The translations under genes were made by a program, and so were the position numbers. From contig CAIKWD010000018.1 in the NCBI GenBank assembly GCA_903831095.1, forward strand, positions 1-47,302: 47,302 nt of DNA, in the 5' to 3' direction. This DNA is from Candidatus Staskawiczbacteria bacterium. GTDB taxonomy: Bacteria > Patescibacteriota > Minisyncoccia > Minisyncoccales > Staskawiczbacteraceae. Shown here one piece after another: positions 1 through 47,302 of this stretch. The notes beneath the pieces were generated by a model. The model was not told the DNA's origin. It made no database searches and saw only the letters and a list, made by a program, of their open reading frames with translations. Each line of letters opens with the position of its first letter. The first letter of the stretch is position 1.

Positions 1-1988
1 AGGGAAACAATGTCTATCAAAACTACATTGCATATACCTGTAACAATCCAGGTACAGCAGGTTCTTCATGTTCAAACTCTACAACAGCTCAGCTTCAGAC
101 TACATGTACTGGAAGCCAGACATGTAACAATGGAAGCTGTAATAATCAGACAATAATTTGTTCAAACAATACTCAATGTGGAACTAATAATTTTACAGGT
201 TCACCATTCTGCCAAGGAAGCAATGTTTATCAGAACTATATAACATATACTTGTCACAATTCAGGAACAGCCAACTCATATTGTTCTGATTCCACAACTC
301 CGCAACTTCAAACTACATGTACTGGAAACCAGACATGTACAAATGGAAGCTGTACTACACAAATAATAGCTTGTGCTAATAATGCTGCCTGCGGAACTTC
401 TGGTCTAACTGGATCATTATTCTGCCAAGGTAATAGTATATATCAAAACTACATTGCATATACCTGTAACAATCCAGGTACAGCAAGCTCATCTTGCTCA
501 AGCTCTACAACAGCTCAACTTCAAACTACATGTACTGGAAGCCAGATATGCAGTAACGGAAGCTGTAGTACAAATTGCACACAAAACTCCCAACAGAGAT
601 GCGTGGGATCAAACTTGTACTGGTATGACTCATGCGGAGTTCAGGGAAACCTTATACAATACTGTGCTAATGGATGCTCTGGAAACGCTTGTATAATCAA
701 TAATTGTACACAAAACTCCCAACAGAGATGTGTTGGTTCTAGCTTGTACTGGTACGACTCATGCGGAGTCCAAGGAGGTTTTATACAATACTGCGCAAAT
801 GGATGTTTGGGCAACACCTGCAACAATAACTACAATAACTGCACTTACCACTCATCAGAAAGATGTATTGGAAACAGCTTGTACTGGTACGACTCATGCG
901 GAGTTCAGCAAGACTTGGCTCAATACTGCACAAATGGATGCGTTAACAACTACTGCACAAATAACTACAGTTACTATGGAAACTGCACCTATCATGCATA
1001 CAAACTTTGTACTGGAAACAACATATATTGGTACGACTCATGCGGAACTCAGCAAGATTTATACACAACTTGCGGTGGAGGCCAAACATGCCAATATGGA
1101 CAATGTACTTATCCACAAACTTATTCCAGTATTCAATATGTACAACCACAAAACACTTACATATCACATTACAGAACAGCCTGCAATGGAGGTTCTTTAA
1201 GCTGGTATGATTCACTTGGATCAGTCAGCGGAATATACCAAAATTGCACAGATAATAACAGTTGTACCTTAGATACCTGCGCAGGCGGAAAGTGCTCAAA
1301 TATTTCAAAATGTGATGGCACAACCTGCACTGTAGGATCTGCCGATTACAATACTTATTGTGCGGCAAATCATTGTGGCAACGGACTTTGCGAATCTACT
1401 TTGGGCGAAACAAACGCCAATTGCCCAGCTGACTGTAAAATAGTCATGCCAGTTGCAGGTTTGACAATCACATTTTTAACAAAAAACACCTCAACCTCAA
1501 ACCAATGGCAAAAACAAACCGAGATTGACCCAAACAGCCAAGCTTACTTTATGATTTCGGTTGTTAATAGTTCTACTTCACAAATTGACAACGTAAGTAT
1601 TTCAGCAAATATTCCTGTGGAAATTTCTTCAATAGGCAACTTACAGCTTAATGGCGTGCCAGTTTCTGGCGACATAATTTCTGGAATTAATATTGGATCT
1701 ATTTCTCCAGCGGGAATAAAAACAATAACATTTGAAGGAAAAACCCAAGCAATTTCTGCAACAGCTACAAAGCAAGCAACTGCCACAAGTAATGTTTTAG
1801 GAACAATACAGTCTGACTATGTAACAATAAATCTTTCTGCAAGTAAAACTACTGCTGCAGTTTCAGAATCTGTTACTTCAACTGGATTCTGGGGATTCCT
1901 GAAAAACTGGTATTTATGGATTTTAGGAGCAATTGTACTAGTATTTCTATTTGTTGTAGTATTCAAAAGATTTTCTTCAGACGTTTAA
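1..1988 (+). CDS. 5'-truncated cysteine-rich modular surface protein with C-terminal membrane anchor
   Basis: The frame starting at nt 3 is open from the window edge, so the GTG at 603 in the track is internal. It contains three ~71-aa Cys-rich modules (..QNYIxYTCxNxGTAxSxCSxSTTxQLQTTCTGxQxCxNGSC) and then 4-5 modules of 43-48 aa (C..RC.G..LYWYDSCG.Q..L.QYC.NGC). A beta-rich CARDB/DUF11-like stretch follows, then the hydrophobic helix WILGAIVLVFLFVVVF plus KRF. A terminator lies just downstream. Confidence 0.8.
   Translation, partial: GNNVYQNYIAYTCNNPGTAGSSCSNSTTAQLQTTCTGSQTCNNGSCNNQTIICSNNTQCGTNNFTGSPFCQGSNVYQNYITYTCHNSGTANSYCSDSTTPQLQTTCTGNQTCTNGSCTTQIIACANNAACGTSGLTGSLFCQGNSIYQNYIAYTCNNPGTASSSCSSSTTAQLQTTCTGSQICSNGSCSTNCTQNSQQRCVGSNLYWYDSCGVQGNLIQYCANGCSGNACIINNCTQNSQQRCVGSSLYWYDSCGVQGGFIQYCANGCLGNTCNNNYNNCTYHSSERCIGNSLYWYDSCGVQQDLAQYCTNGCVNNYCTNNYSYYGNCTYHAYKLCTGNNIYWYDSCGTQQDLYTTCGGGQTCQYGQCTYPQTYSSIQYVQPQNTYISHYRTACNGGSLSWYDSLGSVSGIYQNCTDNNSCTLDTCAGGKCSNISKCDGTTCTVGSADYNTYCAANHCGNGLCESTLGETNANCPADCKIVMPVAGLTITFLTKNTSTSNQWQKQTEIDPNSQAYFMISVVNSSTSQIDNVSISANIPVEISSIGNLQLNGVPVSGDIISGINIGSISPAGIKTITFEGKTQAISATATKQATATSNVLGTIQSDYVTINLSASKTTAAVSESVTSTGFWGFLKNWYLWILGAIVLVFLFVVVFKRFSSDV
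18..575 (+). repeat. Tandem coding repeat, period 213 bp (71 aa), about 2.6 copies
   Basis: caaaactacattgcatatacctgtaacaatccaggtacagca occurs at 18 and again at 444. A diverged copy (cagaactatataacatatacttgtcacaattcaggaacagcc) starts at 231. Confidence 0.85.
576..1230 (+). repeat. Tandem coding repeat, period 129-144 bp (YWYDSCG modules), 4-5 copies
   Basis: Units start at 576, 705, 840, 984 and about 1178. Each contains ..ttgtactggta[tc]gactcatgcgga... Confidence 0.8.
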
Positions 1989-2000
1989 TAAATGACAATA

Positions 2001-2030
2001 AAAACCACCCCCTCACGGGGTGGTTTTTTT
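2001..2030. terminator. Bidirectional intrinsic terminator
   Basis: aaaaCCACCCCctcacGGGGTGGttttttt lies between the convergent stops at 1988 and 2088. Confidence 0.8.
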
Positions 2031-2087
2031 GTACAAATAAAAAATCCCGAACGAAATGTTCAGGACGATTAAATATAAAAAATAAGA

Positions 2088-2273
2088 TTACAAAGTGTCG
2101 AAATCATGGCGACTTGTTTTTGATACAACCATAACAGTTTTTCCATCGCCTAAATTCACAAACCTAACTCTTTTAGTAACCATACTAATATTTTTTACCT
2201 TGGAAATATCTCCTTTGCTATTTTTACAATTTTTTGCCACACCTTTAGCTTTATTTCCTTTTGTTTTTTGCAT
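2088..2273 (-). CDS. Overlapping -1-frame ORF (61 aa); possible frameshifted continuation of 2195..2560
   Basis: It overlaps the upstream ORF by 79 nt. The frames meet around an A6 run (gcAAAAAAc). There is no independent RBS. Confidence 0.25.
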   Translation of the reverse strand: MQKTKGNKAKGVAKNCKNSKGDISKVKNISMVTKRVRFVNLGDGKTVMVVSKTSRHDFDTL

Positions 2274-2560
2274 TTTCTGCTTTTCCCCCTTTGAGAAACA
2301 TCTCTTGTCTTTTTACCGTTACAGTCAATGAAATACAGCAAATCACCATCACGAACCAAGGCCTCTTCCTCCAGAAATATACCAGCTTCATCATATTCTT
2401 TAGAATATGCCGGACTTAGATCCTCACATACATGTGTACACTTGCCATTTTCACATTGAACTTTAGCAAGCTTTTCGCCTTTTGGGCCAGCTGGCAAAAA
2501 AACACCAATTGATATATATTTAGACTTTTTAGTTACTTCTATTTTACCATTCGTTTCCAT
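2195..2560 (-). CDS. Hypothetical protein (121 aa, Lys-rich C-terminus)
   Basis: The ORF has an AGGAGG Shine-Dalgarno sequence (RC of gtcctcct at 2566-2573) and its own promoter. No recognisable family. Confidence 0.55.
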   Translation of the reverse strand: METNGKIEVTKKSKYISIGVFLPAGPKGEKLAKVQCENGKCTHVCEDLSPAYSKEYDEAGIFLEEEALVRDGDLLYFIDCNGKKTRDVSQRGKSRKCKKQKEIKLKVWQKIVKIAKEIFPR

Positions 2561-2618
2561 AAGTTGTCCTCCTATTTATATGCAATTCAATTGTAAATTT
2601 GCAAAACTGATTACATAA

Positions 2619-2647
2619 ACTATAGTATACCAGGCCAGCGCTGTCAA
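2619..2647 (-). promoter_or_regulatory. Sigma70-type promoter for the 2560 gene
   Basis: On the minus strand: TTGACA, 17 nt, TATAGT. Confidence 0.6.
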
Positions 2648-2696
2648 TATCTTTAAATTATGCAAAAAATTGGTTATTATAAACTATTAAAAAACA

Positions 2697-3488
2697 ATGA
2701 TTGGAATTTTTGATTCGGGCGTTGGGGGGCTAACAGTTGTAAAAGAAATTTTTAAACAGCTTCCCGGCTACCAGATAACTTATTTTGGAGATACAGCCAG
2801 GCTTCCTTATGGCACAAAAGGGGCTGATTTTGTGAAAAAATATTCGTCAAAAATTACCAATTGGCTTCTTAATAAAAATGCAAAAATAATTGTCGTAGCA
2901 TGTAATACTTCTTCTGCCTGGGCATCAGACTCACTTAGGAAAAAATACAAAAATACTAAGATTTTTGACATGATAAGCTTTGCCGCACAAGATGTTGTGG
3001 CAACAACAAAAAATAAAAAAATTGGCATTATTGGAACACCTGGAACCATAAAAAGCAATGCTTGGAGCAAAACATTAAAGAAATTGGATCCATCCTTGAA
3101 AATTTTCTCCCAGCCTTGTCCGCTGTTTGTGCCAATGGTGGAAATGGGTTTTACAACTGGGACAGTAACAGAAAAGCTTGTGGACGAGTATTTAAAAAAA
3201 ATAAGGGCAAGCAAGGCAGATGTATTAGTTCTTGCGTGCACTCATTACCCACTTTTAAAAAAAGTTATACAAAAAACTGTTGGCCCAAAAGTCAAAATAA
3301 TAAATCCAGCTGAAAGCCTGGCAAGAGAAGTAAAAAAGTATCTGATGGAAAATGAGACCATAAATAGAAAAATGAAAAAGGGAAGTGCTAATAAATTCTT
3401 TTTTTCGGATGAACCGTATAACTTGGAGAAAATAAGCCACATGTGCTTTAATAAAAAAATAAAGCCAATAGTAAACGATCCTTTTTAA
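2697..3488 (+). CDS. murI: Glutamate racemase
   Basis: N-terminus MIGIFDSGVGGLTV, plus the conserved VVACNTSS and LACTHYP cysteine motifs. Confidence 0.93.
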   Translation: MIGIFDSGVGGLTVVKEIFKQLPGYQITYFGDTARLPYGTKGADFVKKYSSKITNWLLNKNAKIIVVACNTSSAWASDSLRKKYKNTKIFDMISFAAQDVVATTKNKKIGIIGTPGTIKSNAWSKTLKKLDPSLKIFSQPCPLFVPMVEMGFTTGTVTEKLVDEYLKKIRASKADVLVLACTHYPLLKKVIQKTVGPKVKIINPAESLAREVKKYLMENETINRKMKKGSANKFFFSDEPYNLEKISHMCFNKKIKPIVNDPF

Positions 3489-4816
3489 TGAAGAAAAATA
3501 TTTTCAAAAATAAAAAAGTTTTAGTAATGGGACTTGGATTGAATGGAGGAGGAGTCGGAGTTGCAAAATTTTTCTGCAAACAAGGTGCGGATGTTTTGGT
3601 TACTGACTTAAAATCAGAAGAAGTTTTGAAAGATTCAATTTCAAAATTGAGAGGCAAAAAAATAAAATATACCTTGGGTAAGCATAAGGAAAAAGATTTT
3701 CTTTGGGCCGACCTAATTATAAAAAATCCAGATGTCCCAAGCTCGTCTCCATATCTTGAAATTGCCAAAAAAAATAATATAGAAGTTGAGACAGATATAA
3801 GCTTATTTTTAAAAATGTCCAAGGCTTTTTCAATTGGCATAACTGGAACAAAGGGAAAATCTACAACTTCGTCTTTGATATATCACATTTTAAGGAAAAA
3901 ATTTAAAAAAACATTTTTAGCTGGAAATATTGGCATTTCACCGCTTGAGCTATTACCAAAAATAAAAAAGGGGGACAAGATTGTGCTTGAACTTTCCAGT
4001 TTTGGACTGGAAGATTTAAAACAAAGTCCAAATATATCTGTGATTACAAACATAATGACTGATCACCTTAACCGCTATGGCACAATGGCTGAATATATTG
4101 AAACAAAAAAAATAATCTTCAAATACCAAAATAAAAATGACGCGCTTGTTTTAAATGAAGATGACTTTATTGTGCGACAATTCGCCAAGGAGGCAAAATC
4201 AAAGGTCTATTTTTATTCGGGTAATAATGTCAAAGCTAATGGTTTTAAATTAATGGGGAAACAAAATTTATCAAATCTTTCTGCTGCTATAACAGTTGCA
4301 AAATTATTGAAAGTTCCAGAAAAAAATATACTCTCTGCAATTAAAACATTTAAAGGAGTGCACAGCAGGCAGGAATTTGTAAGGGAAGTATCAGGCGTAA
4401 AATATTTTAATGATACAACTGCAACTATTCCCGAAGCCGTGGTTTCAGCAATGGATTCGCTTTCGGAAAAATTTACCAGCGCAAAAATATTGTTAATTTG
4501 CGGAGGAGTTTACAAAGGAGTTGATTACAATAAAATGGTTGAAAAAATTATTGAAAAAAATGTTGGAATAATTATGCTCCCTGGAAATGCATCTGATAAA
4601 ATAATAGAAAAACTTGGCCAATATGCAGAAATTTACAATGTGACATCTATGCAAGAAGCAGTAGAAAAAGCCAGCCATTTGGCAAAAAGAGGAGATGTGG
4701 TTATACTTTCACCAGCAGCTTCAAGCTTTAACCTCTTTAAAAATGAATTTGACAGAGGAAATCAATTTGTCCAAGCAGTAAAAAAATTGGGGAAAACAAA
4801 TGAAAGGACATTTTAA
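3488..4816 (+). CDS. murD: UDP-N-acetylmuramoylalanine--D-glutamate ligase
   Basis: N-terminal Rossmann motif VMGLGLNGGG, Mur ligase P-loop GITGTKGKSTT, and a C-terminal SPAASSFN.FKNEF.RG motif. The ATG overlaps the murI stop. Confidence 0.93.
   Translation: MKKNIFKNKKVLVMGLGLNGGGVGVAKFFCKQGADVLVTDLKSEEVLKDSISKLRGKKIKYTLGKHKEKDFLWADLIIKNPDVPSSSPYLEIAKKNNIEVETDISLFLKMSKAFSIGITGTKGKSTTSSLIYHILRKKFKKTFLAGNIGISPLELLPKIKKGDKIVLELSSFGLEDLKQSPNISVITNIMTDHLNRYGTMAEYIETKKIIFKYQNKNDALVLNEDDFIVRQFAKEAKSKVYFYSGNNVKANGFKLMGKQNLSNLSAAITVAKLLKVPEKNILSAIKTFKGVHSRQEFVREVSGVKYFNDTTATIPEAVVSAMDSLSEKFTSAKILLICGGVYKGVDYNKMVEKIIEKNVGIIMLPGNASDKIIEKLGQYAEIYNVTSMQEAVEKASHLAKRGDVVILSPAASSFNLFKNEFDRGNQFVQAVKKLGKTNERTF
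4169..4181 (+). repeat. Motif copy ATTGTGCGACAAT (perfect 13-mer) inside murD
   Basis: ctttATTGTGCGACAATtc; encodes IVRQ. Confidence 0.9.
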
Positions 4817-5927
4817 TTATTTTTTATTCTTTGTTGTTGTTTTTTTACTAGGCTTTAGCTTCTTGTTTTTTGCTTGTCTTTCAGCTCCTGCTTCTTTACA
4901 AAGATTTGGAAACACTAATTATTATTTGTTTCACCAACTTCTTTTAGGTCTTCTGCCAGCTGTTGTTGCAGGTTATTTAGCTTATAAGGTTTCTTTGAAC
5001 TTACTTAAAAAATGGGCTCCTTTACTAGTTTTACTTAACTTGGCAGCCTTATTTTTTGTTTTTTTGCCAGGAATTGGAAGCAAAGCATGGGGCGCAAGCC
5101 GATGGGTAAACTTTGGATTTGCCTCATTCCAACCATCTGAATTTTTGAAAATCACCGCTATATTATATCTTTCAGCTTGGATTGCCTCAAAGCTTTCCGA
5201 AAACAGCACTTCAGACTGGAAATCTGCCACAAAAAAAGGTTATCATAATGTAATCTACATATTTATACCGTTTATTGTATTTTTAGGACTTATTGGAACT
5301 GCACTTTTTTTACAAAGAGATGCTAGTACTTTAGGAATAATTGCCATAACATTATTAGTTTTATATTTTTCTGCAAAAACTCCAATATGGCACACAATTG
5401 TAGTAGTGGCATCTGGGCTTGGCATTTTACTGTTTTTAATTAGGTTTGAACCTTACAGATTGGACCGCTGGCTTGTATTTCTTCATCCAGATTCTGACCC
5501 ACTTGGAAAAGGATTTCAACTTCGCCAATCATTAATTTCATTGGGCTCTGGAGGAGTTTTTGGCAAGGGCCTGGGAATGTCAACACAGAAATTTGGCTTT
5601 TTACCTCAGGCAATGTCTGATTCAATTTTTGCCATAATTGGCGAAGAAATTGGAGCTATAGGTTGCATTGCTTTAATTGGAATTTTTATTTTATTTTTCT
5701 GGCTTGGTTTGAAAATTGCCAAAAATTCAAATGACAGGTTTTCAAAAATGACAGCCATTGGAATTGTATTTTGGATAACATTCCAGGCATTTATTAATAT
5801 TTCATCAGTTGCAGGTATATTTCCATTAGCTGGAATTCCTTTGCCATTTTTTTCCTACGGAGGCTCACACCTGGTAGTTGAATTAATTGGCGTAGGACTT
5901 TTATTAAACATTTCAAAAAATACTTAA
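4800..5927 (+). CDS. ftsW: SEDS-family cell division/elongation protein FtsW/RodA
   Basis: Polytopic membrane protein with QPSEFLK, SDSIFAIIGEE.G and PLPFFSYGGS motifs, positioned between murD and murG. Confidence 0.88.
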   Translation: MKGHFNYFLFFVVVFLLGFSFLFFACLSAPASLQRFGNTNYYLFHQLLLGLLPAVVAGYLAYKVSLNLLKKWAPLLVLLNLAALFFVFLPGIGSKAWGASRWVNFGFASFQPSEFLKITAILYLSAWIASKLSENSTSDWKSATKKGYHNVIYIFIPFIVFLGLIGTALFLQRDASTLGIIAITLLVLYFSAKTPIWHTIVVVASGLGILLFLIRFEPYRLDRWLVFLHPDSDPLGKGFQLRQSLISLGSGGVFGKGLGMSTQKFGFLPQAMSDSIFAIIGEEIGAIGCIALIGIFILFFWLGLKIAKNSNDRFSKMTAIGIVFWITFQAFINISSVAGIFPLAGIPLPFFSYGGSHLVVELIGVGLLLNISKNT

Positions 5928-5937
5928 TCAATCAAAC

Positions 5938-7053
5938 ATGAAAATATTATTTACAGGAGGTGGAACTGCAGGACATATCTTTCCAATAATTGCTATAACA
6001 CGAGAAATAAGAAGAATTTATCCAAAAAAAAATCTGGAATTTTGTTATATGGGTCCCAAAGATGAATTTGTTAGAATTTCTCTTGTACAGGAGGAATTTA
6101 CAATTAAAAATATTGCTTCGGGAAAAGTTAGGAGATATTTTTCTTTTCAAAACATAATTGATATTATTTTCAAGATTCCTTTTGGAACACTACAAAGTTT
6201 TATTAATTTGATTTCTATTAAACCAGACCTTGTTTTCAGCAAGGGTGGGTCAGGATCAATTGCAGTAACATATGCAGCCAGGCTTTTGAGAATTCCTGTA
6301 TTTTTGCACGAATCTGATGTTGTGCCTGGACTTTCAAACCAAGTAGCTTCTAAATGGGCAAAAAAAATATTTATTTCTTTTCCAAAGACAGAATACTTTA
6401 ACCCCGGAAAAACAATCCTTGTCGGAAACCCAATCCGAAAAGAAATAATGGAAGGAGACAAACAAACAGCTGTTGAAATGTTTAACCTAACTCTTTCAAA
6501 ACCAATAATATTATTTGCAGGAGGTTCACAGGGTGCTGAAGCTGTAAATGATTTTGTTCTTAGAGTTTTAAATGATATTTTGAAAAATTATGAACTAATT
6601 CATATGACTGGGCCTCAAAACATAAAACAGGTTTCAGCGGAAGCTCAAGTTGTAATGGACAAGGATTTAGATGTATACTATCATCCAGTGGGTTTTTTAG
6701 ATGAAAACAAAATCAAACACGCATATAAAGTAGCTGATTTGATTATTTCCAGGTCGGGAGCTGGTTCAATTTTTGAAATTGCTGCAGTCAACAAACCAAG
6801 TATTTTAATCCCGCTTCCATCAGCTGCTGCAAACCACCAGTCAAAAAATGCCTATGCATATTCGGAGACTGGTTCATGTATGGTAATTGAACAGGAAAAT
6901 CTTACTCCGAATTTCTTTATGGAAAACATCCAGCTTTTATTTCTGCACCCAGAAAAATTAGAGGAAATGAAGCAAGCTGCAGCTGCATTTGCAAAACCAA
7001 TGGCAGCACGTTCAATTGCCAGAGAAATATTAGAATTTTTAATGTTAGATTAA
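5938..7053 (+). CDS. murG: UDP-N-acetylglucosamine--LPS/undecaprenyl-PP-MurNAc-pentapeptide GlcNAc transferase
   Basis: MKILFTGGGTAGHIFP N-terminus, GGSQGA, SRSGAGSIFE and ANHQ..NA motifs. Confidence 0.93.
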   Translation: MKILFTGGGTAGHIFPIIAITREIRRIYPKKNLEFCYMGPKDEFVRISLVQEEFTIKNIASGKVRRYFSFQNIIDIIFKIPFGTLQSFINLISIKPDLVFSKGGSGSIAVTYAARLLRIPVFLHESDVVPGLSNQVASKWAKKIFISFPKTEYFNPGKTILVGNPIRKEIMEGDKQTAVEMFNLTLSKPIILFAGGSQGAEAVNDFVLRVLNDILKNYELIHMTGPQNIKQVSAEAQVVMDKDLDVYYHPVGFLDENKIKHAYKVADLIISRSGAGSIFEIAAVNKPSILIPLPSAAANHQSKNAYAYSETGSCMVIEQENLTPNFFMENIQLLFLHPEKLEEMKQAAAAFAKPMAARSIAREILEFLMLD

Positions 7054-7062
7054 ATTTTATTT

Positions 7063-8556
7063 ATGACTAAAAAAATACAACAAATACAAGTACGAACAAG
7101 AATTGCGCCTTCACCAACCGGGCCTGCGCATATTGGAACAGCGAGAACCGCTTTGTTTAATTATTTATTCGCAAAGCAAAACAATGGAAAATTTATTTTG
7201 CGTATTGAAGACACCGACAAAGAAAGATCCGAGCAAAAATGGACCGACGAAATTATTGAAGAATTAAAATGGCTAGGAATTTCCTGGGACGAAGGACCAG
7301 ACATAAGTGGAGAATTTGAACCATACAAACAATCACAGCGATTGGACATATACAAAAAATATTTGGAACAACTTTTAATTGAAGAAAAAGCCTATTATTG
7401 TTTTTGCACAGAAGAAGAATTAGAGGCCAAGCGCCAAGAACAGATGGGTAGGGGATTGGCTCCAAAATATGACGGCAAATGCACCCATTTGTCTAAAGAA
7501 ATTGTAGATAAAAATATTGCTGAAGGAAAATCATCTGTCATAAGATTTAAGGTTCAAAATAAAAAAGTAAAATTTGACGACTTAATTCGCGGACAAGTTG
7601 AGTTTGATGCAAGTTTATTGGGGGATGTAGTAATAGCAAAAAATTTAAGTTCGCCTTTATACCACTTTGCTGTTGTAGTGGACGACTTTTTAATGCAAAT
7701 AAGCCATGTAATCAGAGGCGAAGAGCATTTATCCAATACACCTCGCCAAATACTAATTCAGGAAGCTCTTGGCTTTTATAAGCCAATATATGCGCATTTA
7801 CCTTTGATGTTGAATCTTGATAAAAGCAAAATGTCCAAGCGACAGGGAGATGTGGCCATATCAGATTATCACAAAAATGGCTATTTACCCGAGGCATTGA
7901 TCAACTTTATGGTTTTATTGGGCTGGAACCCAGGTACAGACAAGGAAATGTTTACCTTGGCCCACTTAGTAAAAGAATTTTCTATTGAAAAGGTACAAAA
8001 AGCCGGAGCTGTATTTAATGTTCAAAGATTGGATTTTTTAAACGGACTGTATATAAGAGAGAAAGCAATAGATAAGCTCACAGAACTTTGCATACCATAT
8101 TTAAAAGAATCGGGACTTTTAGTTGAGGGACAATTTTCCCAAAACAAGCTTCAGGAAATTGTAGAGGTCTCTAGAACCAGAATGAAAAAACTTTCGGAAA
8201 TATCTTCTCTTTCAGATTTCTTTTTCTCAAACAAATTAATATACGACAAAGATTTACTGCAGTGGCAAAAAGCAGAGGATGAGGCAATAAAAGAATCATT
8301 GATGTTTTCTAGAAACATTTTACTAGAAAATAAAACATGGGAGCTAAAAGATTTGGAAACAGAATTATTTACTGGAGCAGAAAAGTTTAATTTGCAAAAA
8401 GGTTATCCAGAGAAAAACAAAGGATATTTACTATGGCCTTTGCGTGTGGCGTTATCGGGAAAGAGTACATCTCCAAGCCCGTTTGAAATAGCTTATATTC
8501 TAGGCAAGGAAAAAACTTTGAAACTCGTAGATGAAGCCATCAAAATTATCTCATAA
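7063..8556 (+). CDS. gltX: Glutamyl-tRNA synthetase
   Basis: RTRIAPSPTGPAHIGTARTALFNYLFA (HIGH region) and KMSKRQG (KMSKS), 497 aa. Confidence 0.93.
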   Translation: MTKKIQQIQVRTRIAPSPTGPAHIGTARTALFNYLFAKQNNGKFILRIEDTDKERSEQKWTDEIIEELKWLGISWDEGPDISGEFEPYKQSQRLDIYKKYLEQLLIEEKAYYCFCTEEELEAKRQEQMGRGLAPKYDGKCTHLSKEIVDKNIAEGKSSVIRFKVQNKKVKFDDLIRGQVEFDASLLGDVVIAKNLSSPLYHFAVVVDDFLMQISHVIRGEEHLSNTPRQILIQEALGFYKPIYAHLPLMLNLDKSKMSKRQGDVAISDYHKNGYLPEALINFMVLLGWNPGTDKEMFTLAHLVKEFSIEKVQKAGAVFNVQRLDFLNGLYIREKAIDKLTELCIPYLKESGLLVEGQFSQNKLQEIVEVSRTRMKKLSEISSLSDFFFSNKLIYDKDLLQWQKAEDEAIKESLMFSRNILLENKTWELKDLETELFTGAEKFNLQKGYPEKNKGYLLWPLRVALSGKSTSPSPFEIAYILGKEKTLKLVDEAIKIIS

Positions 8557-8567
8557 TATTGCTTGTT

Positions 8568-9110
8568 ATGGAAATAAAAATCTTCAGCGACAAGAAAATA
8601 ATAATCAGAAAAATAATAAAATCAGACTTAAAGAATATAAAAAAATTCCAAGTCTTTATCAATTCCTTTCTCATTGAAGATGCAAAGCTTTCAATTAATA
8701 AAAAAGTCACTCCAAATGCGCAAAAGGAATTTTTAAAGAAAACATTGGATGGCATGAGAAATAAATCGAAGGTTTATCTTGTAGTAGAATCTGATAATAA
8801 AATTATTGGCGCAAGCGATATTGAATTATTAGGACAAAGGAGAAATCACATTGGTTCATTTGGAATTGCCATTAAGGCAGGTTATAGGGGAGTAGGTCTG
8901 GGTAAATATTTAATGTCAGAAATTATTAAACTGGCAAAAAAAGAATTAAATCCTACTCCAAAAATTATCCAACTAGAAGTCTACGCTAATAATAAACCAG
9001 CTGTAAGTCTTTATAAAAAAATGGGATTTAAAATTTGCGCAAAGCTTCCAAAACAGGTTCAATGGAAGGGGAAGTTAATCCCAATATTTATAATGATGCA
9101 CGAGATTTAA
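8568..9110 (+). CDS. GNAT-family N-acetyltransferase
   Basis: Acetyl-CoA motif IAIKAGYRGVGLGKYLM and LYKKMGF. The ATG at 8568 is preferred over the TTG at 8559 given in the track. Confidence 0.8.
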   Translation: MEIKIFSDKKIIIRKIIKSDLKNIKKFQVFINSFLIEDAKLSINKKVTPNAQKEFLKKTLDGMRNKSKVYLVVESDNKIIGASDIELLGQRRNHIGSFGIAIKAGYRGVGLGKYLMSEIIKLAKKELNPTPKIIQLEVYANNKPAVSLYKKMGFKICAKLPKQVQWKGKLIPIFIMMHEI

Positions 9111-9124
9111 AAAATATATAATTT

Positions 9125-9137
9125 ATTGTGCGACAAA
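9125..9137 (+). repeat. Motif copy ATTGTGCGACAAa, intergenic
   Basis: atttATTGTGCGACAAatat. It shares the 16-mer ATTGTGCGACAAATAT with the copy at 43181-43196 (RC). Confidence 0.9.
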
Positions 9138-9161
9138 TATAGTAATCCCCAAAAAATATCA

Positions 9162-9530
9162 ATGCAACAAGAAAAAGGTTTCATAAAATATATTATTATA
9201 ATAGCTGTCATACTGGTTTTCGTTTTTCTGAGCCAACAGGCATATTCACGATTTTTTGGCAAAACCCTCATTTCCGATGCAACTGACCAAATTAAGGCAT
9301 ATGTGGCAAAAGGATCAAATTGGGTGGCCTCAAAAGTATATCCAAAAATAGCCGAGGAAGTTCAGAATAGGGGAGAAGTGATAAAAAATGAAGTTACAAA
9401 AGAAAAAGAAAAAGTTTCAGAAAATATTTTAAAAAAAGTTGAAAATTATTTTGCGGGAATTTCAAACAGTATTCTGCATCCCGGTGAAAATAATTGCACA
9501 GTTCAGACAACTCAGACACCAATTAAATAA
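9162..9530 (+). CDS. Small N-terminally membrane-anchored hypothetical protein
   Basis: ATG at 9162 (MQQEKGFIKYIIIIAVILVFVFLS...). The upstream TTG start in the track would read through the conserved DNA motif. Confidence 0.55.
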   Translation: MQQEKGFIKYIIIIAVILVFVFLSQQAYSRFFGKTLISDATDQIKAYVAKGSNWVASKVYPKIAEEVQNRGEVIKNEVTKEKEKVSENILKKVENYFAGISNSILHPGENNCTVQTTQTPIK

Positions 9531-9556
9531 AAAGACGATCTAAACATCGTCTTTTT
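9529..9556. repeat. 28-bp inverted-repeat site, copy 1 (AAAAAGACGAT-CTAAAC-ATCGTCTTTTT); terminator-like and dif-like
   Basis: Perfect 11-bp arms with a 6-bp spacer. It is 27/28 identical to 10668..10695 in the same orientation. Confidence 0.85.
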
Positions 9557-9579
9557 TTAACCATGTGAATAATTAGGGG

Positions 9580-9608
9580 TTGACCTGACTCAAGGGGAGC
9601 CTTATTAT
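9580..9608 (+). promoter_or_regulatory. Sigma70-type promoter of the recombinase gene
   Basis: TTGACC (9580-9585), 17 nt, TATTAT (9603-9608). The 5' UTR contains the hairpin ATGTCGC-N14-GCGACGT (9621-9648). Confidence 0.65.
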
Positions 9609-9622
9609 AGATATAGAGGCTA

Positions 9623-9633
9623 TGTCGCAAAAT
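9623..9633 (-). repeat. Near-copy TGTCGCAaAAT in the recombinase 5' UTR
   Basis: One mismatch to the 11-mer core. It forms the 5' arm of the UTR hairpin. Confidence 0.5.
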
Positions 9634-9683
9634 GTAGGTAAAGCGACGTACTATATAAGGGCTTCTTAAGGATAATCAAAAAC

Positions 9684-10655
9684 ATGCAAAATTCAAACAA
9701 ACCAATAAAAGAACATATTCAAGACTTTTTAGATTTCTGTGAAGTTGAAAAAGGTTTAAGAAAAAATACTCAGGAGAATTATAAAAACTATTTGGAGAAA
9801 TTTTTTCGCTGGCTCGACGAGACTAAAAATAGCTCTTTGCTCCCCCATCAGCTGACCTCTGACCATATTTGGACCTATAGATTATACCTTTCTAGAACTC
9901 CTAGCCCAGCTACAGGCAAATTGCTGTCCAAAGGCACCCAGAACTATTATTTAATCGCTTTAAGGGCCTTTTTAGGCTATTTTGTGGCTAAAGACGTGCT
10001 TTCATTGCCCCCAGACAAAATATCGCTCTCAAAGCCAGATAGAGGCTCAAAAAGCATCAAATTCCTTACCTTAGATCAAGTCAGCAAGCTTTTAGCTTCC
10101 ATTGACCCAAAAGATGATGGAAGCATCAGGGATAGGGCCATTTTGGAGGTCTTTTTCTCAACCGGACTTCGTATTGCCGAACTCACTGCCCTAAATCTTG
10201 AACAGTTCAATAGCCTTAAAGACAAAAAAGACATGGAACTTGGAGTTATAGGAAAAGGTGGTAAACCACGCGTTGTTTATTTTTCTGAGCGCGCATTAAA
10301 CTTTGTCCGAACATATCTAGAAATTAGAAACAAGGTTGAACATGCCAATCAAAAAGCCTTGTTTATAAACTTCCGCGATAAGAAAGATGATACAGATGCC
10401 AGACTCACGCCAAGATCTATTGAACGCATGGTAAAAAAATACGCCCTACTTTCAGGTGTGCCAATTTTCACCACGCCACATACTCTTCGACACAGTTATG
10501 CAACAGATTTATTAAACCAAGGCGTTGACCTGCGAAGCATCCAGGAATTCCTTGGCCATAGCAATATTGCCACTACCCAAATCTACACACACGTCACAAA
10601 TAAAAGATTACGTGACATCCATCATCAATTCCACAGCGACCCCGACAAAAAATAA
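9684..10655 (+). CDS. Tyrosine site-specific recombinase, XerC/XerD-like
   Basis: SAM-like N-terminal domain. Catalytic signatures GLRIAELTAL (Arg), HTLRHSYAT (H-x-x-R) and GHSNIATTQIYTHV (His..Tyr). Confidence 0.9.
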   Translation: MQNSNKPIKEHIQDFLDFCEVEKGLRKNTQENYKNYLEKFFRWLDETKNSSLLPHQLTSDHIWTYRLYLSRTPSPATGKLLSKGTQNYYLIALRAFLGYFVAKDVLSLPPDKISLSKPDRGSKSIKFLTLDQVSKLLASIDPKDDGSIRDRAILEVFFSTGLRIAELTALNLEQFNSLKDKKDMELGVIGKGGKPRVVYFSERALNFVRTYLEIRNKVEHANQKALFINFRDKKDDTDARLTPRSIERMVKKYALLSGVPIFTTPHTLRHSYATDLLNQGVDLRSIQEFLGHSNIATTQIYTHVTNKRLRDIHHQFHSDPDKK

Positions 10656-10667
10656 TTAATATCAACA

Positions 10668-10695
10668 AAAAAGACGATATAAACATCGTCTTTTT
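10668..10695. repeat. 28-bp inverted-repeat site, copy 2 (AAAAAGACGAT-ATAAAC-ATCGTCTTTTT)
   Basis: Direct repeat of 9529..9556, offset by 1139 bp. The only difference is the first spacer base. Confidence 0.85.
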
Positions 10696-10707
10696 ATTTA
10701 TTCAATC

Positions 10708-10718
10708 TGTCGCACAAT
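10708..10718 (-). repeat. Motif copy (plus strand TGTCGCACAAT), intergenic
   Basis: The RC reads ttttATTGTGCGACAgatt, 13 nt downstream of 28-bp site copy 2. Confidence 0.9.
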
Positions 10719-10733
10719 AAAAAAAGATACCAA

Positions 10734-10759
10734 TAAAAAAACGCTCATAGGAGCGTTTG
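10734..10759 (-). terminator. Intrinsic terminator of thrC
   Basis: Minus strand reads caAACGCTCctatGAGCGTTttttttt. Confidence 0.75.
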
Positions 10760-10765
10760 AGTTCT

Positions 10766-12082
10766 TCAGAGTTGAAGAACTTTTGCAACTGACGAAGCTC
10801 GACAGTCATCTAGATTTATAATATTATTTTGCAAATTTCTTGCGGCTGAATCTGTAAATTTGAGGCCTGTGGCTGTAGACACAACCACAATTGTTTCATC
10901 TTCAGAAATTGTCTCACACTGTACAGCATTTCTGACTCCAGCTAAAGCAATACCTGTTTGAGGACAAACAAATATTCCATCTTGGCCACATACGGAAACA
11001 GCCTGGCGCAAGTCTCTTTCTGCGGCGATTTCCATTAAACCATTAGAAAGGAAAATTTCGCGCATGACTTTTTTTGCAGAAACAGGATCTCCGATTCTTG
11101 CAGCAGTGGCATCAGTTTCGCCGACAAGCTTAGGCATATAATATTGTTCCCACTCATATATTCCAGATCTGAAAGATAATGCTAAGGGACACGCAGCCTC
11201 TGACTGACAACCTAATATGCGGCAATGACTTGAATGCGGTAGAATACCTGTTTCTTTCATTGTTCTGATTCCCTTCCCAACCGAAGAACAATTGCTTCCA
11301 TTTCCAACCGGCACTACTATCCAATTGGGCATTTCCCAATTGAAAAAGTGCGCAATTTGAAATGCAGTTGCCTGATGTCCTTCAATTCTTGCAGGATTCA
11401 GGCTATTCGCAGGATAAGCACCGTATTTTTCAACCAGCTCCAATACAATTTTCATGCAGTCGTCGAAAGGACCAGGAACTAAAATAACTTTAGCTCCATG
11501 AACTAGCGGTTGAGCCAACTGCACTGGCGTTATTTTCCCAGCGGGCAAAATAACAGCACATTTCATTCCAGCTGAGGCAGCATAAGCTGCAGCCATTGCC
11601 GAGGTATCACCAGTTGAAGCACAAACAACTGCGTTTATTCCAGCAGCTTTTGCAATTGAAATAAGAACTGTCCCTCCAAAATCTTTGAAAGATCCAGTTG
11701 GCGTCATACCTTCAAGTATCAGCCAAAGATTATTTGTGCCAACCCAATGTGAGAGATTACGGCCAGCCTTTACGATTGGAACATTCCCTTCAGCTAAGCT
11801 GACAATATCTTGCTCTGGCAGATGTGGCATAATTAACTCTCGGTAACGCCACACACCAGACTGCTGCCAATTTTCGTTATTGCAGCTAAAATCTGACATG
11901 CGGTTTGAAAAAGTTTTCTTGAGAAAACTAGAATTTCCAATTCTAGAAAAATCATGACACACATCAAAAAGGTTTCCGCATTTCTGGCAGAAAAAACCCC
12001 TTTCCTTAAGTAAATCAGCACGATTATTGCATTTAATGCACTCCAACCAAGTTTGATTCACATTAAATAACGGCGATTTCAT
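10766..12082 (-). CDS. thrC: Threonine synthase with N-terminal zinc-ribbon
   Basis: PLP lysine motif TGSFKDFGGT, SSGNA-like GDTSAMAAAYA, and an N-terminal CxxC..CxxC. AAGGAGGG Shine-Dalgarno sequence. Confidence 0.88.
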   Translation of the reverse strand: MKSPLFNVNQTWLECIKCNNRADLLKERGFFCQKCGNLFDVCHDFSRIGNSSFLKKTFSNRMSDFSCNNENWQQSGVWRYRELIMPHLPEQDIVSLAEGNVPIVKAGRNLSHWVGTNNLWLILEGMTPTGSFKDFGGTVLISIAKAAGINAVVCASTGDTSAMAAAYAASAGMKCAVILPAGKITPVQLAQPLVHGAKVILVPGPFDDCMKIVLELVEKYGAYPANSLNPARIEGHQATAFQIAHFFNWEMPNWIVVPVGNGSNCSSVGKGIRTMKETGILPHSSHCRILGCQSEAACPLALSFRSGIYEWEQYYMPKLVGETDATAARIGDPVSAKKVMREIFLSNGLMEIAAERDLRQAVSVCGQDGIFVCPQTGIALAGVRNAVQCETISEDETIVVVSTATGLKFTDSAARNLQNNIINLDDCRASSVAKVLQL

Positions 12083-12139
12083 AAACCCTCCTTATTTTCT
12101 TGTTATTTGTTAAAGGACAATCCTTTACAATTTTGTTTT

Positions 12140-12167
12140 ATATTATCACTTAAGATAGTTCTGTCAA
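12140..12167 (-). promoter_or_regulatory. Sigma70-type promoter of thrC
   Basis: Minus strand: TTGACA (12167-12162), 16 nt, TAATAT (12145-12140). The 13-mer motif abuts the -35 element. Confidence 0.65.
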
Positions 12168-12179
12168 TTGTCGCACAAT
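12167..12179 (-). repeat. Motif copy (plus strand ATTGTCGCACAAT, perfect 13-mer), intergenic
   Basis: The RC reads ttttATTGTGCGACAATtgaca and overlaps the thrC -35 element by 1 nt. Confidence 0.9.
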
Positions 12180-12194
12180 AAAAATTAGCAGAGT

Positions 12195-12539
12195 TTATTT
12201 TATATGTAATAAACAATCGCAGGGTTTTTGTTTGAGAATTATTCTTTGCTCTTTTATTGTGTTAATAAATATTTTCTGACTTCCAGAACCAGTTGCGAGT
12301 TTTTTATCCAACGGAGTTTTATGATTGTATCCGCGGCGTTCAAACTCCTTAACCAACTGTTGATGGCGCAAATAAAGCGCTTTTTGTTTACTCACCCATC
12401 GCAAAGTTTCAGGGTGTCTGGAATATCCGCCCTTTCCACCATGCTTTGTCAAAATATTCCAAAGCCCGTGAAGTTCACGGTGTTCTGACAGCAAATGTTT
12501 TCGGCACAAATGTTTTGGATGTATGTCCCAAACTCTCAT
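12195..12539 (-). CDS. Pyrimidine-dimer DNA glycosylase (T4 endonuclease V/DenV-like family)
   Basis: MRVWDIHPKHLCRKHLLSEHRELHGLWNIL...HPETLRW matches the Pyr_excise family signature from memory. Confidence 0.7.
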   Translation of the reverse strand: MRVWDIHPKHLCRKHLLSEHRELHGLWNILTKHGGKGGYSRHPETLRWVSKQKALYLRHQQLVKEFERRGYNHKTPLDKKLATGSGSQKIFINTIKEQRIILKQKPCDCLLHIK

Positions 12540-12565
12540 ATTTTTATATGTTTAATAATAAATTT

Positions 12566-12578
12566 ATTGTATCACAAT
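12566..12578 (-). repeat. Degenerate motif copy ATTGTatCACAAT
   Basis: Same ATTGT/ACAAT arms with a different centre, starting 19 nt upstream of the perfect copy (a 6-nt gap between the two). Confidence 0.5.
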
Positions 12579-12584
12579 TTGCCT

Positions 12585-12597
12585 ATTGTCGCACAAT
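12585..12597 (-). repeat. Motif copy (plus strand ATTGTCGCACAAT, perfect 13-mer), intergenic
   Basis: Located in the divergent region between the pdg-like gene and the LAGLIDADG gene. Confidence 0.9.
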
Positions 12598-12614
12598 TGG
12601 ATATTTGCTATAAT
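12586..12614 (+). promoter_or_regulatory. Putative promoter of the LAGLIDADG gene
   Basis: TTGTCG (a -35-like element inside the 13-mer motif), 17 nt, TATAAT (12609-12614). Confidence 0.45.
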
Positions 12615-12649
12615 CTATTTATAAATAAAAAAATAATTATATAAAAAGT

Positions 12650-13147
12650 ATGTTGGTAAAAAACGATTTTAATATTGTAACATTAGTAAACAGTGACGGA
12701 TGCTTTGACCTGCAATTCAGAAAAGACACAAGGCACGAAAGAACCAACTCGCCAACATATTACAGATGGAAAGCCCAGTTTGTAGTCACTGCTCCAAAAA
12801 ACGATGTTAAAATACTTGAAAAAATAAAAAGCGAAATGCAATGTGGTGAAGTTACAATATCTAAAGACCAAGCAAGATTTTCTGTGCAGAAAATTGGAGA
12901 TATTGCAGAAATAGTTGTGCCATTTTTCAAAAAAAATACGCTTTCCGGAGAAAAGAAAAAAGACTTTGAGCTTTGGGCAAAAGGAGTTGAGGTCATACAA
13001 AGAAACAAGGGGAAATTTTTAGCCACCTGGAAAAAGAATGATATTTGCACTCTTATAGAAATACATAAATCCTCAGCCAAATACAAAACCCGACCACGAG
13101 AACCAAAATGGCTTGAAATGGCCCAGACTTTATCAAGAGCTAAATAA
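12650..13147 (+). CDS. Free-standing single-motif LAGLIDADG homing endonuclease
   Basis: 165 aa. It has the motif LVNSDGCFDL (LAGLIDADG-type ..DG.F) and FFKKNTLSGEKKKDFELWAKGVEVI, which is typical of the family. No flanking intron or intein context. Confidence 0.7.
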   Translation: MLVKNDFNIVTLVNSDGCFDLQFRKDTRHERTNSPTYYRWKAQFVVTAPKNDVKILEKIKSEMQCGEVTISKDQARFSVQKIGDIAEIVVPFFKKNTLSGEKKKDFELWAKGVEVIQRNKGKFLATWKKNDICTLIEIHKSSAKYKTRPREPKWLEMAQTLSRAK

Positions 13148-13256
13148 CTTGTATTACCATCATCACGAAACATCCCGATTACATTGTATTAGCTCGCACC
13201 CTTCATATAAAAAAACACAAAAGGCTGCTTAAAACCTTATCTAAAACCAACTAATC

Positions 13257-13283
13257 AAAAAAGCGAGTAACCCTCGCTTTTTT
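13257..13283 (+). terminator. Intrinsic terminator
   Basis: aaaaAAGCGAGtaaccCTCGCTTtttt. Confidence 0.7.
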
Positions 13284-13291
13284 ATTGCAAT

Positions 13292-13316
13292 AAAAAACCT
13301 CGTGCAGATGCCGAGG
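13292..13316 (-). terminator. Intrinsic terminator of the GNAT gene
   Basis: Minus strand reads GCCTCGgcatctgcaCGAGGtttttt, directly after the stop codon. Confidence 0.7.
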
Positions 13317-13874
13317 CTATATTAAATTATATTTAACCATTGTGACGCGGTCGACGTATTTTCCGCAGAAATAACGCCAGTTCTTTTTTCTGCCAACAAT
13401 TTCAAAACCGCATTTTTGATAGAGGCGAATTGCCGGATAATTATCTCCATTGGTTTCAAGATCAATCCTGGTAGTTTGCATATTTTTTACCGCTTCTGAA
13501 ATTGCACCATTTATTAATCTTTCTCCGACGCCTACCTTGCGATATTTTCTGTCAACTGCGATAATATGCAGATTTGCAGTATGAAAATATGAACTACGAC
13601 CCTTTTTAATGAAGATATATCCAATGACCTCGCCATCAATTTCTGCGATAAGACCTACTACAAGATTTTTTGTAATGCCCTCAAAATCTTCCAGCAAGCA
13701 CTTTTTCACGAGCTCATCACTTTCCTGGGGTCGTGTATCACCCTCAAATAGCAGTTCTTCGTGCCAGCCTTTATGAACATATAGTATGCCCTCGATATCC
13801 TTTTCCATGGGATATCTAATAATCATTTCTTCATCAAATAATTCCAGCGAATCAACAATCTTACCTAGTTCCAT
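13317..13874 (-). CDS. GNAT-family N-acetyltransferase
   Basis: IAVDRKYRKVGVGERLI (Q/RxxGxG/A motif) and RLYQKCGFE. Confidence 0.8.
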   Translation of the reverse strand: MELGKIVDSLELFDEEMIIRYPMEKDIEGILYVHKGWHEELLFEGDTRPQESDELVKKCLLEDFEGITKNLVVGLIAEIDGEVIGYIFIKKGRSSYFHTANLHIIAVDRKYRKVGVGERLINGAISEAVKNMQTTRIDLETNGDNYPAIRLYQKCGFEIVGRKKNWRYFCGKYVDRVTMVKYNLI

Positions 13875-13949
13875 TTTAGTCTCTCCTATTCTGTATTTTG
13901 AGTTTTAAAGATTCTGAACTTAATATAGCAGATAAAAAATAATAATCAA

Positions 13950-14648
13950 CTATTTAAGAGGCTGCATGCGGGAGTCAAAGTCTGCCAGGGCTTGGTCCAA
14001 ATCTTGCTCGGTGAATTCGGGCCAAAGTTTTTTGGTAAAATAAAGCTCTGCGCGGGCCAACTGCCACAATTCAAAATTTGAAAGCCTTTGGTCGCCACCT
14101 GTACGAATAATAAAATCTGGGTCTGGCAAGCCAGCTGTAGACAAATAACTGGAAAATAAATCTTCGTTTATTTCTTCGGCTTTAACGCCATCTTTTACAA
14201 TATTTCTTACAGCGTTTAAAATATCCCATCTTCCACTGTAGCTAATTGCTAAATTTAAAAAAAGTTTATCATTGTCTTTTGTGGCCTCTTCTATTTGAGT
14301 TATGAGTTTTTGCAATGACAACGGAAGCATCTGCGTGTTTCCCAAAACCCTAACCTTCACGCCCAAACTCTGCCATTTTTTATCTTTTAAATATTTTTTA
14401 ATATTATGAGAAAGTAATTTTTCAAAAATCTTTAGAAAAAAACCGACCAGCTTTTTTTCGCGGCTCCAAGTAGACATAGTAAAACCATAAACAGTTAGCG
14501 CCTTCACTCCCCTATCTTTACACCAATAACAAAAATCAACCAAGTTTTCATATCCTTTTTTATATGCAAAAATTCGCGGTAAATTATTTTTTTTAGCCCA
14601 TCTACCATTTCCATCTGGGAATAAAACCAAGTGTTTTGGAATATTCAT
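13950..14648 (-). CDS. uppS: Undecaprenyl (isoprenyl) diphosphate synthase
   Basis: HLVLFPDGNGRWAKK, FTMSTWSREK, IRTGGDQRLSNFELWQ. Confidence 0.92.
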   Translation of the reverse strand: MNIPKHLVLFPDGNGRWAKKNNLPRIFAYKKGYENLVDFCYWCKDRGVKALTVYGFTMSTWSREKKLVGFFLKIFEKLLSHNIKKYLKDKKWQSLGVKVRVLGNTQMLPLSLQKLITQIEEATKDNDKLFLNLAISYSGRWDILNAVRNIVKDGVKAEEINEDLFSSYLSTAGLPDPDFIIRTGGDQRLSNFELWQLARAELYFTKKLWPEFTEQDLDQALADFDSRMQPLK

Positions 14649-14650
14649 TG

Positions 14651-14809
14651 TTATTTGTTTTGATTAATGACTTGTATAGGCTCTTTAGCTTGATACTTTG
14701 CAGCTATATATCCCATGGAAAAGGCCAACATAACTAAAAGCGCGACTATCACAAATAGCATAATATCATTAAAATGAGCTTTGACAAAATCCTTTATTTC
14801 TGATAACAT
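14651..14809 (-). CDS. Unlisted small membrane protein (52 aa)
   Basis: Translated by hand as MLSEIKDFVKAHFNDIMLFVIVALLVMLAFSMGYIAAKYQAKEPIQVINQNK. The stop lies 2 nt before the uppS ATG. One clear TM helix. Confidence 0.45.
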   Translation of the reverse strand: MLSEIKDFVKAHFNDIMLFVIVALLVMLAFSMGYIAAKYQAKEPIQVINQNK

Positions 14810-14850
14810 ACTATTATATAGATTTTATAAACACTTAAATATATTAAATT

Positions 14851-15153
14851 ATGTCAACGTCTAAACAAGGAGGTTCGTCCAGATTAGGAAGGGATTCAAT
14901 GGCTCAAAGGCTTGGAATCAAAATTTCTGCTGGAGAAAAGGTAAAAATTGGTCAGATAATCATAAGACAACGTGGAGCAAAATTTCTTATGGGCAAGAAT
15001 GTTAAAAAAGGTTCTGATGACACTATTTATGCTATGGCAAACGGAGTAGTAAAATTCCTTTCAAAACCAAGAAAGCACTTCGACGGAACAACCAGAATAG
15101 CCAAGGTAGTTTCAGTGGAATTAGTTAAAGAAAAGGCAAAAGCTACAAAATAG
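14851..15153 (+). CDS. rpmA: 50S ribosomal protein L27
   Basis: KQGGSSRLGRDSMAQRLGIK...IIIRQRG.KF..G.NV. Confidence 0.92.
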   Translation: MSTSKQGGSSRLGRDSMAQRLGIKISAGEKVKIGQIIIRQRGAKFLMGKNVKKGSDDTIYAMANGVVKFLSKPRKHFDGTTRIAKVVSVELVKEKAKATK

Positions 15154-15170
15154 ACTTTAAACAATTATTT

Positions 15171-15197
15171 AAAACCGCCCCAAAAGGGCGGTTTTTT
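15171..15197. terminator. Bidirectional intrinsic terminator (rpmA / pyrG)
   Basis: aaAACCGCCCcaaaaGGGCGGTTtttt. Confidence 0.8.
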
Positions 15198-15198
15198 G

Positions 15199-16863
15199 TT
15201 ATCGGGATATCTTTTGGGTTGTTTTGATAGCCGCCTTAATGAATTCCTTAAATAAAGGATGCGGTTTCAATGGTCTAGATTTGAATTCAGGATGAAACTG
15301 TGTGGCAACAAAAAATGGGTGGTTTTTAACTTCTATTATTTCTACCAAATCCTTTTTTGGATTTACTCCAGCAATTACCAATCCATTGTCCTGCAATATT
15401 GCCTTATAATCGTTGTTAACCTCGTATCTGTGTCTATGCCTCTCGGAAATCATGTAAGAACCTTTTACCTCTCCTACCCAATCTTTATATGCCTTATGGC
15501 TGATTGTGCCGTCCTGGACATGACATTCATAAGCTCCAAGTCTCATTGTTCCACCATAGTGCTTTTGTTTTAACAATTCTTTTTGTTCCTGCATAACATC
15601 TATAACTGGATTTTTTGCTTCCCTATCAAATTCTCTAGATGTGGCATCTTTTATACCTACAACATTTCTAGCATATTCAATAACCGAAAGCTGAAGCCCA
15701 AGGCACAATCCAAAAAATGGAATCTTATTTTTTCTACAATATTCAATTGCCTTAATTTTGCCTTCCACTCCCCTGTTTCCAAATCCCCCAGGAACAATTA
15801 TGCCATCATATTGTTTTAATTCCTTTAATGATTCAGGTTTCTTTTCAAATTCTTCAGAAGAAATCCAAGAAATATTTGCTTTTCTATTTTGTGAAAAAGC
15901 AGCATGTTTTATGGACTCAATAACAGAAATGTATGAATCCATTAAGGTGAATTTCCCGCTTTCAAAATATTTTCCTACAATTCCAATATTAACTTCTTTA
16001 GGATTGTTTCTAATAAGCTTAACTAAATCTGCCCACTCTTTTAAATTACTTGTTCGCGCCTTTAATCCTAATTTTCTTAATATTTTGTTTCCAATATCTT
16101 CCTGTTCAAAATTAATAGGAATTTCGTATATTGATTTTGCATCTGGGGCTGAAAAAACATCTTCTGGATGTATATTACAGTAAATAGCCAGTTTCTTTTT
16201 TCTTGGCTCGTCCAAGGCCACTTCTGCCCTAGCTAAAATCATGTCTGCCTGAATACCTGCCTCATTGAGATTTTTTACAGCTTGCTGAGTTGGCTTTGTC
16301 TTCATTTCTCCAATCATTCCCGGAATTGGCAAATAACTAACCATAATAAAAAGCACGTCTTTAGGGTGCTGAAATTTCATCATTCTTGCGGCCTCTAAAA
16401 AAAGCATGTTTTGATATTCTCCAACTGTTCCTCCTATTTCTGTTAAAACAAAATCTGCTTTTGCTTTCTGGCCGGCTCTTTTGATTGTAGAAATAACCTC
16501 GTTTGGAATTCCTGGAACTACAGAAACACATTCTCCGCCGTATTCCAAATTTCTTTCTTTATTAATAACGGAAAGATAAACGCTTCCCGTTGTCATGTAA
16601 TTATCCTTGTAGATATTTTCGTCTAGAAATCTTTCGTAGTTTCCAACATCCTGGTCGCATTCTGTTCCGTCATCGGTCACAAAAACCTCTCCATGTTCAA
16701 CCGGGTTCATTGTACCTGCATCAACGTTGATATAAGGATCAATTTTTAATGCAGTGACCTTAAAACCTTTACTTTTCAGTATTCTTCCAATAGAAGCTGT
16801 GGCTATACCCTTTCCAATGCCCGACATTACTCCGCCTGCGACGAAAATATATTTTGTTGGCAT
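15199..16863 (-). CDS. pyrG: CTP synthase
   Basis: MPTKYIFVAGGVMSGIGKGI N-terminus, glutamine amidotransferase motif GLCLGLQ, and HRHRYE. Confidence 0.95.
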   Translation of the reverse strand: MPTKYIFVAGGVMSGIGKGIATASIGRILKSKGFKVTALKIDPYINVDAGTMNPVEHGEVFVTDDGTECDQDVGNYERFLDENIYKDNYMTTGSVYLSVINKERNLEYGGECVSVVPGIPNEVISTIKRAGQKAKADFVLTEIGGTVGEYQNMLFLEAARMMKFQHPKDVLFIMVSYLPIPGMIGEMKTKPTQQAVKNLNEAGIQADMILARAEVALDEPRKKKLAIYCNIHPEDVFSAPDAKSIYEIPINFEQEDIGNKILRKLGLKARTSNLKEWADLVKLIRNNPKEVNIGIVGKYFESGKFTLMDSYISVIESIKHAAFSQNRKANISWISSEEFEKKPESLKELKQYDGIIVPGGFGNRGVEGKIKAIEYCRKNKIPFFGLCLGLQLSVIEYARNVVGIKDATSREFDREAKNPVIDVMQEQKELLKQKHYGGTMRLGAYECHVQDGTISHKAYKDWVGEVKGSYMISERHRHRYEVNNDYKAILQDNGLVIAGVNPKKDLVEIIEVKNHPFFVATQFHPEFKSRPLKPHPLFKEFIKAAIKTTQKISR

Positions 16864-16879
16864 GTTTTACGATAAATTT

Positions 16880-17347
16880 TTATTCTTCGATTTTTTCTTC
16901 TGCTTTTTCCGATGAAACAATAACTTTTATTTCTGCTTCTAAGTTATGGCTTAATGTAATACTAACTGGAAATTCTCCTGTTTCCTTAATAGGATTATCC
17001 AATTTAATTTGGGATTTTTTAACTTCAAATTTCATTCCCTTCAAAGCATCAATAATCTTTTGTGCGTTAATAGATTCAAACAATTGACCTTCGTCTCCTA
17101 CTTTTACTATTATATTTAATTCCAATCCGTCGAGTTCTGAAGCTAATTTCTGCTCTTTCTTCAAATCCTCCTCAATTTCTTTATCGATAACTTCTTTTTG
17201 ATCTGCAAGCCATTTTAATGCTGGCTTTGTCGCAGCTCTAGCTAATTTTTGTGGAAGTAAAAAGTTTCTGGCATGGCCATTTTTGACTTCCTTTACTTCA
17301 TACTTTTTGCCTAAACCTTCAACTTCCTGTAAGAGAATAACTTTCAT
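16880..17347 (-). CDS. rplI: 50S ribosomal protein L9
   Basis: MKVILLQEVEGLGKKYEVKEVKNGHARNFLLPQKLA. Confidence 0.92.
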   Translation of the reverse strand: MKVILLQEVEGLGKKYEVKEVKNGHARNFLLPQKLARAATKPALKWLADQKEVIDKEIEEDLKKEQKLASELDGLELNIIVKVGDEGQLFESINAQKIIDALKGMKFEVKKSQIKLDNPIKETGEFPVSITLSHNLEAEIKVIVSSEKAEEKIEE

Positions 17348-17382
17348 GTGTTTTTATTATGTTTTTATTATAATATTATATT

Positions 17383-18564
17383 CTATTGCAAAGCCTTAAT
17401 TAATTCAAGGGCCTTGTCCAATTGTGGATCTTTTTTCTGTTCTATGTCTTGATCAGTTATATCAACTTTTACGTCCGGGGTCAACCCTACATCTGTAATT
17501 GAATTTCCCTTAGGAGTCAACCAATTAGCAACTGTGATTTTAAGGAAAGACCCGTCTGGTAAATTAATAACTTCCTGAACGCATCCCTTACCAAATGACT
17601 TTGTTCCAACTAATTTTACATTTCTATCATCTCTTAGTGCTCCAGACAAAATTTCCGAGGCTGAAGCTGACCCTTGATTTACTATAACGACAACTGGATA
17701 ACTTATAAAATCAGAATTCCCTGCTGTCTTATATATCTGTTGAGTCTTTCCTTTGCCAAAATCCTCTATTGTCACAGTTTGGCCTTGTGCCAAAAACCAT
17801 CCTGCAATTTCTTGAGCAACTTCCAAATATCCACCTGGATTATCTCTTAAATCTAAAATTATTTTTTTCGCGGGGCTTTTTAATATTTGCAAAGCAATAT
17901 CTTTAAAATCAGAAGAAAGTGTTTCATCAAACTGATAAATTTGTATATATGCAACATCACCGTCTTTAATTGACCATTCAATTGAAGGAACTTTTATTGT
18001 ATCCCTGATAATCTTTATATCTTTTGTCGCTTTCCAGCTATCCCTTAAAATTGTTAGAGTAACAGATGTTCCCTTTGGTCCGCGTATTAAACTTACAGCC
18101 TCATCAGTAGTCATATTTGTGGCATCCTGGTTGTTAATCTTTACAATTGTATCTCCAGACTGCAACCCTGCTCTCTGTCCAGGCGTACCCTTTAATGGAG
18201 CAATAACAGTAAGCAAATCTTTTTTCATTCCAACTTCGACGCCTATGCCATTAAATGATCCCGCCAAATCCTGCTGAAATCTCTGGGCATGAGTGGGATC
18301 AAAAAAACTTGTATATGGATCTTTCAATGAATTAGTCATTCCCTCAATTGCCCCATAAACTACTTTTTGATTGGTAATTTTTAAAGGATCAATAAAGTTA
18401 TTTTGAAGCTTACTATATGCATCCCAAAAAAGTGAAAAATCAATATTGCCTGGCTGTGGAATATGATATGGCGCTTTTGATGCACCAATCCAAATTCCCA
18501 AAACAAAAACTGCAATCAAACAGACAGATAATATAACAGGATAAATTGCTTTTTTAATATTCAT
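17383..18564 (-). CDS. ctpA: S41-family carboxy-terminal processing peptidase
   Basis: PDZ segment (GQRAGLQSGDTIVKIN), LRDNPGGY, and catalytic GSASASEI...K. The start at MNIKKAIYPV is preferred over the longer 18594 start. Confidence 0.85.
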   Translation of the reverse strand: MNIKKAIYPVILSVCLIAVFVLGIWIGASKAPYHIPQPGNIDFSLFWDAYSKLQNNFIDPLKITNQKVVYGAIEGMTNSLKDPYTSFFDPTHAQRFQQDLAGSFNGIGVEVGMKKDLLTVIAPLKGTPGQRAGLQSGDTIVKINNQDATNMTTDEAVSLIRGPKGTSVTLTILRDSWKATKDIKIIRDTIKVPSIEWSIKDGDVAYIQIYQFDETLSSDFKDIALQILKSPAKKIILDLRDNPGGYLEVAQEIAGWFLAQGQTVTIEDFGKGKTQQIYKTAGNSDFISYPVVVIVNQGSASASEILSGALRDDRNVKLVGTKSFGKGCVQEVINLPDGSFLKITVANWLTPKGNSITDVGLTPDVKVDITDQDIEQKKDPQLDKALELIKALQ

Positions 18565-18660
18565 AAGCAAATAATAACAAAATTTTAATTGCAAATCAAT
18601 GACTAGAACAAATTAAAAAAGTCTCAGCATATGCCAAGACTTTTTTATTTAAAATTTAAA

Positions 18661-19293
18661 TTACTTCCCTGAAAAAAACTTAAACAATCCTGAAAGAGAA
18701 TTTGAAATACTAGCACTTAAATTCCTTAAAATTCCACCAAATCCAATTGTCCCATTTATACATGTCTTTTGCTCTGCTTGAAATGTGTCATTAGCTGATT
18801 TCATTGCGGCGTTATATGCTGGTTTTGCCTTTGCAACATCTGCATTGCTATTGTATGCATCGCTAGCTGCTTTCATTGCTGCCATGTATGCTGGTTTGGC
18901 TTTTTTAACTGCGGAGTTATTATTATATGCATCACTTGCCGCTTTTATTGCAGCAGCTTTAGCTGCAGGGTCTTGAATTTTCTGAGCTTCGGCAATTGAA
19001 TATGTTCTTGTTTCGAGCGCATCTTTGGCAGCAGAATTTAATATATCTGTAGCAGCTTTCATGGCTGCCATTTTAGTGTCATAAGCATCTTTTGCAACAT
19101 TATTTAAGGTTGTTGTTGCCGCTTTCATGGAAGCAAACCTTTTAGCCTGAGCAGTTTTTATACAAGCTTGCTGTTCAGTAGTATATTGAGTGGCTCCTGT
19201 TGACTCAGAATTGGATTTTTTAGCAGCCAATGCTGTGTTTGAAACTAAAACTAATGATAATGCGATTGCTGTAAAAACTAGTATTTTTTTCAT
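18661..19293 (-). CDS. Secreted Ala/Lys-rich helical repeat protein, paralogue 1
   Basis: Signal peptide ending ALAA. Two conserved Cys (QQACIK ... QKTCING). Internal ~22-aa repeats KAKPAY.AAMKAASDAYN.N. About half the positions are identical to 19320..19937. Confidence 0.7.
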   Translation of the reverse strand: MKKILVFTAIALSLVLVSNTALAAKKSNSESTGATQYTTEQQACIKTAQAKRFASMKAATTTLNNVAKDAYDTKMAAMKAATDILNSAAKDALETRTYSIAEAQKIQDPAAKAAAIKAASDAYNNNSAVKKAKPAYMAAMKAASDAYNSNADVAKAKPAYNAAMKSANDTFQAEQKTCINGTIGFGGILRNLSASISNSLSGLFKFFSGK

Positions 19294-19319
19294 ATGTTTT
19301 TTATTATTTTATTATTTTA

Positions 19320-19937
19320 TTATTTTTTACCTGTGAAAAAATTTATTAATTTAGAAAAGAAATTTGATATTCCATTACCAATTTTACTGAAAAAACCCTT
19401 TTTACCTTCTACGCATGTTTTCTGATCTTTTTGAAATTGATCATTAGCTGATTTTATTGCTAAATCATAAGCTGGTTTAGCTTTCGTTACAATACTATTT
19501 CCATTATATTCGTCACTAGCTGCTTTTATGGCAGTTATAAATGGGATTTTAGCTTTTTTTACTTCGGCATTATTGTTATAAACATCGTTGGCAGCTTTTA
19601 TTGCGGTAGATCTTGCATCTAAATCTTGTATTTTTTGTGCTGCTGCAATTGCAGCCATTCTAGTTTTTAAAGCATCTTTAGTTGAGGCATTTAAAATATC
19701 TGCAGCTGCCTTCATTGCATTAACTCTAACTGCATTGGCATCTTTAGAAACGCTATTTAATTTATCTTGTGCTGTTTTTTTAGCAGCAACCATTTTATCT
19801 TGCGCAGCTTTTATGCACGACTGTTGCTGGGCTGTATATGTAACTGGAACTGCAGATTGAGTGGTTTGCGCTGATACTACAGCTGAAAAAGAAACCAATA
19901 TTGAAACTATTATTACAATAATAGATACATTCTTCAT
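19320..19937 (-). CDS. Secreted Ala/Lys-rich helical repeat protein, paralogue 2
   Basis: Signal peptide ending VSAQ, the same Cys pair (QQSCIK ... QKTCVEG), and the same repeat and C-terminal F-rich tail architecture. Confidence 0.7.
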   Translation of the reverse strand: MKNVSIIVIIVSILVSFSAVVSAQTTQSAVPVTYTAQQQSCIKAAQDKMVAAKKTAQDKLNSVSKDANAVRVNAMKAAADILNASTKDALKTRMAAIAAAQKIQDLDARSTAIKAANDVYNNNAEVKKAKIPFITAIKAASDEYNGNSIVTKAKPAYDLAIKSANDQFQKDQKTCVEGKKGFFSKIGNGISNFFSKLINFFTGKK

Positions 19938-20021
19938 TTGATAAATATATTAATACTATTTGTTTGGTTATTATACCACAAAAAATAATGTCAGCAAACA
20001 GAAGTCAACTGTGGATAACTT

Positions 20022-20798
20022 TTAACTATCAATTTTTTCAAAAGGCTTTACAAACCCATCTATTACTACTTTGCCATTAAATGTTTTAACTAATTCATCC
20101 AGTTCTCTTTTTGATTCCTCAATTTCCCCATTTGTGTTAGCCACAACTACGACAATAAAGGGATTCTCCTTACTAAAAAAATCATCTCCAAAACTATGTT
20201 TGCCGAAAGCAATGCTTATGCATAACTTTATTGAATCTAATATTTCTCCCTTGTTTATGCCCTTAAGTTCACTAACAGTAAACCCATTTGGCAGATCCTT
20301 TACTAATGAATGATCAAACTTATTTGTCTTATCTAAATAGCATACTCTTTCATTGTGTTCACCTTCAATTTTCATTTCAGAACAGGTTATGCCTGCTTTT
20401 TCAGCTATGCGCTCAGCAGATTGTTGGGCAAAATTATTTATTTCTTCCTCTGAAAGTTCTTCTTTTCCAGTATTATTTTTAGCTTCAATTCCAGCAGCAC
20501 CGCATTCTTTATGCCAGGTAATATTCTTTATGCCGTTTTCCTTAATCAAATTTACCATGTCTTCTATATTTTTTGACACTCCGCTTCCAGGTAAATGTTT
20601 TCCGCAAGGCGTTCTCCCATCTACACAACACAACCAATTAAAAAACTTTTGTTTTTCCTGATCAAAAGCATCGGGTAAATTTGGAATTGCCTCAACATAA
20701 TTACCAAATCCAATTTCATTGATTTTGGTCATTATATTTTGTTCCCACAAAATTTTATCCTCTATTGTTTCAGTGCCCAAGACTTCATGCTCACTCAT
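20022..20798 (-). CDS. Hypothetical protein (258 aa) with CxDxR / HxxCG motifs
   Basis: The start at MSEHEV is preferred because the longer start overlaps the hairpin downstream of the tRNA. Motifs are CCVDGR and ITWHKECGAAG. The family was not recognised. Confidence 0.55.
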   Translation of the reverse strand: MSEHEVLGTETIEDKILWEQNIMTKINEIGFGNYVEAIPNLPDAFDQEKQKFFNWLCCVDGRTPCGKHLPGSGVSKNIEDMVNLIKENGIKNITWHKECGAAGIEAKNNTGKEELSEEEINNFAQQSAERIAEKAGITCSEMKIEGEHNERVCYLDKTNKFDHSLVKDLPNGFTVSELKGINKGEILDSIKLCISIAFGKHSFGDDFFSKENPFIVVVVANTNGEIEESKRELDELVKTFNGKVVIDGFVKPFEKIDS

Positions 20799-20852
20799 AT
20801 TTTTTAAAAAATAAATTATTTTTAAAACCACATTTTAAAGTGGTTTTCTTTG

Positions 20853-20923
20853 TGGACCCACCGGGAATCGAACCCGGCCCTCTTCCATGCCATGGAAGCA
20901 TAATACCGATTTACTATGGGCCC
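20853..20923 (-). tRNA. tRNA-Ala (anticodon GGC)
   Basis: Hand-folded cloverleaf. Acceptor stem GGGCCCA/TGGGTCC with G3:U70, D stem GTAA/TTAT, anticodon stem CTTCC/GGAAG with loop atGGCat, T arm CCGGG-TTCGATT-CCCGG, and discriminator A. The 3' CCA is not encoded. Confidence 0.88.
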
Positions 20924-20998
20924 ATTGATATTTACTTAAGTATACTTATTTTAATATTTATTTCAAGGACTTTATACAATAAAAAAGAGTAGAATGTT

Positions 20999-21733
20999 CT
21001 ACTCTTGATCTGCTAACTCTAATAACTTCTGAGCTATAAAGTTAGTAACCTCTTCAGGGGTTTTTTTTATTAGTTCATCATTCAATTTTATTGGCTCACT
21101 AATTTTGACTACAACATCTCCTCTCTCAAAATTAGGTAATTGAAATAAAGGTTTGCCAATATATATTGGAGGATCTCCATTTTCAGTCCAAACAAGAACT
21201 ATTTCAGCATTTTTTTTCAAAGCCAACCATCCAACAGAATTGGCAGGCTTTCTTATTTTATGCTTTCCACTTTTACTATAGACAAACTCAGTACCAGTGC
21301 ATGTTCTGCCAGGTTCCATAGGATGTGCAATAGTTCCATTATTTTCTAAAACTTCCAGCATTTCTTTCGCAGCTTTTACACCACCATTTTTTCTATCCCG
21401 CTGAACCGGTATTGATCTTATTTTGAGTAGCCAAAAGTACCATTTATCAGTAAAATTACGCTTATCAAGTGTAAACCATGGAGTAAGCTTTATTGGGTCC
21501 CAAATTGCTTGAGGAAAAAATAGTGCTGGCACTAGTATAACTTCATACATACAATCCAATAAATCCGGATGGTTATATATTATAAGTGTCCCGGGTTTTA
21601 ATTTTGGAATGGCTTGAAAATTTACAACCTTCACCTTTCCACTTTTTCTTCCTAAGCGAAATACCCCATAAATTAATGAGCCGACCCCGTATACAAGAGT
21701 CATAACCAATATACTCTTAAGAAAATTTTTCAT
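20999..21733 (-). CDS. Lysophospholipid (PlsC-like) acyltransferase
   Basis: N-terminal TM helix, an HX4D block (NHPDLLD) and an EGTR-like block (MEPGRT). Confidence 0.55.
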   Translation of the reverse strand: MKNFLKSILVMTLVYGVGSLIYGVFRLGRKSGKVKVVNFQAIPKLKPGTLIIYNHPDLLDCMYEVILVPALFFPQAIWDPIKLTPWFTLDKRNFTDKWYFWLLKIRSIPVQRDRKNGGVKAAKEMLEVLENNGTIAHPMEPGRTCTGTEFVYSKSGKHKIRKPANSVGWLALKKNAEIVLVWTENGDPPIYIGKPLFQLPNFERGDVVVKISEPIKLNDELIKKTPEEVTNFIAQKLLELADQE

Positions 21734-21800
21734 TGTCTCCCCCTTTATTATGTAAAAGAACGATTAAATTATTAAACTATTATTAATATATACTTTACAC

Positions 21801-21825
21801 AAAAAAACAGCCTTTTTCAAGGCTG
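21801..21825 (-). terminator. Intrinsic terminator of mraY
   Basis: Minus strand reads CAGCCttgaaaaaGGCTGttttttt. Confidence 0.7.
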
Positions 21826-21831
21826 AAACTA

Positions 21832-22893
21832 TTATCTGAACAATCTTAGGGCAACTCCAACAAAAGCCAACACAACTCCAATAATCCATGCGCGCATTGT
21901 AACTTTGTATGAAGGCCAACCTAAAGCTTCAAAATGATGATGCACTGGTGTTGAAAGAAAAACTTTTTTTTTTCTAAACTTTTTAGATAATAGCTGAATA
22001 ATTACTGACAAAACTTCAACAACCAGTAAACCAGAAATTATTGGCAAGACATAAACTGAATCTGTTAAGAAAGCTATCACAGATAAAACAGTAGTTAAGC
22101 CAAGTATACCTGTTTCACCCATGTAAAACCTTGCTGGGGGAATATTAAACCACAAAAAAGCAAACAAGGTTCCGGTTATAACCGCACAAAAAGATGCCAG
22201 ATCAATTTTACCTACTGAAAAAGCCACAACAGTAAAAGCACCAAAAATTGATGCAAATGATCCTCCTGCAAGACCGTCTAAGCCATCTATTATGCCCCCA
22301 GACCAGCAAGCAACAGTTACCATTACAAATAGAGGTATGTACCATAAACCAACTGAAACATCGCCTATAAATGGTATAAAAATAGAATCTAATCCTAATT
22401 TTTGATAAAACCAAATACTGCCTATTAAACCGATTAATATTACAATAAGCAAACGTTTCTTAAATGAAATTCCTCCGCCAATATATTTTCCCCATCCTTT
22501 GACAACCAGCAAGTCATCAATTAATCCAACAAATGATGCAGCAATTAAAGTAAAAATTGGAATCCAGGTTTGACTTCTTGATAAAAAATTAAACTGGGCA
22601 ATCCAGCCTCCGGGAAACAGCAACGACAAAATATAAAACAAATAGATTACAAATACAACTGTAATCCAAATCAAAAGACCTCCCATCCTTGGGGTGCCAA
22701 CCTCTTTTTCTTTATGAAGACTATTAAAAACTGAAGCATCTTCGCCCGAAATAGCTTTTTGCCTTGCGGTTTTCTTCCACATCTGATGTTTATATAAAAA
22801 ACCAATAAGCCAAGGAGACCATAAAACAGCTAAAGCACAAGCAACAGCTGCCAATGAAAAAATTTTAATAACGCTAAAGGTAAGTATTGTCAT
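21832..22893 (-). CDS. mraY: Phospho-N-acetylmuramoyl-pentapeptide transferase
   Basis: Polytopic membrane protein with GLIDDL, IDGLDGLA, and C-terminal PVHHHFE..GW. Confidence 0.92.
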   Translation of the reverse strand: MTILTFSVIKIFSLAAVACALAVLWSPWLIGFLYKHQMWKKTARQKAISGEDASVFNSLHKEKEVGTPRMGGLLIWITVVFVIYLFYILSLLFPGGWIAQFNFLSRSQTWIPIFTLIAASFVGLIDDLLVVKGWGKYIGGGISFKKRLLIVILIGLIGSIWFYQKLGLDSIFIPFIGDVSVGLWYIPLFVMVTVACWSGGIIDGLDGLAGGSFASIFGAFTVVAFSVGKIDLASFCAVITGTLFAFLWFNIPPARFYMGETGILGLTTVLSVIAFLTDSVYVLPIISGLLVVEVLSVIIQLLSKKFRKKKVFLSTPVHHHFEALGWPSYKVTMRAWIIGVVLAFVGVALRLFR

Positions 22894-22894
22894 T

Positions 22895-23602
22895 TTAAAT
22901 ATTATTTTTTTCTTCTAAAAATTTGCTCAAAATAAGGCCTTGTTTTTGCATTTCTTCGGCATTTTCCTTGCCTATATATCTGTAATGCCATGGCTCATAA
23001 GCATATCCTGTTATATCCTCAGAATTTTTTGGATATGAGATAACCCAGCCATATTTCCAAGCATTTTGGTAAAGCCAAATTCCTACCAAAGAATCTGCAA
23101 AGGAAAAATTTAATTCATTAAAATCTATTGCAGTTCCCAATTGGTGCTGGCTGCACCCCGGAACAGCGCTTTGTCTTTGCGCTTCCTTAATTCCCAACTG
23201 TGCAACCCACGAATTATATATTTGCCCCTGCTTCTGATAAGACCGATAAGCGGAAATTACCTTTAACCCAATCCCCTCTTTTTTTGCCTGACTCACCATT
23301 TCCTGTAAATCCTGCATGACAATTTTTCTCAACATAAATGCTGAATTTTCAGGAATTTCATAATCTGAAATATTCACCAAGTCATCAGGAACATAATCAA
23401 CTGGCAAACAATTATTTTTATTAACATCAATTAACAAATCATTTCCATTTATTTTTTTCACTTCTGGCTTAAATACAGTAATTTTCCGTTCAACCGCAAT
23501 TGGCAATTTACTCGCTCCAACAATAATTAGTAAAAATAACAAAATCAAAAGCAATATTAATCTACGATTTTTTATTGGCATTGATAATTTGCATCTAACC
23601 AA
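22895..23602 (-). CDS. M15-family (VanY-like) D-alanyl-D-alanine carboxypeptidase
   Basis: SAYRSYQKQ, SQHQLGTAIDF, EPWHYRY. The start may instead be the ATG at 23581. Confidence 0.82.
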   Translation of the reverse strand: MVRCKLSMPIKNRRLILLLILLFLLIIVGASKLPIAVERKITVFKPEVKKINGNDLLIDVNKNNCLPVDYVPDDLVNISDYEIPENSAFMLRKIVMQDLQEMVSQAKKEGIGLKVISAYRSYQKQGQIYNSWVAQLGIKEAQRQSAVPGCSQHQLGTAIDFNELNFSFADSLVGIWLYQNAWKYGWVISYPKNSEDITGYAYEPWHYRYIGKENAEEMQKQGLILSKFLEEKNNI

Positions 23603-24510
23603 TTGATTATTTTCTTCATCTCTAAAAATCTGTCATCAGCTCCCAAAATTATGTTTATTTTGTAATTATTATCCCTTTGACTATTAATAACTAAGAGCAA
23701 ACATCCTTTAGCTTCGTTTGTAAAACCAGTCTTACTGCAAACTATATCTGGCACTTCACTTAAAAGCTGATCAGTATTTTCCACTTGGCCAAAACCTTTA
23801 ATATAAAAAGTTTTTGCTTTGCTTATGCGCGCAATTTCCGGGTAATTTTTCAATATAGTCTCGGCGAGTTTTGCCAAGTCATTTGCTGTAGAAACATTCT
23901 GTGCGCTCAAACCAGTTGGATCGGCAAAAAAAGTATTTTTTAATCCCAAATCCTTAGCTTTTTTATTCATCATCATTACGAACTTTTCTTCTCCAATCAA
24001 CTCCGACAAGGCATAAGCTGACTTATTGCTTGATTCAATCAACATTATATCCAAAAAGCCTTCAACTGAAAGTTTGTCGCCAATCTTTACATCTTGTTTT
24101 ACAACATCCTGTGAATCTGCAATTTTACTTACAATAACTAAATCAGACAAATTATAATTTTCCAAGACAACAATTGCAGTCATTAATTTTGTTAAGCTGG
24201 CAATTGGCAATTGTAAATTACTATCTTTTTCAAAAATAACTTTACTTTGATCTTGCAGATTGCTTTCAATAGAAATTGCAGATTTTGCATTTACTTCCGG
24301 CTTATTAGCTGGAAGAACAACAATTTCATCTGCAGTATTTTCCGATACATTTTGTTGCACCGCGTCAGAAATATTTGCCAAGTATAATGAACTGTTATTG
24401 TTTTGCAACGGCTTAACAAAAAAACCCTGCATGCCAGAAATCAAATATGCAAAAAATATTAAAAACACAATTGATAATATTGGACCTAAAAAAACTCTCT
24501 TTAAATTCAT
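23572..24510 (-). CDS. S11-family D-alanyl-D-alanine carboxypeptidase (PBP5-like)
   Basis: SxxK (ASLTKLMT), SxN (ESSNKS), KTG (SKTGFT), and an N-terminal anchor. Confidence 0.85.
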   Translation of the reverse strand: MNLKRVFLGPILSIVFLIFFAYLISGMQGFFVKPLQNNNSSLYLANISDAVQQNVSENTADEIVVLPANKPEVNAKSAISIESNLQDQSKVIFEKDSNLQLPIASLTKLMTAIVVLENYNLSDLVIVSKIADSQDVVKQDVKIGDKLSVEGFLDIMLIESSNKSAYALSELIGEEKFVMMMNKKAKDLGLKNTFFADPTGLSAQNVSTANDLAKLAETILKNYPEIARISKAKTFYIKGFGQVENTDQLLSEVPDIVCSKTGFTNEAKGCLLLVINSQRDNNYKINIILGADDRFLEMKKIINWLDANYQCQ

Positions 24511-25914
24511 CTATTTTTTAGTTTCCTTAACAATATTTATATGCAAATCTTTTAATTGTTTTTTATCAACTTCGGAAGGAGCATTCATCATTAAGTCCCT
24601 ACCATCTCCGGTTTTTGGAAATGCCATAACTTCTCTTATATTTGGCTCGCCTAATAATAATGTCATAACCCTGTCAAAACCCCAGGCAATTCCTCCATGA
24701 GGAGGAGTTCCATGTTTGAATGCATCCATCATATGCCCAAATTTGTCGTATATTATTTCTTTTCCATACCCCATTATTTCAAAAACTTTTTCCAAAGCTT
24801 CTGGTTTATGATTTCTTATGGATCCGCCTCCAATTTCAAATCCATTTAACACAACATCATATTGTGTTGTTAAAATATCTCCAATGTTTTTTTTATTCAT
24901 CAAATCATCTTCAAATTCTGGCCTTGCAGCTGAAAATGGATTGTGCGTAAAAGTCCAACCGCCTTCATCTGTCTTTTCAAAAAATGGGAAATTAACAACC
25001 CAGCAAAATGCCAAAATATTTTTATCATTTTTATCATTTCTAATATCTGGCCGGTCAGTTTTATACTTTGCCATTGCATCTTTATAGTCTATTCTTGGAA
25101 ATGGAATTTCCTGTATTTTTTTGTTTGGGAATAAATTTTGAATAGTCAAAATCAAAAGCCTTTCAATTAATTCCATAACATCTTCTTGACTTACAAAGCT
25201 CATTTCAAGATCAAGCTGAGTAAATTCTGGCTGTCTGTCACCTCTTGGATCTTCATCTCTCAAACATTTTGCAAATTGAAAATATTTTTCAAATCCCGCT
25301 GTCATAAGAAGTTGCTTGTACTGCTGAGGAGATTGTGGCAAAGCATAAAATTTACCTGGTTCTTGTCTTGAAGGAACAATATAATCTCTAGCCCCTTCAG
25401 GCGTAGATTTTGTCAAAATAGGAGTTTCAATTTCGGCAAATCCCTCCTTGTCTAAAAATTCCCTAACAAGCTTCATAACCTTATGTCGCATAATAAGATT
25501 ATTCTTAAGTCTTTCCCTTCTCAAATCCAAATACCTGTATTTCATTCTGACTTCTTCGTTAATCTCATAACCATCTCCTTCAATAGATAAAGGTAAAGTT
25601 TCAGATTCTGACAAAACTTTCAAACTTTCAACAGACATTTCAATTAAACCAGTATCAATTTTTGCGTTGACCATGTTTTCAGGCCTTTTTACAATTTGAC
25701 CGATAATTTCAACTACCCATTCTGTTCTTAACTTCTGTGCTAATTCATAAGCTTCTTTATTTGAAGGCACAAAAACAACCTGTAAAACTCCACTTATGTC
25801 TCGTAAATCAATGAATAAAATCTTGCCATGTGCTCTATAGGTATTCACCCATCCACAAACCCTAACTTTTTCACCTATATGTTTTGCTGTCTCTTTTATT
25901 AAAAATCTTTGCAT
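24511..25914 (-). CDS. aspS: Aspartyl-tRNA synthetase (bacterial-type core, no GAD insertion)
   Basis: OB-fold N-terminus, RDEDPRGDRQPEFTQLDLEMSF, then DRPDIR followed directly by FCWVVNFPFFE, and GGGSIR. 467 aa. Confidence 0.9.
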   Translation of the reverse strand: MQRFLIKETAKHIGEKVRVCGWVNTYRAHGKILFIDLRDISGVLQVVFVPSNKEAYELAQKLRTEWVVEIIGQIVKRPENMVNAKIDTGLIEMSVESLKVLSESETLPLSIEGDGYEINEEVRMKYRYLDLRRERLKNNLIMRHKVMKLVREFLDKEGFAEIETPILTKSTPEGARDYIVPSRQEPGKFYALPQSPQQYKQLLMTAGFEKYFQFAKCLRDEDPRGDRQPEFTQLDLEMSFVSQEDVMELIERLLILTIQNLFPNKKIQEIPFPRIDYKDAMAKYKTDRPDIRNDKNDKNILAFCWVVNFPFFEKTDEGGWTFTHNPFSAARPEFEDDLMNKKNIGDILTTQYDVVLNGFEIGGGSIRNHKPEALEKVFEIMGYGKEIIYDKFGHMMDAFKHGTPPHGGIAWGFDRVMTLLLGEPNIREVMAFPKTGDGRDLMMNAPSEVDKKQLKDLHINIVKETKK

Positions 25915-25931
25915 AATTTATATTAATTAGT

Positions 25932-26531
25932 TTAAAAAGCCTTAAATGTTTTTACCGCATCAACTGCCTCCTGCCAATCTATGGCATCAGCAAATCCATA
26001 CCATCTTGGAGGAGTTGCAAAAACATATTTTAAATTCTCGCCTATTTTTGCAGGCCCAATTGGAGCTGCACTTACTGCTACAGTAGCTGTTTTTTCATCT
26101 CCAACAAGTTTCCACATGTCAGTTGTAAAAACCATAATCGGAATATCCTGATATGCCTGCTGCGAAGTTGTTTTTGGATTTTTTATAACTACTATGTCTC
26201 CTGAATATGTTTTACCACTGCCATCAATTGCAGTCCCCTGCCAATTTTGTTTTACCATGGTATATCCCTGCCAGGTTGCTGGCAATGTAATCTCAAATCC
26301 GAATTCGCTATTTTTATAAACTATTCCAATGCTTAAAGGACAATCAGCAAAATTGCAATTTACACCAGTTCTGCCAACTGATGAACCATCTGGACAAATT
26401 TTAGCAATTTGATCACAAGCTACTAGTTTTTGATGGTTTATAACTGCTGATCTATTTTGATATAAAAAATATCCGGCAATAACAACCAATAATATAATTA
26501 CAATTATTAATATGATATTTTTATTTTGCAT
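25932..26531 (-). CDS. Membrane-anchored hypothetical protein with Cys-rich stalk
   Basis: N-terminal TM helix, then CDQIAKICPDGSSVGRTGVNCNFADC. The remainder was not recognised. Confidence 0.55.
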   Translation of the reverse strand: MQNKNIILIIVIILLVVIAGYFLYQNRSAVINHQKLVACDQIAKICPDGSSVGRTGVNCNFADCPLSIGIVYKNSEFGFEITLPATWQGYTMVKQNWQGTAIDGSGKTYSGDIVVIKNPKTTSQQAYQDIPIMVFTTDMWKLVGDEKTATVAVSAAPIGPAKIGENLKYVFATPPRWYGFADAIDWQEAVDAVKTFKAF

Positions 26532-26532
26532 A

Positions 26533-27732
26533 TTACTTTATTTTAATTTTAACGAATTTTCTGCTTCCAACTTTTATTATCATTTCATCTACTAAAACAA
26601 CATCTTTTTTCCAATCAGCAACTCTTTCCTTTATTTCCCCATTTATTATTTCTACTCCTCCACCTTCAACCAATCTTTTGGCCTCATTTTTTGAGGAAGC
26701 TAATTTTGTATCAAACAGCAAATTTAAAATAAAATAATTTTTCTTTTCCGTTGTAAAAACTGGCATGTCGCTTGGCAATTCCCTATTCCTGAAAATTTTA
26801 TCAAACTCTTCCTCAGCCCTTACAGCTTCCTTTTCCCCATGATACATTTTTACAATTTCCCTCGCCAATTTTGCCTTAATATCCCTTGGATTACTTGAAG
26901 AACTCTTAATTTGCGACATTTCTTCTTTTGAAAGCCTTGTGCACAATTCAAAATAATCATCTATTGATTCATCCTTCATAGACATAATTTTTCCAAACAT
27001 ATCACTTGGCTCATCTAGAATTGTAACTATATTTCCCCAACTAGTCGACATTTTTCTGCCATCCAATCCATTAAGCATTTTTGACGTCATTATATCTTGC
27101 TGATTCTGCTTAAAATACTTTTGGATTTCCCGGCCTGCCTGTAAATTAAACAACTGATCAGATCCTCCTATTTCAACATCAGATTTTACTATTACAGAAT
27201 CATAGCCCTGAAACAAAGGATAATCTAATTCGTGCGAGCCGATGGGTTTACCTTCGTCCCATCTTTCCTTAAAGTTTCTTCTTTGAATTACTTGCTGTGC
27301 GGTAAATATCATCTGAAGTCTAACAAAATCCATCACTTTCATTTTTTTAAACCATGCACTATTATATCTCACTTCAACTTTTTTCATATCTAAAATTTTA
27401 CCAATTTGTCTTAGATAATCTTTTAAATTTTCTTTTATTTCTTTTTCAGACAAAACCTGCCTCATTGCCTGCTTATCTGAAGCATCTCCAATTTGCGCAG
27501 TAAAATCTCCAATAATTAAAACTATTTTATGCCCCATATCTTGAAAATCTCTTAATTTCCAAAACTGAAAAGCTCGGCCGATGTGTATTTTAGGACCAGT
27601 AGGATCAATGCCAAGTTTAATTCTTAATTGTTTGCCGGACTGGAGTTTTTTAAGTAAACTTTCTTTTTCGAAAATTTCTTCAATTCCTCTAGTCAAAATA
27701 TTTTCTATTTTTTGTGGATTTGTGTCTGTCAT
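26533..27732 (-). CDS. tyrS: Tyrosyl-tRNA synthetase
   Basis: HIGH-type PKIHIGRA, KMSKS-type KMSTS, and a C-terminal S4-like domain (SKNEAKRLVEGGGVEING). Confidence 0.88.
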   Translation of the reverse strand: MTDTNPQKIENILTRGIEEIFEKESLLKKLQSGKQLRIKLGIDPTGPKIHIGRAFQFWKLRDFQDMGHKIVLIIGDFTAQIGDASDKQAMRQVLSEKEIKENLKDYLRQIGKILDMKKVEVRYNSAWFKKMKVMDFVRLQMIFTAQQVIQRRNFKERWDEGKPIGSHELDYPLFQGYDSVIVKSDVEIGGSDQLFNLQAGREIQKYFKQNQQDIMTSKMLNGLDGRKMSTSWGNIVTILDEPSDMFGKIMSMKDESIDDYFELCTRLSKEEMSQIKSSSSNPRDIKAKLAREIVKMYHGEKEAVRAEEEFDKIFRNRELPSDMPVFTTEKKNYFILNLLFDTKLASSKNEAKRLVEGGGVEIINGEIKERVADWKKDVVLVDEMIIKVGSRKFVKIKIK

Positions 27733-27771
27733 GGTATTTTTTAAATATTAATGAATAATACCAATTTTTAC

Positions 27772-27816
27772 CAAAAAAAGAAAGCGGGGGTGCCTTTCGG
27801 GCCTCGCTTTCTTTTC
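27772..27816 (-). terminator. Intrinsic terminator after trpB
   Basis: Minus strand: GAAAGCGaggcccgaaaggcaccccCGCTTTC followed by a T7 run. Confidence 0.7.
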
Positions 27817-27831
27817 CACAGCACATTTTTG

Positions 27832-29127
27832 CTATTTTATCTTACCTGCCATAAAATCGTCATATGCTGACATGTCAAAATGCCCATGCCCTGAAAGGTT
27901 AAACAAAATCACTTTTGCTTCTCCAGTTTCTTTGCATTTTAATGCCTCATCAATCGCGGCTTTTATGGCGTGTGAAGATTCAGGCGCTGGTATTATACCT
28001 TGATTTTTGGCAAACTTCACAGCCGCCTCAAAAACCTCAACCTGCTCATAAGCTCTTGCCTCAATTATTTTTTCATCAAGCAAAAGGCTTACAATTGGAG
28101 AAGACCCGTGATACCTCAAGCCTCCCGCATGTATTGGCGAAGGAATATAATCATGCCCCAATGTATGCATTTTCAAAAGCGGAGTAAAACCAGCTGTATC
28201 TCCCAAATCATATTCGTATTTTCCTTTTGTAAGAGATGGGCATGAAGCTGGCTCAACTGCTATGGCTCGCAAATTTGGCTTTGTACCATCTAGTTTATCT
28301 TTTAGGAATGGAAAGGCCAATCCGCCAAAGTTACTTCCTCCTCCATGACAAGCAATAACAATATCAGGATAATCTCCGGCAATTTTCATTTGCTTCTGAG
28401 CCTCCTGGCCTATTATTGTCTGGTGTAGCAAAACATGATTTAAAACAGACCCCAGGCAGTAATTTGTATCTTTTCTAGAAACCGCATCTTCAACTGCTTC
28501 GGAAATTGCAATTCCCAAACTTCCAGGATGATTTGTGTCTTCAGCCTGGTATTTCTGTCCGCTTTTTGTAAGATTGCTTGGGCTGGCCACAACATTTGCG
28601 CCAAACAATTTCATCATTATTTTCCTGTAAGGCTTGTGGTCATAGCTGGACTTTACCATGTAAACCATGGACTCCAATCCAAAATGCTGGCAGGCAAAAC
28701 TCATTGCCGAGCCCCACTGGCCTGCTCCGGTTTCCGTTGTCAGTCTTTTAATTCCTGCCAGTTTATTATAGTAAGCCTGAGGCAAAGCTGTATTTAACTT
28801 GTGACTTCCAACTGGACTTACTCCCTCATACTTGTAATAAATTTTAGCGGGAGTTCCAAGTTCTTTTTCCAAAGCCGCAGCCCTTATCAATGGACTTGGC
28901 CTGTAAAGGTAATAAGCTTTCCTGACTTCCTCGGGAATTTCTATGTATCTTTCCTGCGAAACTTCCTGCTTGATCAATTCCATTGGAAAAATAGCCGACA
29001 AGTCTTCTGGACCAATTGGCTTTTTTGTTCCAGGATGCAAAGGCGGATCCAATGGCTTTGGCAAATCTGGAATTATATTGTAATAATGCGTTGGTATTTC
29101 TTCTTGCGATAAATTTATAATAGGCAC
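27832..29127 (-). CDS. trpB: Tryptophan synthase beta-chain-like PLP enzyme (TrpB2 type)
   Basis: EEIPTHYYNIIPDLP N-terminus, PLP lysine motif VGSHKLNTA, GGGSNFGG. GTG start with no obvious Shine-Dalgarno sequence. No trpA adjacent. Confidence 0.85.
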   Translation of the reverse strand: MPIINLSQEEIPTHYYNIIPDLPKPLDPPLHPGTKKPIGPEDLSAIFPMELIKQEVSQERYIEIPEEVRKAYYLYRPSPLIRAAALEKELGTPAKIYYKYEGVSPVGSHKLNTALPQAYYNKLAGIKRLTTETGAGQWGSAMSFACQHFGLESMVYMVKSSYDHKPYRKIMMKLFGANVVASPSNLTKSGQKYQAEDTNHPGSLGIAISEAVEDAVSRKDTNYCLGSVLNHVLLHQTIIGQEAQKQMKIAGDYPDIVIACHGGGSNFGGLAFPFLKDKLDGTKPNLRAIAVEPASCPSLTKGKYEYDLGDTAGFTPLLKMHTLGHDYIPSPIHAGGLRYHGSSPIVSLLLDEKIIEARAYEQVEVFEAAVKFAKNQGIIPAPESSHAIKAAIDEALKCKETGEAKVILFNLSGHGHFDMSAYDDFMAGKIK

Positions 29128-29241
29128 GGTCTTGTGAGCGAGGCGAACAAGATTGCTTCGGCCCCGCTGAGCGGGGACGCGGAAATACTTTGTTCTATCG
29201 CGGTTAATTTTTATTAATATATTTGTATTTAAAACCGCCAG
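29128..29241 (-). ncRNA. Unassigned GC-rich structured leader upstream of trpB
   Basis: Minus-strand helices: GCGGTT/AACCGC, CCCCGC-tca-GCGGGG, CGAA/TTCG and CTTGT/ACAAG. The local G+C is clearly above that of the surrounding DNA. There is no start codon in the trpB frame upstream of the GTG. Confidence 0.4.
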
Positions 29242-29367
29242 AATTCTGTTCCTTTATTTTTAATTATAAATTTTATTTTTTTATTTGTTTGCATAATATT
29301 TTAAAAAGATTTGTGTGACACAAAGGCAAAACCTCTGTGCCACACATATATTATTTTATCCTCCCAA

Positions 29368-29520
29368 TTAATTATTGAAAAATCCGTTATTTCTTTTTTT
29401 CCCAGAAACAGAATCGCTTTTCCCAGTAAAAAAGTTAAATCCAGATTTTTTAGGAAAAACCGGCACAACTTTTTTAGTGCTTTTCCCGTTCTGTGATGAT
29501 TTTTCATTTTTCTTTGCCAT
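29368..29520 (-). CDS. Unlisted small basic ORF (50 aa) downstream of the T-box terminator
   Basis: AAGGAGAG lies 6 nt before the ATG. Translation: MAKKNEKSSQNGKSTKKVVPVFPKKSGFNFFTGKSDSVSGKKRNNGFFNN. Confidence 0.35.
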   Translation of the reverse strand: MAKKNEKSSQNGKSTKKVVPVFPKKSGFNFFTGKSDSVSGKKRNNGFFNN

Positions 29521-29557
29521 GACACTCTCTCCTTATTAAGTTTTAAATTTTCTAAAC

Positions 29558-29830
29558 AAAAAACCCCGTCCACTGGGCATAACTAAATTATGCGCAAAGG
29601 ACGAGGAATTAACTCGCGGTACCACCTTTGATCCCGTCAAAATGCTTTATATTTTGTCGGACTCTTTCATCGACTTTTTATTATCGATTATCCTATGGTT
29701 ACGGAGGATGCCGGACTCTCACTTATGCAAGAGCCACCTCATCAAGCCCACCCCTTCAACCTTGGGAGTTGAAGGACCTGAATCAACGGTTTTGTAATTT
29801 TTAGGGAACACTATGCAAAGCCAAATATAC
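29558..29830 (-). promoter_or_regulatory. T-box-type tRNA-sensing leader (antiterminator/terminator switch)
   Basis: Minus strand AAAGGUGGUACCGCG (29612-29626) matches the T-box consensus. The antiterminator GACGGGA...UCCUCGUC competes with the terminator CCUCGUCC...GGACGGGG plus a U6 run (29558-29606). An AGUGAGAGUC (AG-box-like) element lies upstream. Leader length is about 270 nt from the predicted transcription start. Confidence 0.7.
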
Positions 29831-29833
29831 CTT

Positions 29834-29861
29834 ATATTACCACAACCTAACCCTATGTCAA
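29834..29861 (-). promoter_or_regulatory. Sigma70-type promoter of the T-box leader
   Basis: Minus strand: TTGACA, 16 nt, TAATAT. Confidence 0.65.
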
Positions 29862-29869
29862 TATTAAAT

Positions 29870-29899
29870 AAAAAATCTCCCAACAATTAAGTTGAGAGA
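29870..29899 (-). terminator. Intrinsic terminator of hisI
   Basis: Minus strand reads TCTCTCAACttaattGTTGGGAGAtttttt. Confidence 0.75.
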
Positions 29900-29907
29900 T
29901 ATATATT

Positions 29908-30264
29908 TTATGAGACATTGTGCCAAAAACAACTTCTTTTACCTGTGTGACATGCAACTCCATTTCCTTTAACCCTAACGCCAATTAAAACAGAGTCACA
30001 GTCACAATCTAAATATTGGGAAACTACTTCCATTTCGTTTCCCGACGTAGCTCCCTTCCGCCACAACTCATCTCTGTTTGTAGACCAAAAATGAACTATA
30101 TTTGTTTTCTGGGTTTTATCCCAGGCAATCTGGTCCATAAAACCCTGCATTAAAACCTCTTCGGTTTCTTCGTCTACAATTATCACAATTATGCAATTTA
30201 ACTCTTTTCTTTCTCCGCTCTTTTTGGAAACATAAACCAGCGTCTTTCTAAAATCGGGCATCAT
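29908..30264 (-). CDS. hisI: Phosphoribosyl-AMP cyclohydrolase
   Basis: WSTNRDELWRKGATSGNEMEVV...DCDCDSVLIGV...GVACHTGKRSCF. Confidence 0.88.
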   Translation of the reverse strand: MMPDFRKTLVYVSKKSGERKELNCIIVIIVDEETEEVLMQGFMDQIAWDKTQKTNIVHFWSTNRDELWRKGATSGNEMEVVSQYLDCDCDSVLIGVRVKGNGVACHTGKRSCFWHNVS

Positions 30265-31172
30265 AATACACCTCTTTCTTTTGGTTGTGACATTACTAAT
30301 GAAATTTCCCGGTTAACAATAATGTCAGTCACTTTAATTTTGAGAAGTTCAAAAATAATTTTCTGTTCTTCTTCCAGCAACACAACAGATTGAAGAGCAA
30401 ACCATCCTGGTAGTTCTAAAGGAAAAACTGACGGCGATTTAAGACCTCCCATAATTTTTATCGCTTCGTCGGCCGACCTTTCTGGAACATTAGCTGTAAT
30501 CATTACATATTTAGAAGCTAGAAAGGCTCCATTAATTAATTGTACAAAACAATTTATATAAGGCTTTTTAGCTTCGTCTGCAAGCGATTCTGGATTTGCC
30601 ACAATAACAAGGTTTGACTCCATTATCTCATAAATAATTTCAAGCCCATGTTCCCTCAAAGAATCACCGCTTTCAGTAATGTCCACAATGCCCGAGGCGC
30701 CAAATTTTACTTTGCTCTCAGTATTTCCGTAGGACCGTACCACGCGAATATCGGGCCTTCCCTGCTCTGCAAAAAACCTCTGCGCCAACTCCACATATTC
30801 TGTAGCAATCTCGCAATTTTGCGGAAGGTCTTCAATCTTCTTAAAGCCGCTTTCTTTGCTTGTAGCTAGTACGATTTTAACTGCCTTGGTCCCCGCACGG
30901 CCAACTGGCAACTTCAGTAAAATTGGAAATTTATATCCCCAATTTGTAATCCAATCATAGCCCACTATAGCAACATCAAAATGACCCTGCTTTAAGTAAT
31001 ACGGAATTTCCTGCGGACGCTGGAAGGCAATTCTCTTTATCCAGTCAACATTCACTGTGCCTTCTTTTATCCTTTTCTTTGGAAGAGTAACTGGAATGCC
31101 CGCCTTTGCAAAAAGTCCCATTACAACTTCCTGCATTGACCCATCTGGAACCACAACGTCAATCTGACTCAT
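30261..31172 (-). CDS. hisG: ATP phosphoribosyltransferase (long form)
   Basis: PDGSMQE..LF.KAGI, EIPYYLKQGHFDVAIVGYDW, GIVDITESGDSLREHGL, and a C-terminal regulatory-domain-length extension. AGGAGG Shine-Dalgarno sequence. Confidence 0.8.
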   Translation of the reverse strand: MSQIDVVVPDGSMQEVVMGLFAKAGIPVTLPKKRIKEGTVNVDWIKRIAFQRPQEIPYYLKQGHFDVAIVGYDWITNWGYKFPILLKLPVGRAGTKAVKIVLATSKESGFKKIEDLPQNCEIATEYVELAQRFFAEQGRPDIRVVRSYGNTESKVKFGASGIVDITESGDSLREHGLEIIYEIMESNLVIVANPESLADEAKKPYINCFVQLINGAFLASKYVMITANVPERSADEAIKIMGGLKSPSVFPLELPGWFALQSVVLLEEEQKIIFELLKIKVTDIIVNREISLVMSQPKERGVL

Positions 31173-31211
31173 AAAATCCTCCTATGTTTTCAAAGTGCAT
31201 TTGGCTTATTT

Positions 31212-31244
31212 CAAAATAAAATAAACCCCTCTCTTTCGAGAAGG
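31212..31244 (-). terminator. Intrinsic terminator after the yerC-like gene
   Basis: Minus strand reads CCCTTCTCgaaaGAGAGGGGtttatttt. Confidence 0.7.
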
Positions 31245-31278
31245 GACTGAATTTATGCAAAATTATTTATACATCAAC

Positions 31279-31593
31279 TCAAACCTTTCTTGAAAGAGAA
31301 AGATTTTTATGATGATTTATTCTTTTCAGCATCAGCTTATACCCACCCGCTCCGACATTTAACCATTTTGAAATTCTAGCTACAGTTCTTGAACTTAATC
31401 CAGTTTCCTTAACTATTTTCTCATAGGAAATATTTTTGTCCAACATTTGTGCTGCTTGCCACCTTTTGCCAAATTCTATAATTTCTTCAGAAGTAAGCAA
31501 ATCACGTAAAAACATTTTTGTTTCCTTTATATTTTTAAGTTTGAGTATAACCTTAAACAAATTTTCAGTTGTTTTATTATTCCAATTTTTCAT
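31279..31593 (-). CDS. TrpR-related YerC/YecD-family DNA-binding protein
   Basis: LLTSEEIIEFGKRWQAAQML..ISYEKIVKETGLSSRTVARISKWL is the Trp-repressor-like HTH pattern. Confidence 0.75.
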   Translation of the reverse strand: MKNWNNKTTENLFKVILKLKNIKETKMFLRDLLTSEEIIEFGKRWQAAQMLDKNISYEKIVKETGLSSRTVARISKWLNVGAGGYKLMLKRINHHKNLSLSRKV

Positions 31594-31614
31594 ATATTTA
31601 CTTTATCTAAGTAA

Positions 31615-31643
31615 AGTATAGCAAATATAATAATCTGTGTCAA
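31615..31643 (-). promoter_or_regulatory. Sigma70-type promoter of the yerC-like gene
   Basis: Minus strand: TTGACA, 17 nt, TATACT. Confidence 0.6.
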
Positions 31644-31651
31644 TAGACAAC

Positions 31652-31681
31652 AAAAAATCCGAGATATTCTCGGATCTTTTT
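31652..31681 (-). terminator. Intrinsic terminator of murC
   Basis: Minus strand reads aaaaaGATCCGAGaatatCTCGGATtttttt. Confidence 0.8.
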
Positions 31682-31692
31682 GTGCATAATAT

Positions 31693-33006
31693 TTAAAACT
31701 TGTCTGTAAGTTTGTAAATGTCTCCCGCACCCATAATTATCAACACGTCGCCAGATTTTATATTTTGCATGATAAAACTTTCTATTTCCTGCATTGGCAG
31801 ATATGATATGTTCTTTTTGTTTATTTTTTTAACCAATTTTTCAGAGCTGACTTCCCCACTTATTGTTTTTGTTTCTCTGCCAGCGACATCATAAATATCT
31901 GTAATTATTATATTATCTATTCGTCCCGCTTGGCGGGATCCCGCTACGCGTGAAAAAACTTTTACAAAGTCATTAAACAAATAATAAGTTCTTTGGTGTT
32001 GATGAGGCTGAAAAACACACCATATTCGATTTCTTGCATATTTTTCTCGTGCAGCTTTTAAAGTAGCTAAAATTTCATTTGGATGGTGTCCATAATCAGA
32101 AACTAAAGTTATTTGTTTGTCTTCTACCTTAGCTTCCCTGATCTCAAACCTTCTCCATGTGCCACTAAACTTTGAAATGGCTCTAAGATAAATTTTCTCA
32201 GGAATATTCAAAACTTTGGCAACATCAAGCGCCGCCATTGCATTTGAAACATTGTGCATCCCTGGCACTTTTAAAATAGGTTTTATTTTTTTAGCTTCTT
32301 TCTGTTTTATAGAATATCCAACTGCCTTAAATTTTGGCTTTGCAATTTTGGGTGGATATTTGTCGTCTTTGTTAAATACTAAAAAGCCATCTTCAGGAAG
32401 TCGCACAATAAAATCTTTGAAAGCTTTTTTTACGTTTGCAAATGTCTTGAAGTAATCCAAATGTTCTTTGTCTATATTTGTAATTACAATTATTTTTGGC
32501 GAATAGCTTAAAAATGACGAGTCATATTCGCACGCTTCTATAACAAGAAATTTACTTTTTCCAGCCCGAAAATTACTATTGCCAAATTCTTTCAATTTTG
32601 TACCAACAATAACGGTTGGATCAAACCCAGCTTCCATTAAAACCAATGCAATCATGGCTGTTGTTGTACTTTTTCCATGAGCTCCGGCAACTGCAATTGT
32701 ATAATATTCTTTTGTCAGCTCTCCCAATGCTTCAGGATAACTTTGAGTTTTTATACCAAGTTCTTTTGCCTTTTTATATTCAGGATTATCTAGCTTTACC
32801 GCTGGACTATGCACAACCAAATCAAAATCACTTTGTATGTTTTCTACTAAATTACCAATAATTACCTTAATACCTTTACCAACCAAAAAATCTGTAATTT
32901 CGGAAGCAACCAAATCTGAGCCACTCACTGTGTGTCCTTTTGACAAATAATATTGCGCCAATGACGAAACCCCAATTCCCCCAATTCCAATTAAATGTAT
33001 CTTCAT
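31693..33006 (-). CDS. murC: UDP-N-acetylmuramate--L-alanine ligase
   Basis: MKIHLIGIGGIGVSSLA and the Mur ligase P-loop GAHGKSTTTAM. 437 aa. Confidence 0.92.
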   Translation of the reverse strand: MKIHLIGIGGIGVSSLAQYYLSKGHTVSGSDLVASEITDFLVGKGIKVIIGNLVENIQSDFDLVVHSPAVKLDNPEYKKAKELGIKTQSYPEALGELTKEYYTIAVAGAHGKSTTTAMIALVLMEAGFDPTVIVGTKLKEFGNSNFRAGKSKFLVIEACEYDSSFLSYSPKIIVITNIDKEHLDYFKTFANVKKAFKDFIVRLPEDGFLVFNKDDKYPPKIAKPKFKAVGYSIKQKEAKKIKPILKVPGMHNVSNAMAALDVAKVLNIPEKIYLRAISKFSGTWRRFEIREAKVEDKQITLVSDYGHHPNEILATLKAAREKYARNRIWCVFQPHQHQRTYYLFNDFVKVFSRVAGSRQAGRIDNIIITDIYDVAGRETKTISGEVSSEKLVKKINKKNISYLPMQEIESFIMQNIKSGDVLIIMGAGDIYKLTDKF

Positions 33007-33572
33007 ATTTTTAAGCTGTGAGATTCTAAAACTGTATAAATTGGACCTTCTCTTCTCATTTCAGATTCCATAACATCAATTGATTCAACAGTAAAAGACA
33101 AATCGAGCATTTCATTTATTTCCGGCCTTTCTTCTGGCTCAATCATTTTAAATTCCATGGCGCTAATGCGAGCTAATGTAACATGCGGAGCAAATGCCCT
33201 GTTTTCTGGGACAAAAGCCACTTTCTCAGTTAATGAGTTTTCCAAATCTTCCCTTAAATCTGACAATTCGTCTGACACATCTCCCTGCGCCCAAACCATT
33301 TTTGGTGGCATTTTCTTTGGTGGTCCATATAAAATTTGATTTATGTTCAAAGAAAAGCAACTGTGTCTTTCTGCAACTTCTTTCACAGTAACGCAAATTT
33401 CACCGATTTCTTCATCGGTCAAAGCTCCCAAAAATTCCAATGTTATGTGAAGGTTTTCCTTGCCCACCCACTTTGCCGGCAAATCAAGCCACTTTTCCGA
33501 ATACGAGGCCAATTCCCTTCTTATGTCCGCTGGCAAATTTATAGCAACAAATACCCTATGTCTCTTTTCCAT
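33003..33572 (-). CDS. thpR: RNA 2',3'-cyclic phosphodiesterase / 2'-5' RNA ligase family (2H)
   Basis: Two HxT/S motifs (LHITLEFLG and PHVTLARI). The stop overlaps the murC start. Confidence 0.82.
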   Translation of the reverse strand: MEKRHRVFVAINLPADIRRELASYSEKWLDLPAKWVGKENLHITLEFLGALTDEEIGEICVTVKEVAERHSCFSLNINQILYGPPKKMPPKMVWAQGDVSDELSDLREDLENSLTEKVAFVPENRAFAPHVTLARISAMEFKMIEPEERPEINEMLDLSFTVESIDVMESEMRREGPIYTVLESHSLKI

Positions 33573-33636
33573 TTTTTATTTATATATTATTGGTTGAATA
33601 TTATCATAAAAAAGCTTAGAATTAAAGCCGTAACAT

Positions 33637-34335
33637 ATGAATAAGGAAATAGCGCAAATATTTAGGGAAATAATTGAGCTTTTGGAAATAAAGGGTGATA
33701 AAGCTTTGAATTACAAACTTAGGGCTTACAGAAACGCCATAAGCATTTTAGATAACCTTAAAATTGATATAAGTGATATTTACAAAGACAAGGGAGTTAA
33801 AGGAATACGAGAATTGGGTATTGGGGAAAAAAATGCTAAGAAAATTGAAGAATATATAAAGACATCTAACTCGGCTAAAGCTACTGAAGGCAAGGGAAAA
33901 ATTAAAGAATTTGATGAATTAAAAGAAGAAACCGCCATACAAAACATAATTGCCCACTTCTTTCTGTCTAAAGGTTTGGGGTTGCAAGAATTGAAAGAAA
34001 ATGCTAAAAAGAGGAAGATAATATACTCTAGATATACCAAACCAGCCAAGCAACTGCTGGAATTGGCAGGTTCTATTGAGAAAGCCAAAGAAGCTATAGA
34101 TAAAGTGGCAAGCTGGGCAACCTCAAGAAAACTAGATTATACTATTGAAACAGTTTTTAAAAAATGGCTAGAATTAGACAGATTAAAGCCAAAAGAAATA
34201 GTTAAAAAGCCGTTTTACAAAGGTGACCCAATGATTTTCTCAGAAGCCAAGAAAAAATGGTTTGTAATACGAGATGGCGAATGGCTGGAATTTGCCGACA
34301 AAAAAGACACAATGGAGTGGCGAGAAATTAAATAG
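33637..34335 (+). CDS. Hypothetical protein with N-terminal Pol-X-like helix-hairpin-helix segment
   Basis: NKEIAQIFREIIELLEIKGDKALNYKLRAYRNAISIL resembles the 8-kDa domain of Pol beta/Pol X. No polymerase domain follows. Confidence 0.4.
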   Translation: MNKEIAQIFREIIELLEIKGDKALNYKLRAYRNAISILDNLKIDISDIYKDKGVKGIRELGIGEKNAKKIEEYIKTSNSAKATEGKGKIKEFDELKEETAIQNIIAHFFLSKGLGLQELKENAKKRKIIYSRYTKPAKQLLELAGSIEKAKEAIDKVASWATSRKLDYTIETVFKKWLELDRLKPKEIVKKPFYKGDPMIFSEAKKKWFVIRDGEWLEFADKKDTMEWREIK

Positions 34336-34446
34336 TAATTTAAATAAATAAAAATAATTAAGCGAGGTAATAAACTTTTTGAAGCCCTACGCACACAAGG
34401 TGGCGTTCTAGCGAAAAAAGTTTGATTGCCGAGCAATAATAAAAAC

Positions 34447-35016
34447 ATGCTAGCGCATTCAGATTTAAGACCAGGTACACAATTTATTTACGAAGGTCAG
34501 CCTTGGGAAGTTTTAGAAGCTTCCGCCATGAAAATGGCACAAAGAAGGCCAGTCATTCAAAGCAAGATTAAAAACTTGATTGATGGCAGAGTACAAGAAA
34601 GAAACTTCCAACAGGGAGATATGTTTGACGAGGCTGATTTACAAAAGAAAGAAATAAAATTCCTATATCAAACAAAAGGGCAATATTTCTTTTGCGAAAT
34701 CAACGACCCAGCAAAACGATTCTTCTTTACAGAAGAAAAAATTGGGCCTCAAGCAAAATATTTAAGACCAAATGAAATAGTAACCGGAATTTTGTTTGAA
34801 GAGAAAATAATAACTTTCAAACTGCCGATTAAAGTACAACTTAAAGTTAAAGAATCAGCAGCTGGAGTTAAGGGAGACAGAGCTCAAGCTGGAACCAAAG
34901 AAGCAGTATTGGAATCAGGAGCTGTTGTCCAAGTTCCATTGTTTATTGAAGAAGGAGATGTTATTGAAGTAAACACAGAAGACGGAAAATACGTAAAAAG
35001 AGTTGAAAAGGAATAA
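34447..35016 (+). CDS. efp: Elongation factor P
   Basis: DLRPGTQFIYEGQPWEVLEA... with three-domain length. The ATG at 34447 is preferred over the upstream TTG. Confidence 0.88.
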   Translation: MLAHSDLRPGTQFIYEGQPWEVLEASAMKMAQRRPVIQSKIKNLIDGRVQERNFQQGDMFDEADLQKKEIKFLYQTKGQYFFCEINDPAKRFFFTEEKIGPQAKYLRPNEIVTGILFEEKIITFKLPIKVQLKVKESAAGVKGDRAQAGTKEAVLESGAVVQVPLFIEEGDVIEVNTEDGKYVKRVEKE

Positions 35017-35030
35017 TTAAAAACAAACTA

Positions 35031-35058
35031 AAAACCACCTTCATTGGGTGGTTTTTTT
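35031..35058. terminator. Bidirectional intrinsic terminator (efp / ATPase gene)
   Basis: aaaaCCACCttcattgGGTGGttttttt. Confidence 0.8.
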
Positions 35059-35069
35059 GTTTAAACTTT

Positions 35070-37544
35070 TTACTTTGGAGAAACTGGTGGAGGCACGACA
35101 GCTTGAGGAACTTCGGCAAACGACCTCTGTGCAATCTCTTGTTCTACAATTTCCTTTGGATGCGAATATTTTAATTTGGATATTTTTTTGATTGCGTCAA
35201 TAATTTCTGGCCTGCCTTTTGGAGGTGGAAGGGTTTGCATTTTAAATGGCGTAGAAATTTTATTATTGATCATCATTTTAATAATAAGTGTAAAGTTGTC
35301 CAAATTAACCAAATCAAACCTTGTAAACCCTGGCTCAAACTGTTTTTCCAAATTCTCAGCATCTTCAGCTCCAATTCTAAAAGCTCCAATTGTACCAACG
35401 TTTCCCAAAACAGCATCTCTTATTTCCTGCTTTAACTGGGGCATGTACTGGTGGGCCATAATCAAGTTTAACTTGTATTTCCTAGCTTCAGACAAAATTG
35501 TGGCAATGGAATCTGTTGTAAAGTTTTGGAATTCGTCAATGTAAAGATAAAAGTCAACTCTTTGTTCTTCAGAAATTATTGCCCGTCTCATGGCAGCCAT
35601 TTGAATTTTTGAGACCAAGATCAAGCCAAGTAACGAACTGTTTACCTCTCCAGTCAAACCTTTTGACAAATTTGCCAAGAATATTTTTTTACTATTCATT
35701 ATTTCAGCCAAATCAAAACCAGAATGCGACTGTCCAATAATATTTCTCATCATTTCGTTTTCTATAAACCTGCCCAATTTTGAAACAACATATCCTAGCA
35801 TGTCAGACCTGGTAGAACCTGTTGTCTGTGCCCATTCCTTAATCCAAAAGGACCTGACAATTGGATCTGTAACTTTTGCCAGCTTTTGTTGTAAAAATGT
35901 AGGGTCAGTAAACATTTTTGGAATTTCAACCAATGTCCCAGGATTGTTTTTATCAGCCATTAAAGCTAGCATGGCGTTTCTCATGTAATGTTCAAACATT
36001 GGGCCAATAATTTCTGGTGGAAAAAGCTTCATAAATATAGCTATCATTTCCTGTACGGCAAAATCTTTCTGCTCTGGCGAATCATATTCTAACATATTCA
36101 ACCCGCAAGGTCTTTCTGTGTCAAACGGCTCAAACATTACAACGTCGTCAATTCTTTCTTTTGGAATCATAGCCAAAACATGCTCAACTGTTTCTCCATG
36201 CGGATCAATAACAGCTACTCCTTCGCCATTGGCAATATCTTGAGCAATCATACCTTCCATAAAACCTGATTTACCAACACCGGTTTGTCCAATAATATAA
36301 AAGTGTCTTCTTCTATCTTCGCGCTTGGCAAAATAAATTTTCCTTTCTTCATTTCTAAAAGAAACTTTTCCAATTTGTATTTCACCATTTTCAGGCAAGT
36401 CTGTTGGTGGAGCTGCAACAACTGATTTTGCAGCCTTAATATATGGAGTTTCAATATATTGCGTTGGAAAATGATAAATACTGGCCAATTCTTCCAAATT
36501 CAAAACATTTGCCTGCTTTTTATTGAAATTTCTGAAGCTGTAGTCATAAACAAGTTTTTGCAATTCTCTCTTATATACCTCTTTTATTTCCAAACTGTTT
36601 ATTGCAGACATTGAAAACTGGCTAAATGCAGAAGTCAAATGGTTTAAAATTTCTTCTGCTCTTGCTCCAGTTTGTGCAGAAGCTACAACTCGTATATTAG
36701 CTTCAAAAGGTTGTTTTTGAATTTTATTTTGAATTGCGTCATAACCTTTTTGGTCAAAACTCTGCTCTTTATCTTTAAGTCCCAATTCTTCATTTTTTTT
36801 GTTTTGATCTTTGCCAAAAAAAACTTTAGACATTTCATCAAAAATTTCAAATATTGGACTTTGATAAGCTTGCACAACCGCAAATCTTACGGGCTTTCCC
36901 TCTCTAATTTTTTTCAATGCTTTTTCGCCATTTTTCCTTAAATTTATTTTCGACAAAGGCCTGATTATAACCTGAACTGCTCCTCCTTCATCAGAATTTA
37001 TTTTACTCAAAGTATTTGTAACCAAAGCCAATGGATCTGTTTCCAATGTTTGGTATGTACTTATTGGAAAAAGCGAACTTTCCGAAAGCTGTAAATATGC
37101 TCCTGCTGTTGCACCCTGAGGCTCAAAAATTGTGTAATCTTGCGGGACTTTGTCTACAACAGCATTTGGATAAACCCCTTGTACATATTTTTCAAATACA
37201 GATTCCAAATATTTTGGAACTGCCACATAAAAAGAAATATCAGAATTTCCTATTTGAGAAGCAATTTCAAATGCACAACATGGCTGAGCTTGAAATGGAC
37301 CTGGTTTTTTCAAATATAAAAAATTGGCAAAAACCTGTTCCATTTGACCAATCATTGTTTTTTCTTCCTTTTGTTGCTCTCCCTCTTTTTTTGTAGTATG
37401 CTTTGGCATCATAACCAAAAATAAAACCATTTCCAGTCCACCAAAGACGGAATTCTTTTCGTTAGTTTCAGCATTTAGAACCATAATAAACGCCAAAACA
37501 ATAAGAAGAAAAACTAAAATTAATCCTGGAATAATTATTGCCAT
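35070..37544 (-). CDS. Membrane-anchored P-loop ATPase, VirD4/TraD (type IV coupling protein)-like
   Basis: N-terminal TM helix, Walker A GQTGVGKSG, Walker B FYLYIDEFQNF, and ARKYKLNLIMAHQYMPQL, which is typical of TraG/TraD-family C-terminal domains. 824 aa. Confidence 0.6.
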   Translation of the reverse strand: MAIIIPGLILVFLLIVLAFIMVLNAETNEKNSVFGGLEMVLFLVMMPKHTTKKEGEQQKEEKTMIGQMEQVFANFLYLKKPGPFQAQPCCAFEIASQIGNSDISFYVAVPKYLESVFEKYVQGVYPNAVVDKVPQDYTIFEPQGATAGAYLQLSESSLFPISTYQTLETDPLALVTNTLSKINSDEGGAVQVIIRPLSKINLRKNGEKALKKIREGKPVRFAVVQAYQSPIFEIFDEMSKVFFGKDQNKKNEELGLKDKEQSFDQKGYDAIQNKIQKQPFEANIRVVASAQTGARAEEILNHLTSAFSQFSMSAINSLEIKEVYKRELQKLVYDYSFRNFNKKQANVLNLEELASIYHFPTQYIETPYIKAAKSVVAAPPTDLPENGEIQIGKVSFRNEERKIYFAKREDRRRHFYIIGQTGVGKSGFMEGMIAQDIANGEGVAVIDPHGETVEHVLAMIPKERIDDVVMFEPFDTERPCGLNMLEYDSPEQKDFAVQEMIAIFMKLFPPEIIGPMFEHYMRNAMLALMADKNNPGTLVEIPKMFTDPTFLQQKLAKVTDPIVRSFWIKEWAQTTGSTRSDMLGYVVSKLGRFIENEMMRNIIGQSHSGFDLAEIMNSKKIFLANLSKGLTGEVNSSLLGLILVSKIQMAAMRRAIISEEQRVDFYLYIDEFQNFTTDSIATILSEARKYKLNLIMAHQYMPQLKQEIRDAVLGNVGTIGAFRIGAEDAENLEKQFEPGFTRFDLVNLDNFTLIIKMMINNKISTPFKMQTLPPPKGRPEIIDAIKKISKLKYSHPKEIVEQEIAQRSFAEVPQAVVPPPVSPK

Positions 37545-37562
37545 ACGACTTTAAAATATTAA

Positions 37563-37994
37563 TTAAGTTTTTTTGTCGTCATTATCATCATCTGATTGCG
37601 CAATTTTCTTGTACATTCCTTCATTTTGCAAAATATCATGCAACATATCTATTAAATATGGATCATTTGTTTTTCTAGCTTCTTGAACAGCAAAGGTTAT
37701 GCCTTTTTCCCTAGCTATTTGCAACAAGTGCTCAATCTTTTCTTTTTCGCCCAAATATTCAATTTTTTCCTTCTTTTTTTCTATATCTTTCTTAGCATTT
37801 TCATCCTGTTCCATTTTTGTTATTTCCTCTAACAATTCAGCTGAAACAATTTTATCATCACGAGAAACTTCTTTTCTTTCAGGAATTTTTTCCTTTTCCC
37901 AAACAGAACGAGAATCATGCTCTTTTTCAAAAGTGTTTTTCTCTACAGACGAGACATCTTTTTCTAATTCCTTATTTTTATCTTGATCTACCAT
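37563..37994 (-). CDS. Highly charged (Glu/Lys/Asp-rich) hypothetical protein
   Basis: 143 aa with no TM helix. There is an 18-nt gap to the downstream ATPase gene. Confidence 0.5.
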   Translation of the reverse strand: MVDQDKNKELEKDVSSVEKNTFEKEHDSRSVWEKEKIPERKEVSRDDKIVSAELLEEITKMEQDENAKKDIEKKKEKIEYLGEKEKIEHLLQIAREKGITFAVQEARKTNDPYLIDMLHDILQNEGMYKKIAQSDDDNDDKKT

Positions 37995-38001
37995 AGTTTA
38001 T

Positions 38002-38607
38002 TTATTTTACGATTAAATCTAATAAAAGTTCCCCTTTCTTACTTGAAGCTGATCTGTTTACTAAAACTCTGACCTTAAAACCAGTAGAACTTTTTGGAAC
38101 TTCATATATTTTTGTGCATGGCGTAGGATCAAATACCGGCTTTAATATGTCTCCGCACTGATCTGGATAAGGAAGCCATGAGTTAACTCCAGATCCTGTA
38201 AAAGGAATAAAATTTCTTCCTTGAGAGTCAACTACATTTTCAATATCCCATAAATTTTGTGAAGTATTTTCCGTACCAACATTTTGCGCGGCAACTGTAA
38301 CTTGAATAAATTTAGCGCCAGCGTTGCTTATTGGCAAGTCTTTTTTTGAATCTGTATAATTTCTGGCATCTGTGGCTCTTAAAACACTGCCCTTGTCTAT
38401 TGCCGATTGAAAAAGAAATCTGAAATCACCCAATTTTTGTTCATAGACAGGCATAGGTATTACAGGAGTTGTAATAACTGGAGGTTTAGGCGCTGGATTT
38501 GCCATTTTCATTACCAAATAAACTATGACTACTGCAACTAAAACCACGGCTGCCAAAACCAAAAGTAATCTTGATACTTGGCCTGAATCTTTTTTAAATT
38601 TAAACAT
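38002..38607 (-). CDS. N-terminally anchored extracytoplasmic protein (DUF4352-like beta domain)
   Basis: TM helix LLLVLAAVVLVAVVIVYLV, a Pro-rich linker, then FIQVTVAAQNVGTENTS..WDIENVVDSQGRNF. Confidence 0.5.
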   Translation of the reverse strand: MFKFKKDSGQVSRLLLVLAAVVLVAVVIVYLVMKMANPAPKPPVITTPVIPMPVYEQKLGDFRFLFQSAIDKGSVLRATDARNYTDSKKDLPISNAGAKFIQVTVAAQNVGTENTSQNLWDIENVVDSQGRNFIPFTGSGVNSWLPYPDQCGDILKPVFDPTPCTKIYEVPKSSTGFKVRVLVNRSASSKKGELLLDLIVK

Positions 38608-38664
38608 ATTTATTATTATTACTTGTATTAGGTAATTTTACTATTTTCAAAAAAAATTAGCAAA

Positions 38665-39909
38665 CTATTCATACCGCAAAGCTTCAATTGGATCTAATTT
38701 AGCTGCAGCTCTTGCTGGCAAAACTCCAAATGATATGCCAATAGCAGCAGAAACTCCAACTCCAATTGCAATTGCGTACAACGGCACAGTAAACACCCAA
38801 ACCAAACCACTGGCATTTGCAACAACAGCAACAAACCAACTTAATAAAGCGCCTAAAACAATTCCAATAATTCCTCCCAGAACTGTTACTAAAATAGATT
38901 CTATTAAAAACTCGCTCAAAATATCTAAACTTCGCGCTCCAAGCGCTTTCTTAAGTCCAATTTCAGCGGTTCTTTCAGTCACGACAACATACATTATATT
39001 CATAATGCCTACTCCCCCAACAACCAAAGATATGGAAGCTATGGCAATAAGCAAAATAGTTATGCCGTTGAAAATTGTGTTGTATATATCAAGTACCTGA
39101 GCCTGAGTCACAACTTGAAAGTCATCTTTATTGGGATCTGTTATATTGTGATTATGCCTCAAAGTCATCCTAATATTTTCTGCTGTTGCGTCTCCCAAAT
39201 TTACATTTTTTAACTGCACAACTGCCACGGTAATATAATCAATGCCAAGCATTTTCTTTTGTGCGGTGCCCAGGGGCATATATATACTGTCGTCAGCTGA
39301 TCCACCACCAACAGCTCCTTGAGAATTATAAACTCCAATAACTTGAAAATTTAGATTTCCCACTCGCATTAATTTTCCCAAAGGATCATCCTGCAAAAAT
39401 AAATCTGTTGCCACATTTTTTCCTAAAATAACAACCTGGGCAGCTCCTGTATCCTCAGCTGCTGTATAAAACCTCCCTTCTTTAAGCGTATGCTGGTCTA
39501 TGACAAACCTTTCAGAAGAAGCCCCATAATAAATAATACTTTTCTGATTGTTTCTGTAGCTTGAGACAGCCATGCCTGTTACCATTCCATAATTATTTTT
39601 TACGTTGTTTAATTTTTTGATATCATTCAAATCACGCGGCTTTAATGTTGTTATTCCAACAGCTATACCAGGAGTCAAAGATCCCGACGCACGGCTTTTT
39701 GTAGTTGGAGGAACTTTTGTTCTTACAAATAAAGTATCTGACCCAAGCGACTGAATTTGATCATTTATTAAACTGCGAAATCCCGCTCCAGCTGACAAAA
39801 CCATAATCACAGTGGAAATACCAATAACAATACCCAAAGTTGTAAGCAAAGTACGCACAGGATTTGCGCGCATTGCTTTTATCGATTGTTTTAAGGCTTT
39901 ATTATTCAT
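38665..39909 (-). CDS. ABC transporter permease, MacB/FtsX family
   Basis: N-terminal TM helix, a large extracytoplasmic MacB_PCD-like domain, then a C-terminal FtsX 3-TM bundle. It ends in DPIEALRYE. Confidence 0.85.
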   Translation of the reverse strand: MNNKALKQSIKAMRANPVRTLLTTLGIVIGISTVIMVLSAGAGFRSLINDQIQSLGSDTLFVRTKVPPTTKSRASGSLTPGIAVGITTLKPRDLNDIKKLNNVKNNYGMVTGMAVSSYRNNQKSIIYYGASSERFVIDQHTLKEGRFYTAAEDTGAAQVVILGKNVATDLFLQDDPLGKLMRVGNLNFQVIGVYNSQGAVGGGSADDSIYMPLGTAQKKMLGIDYITVAVVQLKNVNLGDATAENIRMTLRHNHNITDPNKDDFQVVTQAQVLDIYNTIFNGITILLIAIASISLVVGGVGIMNIMYVVVTERTAEIGLKKALGARSLDILSEFLIESILVTVLGGIIGIVLGALLSWFVAVVANASGLVWVFTVPLYAIAIGVGVSAAIGISFGVLPARAAAKLDPIEALRYE

Positions 39910-41173
39910 AGCGCAAAGCTTCTATTGGATTTAATTTTGACGCCTTTAAAGCTGGATACAATCCAAAGATTACTCCAGTTAATATAGAAACTCCAACTGC
40001 CAAGAAAATTGAGGAAAAAGAAACAACAAAAGCCCAGTCATATCCCAAATAGTGCATCAACAAAGTTATTAAGTAAGAAATAATTATGCCAATTATTATG
40101 CCAAAAACTCCACCAAGAAAAGTCAAAGTTCCAGCCTCAAGTAAAAACTGACGCATTATTGCCACGTTAGTTGCTCCAACTGCTTTTCTCAACCCTATTT
40201 CTCTTGTTCTTTCAGCCACAGTTGCTAACATAATATTCAAAATTCCAATTCCTCCGACAACCAAAGAAATTGCCGCCATAGCTGTAAGAAAAAGGCGTAA
40301 AGCATTTGTAATTGTGCTTAAAATACTTATTGCATCAGCTACATTGTAAATAGTAAAATCAACATCCGCATCTTTCTGAATATGATGATTTTGCTTTAAA
40401 ACCCTTGTTATGTCGGCAATGGTTTGTGAGGCGTTGTCTGCTGAATCAAGTTTTATATTTATTGACTGCAAATAATGTATACCCAACAACTGCTCTTGGC
40501 CAATAGTTAAAGGAATAAAAATTTGGTCGTCATTATCCTGGAAAAAAGAACTGCCTCGGGAAGTTATAACTCCAATTACGCGGAGAGGAATTCCTCCGGC
40601 TTCTTTTTGGGAGGAACTTTTTACTTTGATTACTTGCCCAATTGGATCAACGCCAGTGCTATCAAATAATTCACTAGCAACCGTTGAGCCTAAAACAGCT
40701 ACATTAGCATTCCCTTGCTGTTCTTGTTGGTTGAAAAAATTTCCTTGGCGCATTGTAAAATCAACAACATTAGAATAACTACTTTCAACACCCATAAAAT
40801 TTGTATCAATATTTTTATTCTGCCAAGTAGCAGAGGCAGAACCTCTTACCATAGAACAAACAGCCAAAGCATGTGAAACCTGAGATTTACTTCTTAAAGA
40901 ATCTGCATCTGAATTTACCAAAGTTGTAACCGTGATTCCAAAAACTTCTGATGGTGGTCCTTTCTCATTACTTTTCCCCGGCTGAACTGACAAAATATTT
41001 GAACCAAGTTTTGTCACCTGCCCTAAAATTAAGCTTTGTGCTCCAGCTCCCAAGGCAATAATAATTATCACTCCGGCAACTCCAATTACAATTCCCAGTA
41101 TAGTCAAAAATGACCTGCCTTTTCTGGCAAGCAATGTTCTAAAAACTAATTTTATTGTTCCCAAAAAATCCAT
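39902..41173 (-). CDS. ABC transporter permease, MacB/FtsX family (second copy)
   Basis: Same architecture, ending in NPIEALRYE. It overlaps its neighbours by 8 nt and 1 nt. Confidence 0.85.
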   Translation of the reverse strand: MDFLGTIKLVFRTLLARKGRSFLTILGIVIGVAGVIIIIALGAGAQSLILGQVTKLGSNILSVQPGKSNEKGPPSEVFGITVTTLVNSDADSLRSKSQVSHALAVCSMVRGSASATWQNKNIDTNFMGVESSYSNVVDFTMRQGNFFNQQEQQGNANVAVLGSTVASELFDSTGVDPIGQVIKVKSSSQKEAGGIPLRVIGVITSRGSSFFQDNDDQIFIPLTIGQEQLLGIHYLQSINIKLDSADNASQTIADITRVLKQNHHIQKDADVDFTIYNVADAISILSTITNALRLFLTAMAAISLVVGGIGILNIMLATVAERTREIGLRKAVGATNVAIMRQFLLEAGTLTFLGGVFGIIIGIIISYLITLLMHYLGYDWAFVVSFSSIFLAVGVSILTGVIFGLYPALKASKLNPIEALRYE

Positions 41174-41889
41174 TATTTTATCAAATCTTTATCTGCCGTT
41201 GCAATAGTTCTTTTTGCCACTTTCTCATCGGAAATTATGCTTCCGTCTTTTATACGCACAATTCTTTTGGCATGGTTTGCAGTGTCAGTTTCGTGAGTTA
41301 CCAAAATAATAGTGTGCCCTTGATCATTCAATTTCTGTAAAATAAACATTACCGTATTCCCAGATTTTGAATCCAAATTTCCAGTTGGTTCATCAGCAAA
41401 AATTACTGCAGGATTGTTTACTAAAGCTCTGGCAATTGCAACGCGCTGTTTTTCTCCTCCGGAAATTTGGTTAGTAAAATAATCCAATCGATGCGAAAGC
41501 CCAACCGAGTCCAATGCTTTTTCTGCAAGCTTGTCGTAATCTTTTTTCTTGCTATAAATTAAAGGAAGCCTTACATTGTCTAATACACTAGTTCTGGCAA
41601 GCAAATTAAAAGATTGAAAAACAAATCCAACACGCTCATTTCTAAGTTTTGCCAAATAATCGTCATTAAAGTCTTTTGTATCTTTTCCTTCAAACTTATA
41701 TATCCCGCCTGTTGAACGGTCCAAAAAACTGAGAATATGCATCAAAGTTGATTTACCAGAACCTGAGGGGCCCATAATAGCAACAAATTCCCCTTCCTCA
41801 ACCTTAAAACTAACATCACGCAAAACCTCAGTTATTACGTCATCATTTACATAATCTTTTTGTAAATTTTTAACCTCAATTAAAGCCAT
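41173..41889 (-). CDS. ABC transporter ATP-binding protein (MacB/LolD-type)
   Basis: Walker [10 protein letters not shown], signature SGGEKQR, Walker B VIFADEPT. Confidence 0.9.
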
Positions 41890-43415
41890 TATGGTTTTAT
41901 ATAAATTACTATTTCTTGCCCATCACTGATTCCGGAAGTTATCTCTACCAACCCACCATCTGCCTGTAACCCTGTTTGAACTTTAACTTCTTTATATGTT
42001 TTATTTTTGCTATCTGTAATAATTCTAACGTATTGCTGATTATTTTTGTTAATAATTGCCGTAGATGGAATAGCTAAAGTATTGTCTTTTTTAGCAACTA
42101 AAATTGTCATGTTAGCAGTCATTCCCGGCTTTATATTTGGAGTGTTATCAATACTGCCTTTTACCAAATAATCAACTACTCCAGAAATTATTGTAGCTGC
42201 AGGATTGATTATCAAAACTTTCCCAGAAAAATGCTGGTCTGGTCCAAGAGCATCAAAAGTGTAATCAATTGCTTGGCCAATTTGCAAGGAAGCTACATTT
42301 GCCTCGCTTACATAAGCTTCTGAATGTAAATTTCCAATGTCCTGCAAAATCATAACTTCCTTTGATGGAGATGCCAACTCGCCAACTTTAATTTCAACTC
42401 GCGTAATTGTGCCATCTGCTGGAGCAACAACAACTGAATTATTTACAATTGCCTGAGCTGAATCAACTTGTCCTTGAGCTGAAATTATCTGCGCTTTTGC
42501 CAAATCAATATCTTCCTGTCTTGGTTTTGCCTGTTTGGCTGACAAATTATGCTGAGCTGTTTGAAGCGAAGCTTTATAAGAAGCAATATTATTCTGCAAA
42601 GTGTTAATATTACTTAAAGCTGTGCTGACAGCTGTTTTTTGTGCGTCTAACAAAGCCTTATCTGTTGCAGAAACATTATTATAATAAATTCCCAAATCAA
42701 ACTGATTTCGTATAATTTGCAACGAGCTAAAAGTACTGTTTAAATAATCTGACAAATTTGATATTACCAAATCAACCTTGTCGTTTCCGGTGGCCTGGCT
42801 TATGCTGGTCGAAGCACTTGCCATGTAATTGTTTATGTTTATTTTGTTGTCTTGAACCAATATACTTTGCGGATCTACAGCAGTAAAATATCTGTCTTTC
42901 ATTATCACAACTGTATTGTAGGCATTGTAAATTGCCGTGTAAGATCCGTTTAAGGTTATTGAAGCGCTGTTGTAAAAATTGTTTAAGCTTACACTGGCAG
43001 AAGTTACAGCGTCTTGGAGCATTTGAATGTCGTTTGGAGTTGCGCCATTAATCAATTTGTCATAACTTGCCTGAGCTTGTGCCAAAGACCCTTGTGCAGA
43101 AACAAGATTTGCCAGCGCGGAAGATTGATCAAGCGAAGCTAAAACTTTTCCCTTTGAAACTTTGTCCCCTTCTTTGGCAGATATTTGTCGCACAATACCG
43201 CTGGCTTGAAAACTCAAACTCAAGTCAGTTGCACTGACAACTTGTCCTGTAGACAAAACAGTTTCCTGCAAATTTTGCTTTGTTACAAGGCCAGTTTGTA
43301 TTGAACCAGTGTTTCCCTTACCCTTAAAAATGAAAAATCCAATAACAACAAGAATTAAAATTATTACTATTATCCAAATATTTCTTTTTTTAGCTAAAAA
43401 TTTAGGAAACTTCAT
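41889..43415 (-). CDS. HlyD/MacA-family membrane fusion (periplasmic adaptor) protein
   Basis: N-terminal TM helix, lipoyl-like halves (ISAKEGDKVSKGKVLASL / DGTITRVEIKVGE) separated by a long coiled-coil region, and a beta-barrel C-terminus. Confidence 0.8.
   Translation of the reverse strand: MKFPKFLAKKRNIWIIVIILILVVIGFFIFKGKGNTGSIQTGLVTKQNLQETVLSTGQVVSATDLSLSFQASGIVRQISAKEGDKVSKGKVLASLDQSSALANLVSAQGSLAQAQASYDKLINGATPNDIQMLQDAVTSASVSLNNFYNSASITLNGSYTAIYNAYNTVVIMKDRYFTAVDPQSILVQDNKININNYMASASTSISQATGNDKVDLVISNLSDYLNSTFSSLQIIRNQFDLGIYYNNVSATDKALLDAQKTAVSTALSNINTLQNNIASYKASLQTAQHNLSAKQAKPRQEDIDLAKAQIISAQGQVDSAQAIVNNSVVVAPADGTITRVEIKVGELASPSKEVMILQDIGNLHSEAYVSEANVASLQIGQAIDYTFDALGPDQHFSGKVLIINPAATIISGVVDYLVKGSIDNTPNIKPGMTANMTILVAKKDNTLAIPSTAIINKNNQQYVRIITDSKNKTYKEVKVQTGLQADGGLVEITSGISDGQEIVIYIKP
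43184..43196 (-). repeat. Motif copy (plus strand tTTGTCGCACAAT) inside the MFP gene
   Basis: The RC ATTGTGCGACAAa encodes IVRQ in the minus-strand gene. Confidence 0.9.
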
Positions 43416-43429
43416 TTTGTTATTTTTAT

Positions 43430-44128
43430 TTATTTTTTTAAAATACTAAGTCCTTTAGCTTTCTCCAGCCATCTACCAAATTGACAATCTTGGCTGTGCG
43501 GAGGCGGAGATCCCTGCTTTAAAACATTTACCGCATCTTTAAATATTTCATAAATATCGGCCGGGTTTGTTTCTATTTCTACTATTTCTTTTCTAAATGG
43601 AATTCTATCAACAAACCCTCTACTTTTGTCCACTAAATAAAAGGCTAAATAACCTTTATGCGTAGTTTGGTATCCGTTTTTCTCCATTAGAAATGTATAA
43701 GTGTCCAATTGAAGCTGAAACCTGTCATAAACTTTTTCTGTTGTGCTTCCAGTTGACTTGTAATCAAGCGGAGCAATTTTTCCATCTTTAAATTCAAGCA
43801 CATCGTCTACCGCGCCAAACAAAGTTGCCCCAAGTTCCTTGTCAAAATATCTTATACCAGCCAAATTATTCCGCCATTGATTAAGTAATTTTTGATTTGC
43901 AAACAAATGCGCTTTTATATTATTTTCTTCAAGCAAAGGAGGAGACAATTTTTTAGCCCGGTAAGTATCAAATTCTTCTTTCAATAATTCATCAACTGCC
44001 AAATTCAATGCATATGGATAAGCAGGCGGACGTTTTATTCCCAAATTCTTATCTAGCCAAAAGCAATGTGCACATTCCAAAAACAAGTTCAGCGAATTGG
44101 GTGAAAGTTGTATTACTTTGTCTGCCAT
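43430..44128 (-). CDS. PD-(D/E)XK (Cas4/RecB-like) nuclease-family protein
   Basis: GAVDDVLEFKDGKIAPLDYKS (D..E.K core). There are N-terminal CAHC and C-terminal Cys residues. Confidence 0.55.
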   Translation of the reverse strand: MADKVIQLSPNSLNLFLECAHCFWLDKNLGIKRPPAYPYALNLAVDELLKEEFDTYRAKKLSPPLLEENNIKAHLFANQKLLNQWRNNLAGIRYFDKELGATLFGAVDDVLEFKDGKIAPLDYKSTGSTTEKVYDRFQLQLDTYTFLMEKNGYQTTHKGYLAFYLVDKSRGFVDRIPFRKEIVEIETNPADIYEIFKDAVNVLKQGSPPPHSQDCQFGRWLEKAKGLSILKK

Positions 44129-44135
44129 ATTAAAT

Positions 44136-44876
44136 TTATTTTATCATAACCAATCTCCACTTACCATATTGATCTTTTTTGAATTCAAAACTATTATAAT
44201 TATATTTTTTGACTAGTTTTTCTATATTTTTCTTTTGTATATAATCAAACTCCATAAAAATTATCCCTCCGGGGTTTAAATGATTTTTTGCCTCTTTAAA
44301 AAATTTATTAATATAATAAAGCCCATCTCTTCCTCCAAACAAAGCTTCCTTTGGCTCAAATTTTAAAACTGACTTTTGAATTTTATTTTTTCTTGTTGTG
44401 GGAATATACGGCGGATTGGCAAAGATAAAATCATACTTACTTTTTATATTTAAAAAAATATCTGACTGGATTACCCTTCCTCTAACTTTGTTTATTTTCA
44501 AATTTAGCTTAATTTGTTCTACAGCTTTTTTATCTTTGTCAGCAAAGTCGCACAATAAACTTGGAATGTTTTTTAACAACGAAATTCCAATGCACCCAGA
44601 CCCGGAAAAAATATCCAAGGCAGAAAATCCGTATTTTTTGCGGTCGGAAAAAACACGGCTAACTTCTTTTATAGCCTCACCTACCCAGTATTCTGTTTCT
44701 GGTCTTGGAATCAACGGCTTTTTAGACAAGTCTATTTTACATCCCAAAAACTCGGTAAATCCTATTACATAATCTACAGGCTCCCCTGCCTTGAGCCGCT
44801 CAACATCTCTATCAAAATTTTTATCTGGTTTATTATTGTATTTTTCTTTTAACAACCAGCTAATCTCTTTTTTCAT
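44136..44876 (-). CDS. prmC: Peptide chain release factor N5-glutamine methyltransferase
   Basis: SAM motif LDIFSGSGCIG and the catalytic FANPPYI. Confidence 0.85.
   Translation of the reverse strand: MKKEISWLLKEKYNNKPDKNFDRDVERLKAGEPVDYVIGFTEFLGCKIDLSKKPLIPRPETEYWVGEAIKEVSRVFSDRKKYGFSALDIFSGSGCIGISLLKNIPSLLCDFADKDKKAVEQIKLNLKINKVRGRVIQSDIFLNIKSKYDFIFANPPYIPTTRKNKIQKSVLKFEPKEALFGGRDGLYYINKFFKEAKNHLNPGGIIFMEFDYIQKKNIEKLVKKYNYNSFEFKKDQYGKWRLVMIK
44544..44556 (-). repeat. Motif copy (plus strand aaaGTCGCACAAT) inside prmC
   Basis: The RC reads gtttATTGTGCGACttt (10-mer core). It is read in a different frame (LLCDF). Confidence 0.75.
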
Positions 44877-44945
44877 ATTTTTATATTAACACAAAATATA
44901 AATAAAAAAGACTCATCGTTGAGTCTATGTTCAAGCTATTAAAGC

Positions 44946-45893
44946 TTATGACTTTGGAGAAAGAATCATTTTCAAAAGGGCCATTCGAGTGAAAAGCCCA
45001 CTGTCAATTTGTTTTGTGAGATAAACCGCACGCGGATCACTATCTACTTCGACAGTAATTTCGTCAACCCTTGGCAGAGGATGCATTATTATTGCATCAG
45101 TTCTCATTAAATCAAGAATAGTTTTGTCCACAATAAAATAGCCATGTTTTCTATTGATTATTGTCCCACATTCGGTTTGAGCTCTGGTTTGATAGACTAC
45201 ATCGACCAATGGTGCAATCTTGCGCAAATCAGTTGATTCAGTAAATTCAACATTATGCCGACGAAGATACCTTTTAACATCACTACCCATTCTTGTATTA
45301 GGAGGTGACACAAAATATATCTTCACACCTTTAAATTTGCCGAGCAAATATGAAAGCGAACGTACTGTCCGTCCTTTATCCAAATCGCCAACCATGGCAA
45401 TTTTAAGCCCGTCAATTTCACCACGGTGTTTGAAAATTGTCCTCCAGTCCAATAAAGCCTGCGTTGGATGTTGGCCGGGTTTACGATCTCCGGCGTTAAT
45501 TATAGGCACATGTGAAACCTTGGCTGCAAGTTCAGCTCCAATTTTGTGATCATATCTAATTACAATCACATCTGGGCGATAACGATTAATCACGTTTATT
45601 GTGTCCATAAGCGTTTCGCCTTTTGCGCCCGACGAAAATTCTCGGGCGTTTTCAGTTGAAAATACAACTTTTCCACCCAAGTAATCCATTGCCATTTCAA
45701 ATGACATCCTTGTTCGTGTCGACGGCTGATAAAAAAATGAAATCATTCTTTTGCCCCTGAGAAGCTCACATCCTCTATTTTCAAATAGAACTTGCATCTC
45801 ATCAGTTAGCGGAAGAAAATACTTTTCCAAAAAAATTCTGCTGAACTGCTGGGCATAGATTACATTTGGGAATCCCTCAAATTTCGTACCCAT
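44946..45893 (-). CDS. pyrB: Aspartate carbamoyltransferase catalytic chain
   Basis: STRTR, HPTQAL and HPLPRVDEI, which is ATCase-type rather than the HCLP of OTCase. Confidence 0.88.
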   Translation of the reverse strand: MGTKFEGFPNVIYAQQFSRIFLEKYFLPLTDEMQVLFENRGCELLRGKRMISFFYQPSTRTRMSFEMAMDYLGGKVVFSTENAREFSSGAKGETLMDTINVINRYRPDVIVIRYDHKIGAELAAKVSHVPIINAGDRKPGQHPTQALLDWRTIFKHRGEIDGLKIAMVGDLDKGRTVRSLSYLLGKFKGVKIYFVSPPNTRMGSDVKRYLRRHNVEFTESTDLRKIAPLVDVVYQTRAQTECGTIINRKHGYFIVDKTILDLMRTDAIIMHPLPRVDEITVEVDSDPRAVYLTKQIDSGLFTRMALLKMILSPKS

Positions 45894-45993
45894 AACTTTT
45901 TCTCCTTATTGTTAAAATTGGAAACGAACACATTTTCATCAATTTTACTCTTGTAAAAAATAATGTCAATATGCTACAAAATAATATGCAAAC

Positions 45994-46018
45994 AAAAACA
46001 GCTTTGAGAGCTGTTTTT
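45994..46018. terminator. Bidirectional intrinsic terminator
   Basis: aaaaACAGCTttgagAGCTGTtttt, 13 nt after the stop of the small ORF. Confidence 0.8.
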
Positions 46019-46030
46019 GCATTTGCTATT

Positions 46031-46201
46031 TTATTGTTTGTCTTTTGCTTTGACTTTGATTTTATAGACAATATTTACCAACCCAATAATAACAACAATC
46101 ACTACTACAATCAGTAACAGATACTGCCAATTTGAGGCAATTTTAGACAAGTCCCCAATACTCATGTCTGCGGCTAAATATTTTCCTGGAATTTGTGTCA
46201 T
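46031..46201 (-). CDS. Unlisted small membrane protein (56 aa)
   Basis: Translated by hand as MTQIPGKYLAADMSIGDLSKIASNWQYLLLIVVVIVVIIGLVNIVYKIKVKAKDKQ. It starts 5 nt after the stop of the surface-protein gene and is followed by a terminator. Confidence 0.5.
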   Translation of the reverse strand: MTQIPGKYLAADMSIGDLSKIASNWQYLLLIVVVIVVIIGLVNIVYKIKVKAKDKQ

Positions 46202-46206
46202 AGTTT

Positions 46207-47302
46207 TTATTTCTTTTTCTTCTTAGTGAAATAATAAATTGCGTATATAGCTATAGCAATTATCAACACTATTAATAATGGCCAGAAATATTTAGAAGCG
46301 CCATTTGACAAAGCAGCTGTGAGCAAGCCTGCATTGCCTGCTTTATTTTCTGTTGAAGTTGTTGGTTGGCTGACTGCCTGAGTGCCCTGAACCTCTTCTA
46401 TTTGAACTGGAGCCTGAGTTGTTGCTGATTCTGATGATGAAAATTCTTGACCTGAGGTACTATTATTTACAGCAACTTCATATGAAGGGCCTTCACTAGT
46501 TTGCGAGGTTTCTGCACCAGCTACTGCCGGAGTTGTTGTCTTATACTCTCCGCTTATAGCCAATGAACCGCGTGAAACTGTCCTAAAATAATAGGTTGTT
46601 AGTGGGTTTAATCCTGTAAGAACAACCTTGTGCGAAGTTACTTTTGGATCTGTATCAAGTTCTGCAGTTGCATGAGCATATCCATAGGTTGGAGGGTTTC
46701 CCGTTGTGTCGGTCATATTTAGTTCATGATTTTCTCCTTCGGCCGAATATACAACATAACTGCTTGCTGAAAAATTTGTCGTCCAAGTTAAAGTTAAAGA
46801 ATTCGTTGTAATGCTTGGTGCCTGAAGTTCTGAAATCATCAATGCTGGCGGTGTATATGATCCACCTCCCCCGCCTCCTCCACCGTTTGTCTGTTTAGCA
46901 GTAATCACGCCAGTTATATCATTAACAAAAGTTACATCATAGTTTTTTCCACTATTACCATCTGTAACAACTCCTGCAGGCGTCAAAGTTTTTCCAGTAC
47001 CTACATCTGCCGTATCAAATGTTTGTGTCCAAGCTGCTGTGTCAGTTCCAACCAAACTGCCAAGCGTAATTGTCGGCACTCCAGATGAACTTGTTGTCCC
47101 GTCATAAACCTTGCTATCTGTTACTGCTGTAACTGTAATTGGCTTTGCAGTAACTGTCAGATCTTTACTGACAAAGGTTATTGCGTAGTTTGTGCCTGCT
47201 GACAATGTTCCCTGACCAATGGCATATGCTCCGACATTCTCGCCTGCAGCGCGGTCTAACACGCCCGTGAATGCGTCTGTGCCTACCAATGGGTCATTTG
47301 TA
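46207..47302 (-). CDS. 5'-truncated cell-surface protein (YDG/MBG-type repeats, Gly8 linker, FN3 domain, C-terminal anchor)
   Basis: The frame is open to the window edge. It has repeats of the form ITVTA..DSKVYDGT and an NGGGGGGGGS linker. An FN3-like segment (SLTLTWTT...YYFRTVS) and a Ser/Thr-rich stalk follow. It ends in the TM helix WPLLIVLIIAIAIYAIYYF plus KKKKK. Confidence 0.75.
   Translation of the reverse strand, partial: TNDPLVGTDAFTGVLDRAAGENVGAYAIGQGTLSAGTNYAITFVSKDLTVTAKPITVTAVTDSKVYDGTTSSSGVPTITLGSLVGTDTAAWTQTFDTADVGTGKTLTPAGVVTDGNSGKNYDVTFVNDITGVITAKQTNGGGGGGGGSYTPPALMISELQAPSITTNSLTLTWTTNFSASSYVVYSAEGENHELNMTDTTGNPPTYGYAHATAELDTDPKVTSHKVVLTGLNPLTTYYFRTVSRGSLAISGEYKTTTPAVAGAETSQTSEGPSYEVAVNNSTSGQEFSSSESATTQAPVQIEEVQGTQAVSQPTTSTENKAGNAGLLTAALSNGASKYFWPLLIVLIIAIAIYAIYYFTKKKKK

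Follow-up and report, generated by a model that had tools for sequence, protein, structure and literature searches.

The window, by which we mean the whole stretch of 47,302 nucleotides analysed, comes from a CPR bacterium and carries a tyrosine recombinase gene, xer, with a dif-like site of 11-6-11 architecture just upstream of its start codon (Table 1). The xer product matches the NCBIfam profiles XerD (3.8e-68) and XerC (1.2e-65), both below the equivalog cut-offs; among proteins of solved structure it is closest to E. coli XerD (1a0p) and archaeal XerA, and more than 100 homologues at 80–93% identity bear the name Candidatus Staskawiczbacteria. The pattern GTCG[CT]-N14-G[CT]GAC has exactly one match in the window and one match closely upstream of xer in many CPR lineages, and full sites of the form TGTCGCACAAT-GTAGGT/GTATCT-...GCGAC stand directly upstream of the gene in several lineages. 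When 10 lineages are aligned, the core of the site is unchanged while its flanks diverge, and the promoter elements TTGAC and TAT are kept. The window site (...CGCACAA TGTAGG) resembles the dif of E. coli (...CGCATAA TGTATA). It likewise resembles the dif of Thermococcus, TTTTGATATAA TGTACC TTATATGACAA (PMC11840125). GC skew changes from positive to negative at 9–10 kb of the window, where the genes converge, and flips at xer also in 14 of the 28 CPR loci with 10 kb on each side. We read 9622–9649 as a complete two-armed site and a putative mark of the replication terminus.

The first-pass annotation of this DNA had reported an over-represented motif whose orientation flips at the Xer module, and both statements are borne out. 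The 11-mer ATTGTGCGACA has six exact copies in the window where dinucleotide shuffles expect 0.03, and 11 copies at one mismatch or fewer against 0.57 expected; the 10-mer ATTGTGCGAC, with eight copies against 0.08 expected under an order-3 Markov model, ranks first among the window's 10-mers. All copies of ATTGTGCGACA left of 9.2 kb lie on the plus strand and all those right of 9.6 kb on the minus strand, a split of 10/10 with the dif arm itself left out (p ~0.002 for so complete a separation when the boundary is fixed), and this reversal coincides with that of the GC skew. The annotation was also correct in counting five of seven full copies as reading TTTATTGTGCGAC, in finding the 16-mer ATTGTGCGACAAATAT common to the copies at 9125 and 43186, and in noting a one-deletion relative near 24073 (found at 24075 on the minus strand, reading ATTG-GCGACA); the one-mismatch relatives that it listed are present, but it overlooked the minus-strand copy at 32399, in a Mur ligase gene.

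The motif is an arm of the dif-like site: its reverse complement, TGTCGCACAAT, forms one arm of the site before xer, and the motif relative at 9623 on the minus strand is the left arm of 9622–9649. The scattered copies are 14-bp one-armed sites, TTTATTGTGCGACA, which on the opposite strand read TGTCGCACAA followed by TAAA, that is, one arm and then the first bases of an A-rich substitute for the central region. Information content is limited to positions -3 to +10 and the second arm is absent; the same profile reveals no attC-like or full 28-bp pdif-like structure around the scattered sites. Between the window dif arm, ATTTTGCGAC, and the scattered consensus, ATTGTGCGAC, there is one mismatch, and a sister lineage has the scattered form ATTATGCGAC with its dif unchanged, so the form of the scattered sites does not simply follow the dif arm. 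The variant ATTATGCGACA, a one-mismatch relative in the window, is the standard form in the sister lineage.

Table 1. Positions of the genes, predicted signals and motif copies in the window
Feature	Position	Strand	Remarks
Exact copies of ATTGTGCGACA	4169+, 9125+, 10708-, 12169-, 12587-, 43186-		Window count
Extra copies of ATTGTGCGACA at one mismatch or fewer	1357+, 9623-, 25484-, 44546-, 32399-		
One-mismatch relative ATTGTGCGGCA	1357..1367	+	Orientation as expected
One-armed site TTTATTGTGCGACA	4166..4179	+	In murD (3488-4816), codons F I V R Q
GNAT acetyltransferase gene	8559..9110	+	Variable gene between gltX and the 9122 site
One-armed site	9122..9135	+	Between GNAT gene and small gene 9163-9530
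Predicted xer promoter TTGACC-17-TATTAT	9580..9608	+	From consensus scan, consensus match only; directly 5' of dif-like site
dif-like site, ATGTCGCAAAA TGTAGG TAAAGCGACGT	9622..9649	+	Between xer promoter and xer start codon
xer, XerD/XerC/XerA-type tyrosine recombinase	9684..10655	+	323 aa; profile matches
One-armed site	10708..10721	-	Closely 3' of xer stop; after thrC terminator hairpin 10739-10758, before shared hairpin 10668-10695
thrC (threonine synthase)	10766..12082	-	Variable block bracketed by sites 10708 and 12169
One-armed site	12169..12182	-	3' end of glycosylase cassette; abuts predicted thrC promoter TTGACA-16-TAATAT, 12167-12140
Pyrimidine-dimer DNA glycosylase gene	12195..12539	-	Cassette-like unit (gene plus 3' site); Pfam Pyr_excise 4.8e-25
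One-armed site	12587..12600	-	5' flank CCA; reverse complement gives -35 box of predicted LAGLIDADG promoter
Free-standing LAGLIDADG protein gene	12650..13147	+	165 aa; Pfam LAGLIDADG_1 7.5e-15
One-mismatch relative ATTATGCGACA	25484..25494	-	Inside class II tRNA synthetase gene
One-armed site (TTTATTGTGCGAC, then T)	32400..32412	-	In Mur ligase gene 31693-33006
Motif copy	43186..43199	-	In HlyD-type membrane-fusion protein gene 41889-43415; 5' flank GGT, codons I V R Q
One-armed site	44547..44559	-	In PrmC-type methyltransferase gene 44136-44876, frame L C D

The polarity extends to relatives. Pooled over 22 xer loci, left-hand copies are on the plus strand in 29 of 29 cases and right-hand copies on the minus strand in 41 of 43, counts that include many orthologous, non-independent sites; most of these loci have a left-side copy at -529 to -792 from xer. 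Loci of the Microgenomates type carry a lone half-site between dif and xer, also in minus orientation. The copies cluster in the tens of kb to either side of dif, each with its good arm facing dif, which places them on the leading strand of each chromosome arm, the G-rich and sense strand. They are about ten times denser in the 20 kb surrounding xer than in ribosomal-operon loci (eight xer loci totalling 166.7 kb hold 43 copies, and 99.5 kb of AlaRS/ribosomal-operon loci hold two), which lie some 130 kb from xer as judged from one genome and one far region: on a 785-kb contig, 22 kb at 130 kb from xer contain none and 21 kb at xer contain seven. Among about 67 credible metagenome matches, 27 are xer-proximal and a second cluster, also of 27, includes at least 17 that chain to window genes or to genes of the dcw (cell-wall) cluster, positioned just left of the window.

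Four genes of the window host copies, namely murD, a second Mur ligase gene and the genes for the HlyD-type membrane-fusion protein and the small PrmC-type methyltransferase; three read the motif as ATT GTG CGA C and the methyltransferase gene as A TTG TGC GAC, and in-gene copies as a whole use all three reading frames. They alter the encoded protein, which upholds the earlier suggestion of a DNA-level function: gltX of two relatives (L125 and L127) encodes LLLCDK where others have L-FSEK. In murD, ATT GTG CGA CAR is kept in L126 and L127 while flanking synonymous sites vary, and is absent in L124; the methyltransferase-gene site has orthologous sites in two metagenome loci (L263 and L286). 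Selection thus acts at the level of DNA. Gene-strand bias is 93% and in-gene copies lie on the sense strand in 52 of 53 cases, so that the directions of replication and transcription are inseparable away from xer.

Copies adjacent to xer bracket variable gene blocks, a feature that went unnoticed when the copies were first read. To the left, a copy in the interval from gltX to the small gene is found in most relatives (L123, L124, L125 and L146); the GNAT gene is absent from this place in L122, L123, L126, L127 and L146 and other genes occupy it in L124 and L125. The window and L324 differ in where the site lies with respect to the GNAT gene, and bracketing is not neat for every variable gene. 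To the right, most relatives have a copy 3–77 nt past the xer stop, frequently doubled in tandem at a spacing of about 25 bp. The gap from xer to the LAGLIDADG gene is 57–150 bp with one or two sites in some relatives, and in others holds 1.1–5.6 kb of unrelated genes bracketed by sites; thrC is absent from it in every relative examined. In L323, sites part an Mrr/RNase H block, a methyltransferase block, a UvrD plus OLD-TOPRIM pair and Fic, and the blocks beside xer that vary between relatives include thrC, the glycosylase, acetyltransferases and a Gabija-like pair. The blocks also relocate. The glycosylase unit turns up in three distinct settings, and its homology stops at the site: in L324 the gene sits in a different array context, with homology beginning exactly at the 12169 site (window 12168–12545 matches L324 13981–14358 at 80% DNA identity), and in L246 it is found across dif on the opposite strand, where a site, cttGTTGTGCGACAGATTAA, again comes after it.

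The LAGLIDADG gene is the conserved neighbour of these arrays, and its product might itself bind or cut the sites, regulating its own promoter and making an insertion hot spot by xer. The gene adjoins xer in lineages with many scattered sites: among the GTDB loci retrieved by xer alone, it is situated beyond the xer array in eight of the ten site-rich lineages (L123-L128, L130 and L146, at 60–78% identity), L122 and L129 being short contigs with no match, and elsewhere in that set only distant homologues occur (L155 and L161); many metagenome loci also have it. A copy overlaps the -35 box of its predicted promoter (TTGTCG-17-TATAAT with TG, 12586–12614), a layout shared by at least seven lineages; by eye, the catalytic-motif Asp is apparently retained and the site with its flanks is weakly pseudo-palindromic. 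A single-domain protein of 165 aa should, however, work as a homodimer and recognise a pseudo-palindrome of some 20 bp, whereas the site is informative over only 14 bp and lacks symmetry there, which disfavours this reading. Moreover, the same arm forms the two-armed site and the lone half-sites near xer in lineages that have no LAGLIDADG gene, and cutting at dozens of chromosomal sites would be lethal. We therefore consider such a role unlikely.

Strict polarity towards dif on both arms, location on the G-rich leading strand and turnover of in-gene copies between lineages, as expected of a density-based signal, would also suit a KOPS/AIMS-like word read directly by FtsK or another translocase, its likeness to the dif arm being incidental. 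KOPS and SRS, which orient FtsK and SpoIIIE, are likewise strand-polar words pointing to dif from both replichores, but they are G-rich 8-mers with no relation to dif that occur chromosome-wide and are recognised by the FtsK gamma domain, whereas the site here is a 14-bp, AT-rich dif arm whose density falls about tenfold at 130 kb from dif. The lone half-sites beside xer in many lineages without scattered copies, and the bracketing of variable blocks, also speak against a translocase word, and we judge it distinctly unlikely. Neither this nor the Chi-like and uptake roles first proposed accommodate the facts that the motif is an arm of the dif-like site itself and that its genomic spread is uneven.

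Oppositely oriented sites clustered around and flanking the terminus recall polar fork traps of the Tus-Ter or RTP-Ter kind, in which a bound protein, Xer or another, would let forks in and not out; one site even falls within the promoter region of a conserved neighbouring gene, just as TerB is placed with respect to tus. Like the sites here, Ter and the matS sites of MatP are protein-binding sites confined to the terminus, and Ter sites are polar and mirror-oriented; matS, in contrast, is a palindrome without polarity, and Ter sites are few and bear no relation to dif. No homologue of Tus, RTP or MatP was seen among the window genes, the density near xer (about one site per 5 kb) far exceeds that of known traps, and block bracketing would go unexplained, making a fork trap very unlikely.

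We give still less credence to a transcript-level or transcription-linked signal, read in RNA (UUUAUUGUGCGACA) or by RNA polymerase. The sense-strand location of in-gene copies and the position of intergenic copies away from xer, after a co-oriented gene, would fit, but the strand bias predicts the sense pattern anyway, the copy downstream of thrC lies past its terminator hairpin, and the word has exactly the sequence of an arm of a DNA recombination site; the minus-strand copy that is conserved in the gap from xer to the LAGLIDADG gene, both plus-strand genes, is antisense to both and follows its side of dif, not its neighbouring genes. A DNA-uptake sequence or Chi-like hotspot, for which over-representation and in-gene presence in several frames might be cited, is scarcely credible, since uptake sequences are genome-wide at about one per kb and not replichore-polar, where polarity here is strict with 0–1 copies per 22 kb away from the terminus, since Chi words are short and genome-wide, and since neither the link to the dif arm nor that to cassette junctions would be accounted for.

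We hold instead, with moderate confidence, that the motif is a one-armed dif site, a docking place for single Xer monomers that would serve both as cassette junction and as oriented terminus mark. Integron cassettes (intI-attI-attC) and Xer modules, as in the pdif modules of Acinetobacter (PMC12907356, PMC11705084) and the IMEX arrays at dif (PMC9765430, PMC6744903), share with this locus a tyrosine recombinase gene beside arrays of variable accessory genes, a short recombination-type site ending each block, one orientation per array and the same unit in different contexts. The sites here differ in being one-armed, without an attC hairpin or a full 28-bp XerC/XerD pair; mirror-image arrays flank dif, the good arm faces it, opposite to what repeated integration into dif itself would leave, and the same site recurs in core genes tens of kb away. 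For XerS/difSL and XerH/difH we know of no scattered one-armed copies. These systems also have xer directly linked to dif at the terminus (PMC1914069, PMC3325230, PMC5241119), but the present recombinase most closely resembles XerD and XerA rather than XerS or XerH.

The most likely binder would be a single monomer of the Xer encoded beside dif. One arm alone makes a poor substrate for the Xer reactions known so far, which counts against this explanation; even so, in the arrays flanking xer the sites may be junctions at which blocks of one or more genes plus a 3' site enter, leave and move, with gain and loss resembling those of integron cassettes or Xer-dependent dif modules. If site orientation fixes gene orientation, as we propose, cassette genes would stay co-directional with replication. 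Since one copy overlaps the -35 box of the LAGLIDADG gene and the full site comes just after the xer promoter, Xer occupancy should repress both genes.

The closest likeness to the proposed terminus marks appears to be the XDS of Bacillus subtilis, dif-like XerD-binding sites in the terminus region, where XerD unloads Smc-ScpAB, as described in papers citing Karaboja 2021 (PMC11840125, PMC10945525, PMC11894783); the first-pass statement that none of its candidate roles had been described for this motif is thus half right. On that description, both cases have dif-like sequences besides dif, scattered at the terminus, with presumed Xer binding without dimer resolution; in this CPR bacterium, by comparison, an apparently single Xer lies beside its dif, polarity is strict and flips at dif, many copies are in genes, and copies by xer bracket variable blocks. 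The core-gene copies would be retained by selection on the DNA itself and are probably oriented, Xer-bound terminus marks that meet origin-derived machines, SMC, FtsK or the replisome, in a manner that may parallel the unloading of SMC by XerD at XDS.

The strand-polar word described by the first-pass annotation is real and stands out more strongly than was thought there, yet it is of a different kind from the roles then proposed for it. Exact copies of the 11-mer ATTGTGCGACA number six in the window, where dinucleotide-preserving shuffles of its 47,302 bases lead one to expect 0.03, and 11 copies are found with up to one mismatch (0.57 expected). A Markov-model comparison, which the annotation had proposed, bears out the excess: the 10-mer ATTGTGCGAC occurs eight times against 0.08 expected (order 3) and is the most over-represented 10-mer of the window. 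The common 16-mer, the TTT prefix in five of the seven copies then recognised and the one-deletion relative near 24073 all match the earlier description. The claimed flip of orientation at the Xer module likewise holds, all copies left of 9.2 kb being on the + strand and all copies right of 9.6 kb on the - strand (10/10), and it extends to 22 pooled xer loci from this lineage and a sister lineage, in which 29/29 copies left of xer lie on the xer strand and 41/43 to its right on the opposite strand, these counts comprising many orthologous, non-independent copies at 20 or more distinct positions.

The gene at which the orientation changes encodes an XerD/XerC/XerA-type tyrosine recombinase that scores much better as XerD/XerC than as an integron integrase, and more than 100 of its homologues at 80-93% identity carry the name Candidatus Staskawiczbacteria, which belongs to the CPR/Patescibacteria. 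On the + strand of the window, GC skew has positive values between about 3 kb and 10 kb and negative values between 10 kb and 47 kb; the genes point rightward until 9.5 kb, and from 10.7 kb on nearly all of them point leftward. Because skew and gene direction both switch here, and given a G-rich leading strand, the region bears the predicted signature of a replication terminus. The same switch from positive to negative skew occurs at xer in 14 of the 28 CPR loci having 10 kb on each side. Signatures of dnaA, parB and gyrB, sought in the fetched loci for an origin-proximal sample, gave none for this lineage, and gyrB/parE-like genes were near xer only in Microgenomates loci.

Eighty xer loci were fetched from GTDB genomes and every copy of the 10-mer was listed with its context; as common AT-rich words dominated the raw 9-mer counts, a degenerate arm pattern was used instead. 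A subset of the 10-mer copies is embedded in a longer structure, (C)GTCGY-AAAAG-N4-ATTGTGCGAC(R), and in many lineages the pattern GTCG[CT]-N14-G[CT]GAC matches each locus exactly once, a short way upstream of xer. To judge by its sequence, this 11-6-11 element has the anatomy of dif, and its arm and centre resemble the canonical site, which in E. coli reads GGTGCGCATAA TGTATA TTATGTTAAAT. The Thermococcus dif is TTTTGATATAA TGTACC TTATATGACAA (PMC11840125). An alignment of ten lineages displays an invariant core with divergent flanks, directly 3' of a conserved predicted xer promoter (TTGACA-17-TATTAT), such that the full site sits between this promoter and the xer start codon. In the single-recombinase systems XerS/difSL and XerH/difH, xer is known to be linked directly to its own dif (PMC1914069, PMC3325230); a literature search on dif or Xer sites in CPR bacteria found nothing. 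In the window, two nearly identical 24-bp terminator-like hairpins 1139 bp apart flank the promoter-dif-xer unit, a pair that was looked for in five relatives and not found.

Positions of the features discussed (L numbers denote loci from relatives compared with the window)
Feature	Locus	Position and strand	Description
TCCGCATGAGTC	window	627-1046 (- strand word)	four copies, 129-144 bp spacing, 0.04 expected; most likely reflect tandem internal repeats in the 461-aa protein
461-aa protein	window	603-1988	no Pfam match
ATTGTGCGACA, exact	window	4169+, 9125+, 10708-, 12169-, 12587-, 43186-	
ATTGTGCGACA, one mismatch	window	32399-	overlooked in the first-pass annotation
Hairpins	window	9531-9554, 10670-10693	AAAGACGAT-N6-ATCGTCTTT
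dif-like site	window	9622-9649	left arm ATGTCGCAAAA, centre TGTAGG, right arm TAAAGCGACGT
dif-like site	L133		left arm ATGTCGCACAA, centre TGTAGG, right arm TTAAGCGACGC
dif-like site	L135		left arm ACGTCGCACAA, centre TGTAGG, right arm TTAAGCGACGC
dif-like site	L200 (Microgenomates type)		left arm ATGTCGCACAA, centre TGTATC, right arm TTATGCGACGT
xer	window	9684-10655+	
Lone half-site	L186, L187, L188, L190, L191, L195, L198-L201	10-270 nt upstream of xer start codon	
Threonine-synthase-type PLP-dependent gene	window	10766-12082	variable block beside xer
Threonine-synthase-type PLP-dependent gene	window	27832-29127	87% identical to a gene of L287, where the neighbours differ
Near-palindrome ATTGTGATACAAT	window	12560-12582-	8 bases from the site at 12587
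LAGLIDADG gene	window	12650-13147	165 aa
tRNA-Ala (GGC)	window	20852-20923	only tRNA gene of the window
824-aa HerA/TrwB/TraG-type ATPase	window	35070-37544	VirD4-like coupling protein
MacB-type ABC exporter with HlyD-type adaptor	window	38665-43415	adjoins the 824-aa ATPase
(F)IVRQ copy	window	4166-4183	murD
(F)IVRQ copy	window	43186-43196	membrane-fusion protein
(F)IVRQ copy	L235	7937	
(F)IVRQ copy	L204	688	
(F)IVRQ copy	L314	5740	
Defence-type island	L323	11000-20200	right of xer

Reverse-complementing the left arm of the dif-like site together with the first base of its centre yields the scattered motif. In a profile of 56 non-ascertained scattered copies, information is confined to positions -3 to +10, equal to TTTATTGTGCGACA, and there is no trace of a second arm; neither a degenerate second arm nor an attC-like inverted repeat was seen at these sites. 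Since the arm is that of dif and the information is one arm long, the scattered copies are best understood as one-armed dif sites, dif-like yet distinct from the dimer-resolution site, whose arm they match and whose second arm they lack. The dif arm of the window differs from the scattered consensus by one base, and in the sister lineage the scattered sites have moved to ATTATGCGAC with dif unchanged. The near-palindrome ATTGTGATACAAT is related to the scattered motif, with its centre altered. Microgenomates-type loci have a lone half-site between dif and xer, oriented as the polarity rule predicts, the full dif-like site being 0.2-3.7 kb further upstream, which suggests xer autoregulation or a two-site module; six of these loci have a gyrB/parE-like gene (EGDSAGG signature) near xer.

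Each copy carries its conserved arm on the side nearer to dif. Within genes, 52 of 53 copies occupy the sense strand, and 93% of the coding DNA in these contigs is on one strand. Because only 7% is counter-oriented, the directions of replication and transcription are inseparable away from xer, where minority-strand genes are too few for the polarity rule to be told from gene direction. A gene-direction rule is broken most clearly by the conserved copy between xer(+) and the LAGLIDADG gene(+), which is on the - strand in every relative possessing it; a second exception is a + strand gene of L125 flanked by - copies. SMC, FtsK and the replisome all run from origin to terminus, and polarity alone cannot name the target.

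Along the chromosome, copies are steeply enriched around the terminus with a thin tail, and the motif has no genome-wide spread. A 785-kb Staskawiczbacteria contig has xer at 549.4 kb and alanyl-tRNA synthetase at 419.9 kb, 130 kb apart; the 21 kb around xer contain seven copies, and the 22 kb around the synthetase contain none, even with the relaxed pattern ATT[GAT]T[GA]CGAC. There are 43 copies in the 166.7 kb of eight xer loci and two in the 99.5 kb of five ribosomal-operon loci, both at one in-gene site of the synthetase, this far sample representing one region whose distance from xer is known in one genome (~130 kb), with one assembly supplying both a far and a near locus. Three exact copies in the window are still 23-35 kb from dif. 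A metagenome scan with the exact 16-mer returned at least 120 stretches; among the matches listed, 27 are xer-proximal, a share that is unreadable as density given that the 16-mer favours perfect-flank sites, a second cluster comprises another 27, of which 17 or more chain to window genes or to the cell-wall gene cluster left of the window, and about 53 behave like chance (GC up to 0.64; in-gene orientation 23 same, 18 anti). Viral contigs scanned with the exact 14-mer gave at least 120 single matches, a chance level.

The copies within genes are selected as DNA: a gltX peptide is altered, murD codons are retained and all three reading frames are in use. The gltX genes of L125 and L127 encode LLLCDK (CTT TTA TTG TGC GAC AAA) at a position where six relatives have L-x-F/Y/E-S-E/K/R-K/N/D, mostly L-F-S-E-K; in murD, ATT GTG CGA CAR is retained in three lineages while adjacent synonymous sites differ, and a fourth lineage has other residues. 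Sites are gained and lost between lineages, as expected of a signal whose number or density outweighs exact position. (F)IVRQ is the one peptide that in-frame copies encode in unrelated proteins, which include AlaRS, a 1328-aa protein and a multi-pass membrane protein judged flippase-like by eye; LCD results from the second frame in common use.

The loci share a conserved backbone around xer: gltX - small gene - dif - xer - 165-aa gene - uppS. In some relatives 57-150 bp with one or two sites, the two often a tandem pair about 25 bp apart, separate xer from the 165-aa gene; in others the interval is 1.1-5.6 kb long and filled with unrelated genes, and sites stand where the blocks begin and end. 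Accessory functions make up the blocks: thrC and a pyrimidine-dimer glycosylase in the window, and elsewhere an RNase T-type exonuclease, a phosphorylase, an amine-oxidase-type enzyme and an ABC exporter; at least one block, thrC, has a predicted promoter of its own. The layout is that of cassettes: variable, promoter-poor genes, each followed by a site in one orientation, adjoining a tyrosine recombinase gene. On the 785-kb contig k141_522868 (L323) a defence-type island stands directly beside xer, its sites dividing a Mrr/RNase H block, a methyltransferase block, a UvrD-helicase and OLD-TOPRIM pair (Gabija-like) and Fic. The genes of this island encode a Mrr restriction domain, a Zn-ribbon protein, RNase H, an N6/N4 methyltransferase, a UvrD helicase, an OLD-TOPRIM ATPase and Fic.

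The glycosylase unit has evidently moved. DNA homology between the window and L324 begins exactly at site 12169 and ends just past the start codon, with different neighbours in the two loci, and in the closest relative (L246; Xer 93% identical) a 90% identical glycosylase gene lies on the opposite side of dif and on the opposite strand, followed by a site pointing to dif. From the sequences, this pattern is what site-specific recombination into mirror-oriented sites would be expected to produce. Simple inversion across dif was rejected for the window and L246, the orientation of xer relative to gltX being unchanged, as was integration of blocks into dif itself (the IMEX model), which predicts a dif-distal conserved arm where a dif-proximal one is observed. 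Left of xer, L123, L125, L146 and L324 have a fused gene of 830-860 aa in place of murD or alongside it, with precomputed Pfam matches in L324 to MurL_N, MurL_epimerase_C and Mur_ligase_M; an in-gene site within it is common to L123 and L324.

The 165-aa gene encodes a free-standing LAGLIDADG protein in which the catalytic-motif Asp is apparently retained. Among the xer-fetched GTDB loci, most of the lineages with many scattered sites have it next to the xer array, conserved at 60-78% identity, an unusual state for a gene of the homing-endonuclease type and one that suggests domestication. The -35 box of its predicted promoter (TTGTCG-17-TATAAT, with TG) is, in at least seven lineages, the reverse complement of a site. 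Since sites overlap or follow both predicted promoters, whatever binds the arm should repress xer and the LAGLIDADG gene alike, and the LAGLIDADG protein is itself a plausible alternative binder of the one-armed sites.

What emerges is a family of one-armed dif sites, all oriented, that surround the terminus in a CPR bacterium and in which dif-arm identity and one-armed anatomy go together with polarity, terminus enrichment, DNA-level selection, the bracketing and relocation of blocks and promoter overlaps. In kind they seem most like the XDS of Bacillus subtilis, with which they share being dif-like sites other than dif in the terminus region around it, with an additional cassette-junction role recalling integrons and Xer-dependent modules. 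In B. subtilis, XerD bound to terminus-region XDS is reported to unload Smc-ScpAB, and an XDS array to block its translocation (PMC11840125, PMC10945525 and PMC11894783, each citing Karaboja et al. 2021). Mirror-oriented polar sites flanking the terminus are also a feature of Tus-Ter and RTP-Ter, and neither Tus nor RTP, the dedicated terminator proteins that arrest forks in one orientation, was among the scanned window genes. KOPS, put forward at the first pass, resemble the motif in a strand skew that switches at dif and in words directed at dif; the motif, however, is not frequent over both replichores (none in 22 kb and two in 99.5 kb of far loci, a limited sampling), and no gene for FtsK, whose gamma domain recognises KOPS, is among the window genes. 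Chi is a short word recognised by RecBCD/AddAB, spread genome-wide and co-oriented with replication; co-orientation is present here, and a genome-wide spread is unsupported by the same far loci. Unlike integron attC, the scattered sites have no R''-L''...L'-R' inverted repeat or hairpin, and the recombinase does not fit an IntI-type integrase, which has an extra domain. They differ from pdif modules and IMEX, whose blocks end in full 28-bp XerC-centre-XerD sites or lie integrated in dif, in that each locus has one full site, the scattered sites being single-armed, and their arm orientation would, from the layout, be opposite to that of a dif-integration product. The uptake role (DUS/USS) does not fit, such sequences being genome-wide, about one per kb and in both orientations without replichore polarity, whereas the motif is strictly polar and sparse away from dif.

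One Xer monomer may bind each one-armed site, Xer would recombine the sites and so move the blocks, and in-gene copies would act on something arriving from the origin side. We put forward, only tentatively, the larger possibility of a 'Xer integron' in Staskawiczbacteria and the sister lineage: a housekeeping Xer and oriented one-armed sites on both sides of dif would form a platform capturing, shuffling and discarding accessory and anti-phage modules, site orientation would force captured genes to be co-directional with replication, and in-gene sites would double as oriented marks of the terminus domain. In known Xer systems, a one-armed site makes a poor substrate.

The CPR/Patescibacteria have tiny genomes and cannot be grown alone, and to our knowledge almost nothing is known of the organisation or segregation of their chromosomes. 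If the reading proposed here is correct, much of the Parcubacteria would gain a predicted dif site and terminus, and there would be a second, independent use of Xer at dif-like sites beyond dimer resolution. It would be the first such case with clearly oriented sites, making the role of orientation in stopping or unloading by Xer testable. It would also provide a candidate new platform for gene capture, holding defence and metabolic genes by the terminus and run by a housekeeping recombinase, with the 14-bp site as a practical marker by which fragmented CPR metagenome bins can be searched for the terminus region and for arrays of accessory genes.

Follow-up and report, generated by a model that had tools for sequence, protein, structure and literature searches.

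Whether an ultra-small bacterium of the Patescibacteria operates a T-box riboswitch, which tRNA such a switch would sense and which genes it would control are questions raised by a leader on the minus strand of a 47,302-nt contig from Candidatus Staskawiczbacteria (the window, meaning the whole stretch of DNA that was analyzed). The sequence-only reading of this DNA had called a T-box riboswitch in an unusual context. The lineage is an unusual one as well, and the leader is the sole T-box of this 806-kb Patescibacteria genome. That reading had also placed a tiny ORF first behind the leader and trpB2 only later, an order borne out by the ORF at 29520–29368 and trpB2 at 29127–27832. In searchable papers, a T-box was never paired with Patescibacteria, the candidate phyla radiation or Parcubacteria. 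The TBDB ran its truncated-Stem-I model genome-wide on Actinobacteria only; elsewhere that model was applied just to sequences already picked up by the class I (Rfam) model. Judging from sequence comparison, we consider it quite probable that the leader functions as a transcription-attenuating T-box riboswitch for tRNA-Trp, that it is one member of a compact class present Patescibacteria-wide and that it allows read-through into the trpB2 unit. By the measure of the searchable literature, this compact class appears to be previously undescribed. Among sequencing runs, the locus was present in lake-water DNA runs only and in no RNA runs, and DNA contigs of four lake-water runs confirmed its sequence at low depth. 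These four runs also yielded pieces of related T-boxes that belong to other strains.

Anatomy and covariation of the leader

The leader is headed by a sigma-70-type promoter (29834–29861, minus strand) composed of a −35 element TTGACA (29861–29856), a 16-nt spacer and an extended −10 element TGgTAATAT, in which the hexamer TAATAT occupies 29839–29834 and TG stands before it. With 10/12 matches, this is the top promoter-like site within 28800–30300, in agreement with the minus-strand promoter TTGACA-16-TAATAT proposed earlier. Homologous loci carry TTGACA / TGnTAnnAT promoters at an equal distance from the leader. Transcription would start near 29827, and the leader, first estimated at ~270 nt, comes to ~266 nt within 29558–29861 of the minus strand.

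The Rfam T-box model RF00230 matched the leader significantly and from end to end (29594–29795, minus strand; model positions 1–219), with 50.5 bits and an E-value of 6.7e-10 in a 1-kb search or 1.3e-10 per genome. The curated gathering cut-off of this model is 93 bits, and a score so far under it is a caveat on the riboswitch reading. What keeps the leader under the cut-off is the lack of the distal half of Stem I, and standard annotation therefore overlooks the T-box. The default Rfam scan returned tRNA only and no T-box, which was seen only with E-value thresholds. Across 79 genomes of the family (Candidatus Staskawiczbacteria), 31 RF00230 matches were obtained, none of them at the gathering threshold and the best at 73.1 bits; scores of the compact class range from 28 to 73 bits. 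One homologous leader each was found in 30 of these 79 genomes.

Covariation was assessed with 24 homologous leaders from the same family. In this set, 92.6% of cells were paired and 16 pairs showed double changes; none of 500 shuffles reached this level, and slid controls gave 42–55%. The K-turn, lower Stem I, Stem II, the IIA/B pseudoknot, the antiterminator and the terminator are all supported. The homologous leaders thus conserve the T-box sequence and, with covariation, both alternative helices, and every position that is invariant across the alignment is intact in the window leader. A phylum-wide set comprised 119 loci/species of Patescibacteria.

Stem I is truncated (29737–29789, minus strand), as defined by covariance-model (CM) alignment and covariation. 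At its base is a canonical K-turn with the strands CC / GUU bulge / G·A A·G / GG at 29789–29783 and 29741–29737, in which the C-stem pairs C29789-G29737 and C29788-G29738 are joined by the 3-nt bulge GUU and tandem G·A/A·G pairs. The K-turn UGA is invariant, the closing pair changes from C-G to U-A in 6 sequences, and in five relatives the K-turn 3′ strand is swapped for a hairpin insert. In the lower Stem I helix UCAGG/CUUGA, 3/5 pairs covary. The 3′ bulge of Stem I has 5 nt, GUGGG, and the specifier codon UGG (29750–29748) with its 3′ purine G (29747) lies right above the lower helix (29747–29750, minus strand). UGGGC is invariant in 24/24 aligned leaders, and UGGR occupies the specifier site at 118/119 loci phylum-wide. 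Upper Stem I is a plain, uninterrupted 9-bp helix with the 7-nt loop UCCCAAG; in homologues its length varies between 0 nt (L002) and about 90 nt (L016), without conserved sequence. In the CM alignment of Stem I, 32 nt stand for 76 model positions, and the distal platform (AG bulge, distal loop, interdigitated T-loops) is absent from the window leader. The K-turn and the UGG specifier, neither of which had been located by hand, are thereby identified, while AGUGAGAGUC, previously likened to a Stem I AG box, makes up the 3′ side of Stem II.

Stem II (29714–29735, minus strand) is formed by GGCUCU/AGAGUC with the loop UGC-NNNA-GUG and is aligned to the Stem II of the model. Compensatory changes were found in 5/6 of its pairs, and 97.9% of cells are paired. 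The loop is conserved, yet it differs from the canonical GAA/AGUA S-turn when the two are compared as sequence rather than as geometry. The Stem IIA/B pseudoknot (29691–29713, minus strand) combines IIA, CGG/CCG at 29713–29702, with pairing of the loop UCCU to AGGA at 29694–29691. IIA is invariant, and in IIB a U-A pair becomes C-G in L002 and L011 (one compensatory pair). The 25-nt core CGGNUUCCYCCGUAAYCAURGGAUA was found in 119 species. The next segment (29634–29688, minus strand) contains a linker helix AUCGAU/GUCGAU (29688–29669) and Stem III (29660–29634), which was aligned by the CM, with the purine-rich flanks GAUGAAAGAG ... AUCAAAGG. Among homologues, the linker helix reads AUCG/CGAU, ACUG/CAGU or AGUUG/CAAC; it was misaligned by MAFFT, and its covariation pair counts are unusable.

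The antiterminator (29597–29628, minus strand) consists of helix A1 (AAGG/CCUU), the 7-nt bulge UGGUACC and helix A2 (GCGAG/CUCGU) with a terminal G·U, reading AAGG[UGGUACC]GCGAG...CUCGUCCUU from 29628 to 29597. The exact T-box sequence claimed before, GGUGGUACCGCG, is found at 29626–29615. In 11 sequences, one A1 pair is A-U in place of G-C, and 21/24 have G·U as their first A2 pair. Folded alone, the antiterminator reaches −8.6 kcal/mol. The intrinsic terminator (29558–29606, minus strand) has the form given in the sequence-only reading, CCUCGUCC/GGACGGGG with the inner helix GCAUAA/UUAUGC and U6 at 29563–29558, and folds at −23.3 kcal/mol (z −6.2). Its covariation amounts to 94.9% paired and 7 pairs with double changes, with 0–1 of 500 shuffles as good. 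The terminator 5′ strand and the antiterminator 3′ strand overlap, and by this shared strand the earlier claim that the two structures are mutually exclusive stands. The antiterminator helix proposed with it, GACGGGA/UCCUCGUC, had to be given up: it pairs on paper, but GACGGG is the Stem III 3′ strand, and both the CM and covariation give A1 and A2 as the conserved pairing. The features of a class II translational switch, which sequesters the Shine-Dalgarno (SD) sequence, were not found, the alternative helix being a hairpin with U6–U8 in nearly all loci. In the window, the SD (29534–29527) lies 24 nt past the terminator U-run and is unpaired in the predicted fold.

The downstream unit and the extent of control

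The tiny ORF behind the terminator encodes 50 amino acids (MAKKNEKSSQNGK...GFFNN, 29520–29368) and has the excellent Shine-Dalgarno sequence ascribed to it, AAGGAGAG, 6 nt ahead of its ATG. Together, SD and ORF (29368–29534, minus strand) occupy the position of a zinc-ribbon gene in relatives. The ORF is an orphan. Its DNA homology to L024, L008 and L018 covers the SD and about 7 codons only, and among 5.8 billion proteins the only match was the ORF itself, on 16 contigs. It contains no cysteines and was rejected as a diverged zinc-ribbon protein, with a profile score of −0.5 bits and 1193/1998 shuffles equal or better. A zinc-ribbon homologue was not found elsewhere in the window genome either. 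The ORF is probably a decayed place-holder, or positional remnant, of the zinc-ribbon micro-protein gene; at the protein level, no homology to the zinc-ribbon was found.

Eleven relatives have a monocistronic T-box unit made up of the zinc-ribbon gene and a strong terminator, after which the tyrS promoter follows; the closing hairpins of zinc-ribbon genes ahead of tyrS carry U7–8. The AlphaFold model of the zinc-ribbon protein has a pLDDT of 81.6. Its assignment to the fold of anti-TRAP or another solved structure was rejected, as all Foldseek (PDB) hits were no better than E 0.6. A general model in which the protein is an anti-repressor of TrpR-like YerC/YecD, encoded nearby, was also rejected: YerC is present in 13/30 genomes with the T-box and 25/49 without, and it is absent from 9/18 zinc-ribbon genomes. 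Where stand-alone YerC and the T-box coexist, they lie 1–3 kb apart in 6/7 genomes.

Behind the 50-aa ORF, an intercistronic 16-bp hairpin is followed by AAAUCUUUUUA (29312–29346, minus strand; −25.3 kcal/mol), with the U-run displaced by 5 nt. Hairpins without a proper U-tract also stand between the zinc-ribbon ORF and the leader ORF/trpB2 in L057, L063, L075, L092 and L126, where the gene order is T-box, zinc-ribbon ORF, U-poor hairpin, leader ORF and trpB2 (then trpS). The "second structured element" noted ahead of trpB2 is present, but it is two things, a conserved and hitherto overlooked Trp-codon leader ORF and a copy of a dispersed 5′ leader cassette. The leader ORF (29229–29294, minus strand) comprises 21 codons, MQTNKKIKFIIKNKGTEFWRF and a stop, ending in ...KNKGTEFWRF, with a single Trp codon at 29240–29238. 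It recurs at 12 loci in several Patescibacteria lineages, always 14–105 nt ahead of trpB, with the consensus aromatic-aromatic-K-N-K/R-x-x-E-F/Y-W-R and synonymous codon variation. The Trp codon is invariant, Arg is encoded by CGN in all four forms, and the basic position by AAA, AGG, AGA, CGT or CGG. As in an attenuator, a short ORF with a Trp codon stands ahead of trp genes, trpB being next at each of the 12 loci, and the ORF is a candidate for translation. Peptide conservation beyond the Trp codon may hint, tentatively, at a sequence-specific stalling or arrest peptide for the ribosome instead of the mere counting of codons. In L165 the leader ORF is followed by a hairpin with a U-run, and in L057 a hairpin lies over the stop codon. 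Most leader-ORF loci have only a 14–43-nt AU-rich spacer, which in the window is filled by the leader cassette. This promoter-less copy (29128–29205, minus strand) ends ...UCUUGU-UCGCCUCGCUC-ACAAGA-CC right before the GTG of trpB2. The genome has five copies of the cassette, all of them adjoining the GTG start codon of a gene (dnaK, rplJ, rplT, that of a basic protein, and trpB2), and one copy shows a compensatory stem change. In the window copy, the TTGGGC...TATAAT middle is replaced by CCCCGCUCAGCGGGGC; the promoter-like segment is kept in the four sister copies.

trpB2 (27832–29127, minus strand) encodes a stand-alone TrpB-like PLP enzyme of 431 aa (NF009057, 736 bits) with a GTG start and no SD. 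The gene is present in 2/79 family genomes, both times directly after a homologous T-box, and in 5/401 genomes sampled across the phylum. In G017, the T-box lies directly ahead of the leader ORF and trpB2 with no intervening ORF, and the tRNA-Trp gene comes immediately downstream of trpB2. Class-wide, the genes behind the T-box are Trp-related (TrpB2, TrpRS, TrpD-like). The unit ends with the terminator GAAAGCG...CGCUUUC + U7 (27773–27811, minus strand), which was read from the letters directly; the pattern scan missed this hairpin because its loop exceeds 8 nt. It is followed by the conserved tyrS promoter motif TGGTATTAT (27763–27755, minus strand), and in relatives tyrS is preceded by a AAAUUGGUAUUAUU / AAAUUGCUAUUAUU motif after their own terminators. 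tyrS was rejected as the regulated gene or as a disguised TrpRS: a normal trpS (374 bits) is present, tyrS is single and its own promoter lies behind the terminator.

The extent of the T-box unit depends on how the intercistronic hairpin is read. It is unlikely, in our judgment, that the T-box controls the 50-aa ORF only, with the hairpin at 29346–29312 ending the unit and trpB2 being transcribed from its own weak promoter and regulated by the leader ORF only. Such an arrangement would resemble the monocistronic zinc-ribbon units of the 11 relatives, and the window hairpin is very stable and scored as terminator-like. Two promoter-like sites with 9/12 matches (29381–29353 and 29321–29293) between the T-box and trpB2 also speak for it. 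Both points are caveats on read-through into trpB2, as this strong hairpin, with U5 following 5 nt later, could terminate a good share of transcripts. However, the displaced U-run is unlike the clear terminators of this region and its relatives (T-box, hisI, post-trpB2 and post-zinc-ribbon), and the equivalent hairpins in five other lineages have no U-tract or a weak one. Moreover, the site at 29321–29293 would start transcription within the leader ORF, the cassette before trpB2 lacks its promoter-like part, and the G017 T-box stands directly before the leader ORF and trpB2.

A very improbable account is that the T-box is an evolutionary relic, whose zinc-ribbon cargo decayed and which no longer provides useful regulation. 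A 50-aa ORF without cysteines, profile similarity or homologues would fit a relic, as would a genome with no zinc-ribbon homologue anywhere, and a first cargo ORF that lacks homologues is likewise a caveat on the functional riboswitch. Decay of the leader would be at odds with its consensus-grade promoter, with the pairing of every helix and with the intactness of all invariant positions of the 24-leader alignment. trpB2 is also retained downstream, as in G017 and other lineages.

Ligand tRNA and proposed mechanism

Because the specifier is the invariant UGG followed by G, the ligand would be tRNA-Trp. The window genome carries a single copy of tRNA-Trp(CCA), and the tRNA-Trp discriminator is G73 in six genomes (the window genome and five relatives). 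The prediction of A73, drawn earlier from the UGGU bulge, was thus wrong for the cognate tRNA. Among the 119 Patescibacteria loci, UGGC and UGGU bulges occur 53:53, and G027 has a UGGC bulge together with a G73 tRNA-Trp. Facing G73, the variable bulge base N forms a wobble as U and a Watson-Crick pair as C, and the 53:53 split fits G73, not the A73 of tRNA-Tyr. That the pair is a wobble in the window genome is a caveat on the tRNA-Trp assignment. Another ligand, such as tRNA-Tyr, whose A73 in the window genome would pair perfectly with UGGU and whose synthetase gene tyrS lies behind the unit, as it also does in about ten relatives, can be practically dismissed: UAC/UAU occurs nowhere in Stem I, where UGG is invariant, the UGGC of half of the class cannot pair with A73, tyrS has its own conserved promoter behind a terminator, and the cargo elsewhere is trpS, trpB or TrpD-like.

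The comparisons above establish the anatomy of the leader, its covariation, which codon is the specifier, the fit between bulge and discriminator, and the linkage to the genes. On this basis, we propose for the tRNA-Trp riboswitch the following mechanism, in which tRNA binding, read-through and transcript extent are predictions from sequence. Once transcribed from the consensus promoter, the nascent leader would fold the K-turn-based Stem I, whose sole conserved single-stranded element, the 3′ bulge UGG-G, would base-pair with the tRNA-Trp anticodon, CCA. Stem II would presumably act together with the IIA/B pseudoknot to clamp the codon-anticodon helix, as in actinobacterial ileS T-boxes, and the tRNA elbow would have no distal Stem I platform to bind it. 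The missing platform is a caveat, as it is held essential for transcriptional T-boxes (PMC7583486, section 6.2). The 3′ end of uncharged tRNA-Trp, G73-C-C-A, would pair with the bulge UGGU, with U·G73 as the wobble. By this pairing, the antiterminator, weak at −8.6 kcal/mol, would be stabilized against a terminator that is strong at −23.3 kcal/mol, so that RNA polymerase would read on. Charged tRNA-Trp would be unable to pair with the bulge, and transcription would stop at U6 (29563–29558). The controlled unit would most likely run from the 50-aa ORF through the U-tract-poor hairpin, the Trp-codon leader ORF and the leader cassette to trpB2, and end at the terminator at 27811–27773. Trp starvation would then turn on indole-to-Trp salvage.

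Relation to known systems and significance

The Firmicutes class I T-box (RF00230) shares with this leader the promoter, the K-turn-based Stem I, the specifier plus purine, Stem II, the IIA/B pseudoknot, Stem III, the UGGNACC antiterminator bulge, the terminal G·U of A2, the competing intrinsic terminator and, in Trp-specific ones, Trp genes as cargo. In contrast to class I, the Patescibacteria leader has no distal platform, and upper Stem I is plain, freely variable or missing. Its specifier occupies a one-sided 5-nt bulge that lacks the GAA/S-turn context, the 3′ purine is G instead of A, and the hosts are Patescibacteria with genomes of 0.5–1 Mb and a single T-box each.

The Bacillus subtilis at (rtpA-ycbK) operon combines a Trp T-box and a Trp-codon leader peptide with anti-TRAP, a small protein that binds zinc. 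Similarly, a tRNA-Trp T-box drives a roughly 50-aa zinc protein in relatives of the window genome, and a short Trp-codon ORF is part of the regulatory region. Unlike in the at operon, the leader ORF here stands before trpB rather than before the zinc protein, its one Trp codon is embedded in a conserved peptide, and the place of the zinc-ribbon gene is taken in the window by the cysteine-free orphan ORF. By sequence (Pfam) or fold (Foldseek vs PDB), no similarity of the zinc-ribbon protein to B. subtilis anti-TRAP (see PMC10327191) was found.

Classical attenuators that work by a Trp leader peptide (trpL of E. coli; trp leaders of Actinobacteria) also place a short Trp-codon ORF directly before a Trp biosynthesis gene, and in one locus (L165) the hairpin with a U-run between leader ORF and gene is shared as well. 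The Patescibacteria leader ORF differs from them in its single Trp codon instead of a run, in ten flanking residues conserved as peptide, in a Trp-codon-to-stop distance that varies from 2 to 19 codons and in standing in series with a T-box. Most loci also have no recognizable terminator/antiterminator, and trpB lacks an SD in the AT-rich loci examined. A joint reading that we offer tentatively is that Patescibacteria possess their own platform-less, transcription-terminating tRNA-Trp T-box class, which would be the first tier of a two-tier Trp sensor, with a nascent peptide just before the SD-less trpB as the second. In sister genomes, the primary T-box output would be the trans-acting zinc-ribbon micro-protein, whose gene would have decayed here.

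Actinobacterial ileS T-boxes with an intermediate or ultrashort Stem I resemble the leader in that Stem I is cut short above the specifier, or has the specifier in the apical loop as in L002, and in that they keep the K-turn, Stem II and the IIA/B pseudoknot. Where PMC7583486 reviews Sherwood et al. 2015, these three elements are described as essential for tRNA binding by ileS T-boxes, and the ileS switches as translational and Shine-Dalgarno sequestering. The window leader, in contrast, has a covarying terminator with a U-run and a free downstream SD, is specific for Trp, not Ile, and belongs to another phylum with other cargo.

Structural work has concluded that transcriptional T-boxes need a long Stem I with an elbow platform for fast tRNA capture, and it links Stem I truncation to slower control at the level of translation (PMC7583486). 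This rule on the elbow platform is challenged by a natural class, supported by covariation, in which a truncated Stem I occurs together with a terminator. The class also offers a ~200-nt minimal transcriptional T-box for mechanistic and engineering work. As the whole class is missed by the curated Rfam threshold, riboswitch censuses under-count regulation in the candidate phyla radiation. The leader peptide with a single Trp that stands before an SD-less trpB adds a new candidate for a ribosome-based sensor. The sole T-box kept in these 0.5–1 Mb genomes is Trp-specific, and its cargo, which includes a rare stand-alone trpB2 (indole salvage), micro-proteins with a zinc ribbon, and ligase-like and TrpD-like genes that recur, points to the ways in which auxotrophic, host-dependent cells may cope with Trp shortage.

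Detection and Fold of the Leader

All elements that a sequence-only reading had described on the minus strand at 29558–29861 were found in the sequence. The promoter (TTGACA-16-TAATAT, with TG ahead of the –10) had 10/12 matches and was the top sigma-70-like site within 28800–30300. A default Rfam scan of the window gave no T-box, its sole match being a tRNA. The search with the Rfam T-box covariance model RF00230 proposed by that reading, run with an E-value threshold, matched 29594–29795 over the full model (positions 1–219) at 50.5 bits and E 6.7e-10. This falls under the RF00230 gathering score of 93 because Stem I is short, with 32 nt where the model has 76 positions.

Covariation in homologous leaders, another proposed check, was counted in 24 aligned leaders with a structure drawn from the covariance-model alignment and our own reading. 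Paired cells amounted to 92.6%, and 16 pairs carried two-sided changes; 0/500 shuffles were as good, and slid controls reached just 42–55%. The closing pair of the K-turn changed from C-G to U-A in 6 sequences, a IIB pseudoknot pair from U-A to C-G in 2, and a pair of antiterminator helix A1 from G-C to A-U in 11. Compensatory changes occurred at 3/5 pairs of lower Stem I and 5/6 pairs of Stem II. The terminator (29606–29558) folded at –23.3 kcal/mol (z –6.2), with 94.9% of its cells paired and double changes at 7 pairs, and the antiterminator folded by itself gave –8.6 kcal/mol. The strand CUCGUCC is common to both.

The observation of a T-box was confirmed, and the sequence-only reading proved correct at its core, with three details amended. 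Its antiterminator helix (GACGGGA) draws on Stem III's 3′ strand and differs from the conserved A1/A2; AGUGAGAGUC, likened to the Stem I AG box, is instead the 3′ half of Stem II; and its discriminator was also wrong, as set out below.

The K-turn is canonical, with C-stem CC/GG, a 3-nt GUU bulge and tandem G.A/A.G pairs. Its 3′ strand is swapped for a hairpin insert in five relatives. At the homologous loci L017, L018, L024, L025, L026 and many of L044–L162, UGAG is replaced by the hairpin UUCGCCC...GGGCAAG, making the Stem I base a three-way junction, which is the commoner form beyond the window's genus.

Specifier and tRNA Ligand

In the 24 leaders, Stem I held one conserved unpaired element only, a 3′ bulge with an invariant UGGG followed by a paired C. 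This bulge gives UGG as the codon, with the customary purine on its 3′ side. Over the specifier stands a plain stem, ranging from absent (locus L002, with the specifier in the apical loop UAAAUGGG) to an insert of ~90 nt (L016), and formation of an elbow-binding platform is excluded.

The single tRNA-Trp(CCA) of the host genome has discriminator G73, as do the tRNA-Trp of five relatives, among them G027, whose T-box reads UGGC; the host tRNA-Tyr has A73. Of the loci from 119 species, 118 show UGGR at the specifier site, and the T-box bulge was UGGC 53 times and UGGU 53 times. Such a bulge pyrimidine fits G73 and excludes A73; therefore, the switch is predicted to read tRNA-Trp, and the A73 tRNA earlier predicted from the bulge fails. 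The window leader is very probably a real Trp T-box.

Outside the window, ARAGORN called a tRNA whose anticodon loop measures 8 nt and whose anticodon has four bases, ‘gcaa’ (CUGCAAAA), in the host genome (contig C8, 1585–1658). A normal tRNA-Cys(GCA) is also present.

Genes behind the T-Box

The commonest gene behind the T-box in the Candidatus Staskawiczbacteria family encodes a 52–95-aa zinc-ribbon protein (CxxC...HNFCP...CxxCK), found in 19/79 family genomes; 16/18 solid matches lay in T-box genomes and <2 kb from the T-box. It stands directly downstream at L003, L004, L008–L010, L014, L015, L018, L021, L022, L024 and L026. Its AlphaFold model was confident, yet no solved structure was similar. 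In other lineages (L057, L063, L075, L092, L126), this position is taken by CxxC mini-proteins of another kind, marked by a G-W/F-G motif, and the order there is zinc-ribbon ORF, hairpin without a proper U-tract, trpB2 and often trpS. An anti-YerC role of the zinc-ribbon protein was considered and was not supported, the genome-wide presence of the TrpR-like YerC being uncorrelated with the T-box or the zinc-ribbon gene. A stand-alone YerC/YecD gene lies at 31279–31593 (minus strand) of the window, and such genes lie 1–3 kb from the T-box in 6/7 genomes having both.

After the family zinc-ribbon genes come a hairpin with U7–8, a conserved promoter motif and tyrS. This terminator-like hairpin and separate promoter motif place tyrS outside the T-box unit. 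In the window, the minus-strand terminator after trpB2 (27811–27773; GAAAGCG...CGCUUUC then U7) has a large loop and is missed by a pattern scan; the tyrS promoter motif AAAUUGGUAUUAUU, kept ahead of tyrS across the genus, follows it within 27755–27811 on the same strand.

No zinc-ribbon gene was found anywhere in the host genome, and a 50-aa ORF stands at its place in the window. At the DNA level, this ORF resembles relatives over the Shine-Dalgarno (SD) sequence and about 7 codons. Neither profile similarity to the zinc-ribbon family nor a homologue among 5.8 billion proteins was found.

The gene trpB2 occurs in 2/79 family genomes, each time straight after this T-box, and in 5/401 genomes sampled across the phylum. 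In the relative G017, trpB2 follows the T-box, the zinc-ribbon ORF is absent, and a tRNA-Trp gene lies right behind. G017 is the one further family genome that has trpB2; at its locus (L005/L032, contig C19), T-box, leader ORF, trpB2 and tRNA-Trp gene follow one another, which places the gene of the sensed tRNA ~110 nt past the regulated gene. In two distant Patescibacteria genomes (L164, L165), a ~130-aa protein with an LDGHHR motif, ParB/Srx-like by eye, is encoded upstream of trpB2, between it and the T-box (or upstream region).

At 29229–29294 (minus strand) lies a conserved leader ORF of 21 codons, one of them for Trp, that encodes MQTNKKIKFIIKNKGTEFWRF and ends in a stop. It was found in twelve loci from several Patescibacteria lineages, one GC-richer genome included, always ending 14–105 nt ahead of trpB (TrpB2 or TrpB1-like). 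Within the consensus aromatic-aromatic-K-N-K/R-x-x-E-F/Y-W-R, Arg is encoded by CGU, CGA, CGC or CGG, the basic position by AAA, AGG, AGA, CGT or CGG, and the F/Y position by UUU, UUC, UAU or UAC. The variation is synonymous or conservative, and the leader ORF is hence translated. Past it, most loci have just a short AU-rich spacer; a hairpin with a U-run follows in L165, and in L057 a hairpin bridges the stop codon. Among the AT-rich loci inspected, none had an SD for trpB; in L165, which is GC-richer, the SD is GAAGGAA.

The trpB2 GTG is abutted by one copy of a 5′ leader cassette that is dispersed in the host genome (29205–29128, minus strand). Its five genomic copies precede dnaK, rplJ, rplT, a basic protein gene and trpB2, each with a 6-bp stem, 11-nt loop, CC and then a GTG start; none of the five genes has an SD. 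Four copies agree throughout the 33-nt core, and the fifth carries two compensatory changes in the stem. A promoter-like middle segment (TTGGGC...TATAAT) is present in the other four copies and missing from the window copy. The other host genome sites are C6:20937, C12 (minus strand), C26:68941 and C26 (minus strand).

Phylum-wide, the class cargo comprises TrpB2, TrpRS, TrpD-like and GCS2-like ligase genes and a few other recurrent genes. Recurrent cargo of a less obvious kind among L044–L162 was a GCS2-like carboxylate-amine ligase of ~250 aa at 11 loci, a TrpD-like Glycos_transf_3 protein at 8 and an unknown 280-aa protein at 3, along with an Asp/Glu racemase, a radical SAM/SPASM protein and a PPDK_N-domain protein.

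Proposed Control and Relation to Known T-Boxes

Best supported is a model in which the leader acts as a transcription antitermination switch dependent on tRNA-Trp. The controlled unit would run from ~29827 to ~27773 and include the orphan 50-aa ORF, the leader ORF and trpB2, and trpB2 would thus have two Trp-dependent layers. Dependence of trpB2 on the T-box is probable. The main rival, that the intercistronic hairpin at 29346–29312 (minus strand) ends transcription and trpB2 uses its own promoter, is considerably less likely; at –25.3 kcal/mol the stem is very stable, but the U5 run is displaced, beginning 5 nt past it. That the host genome retains a mere relic of the switch is unlikely. A non-Trp ligand is the most unlikely reading.

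According to a review (PMC7583486), a long Stem I with its platform is generally needed by transcriptional T-boxes; Stem I of intermediate or ultrashort length is the usual form in translational T-boxes, most of them actinobacterial, where K-turn, Stem II and pseudoknot become essential. The present class joins features of both: its Stem I is truncated and goes with a K-turn, a Stem II and a pseudoknot, as in the translational T-boxes, and it has the terminator of transcriptional ones. A Trp T-box linked to a zinc micro-protein and to a leader ORF with a Trp codon is also reminiscent of the B. subtilis anti-TRAP operon (PMC10327191); no sequence or fold similarity to anti-TRAP was found for the zinc-ribbon protein.

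Our literature search found no paper joining T-boxes to Patescibacteria, CPR or Parcubacteria. The T-box database TBDB ran its truncated-Stem-I model genome-wide on Actinobacteria only and elsewhere only on detections of the class I (Rfam) model. None of the leaders in the 79 family genomes reached the RF00230 cut-off. A homologous leader is present in 30/79 species genomes of the family, one per genome with a single exception that has two, and the window leader, on contig C18, is the sole T-box of its host genome (806 kb, 97% complete, from a lake-water metagenome). Searching with the 25-nt pseudoknot core matched 119 species, nearly all labeled Patescibacteria. The finding bears on the T-box field and on CPR physiology.
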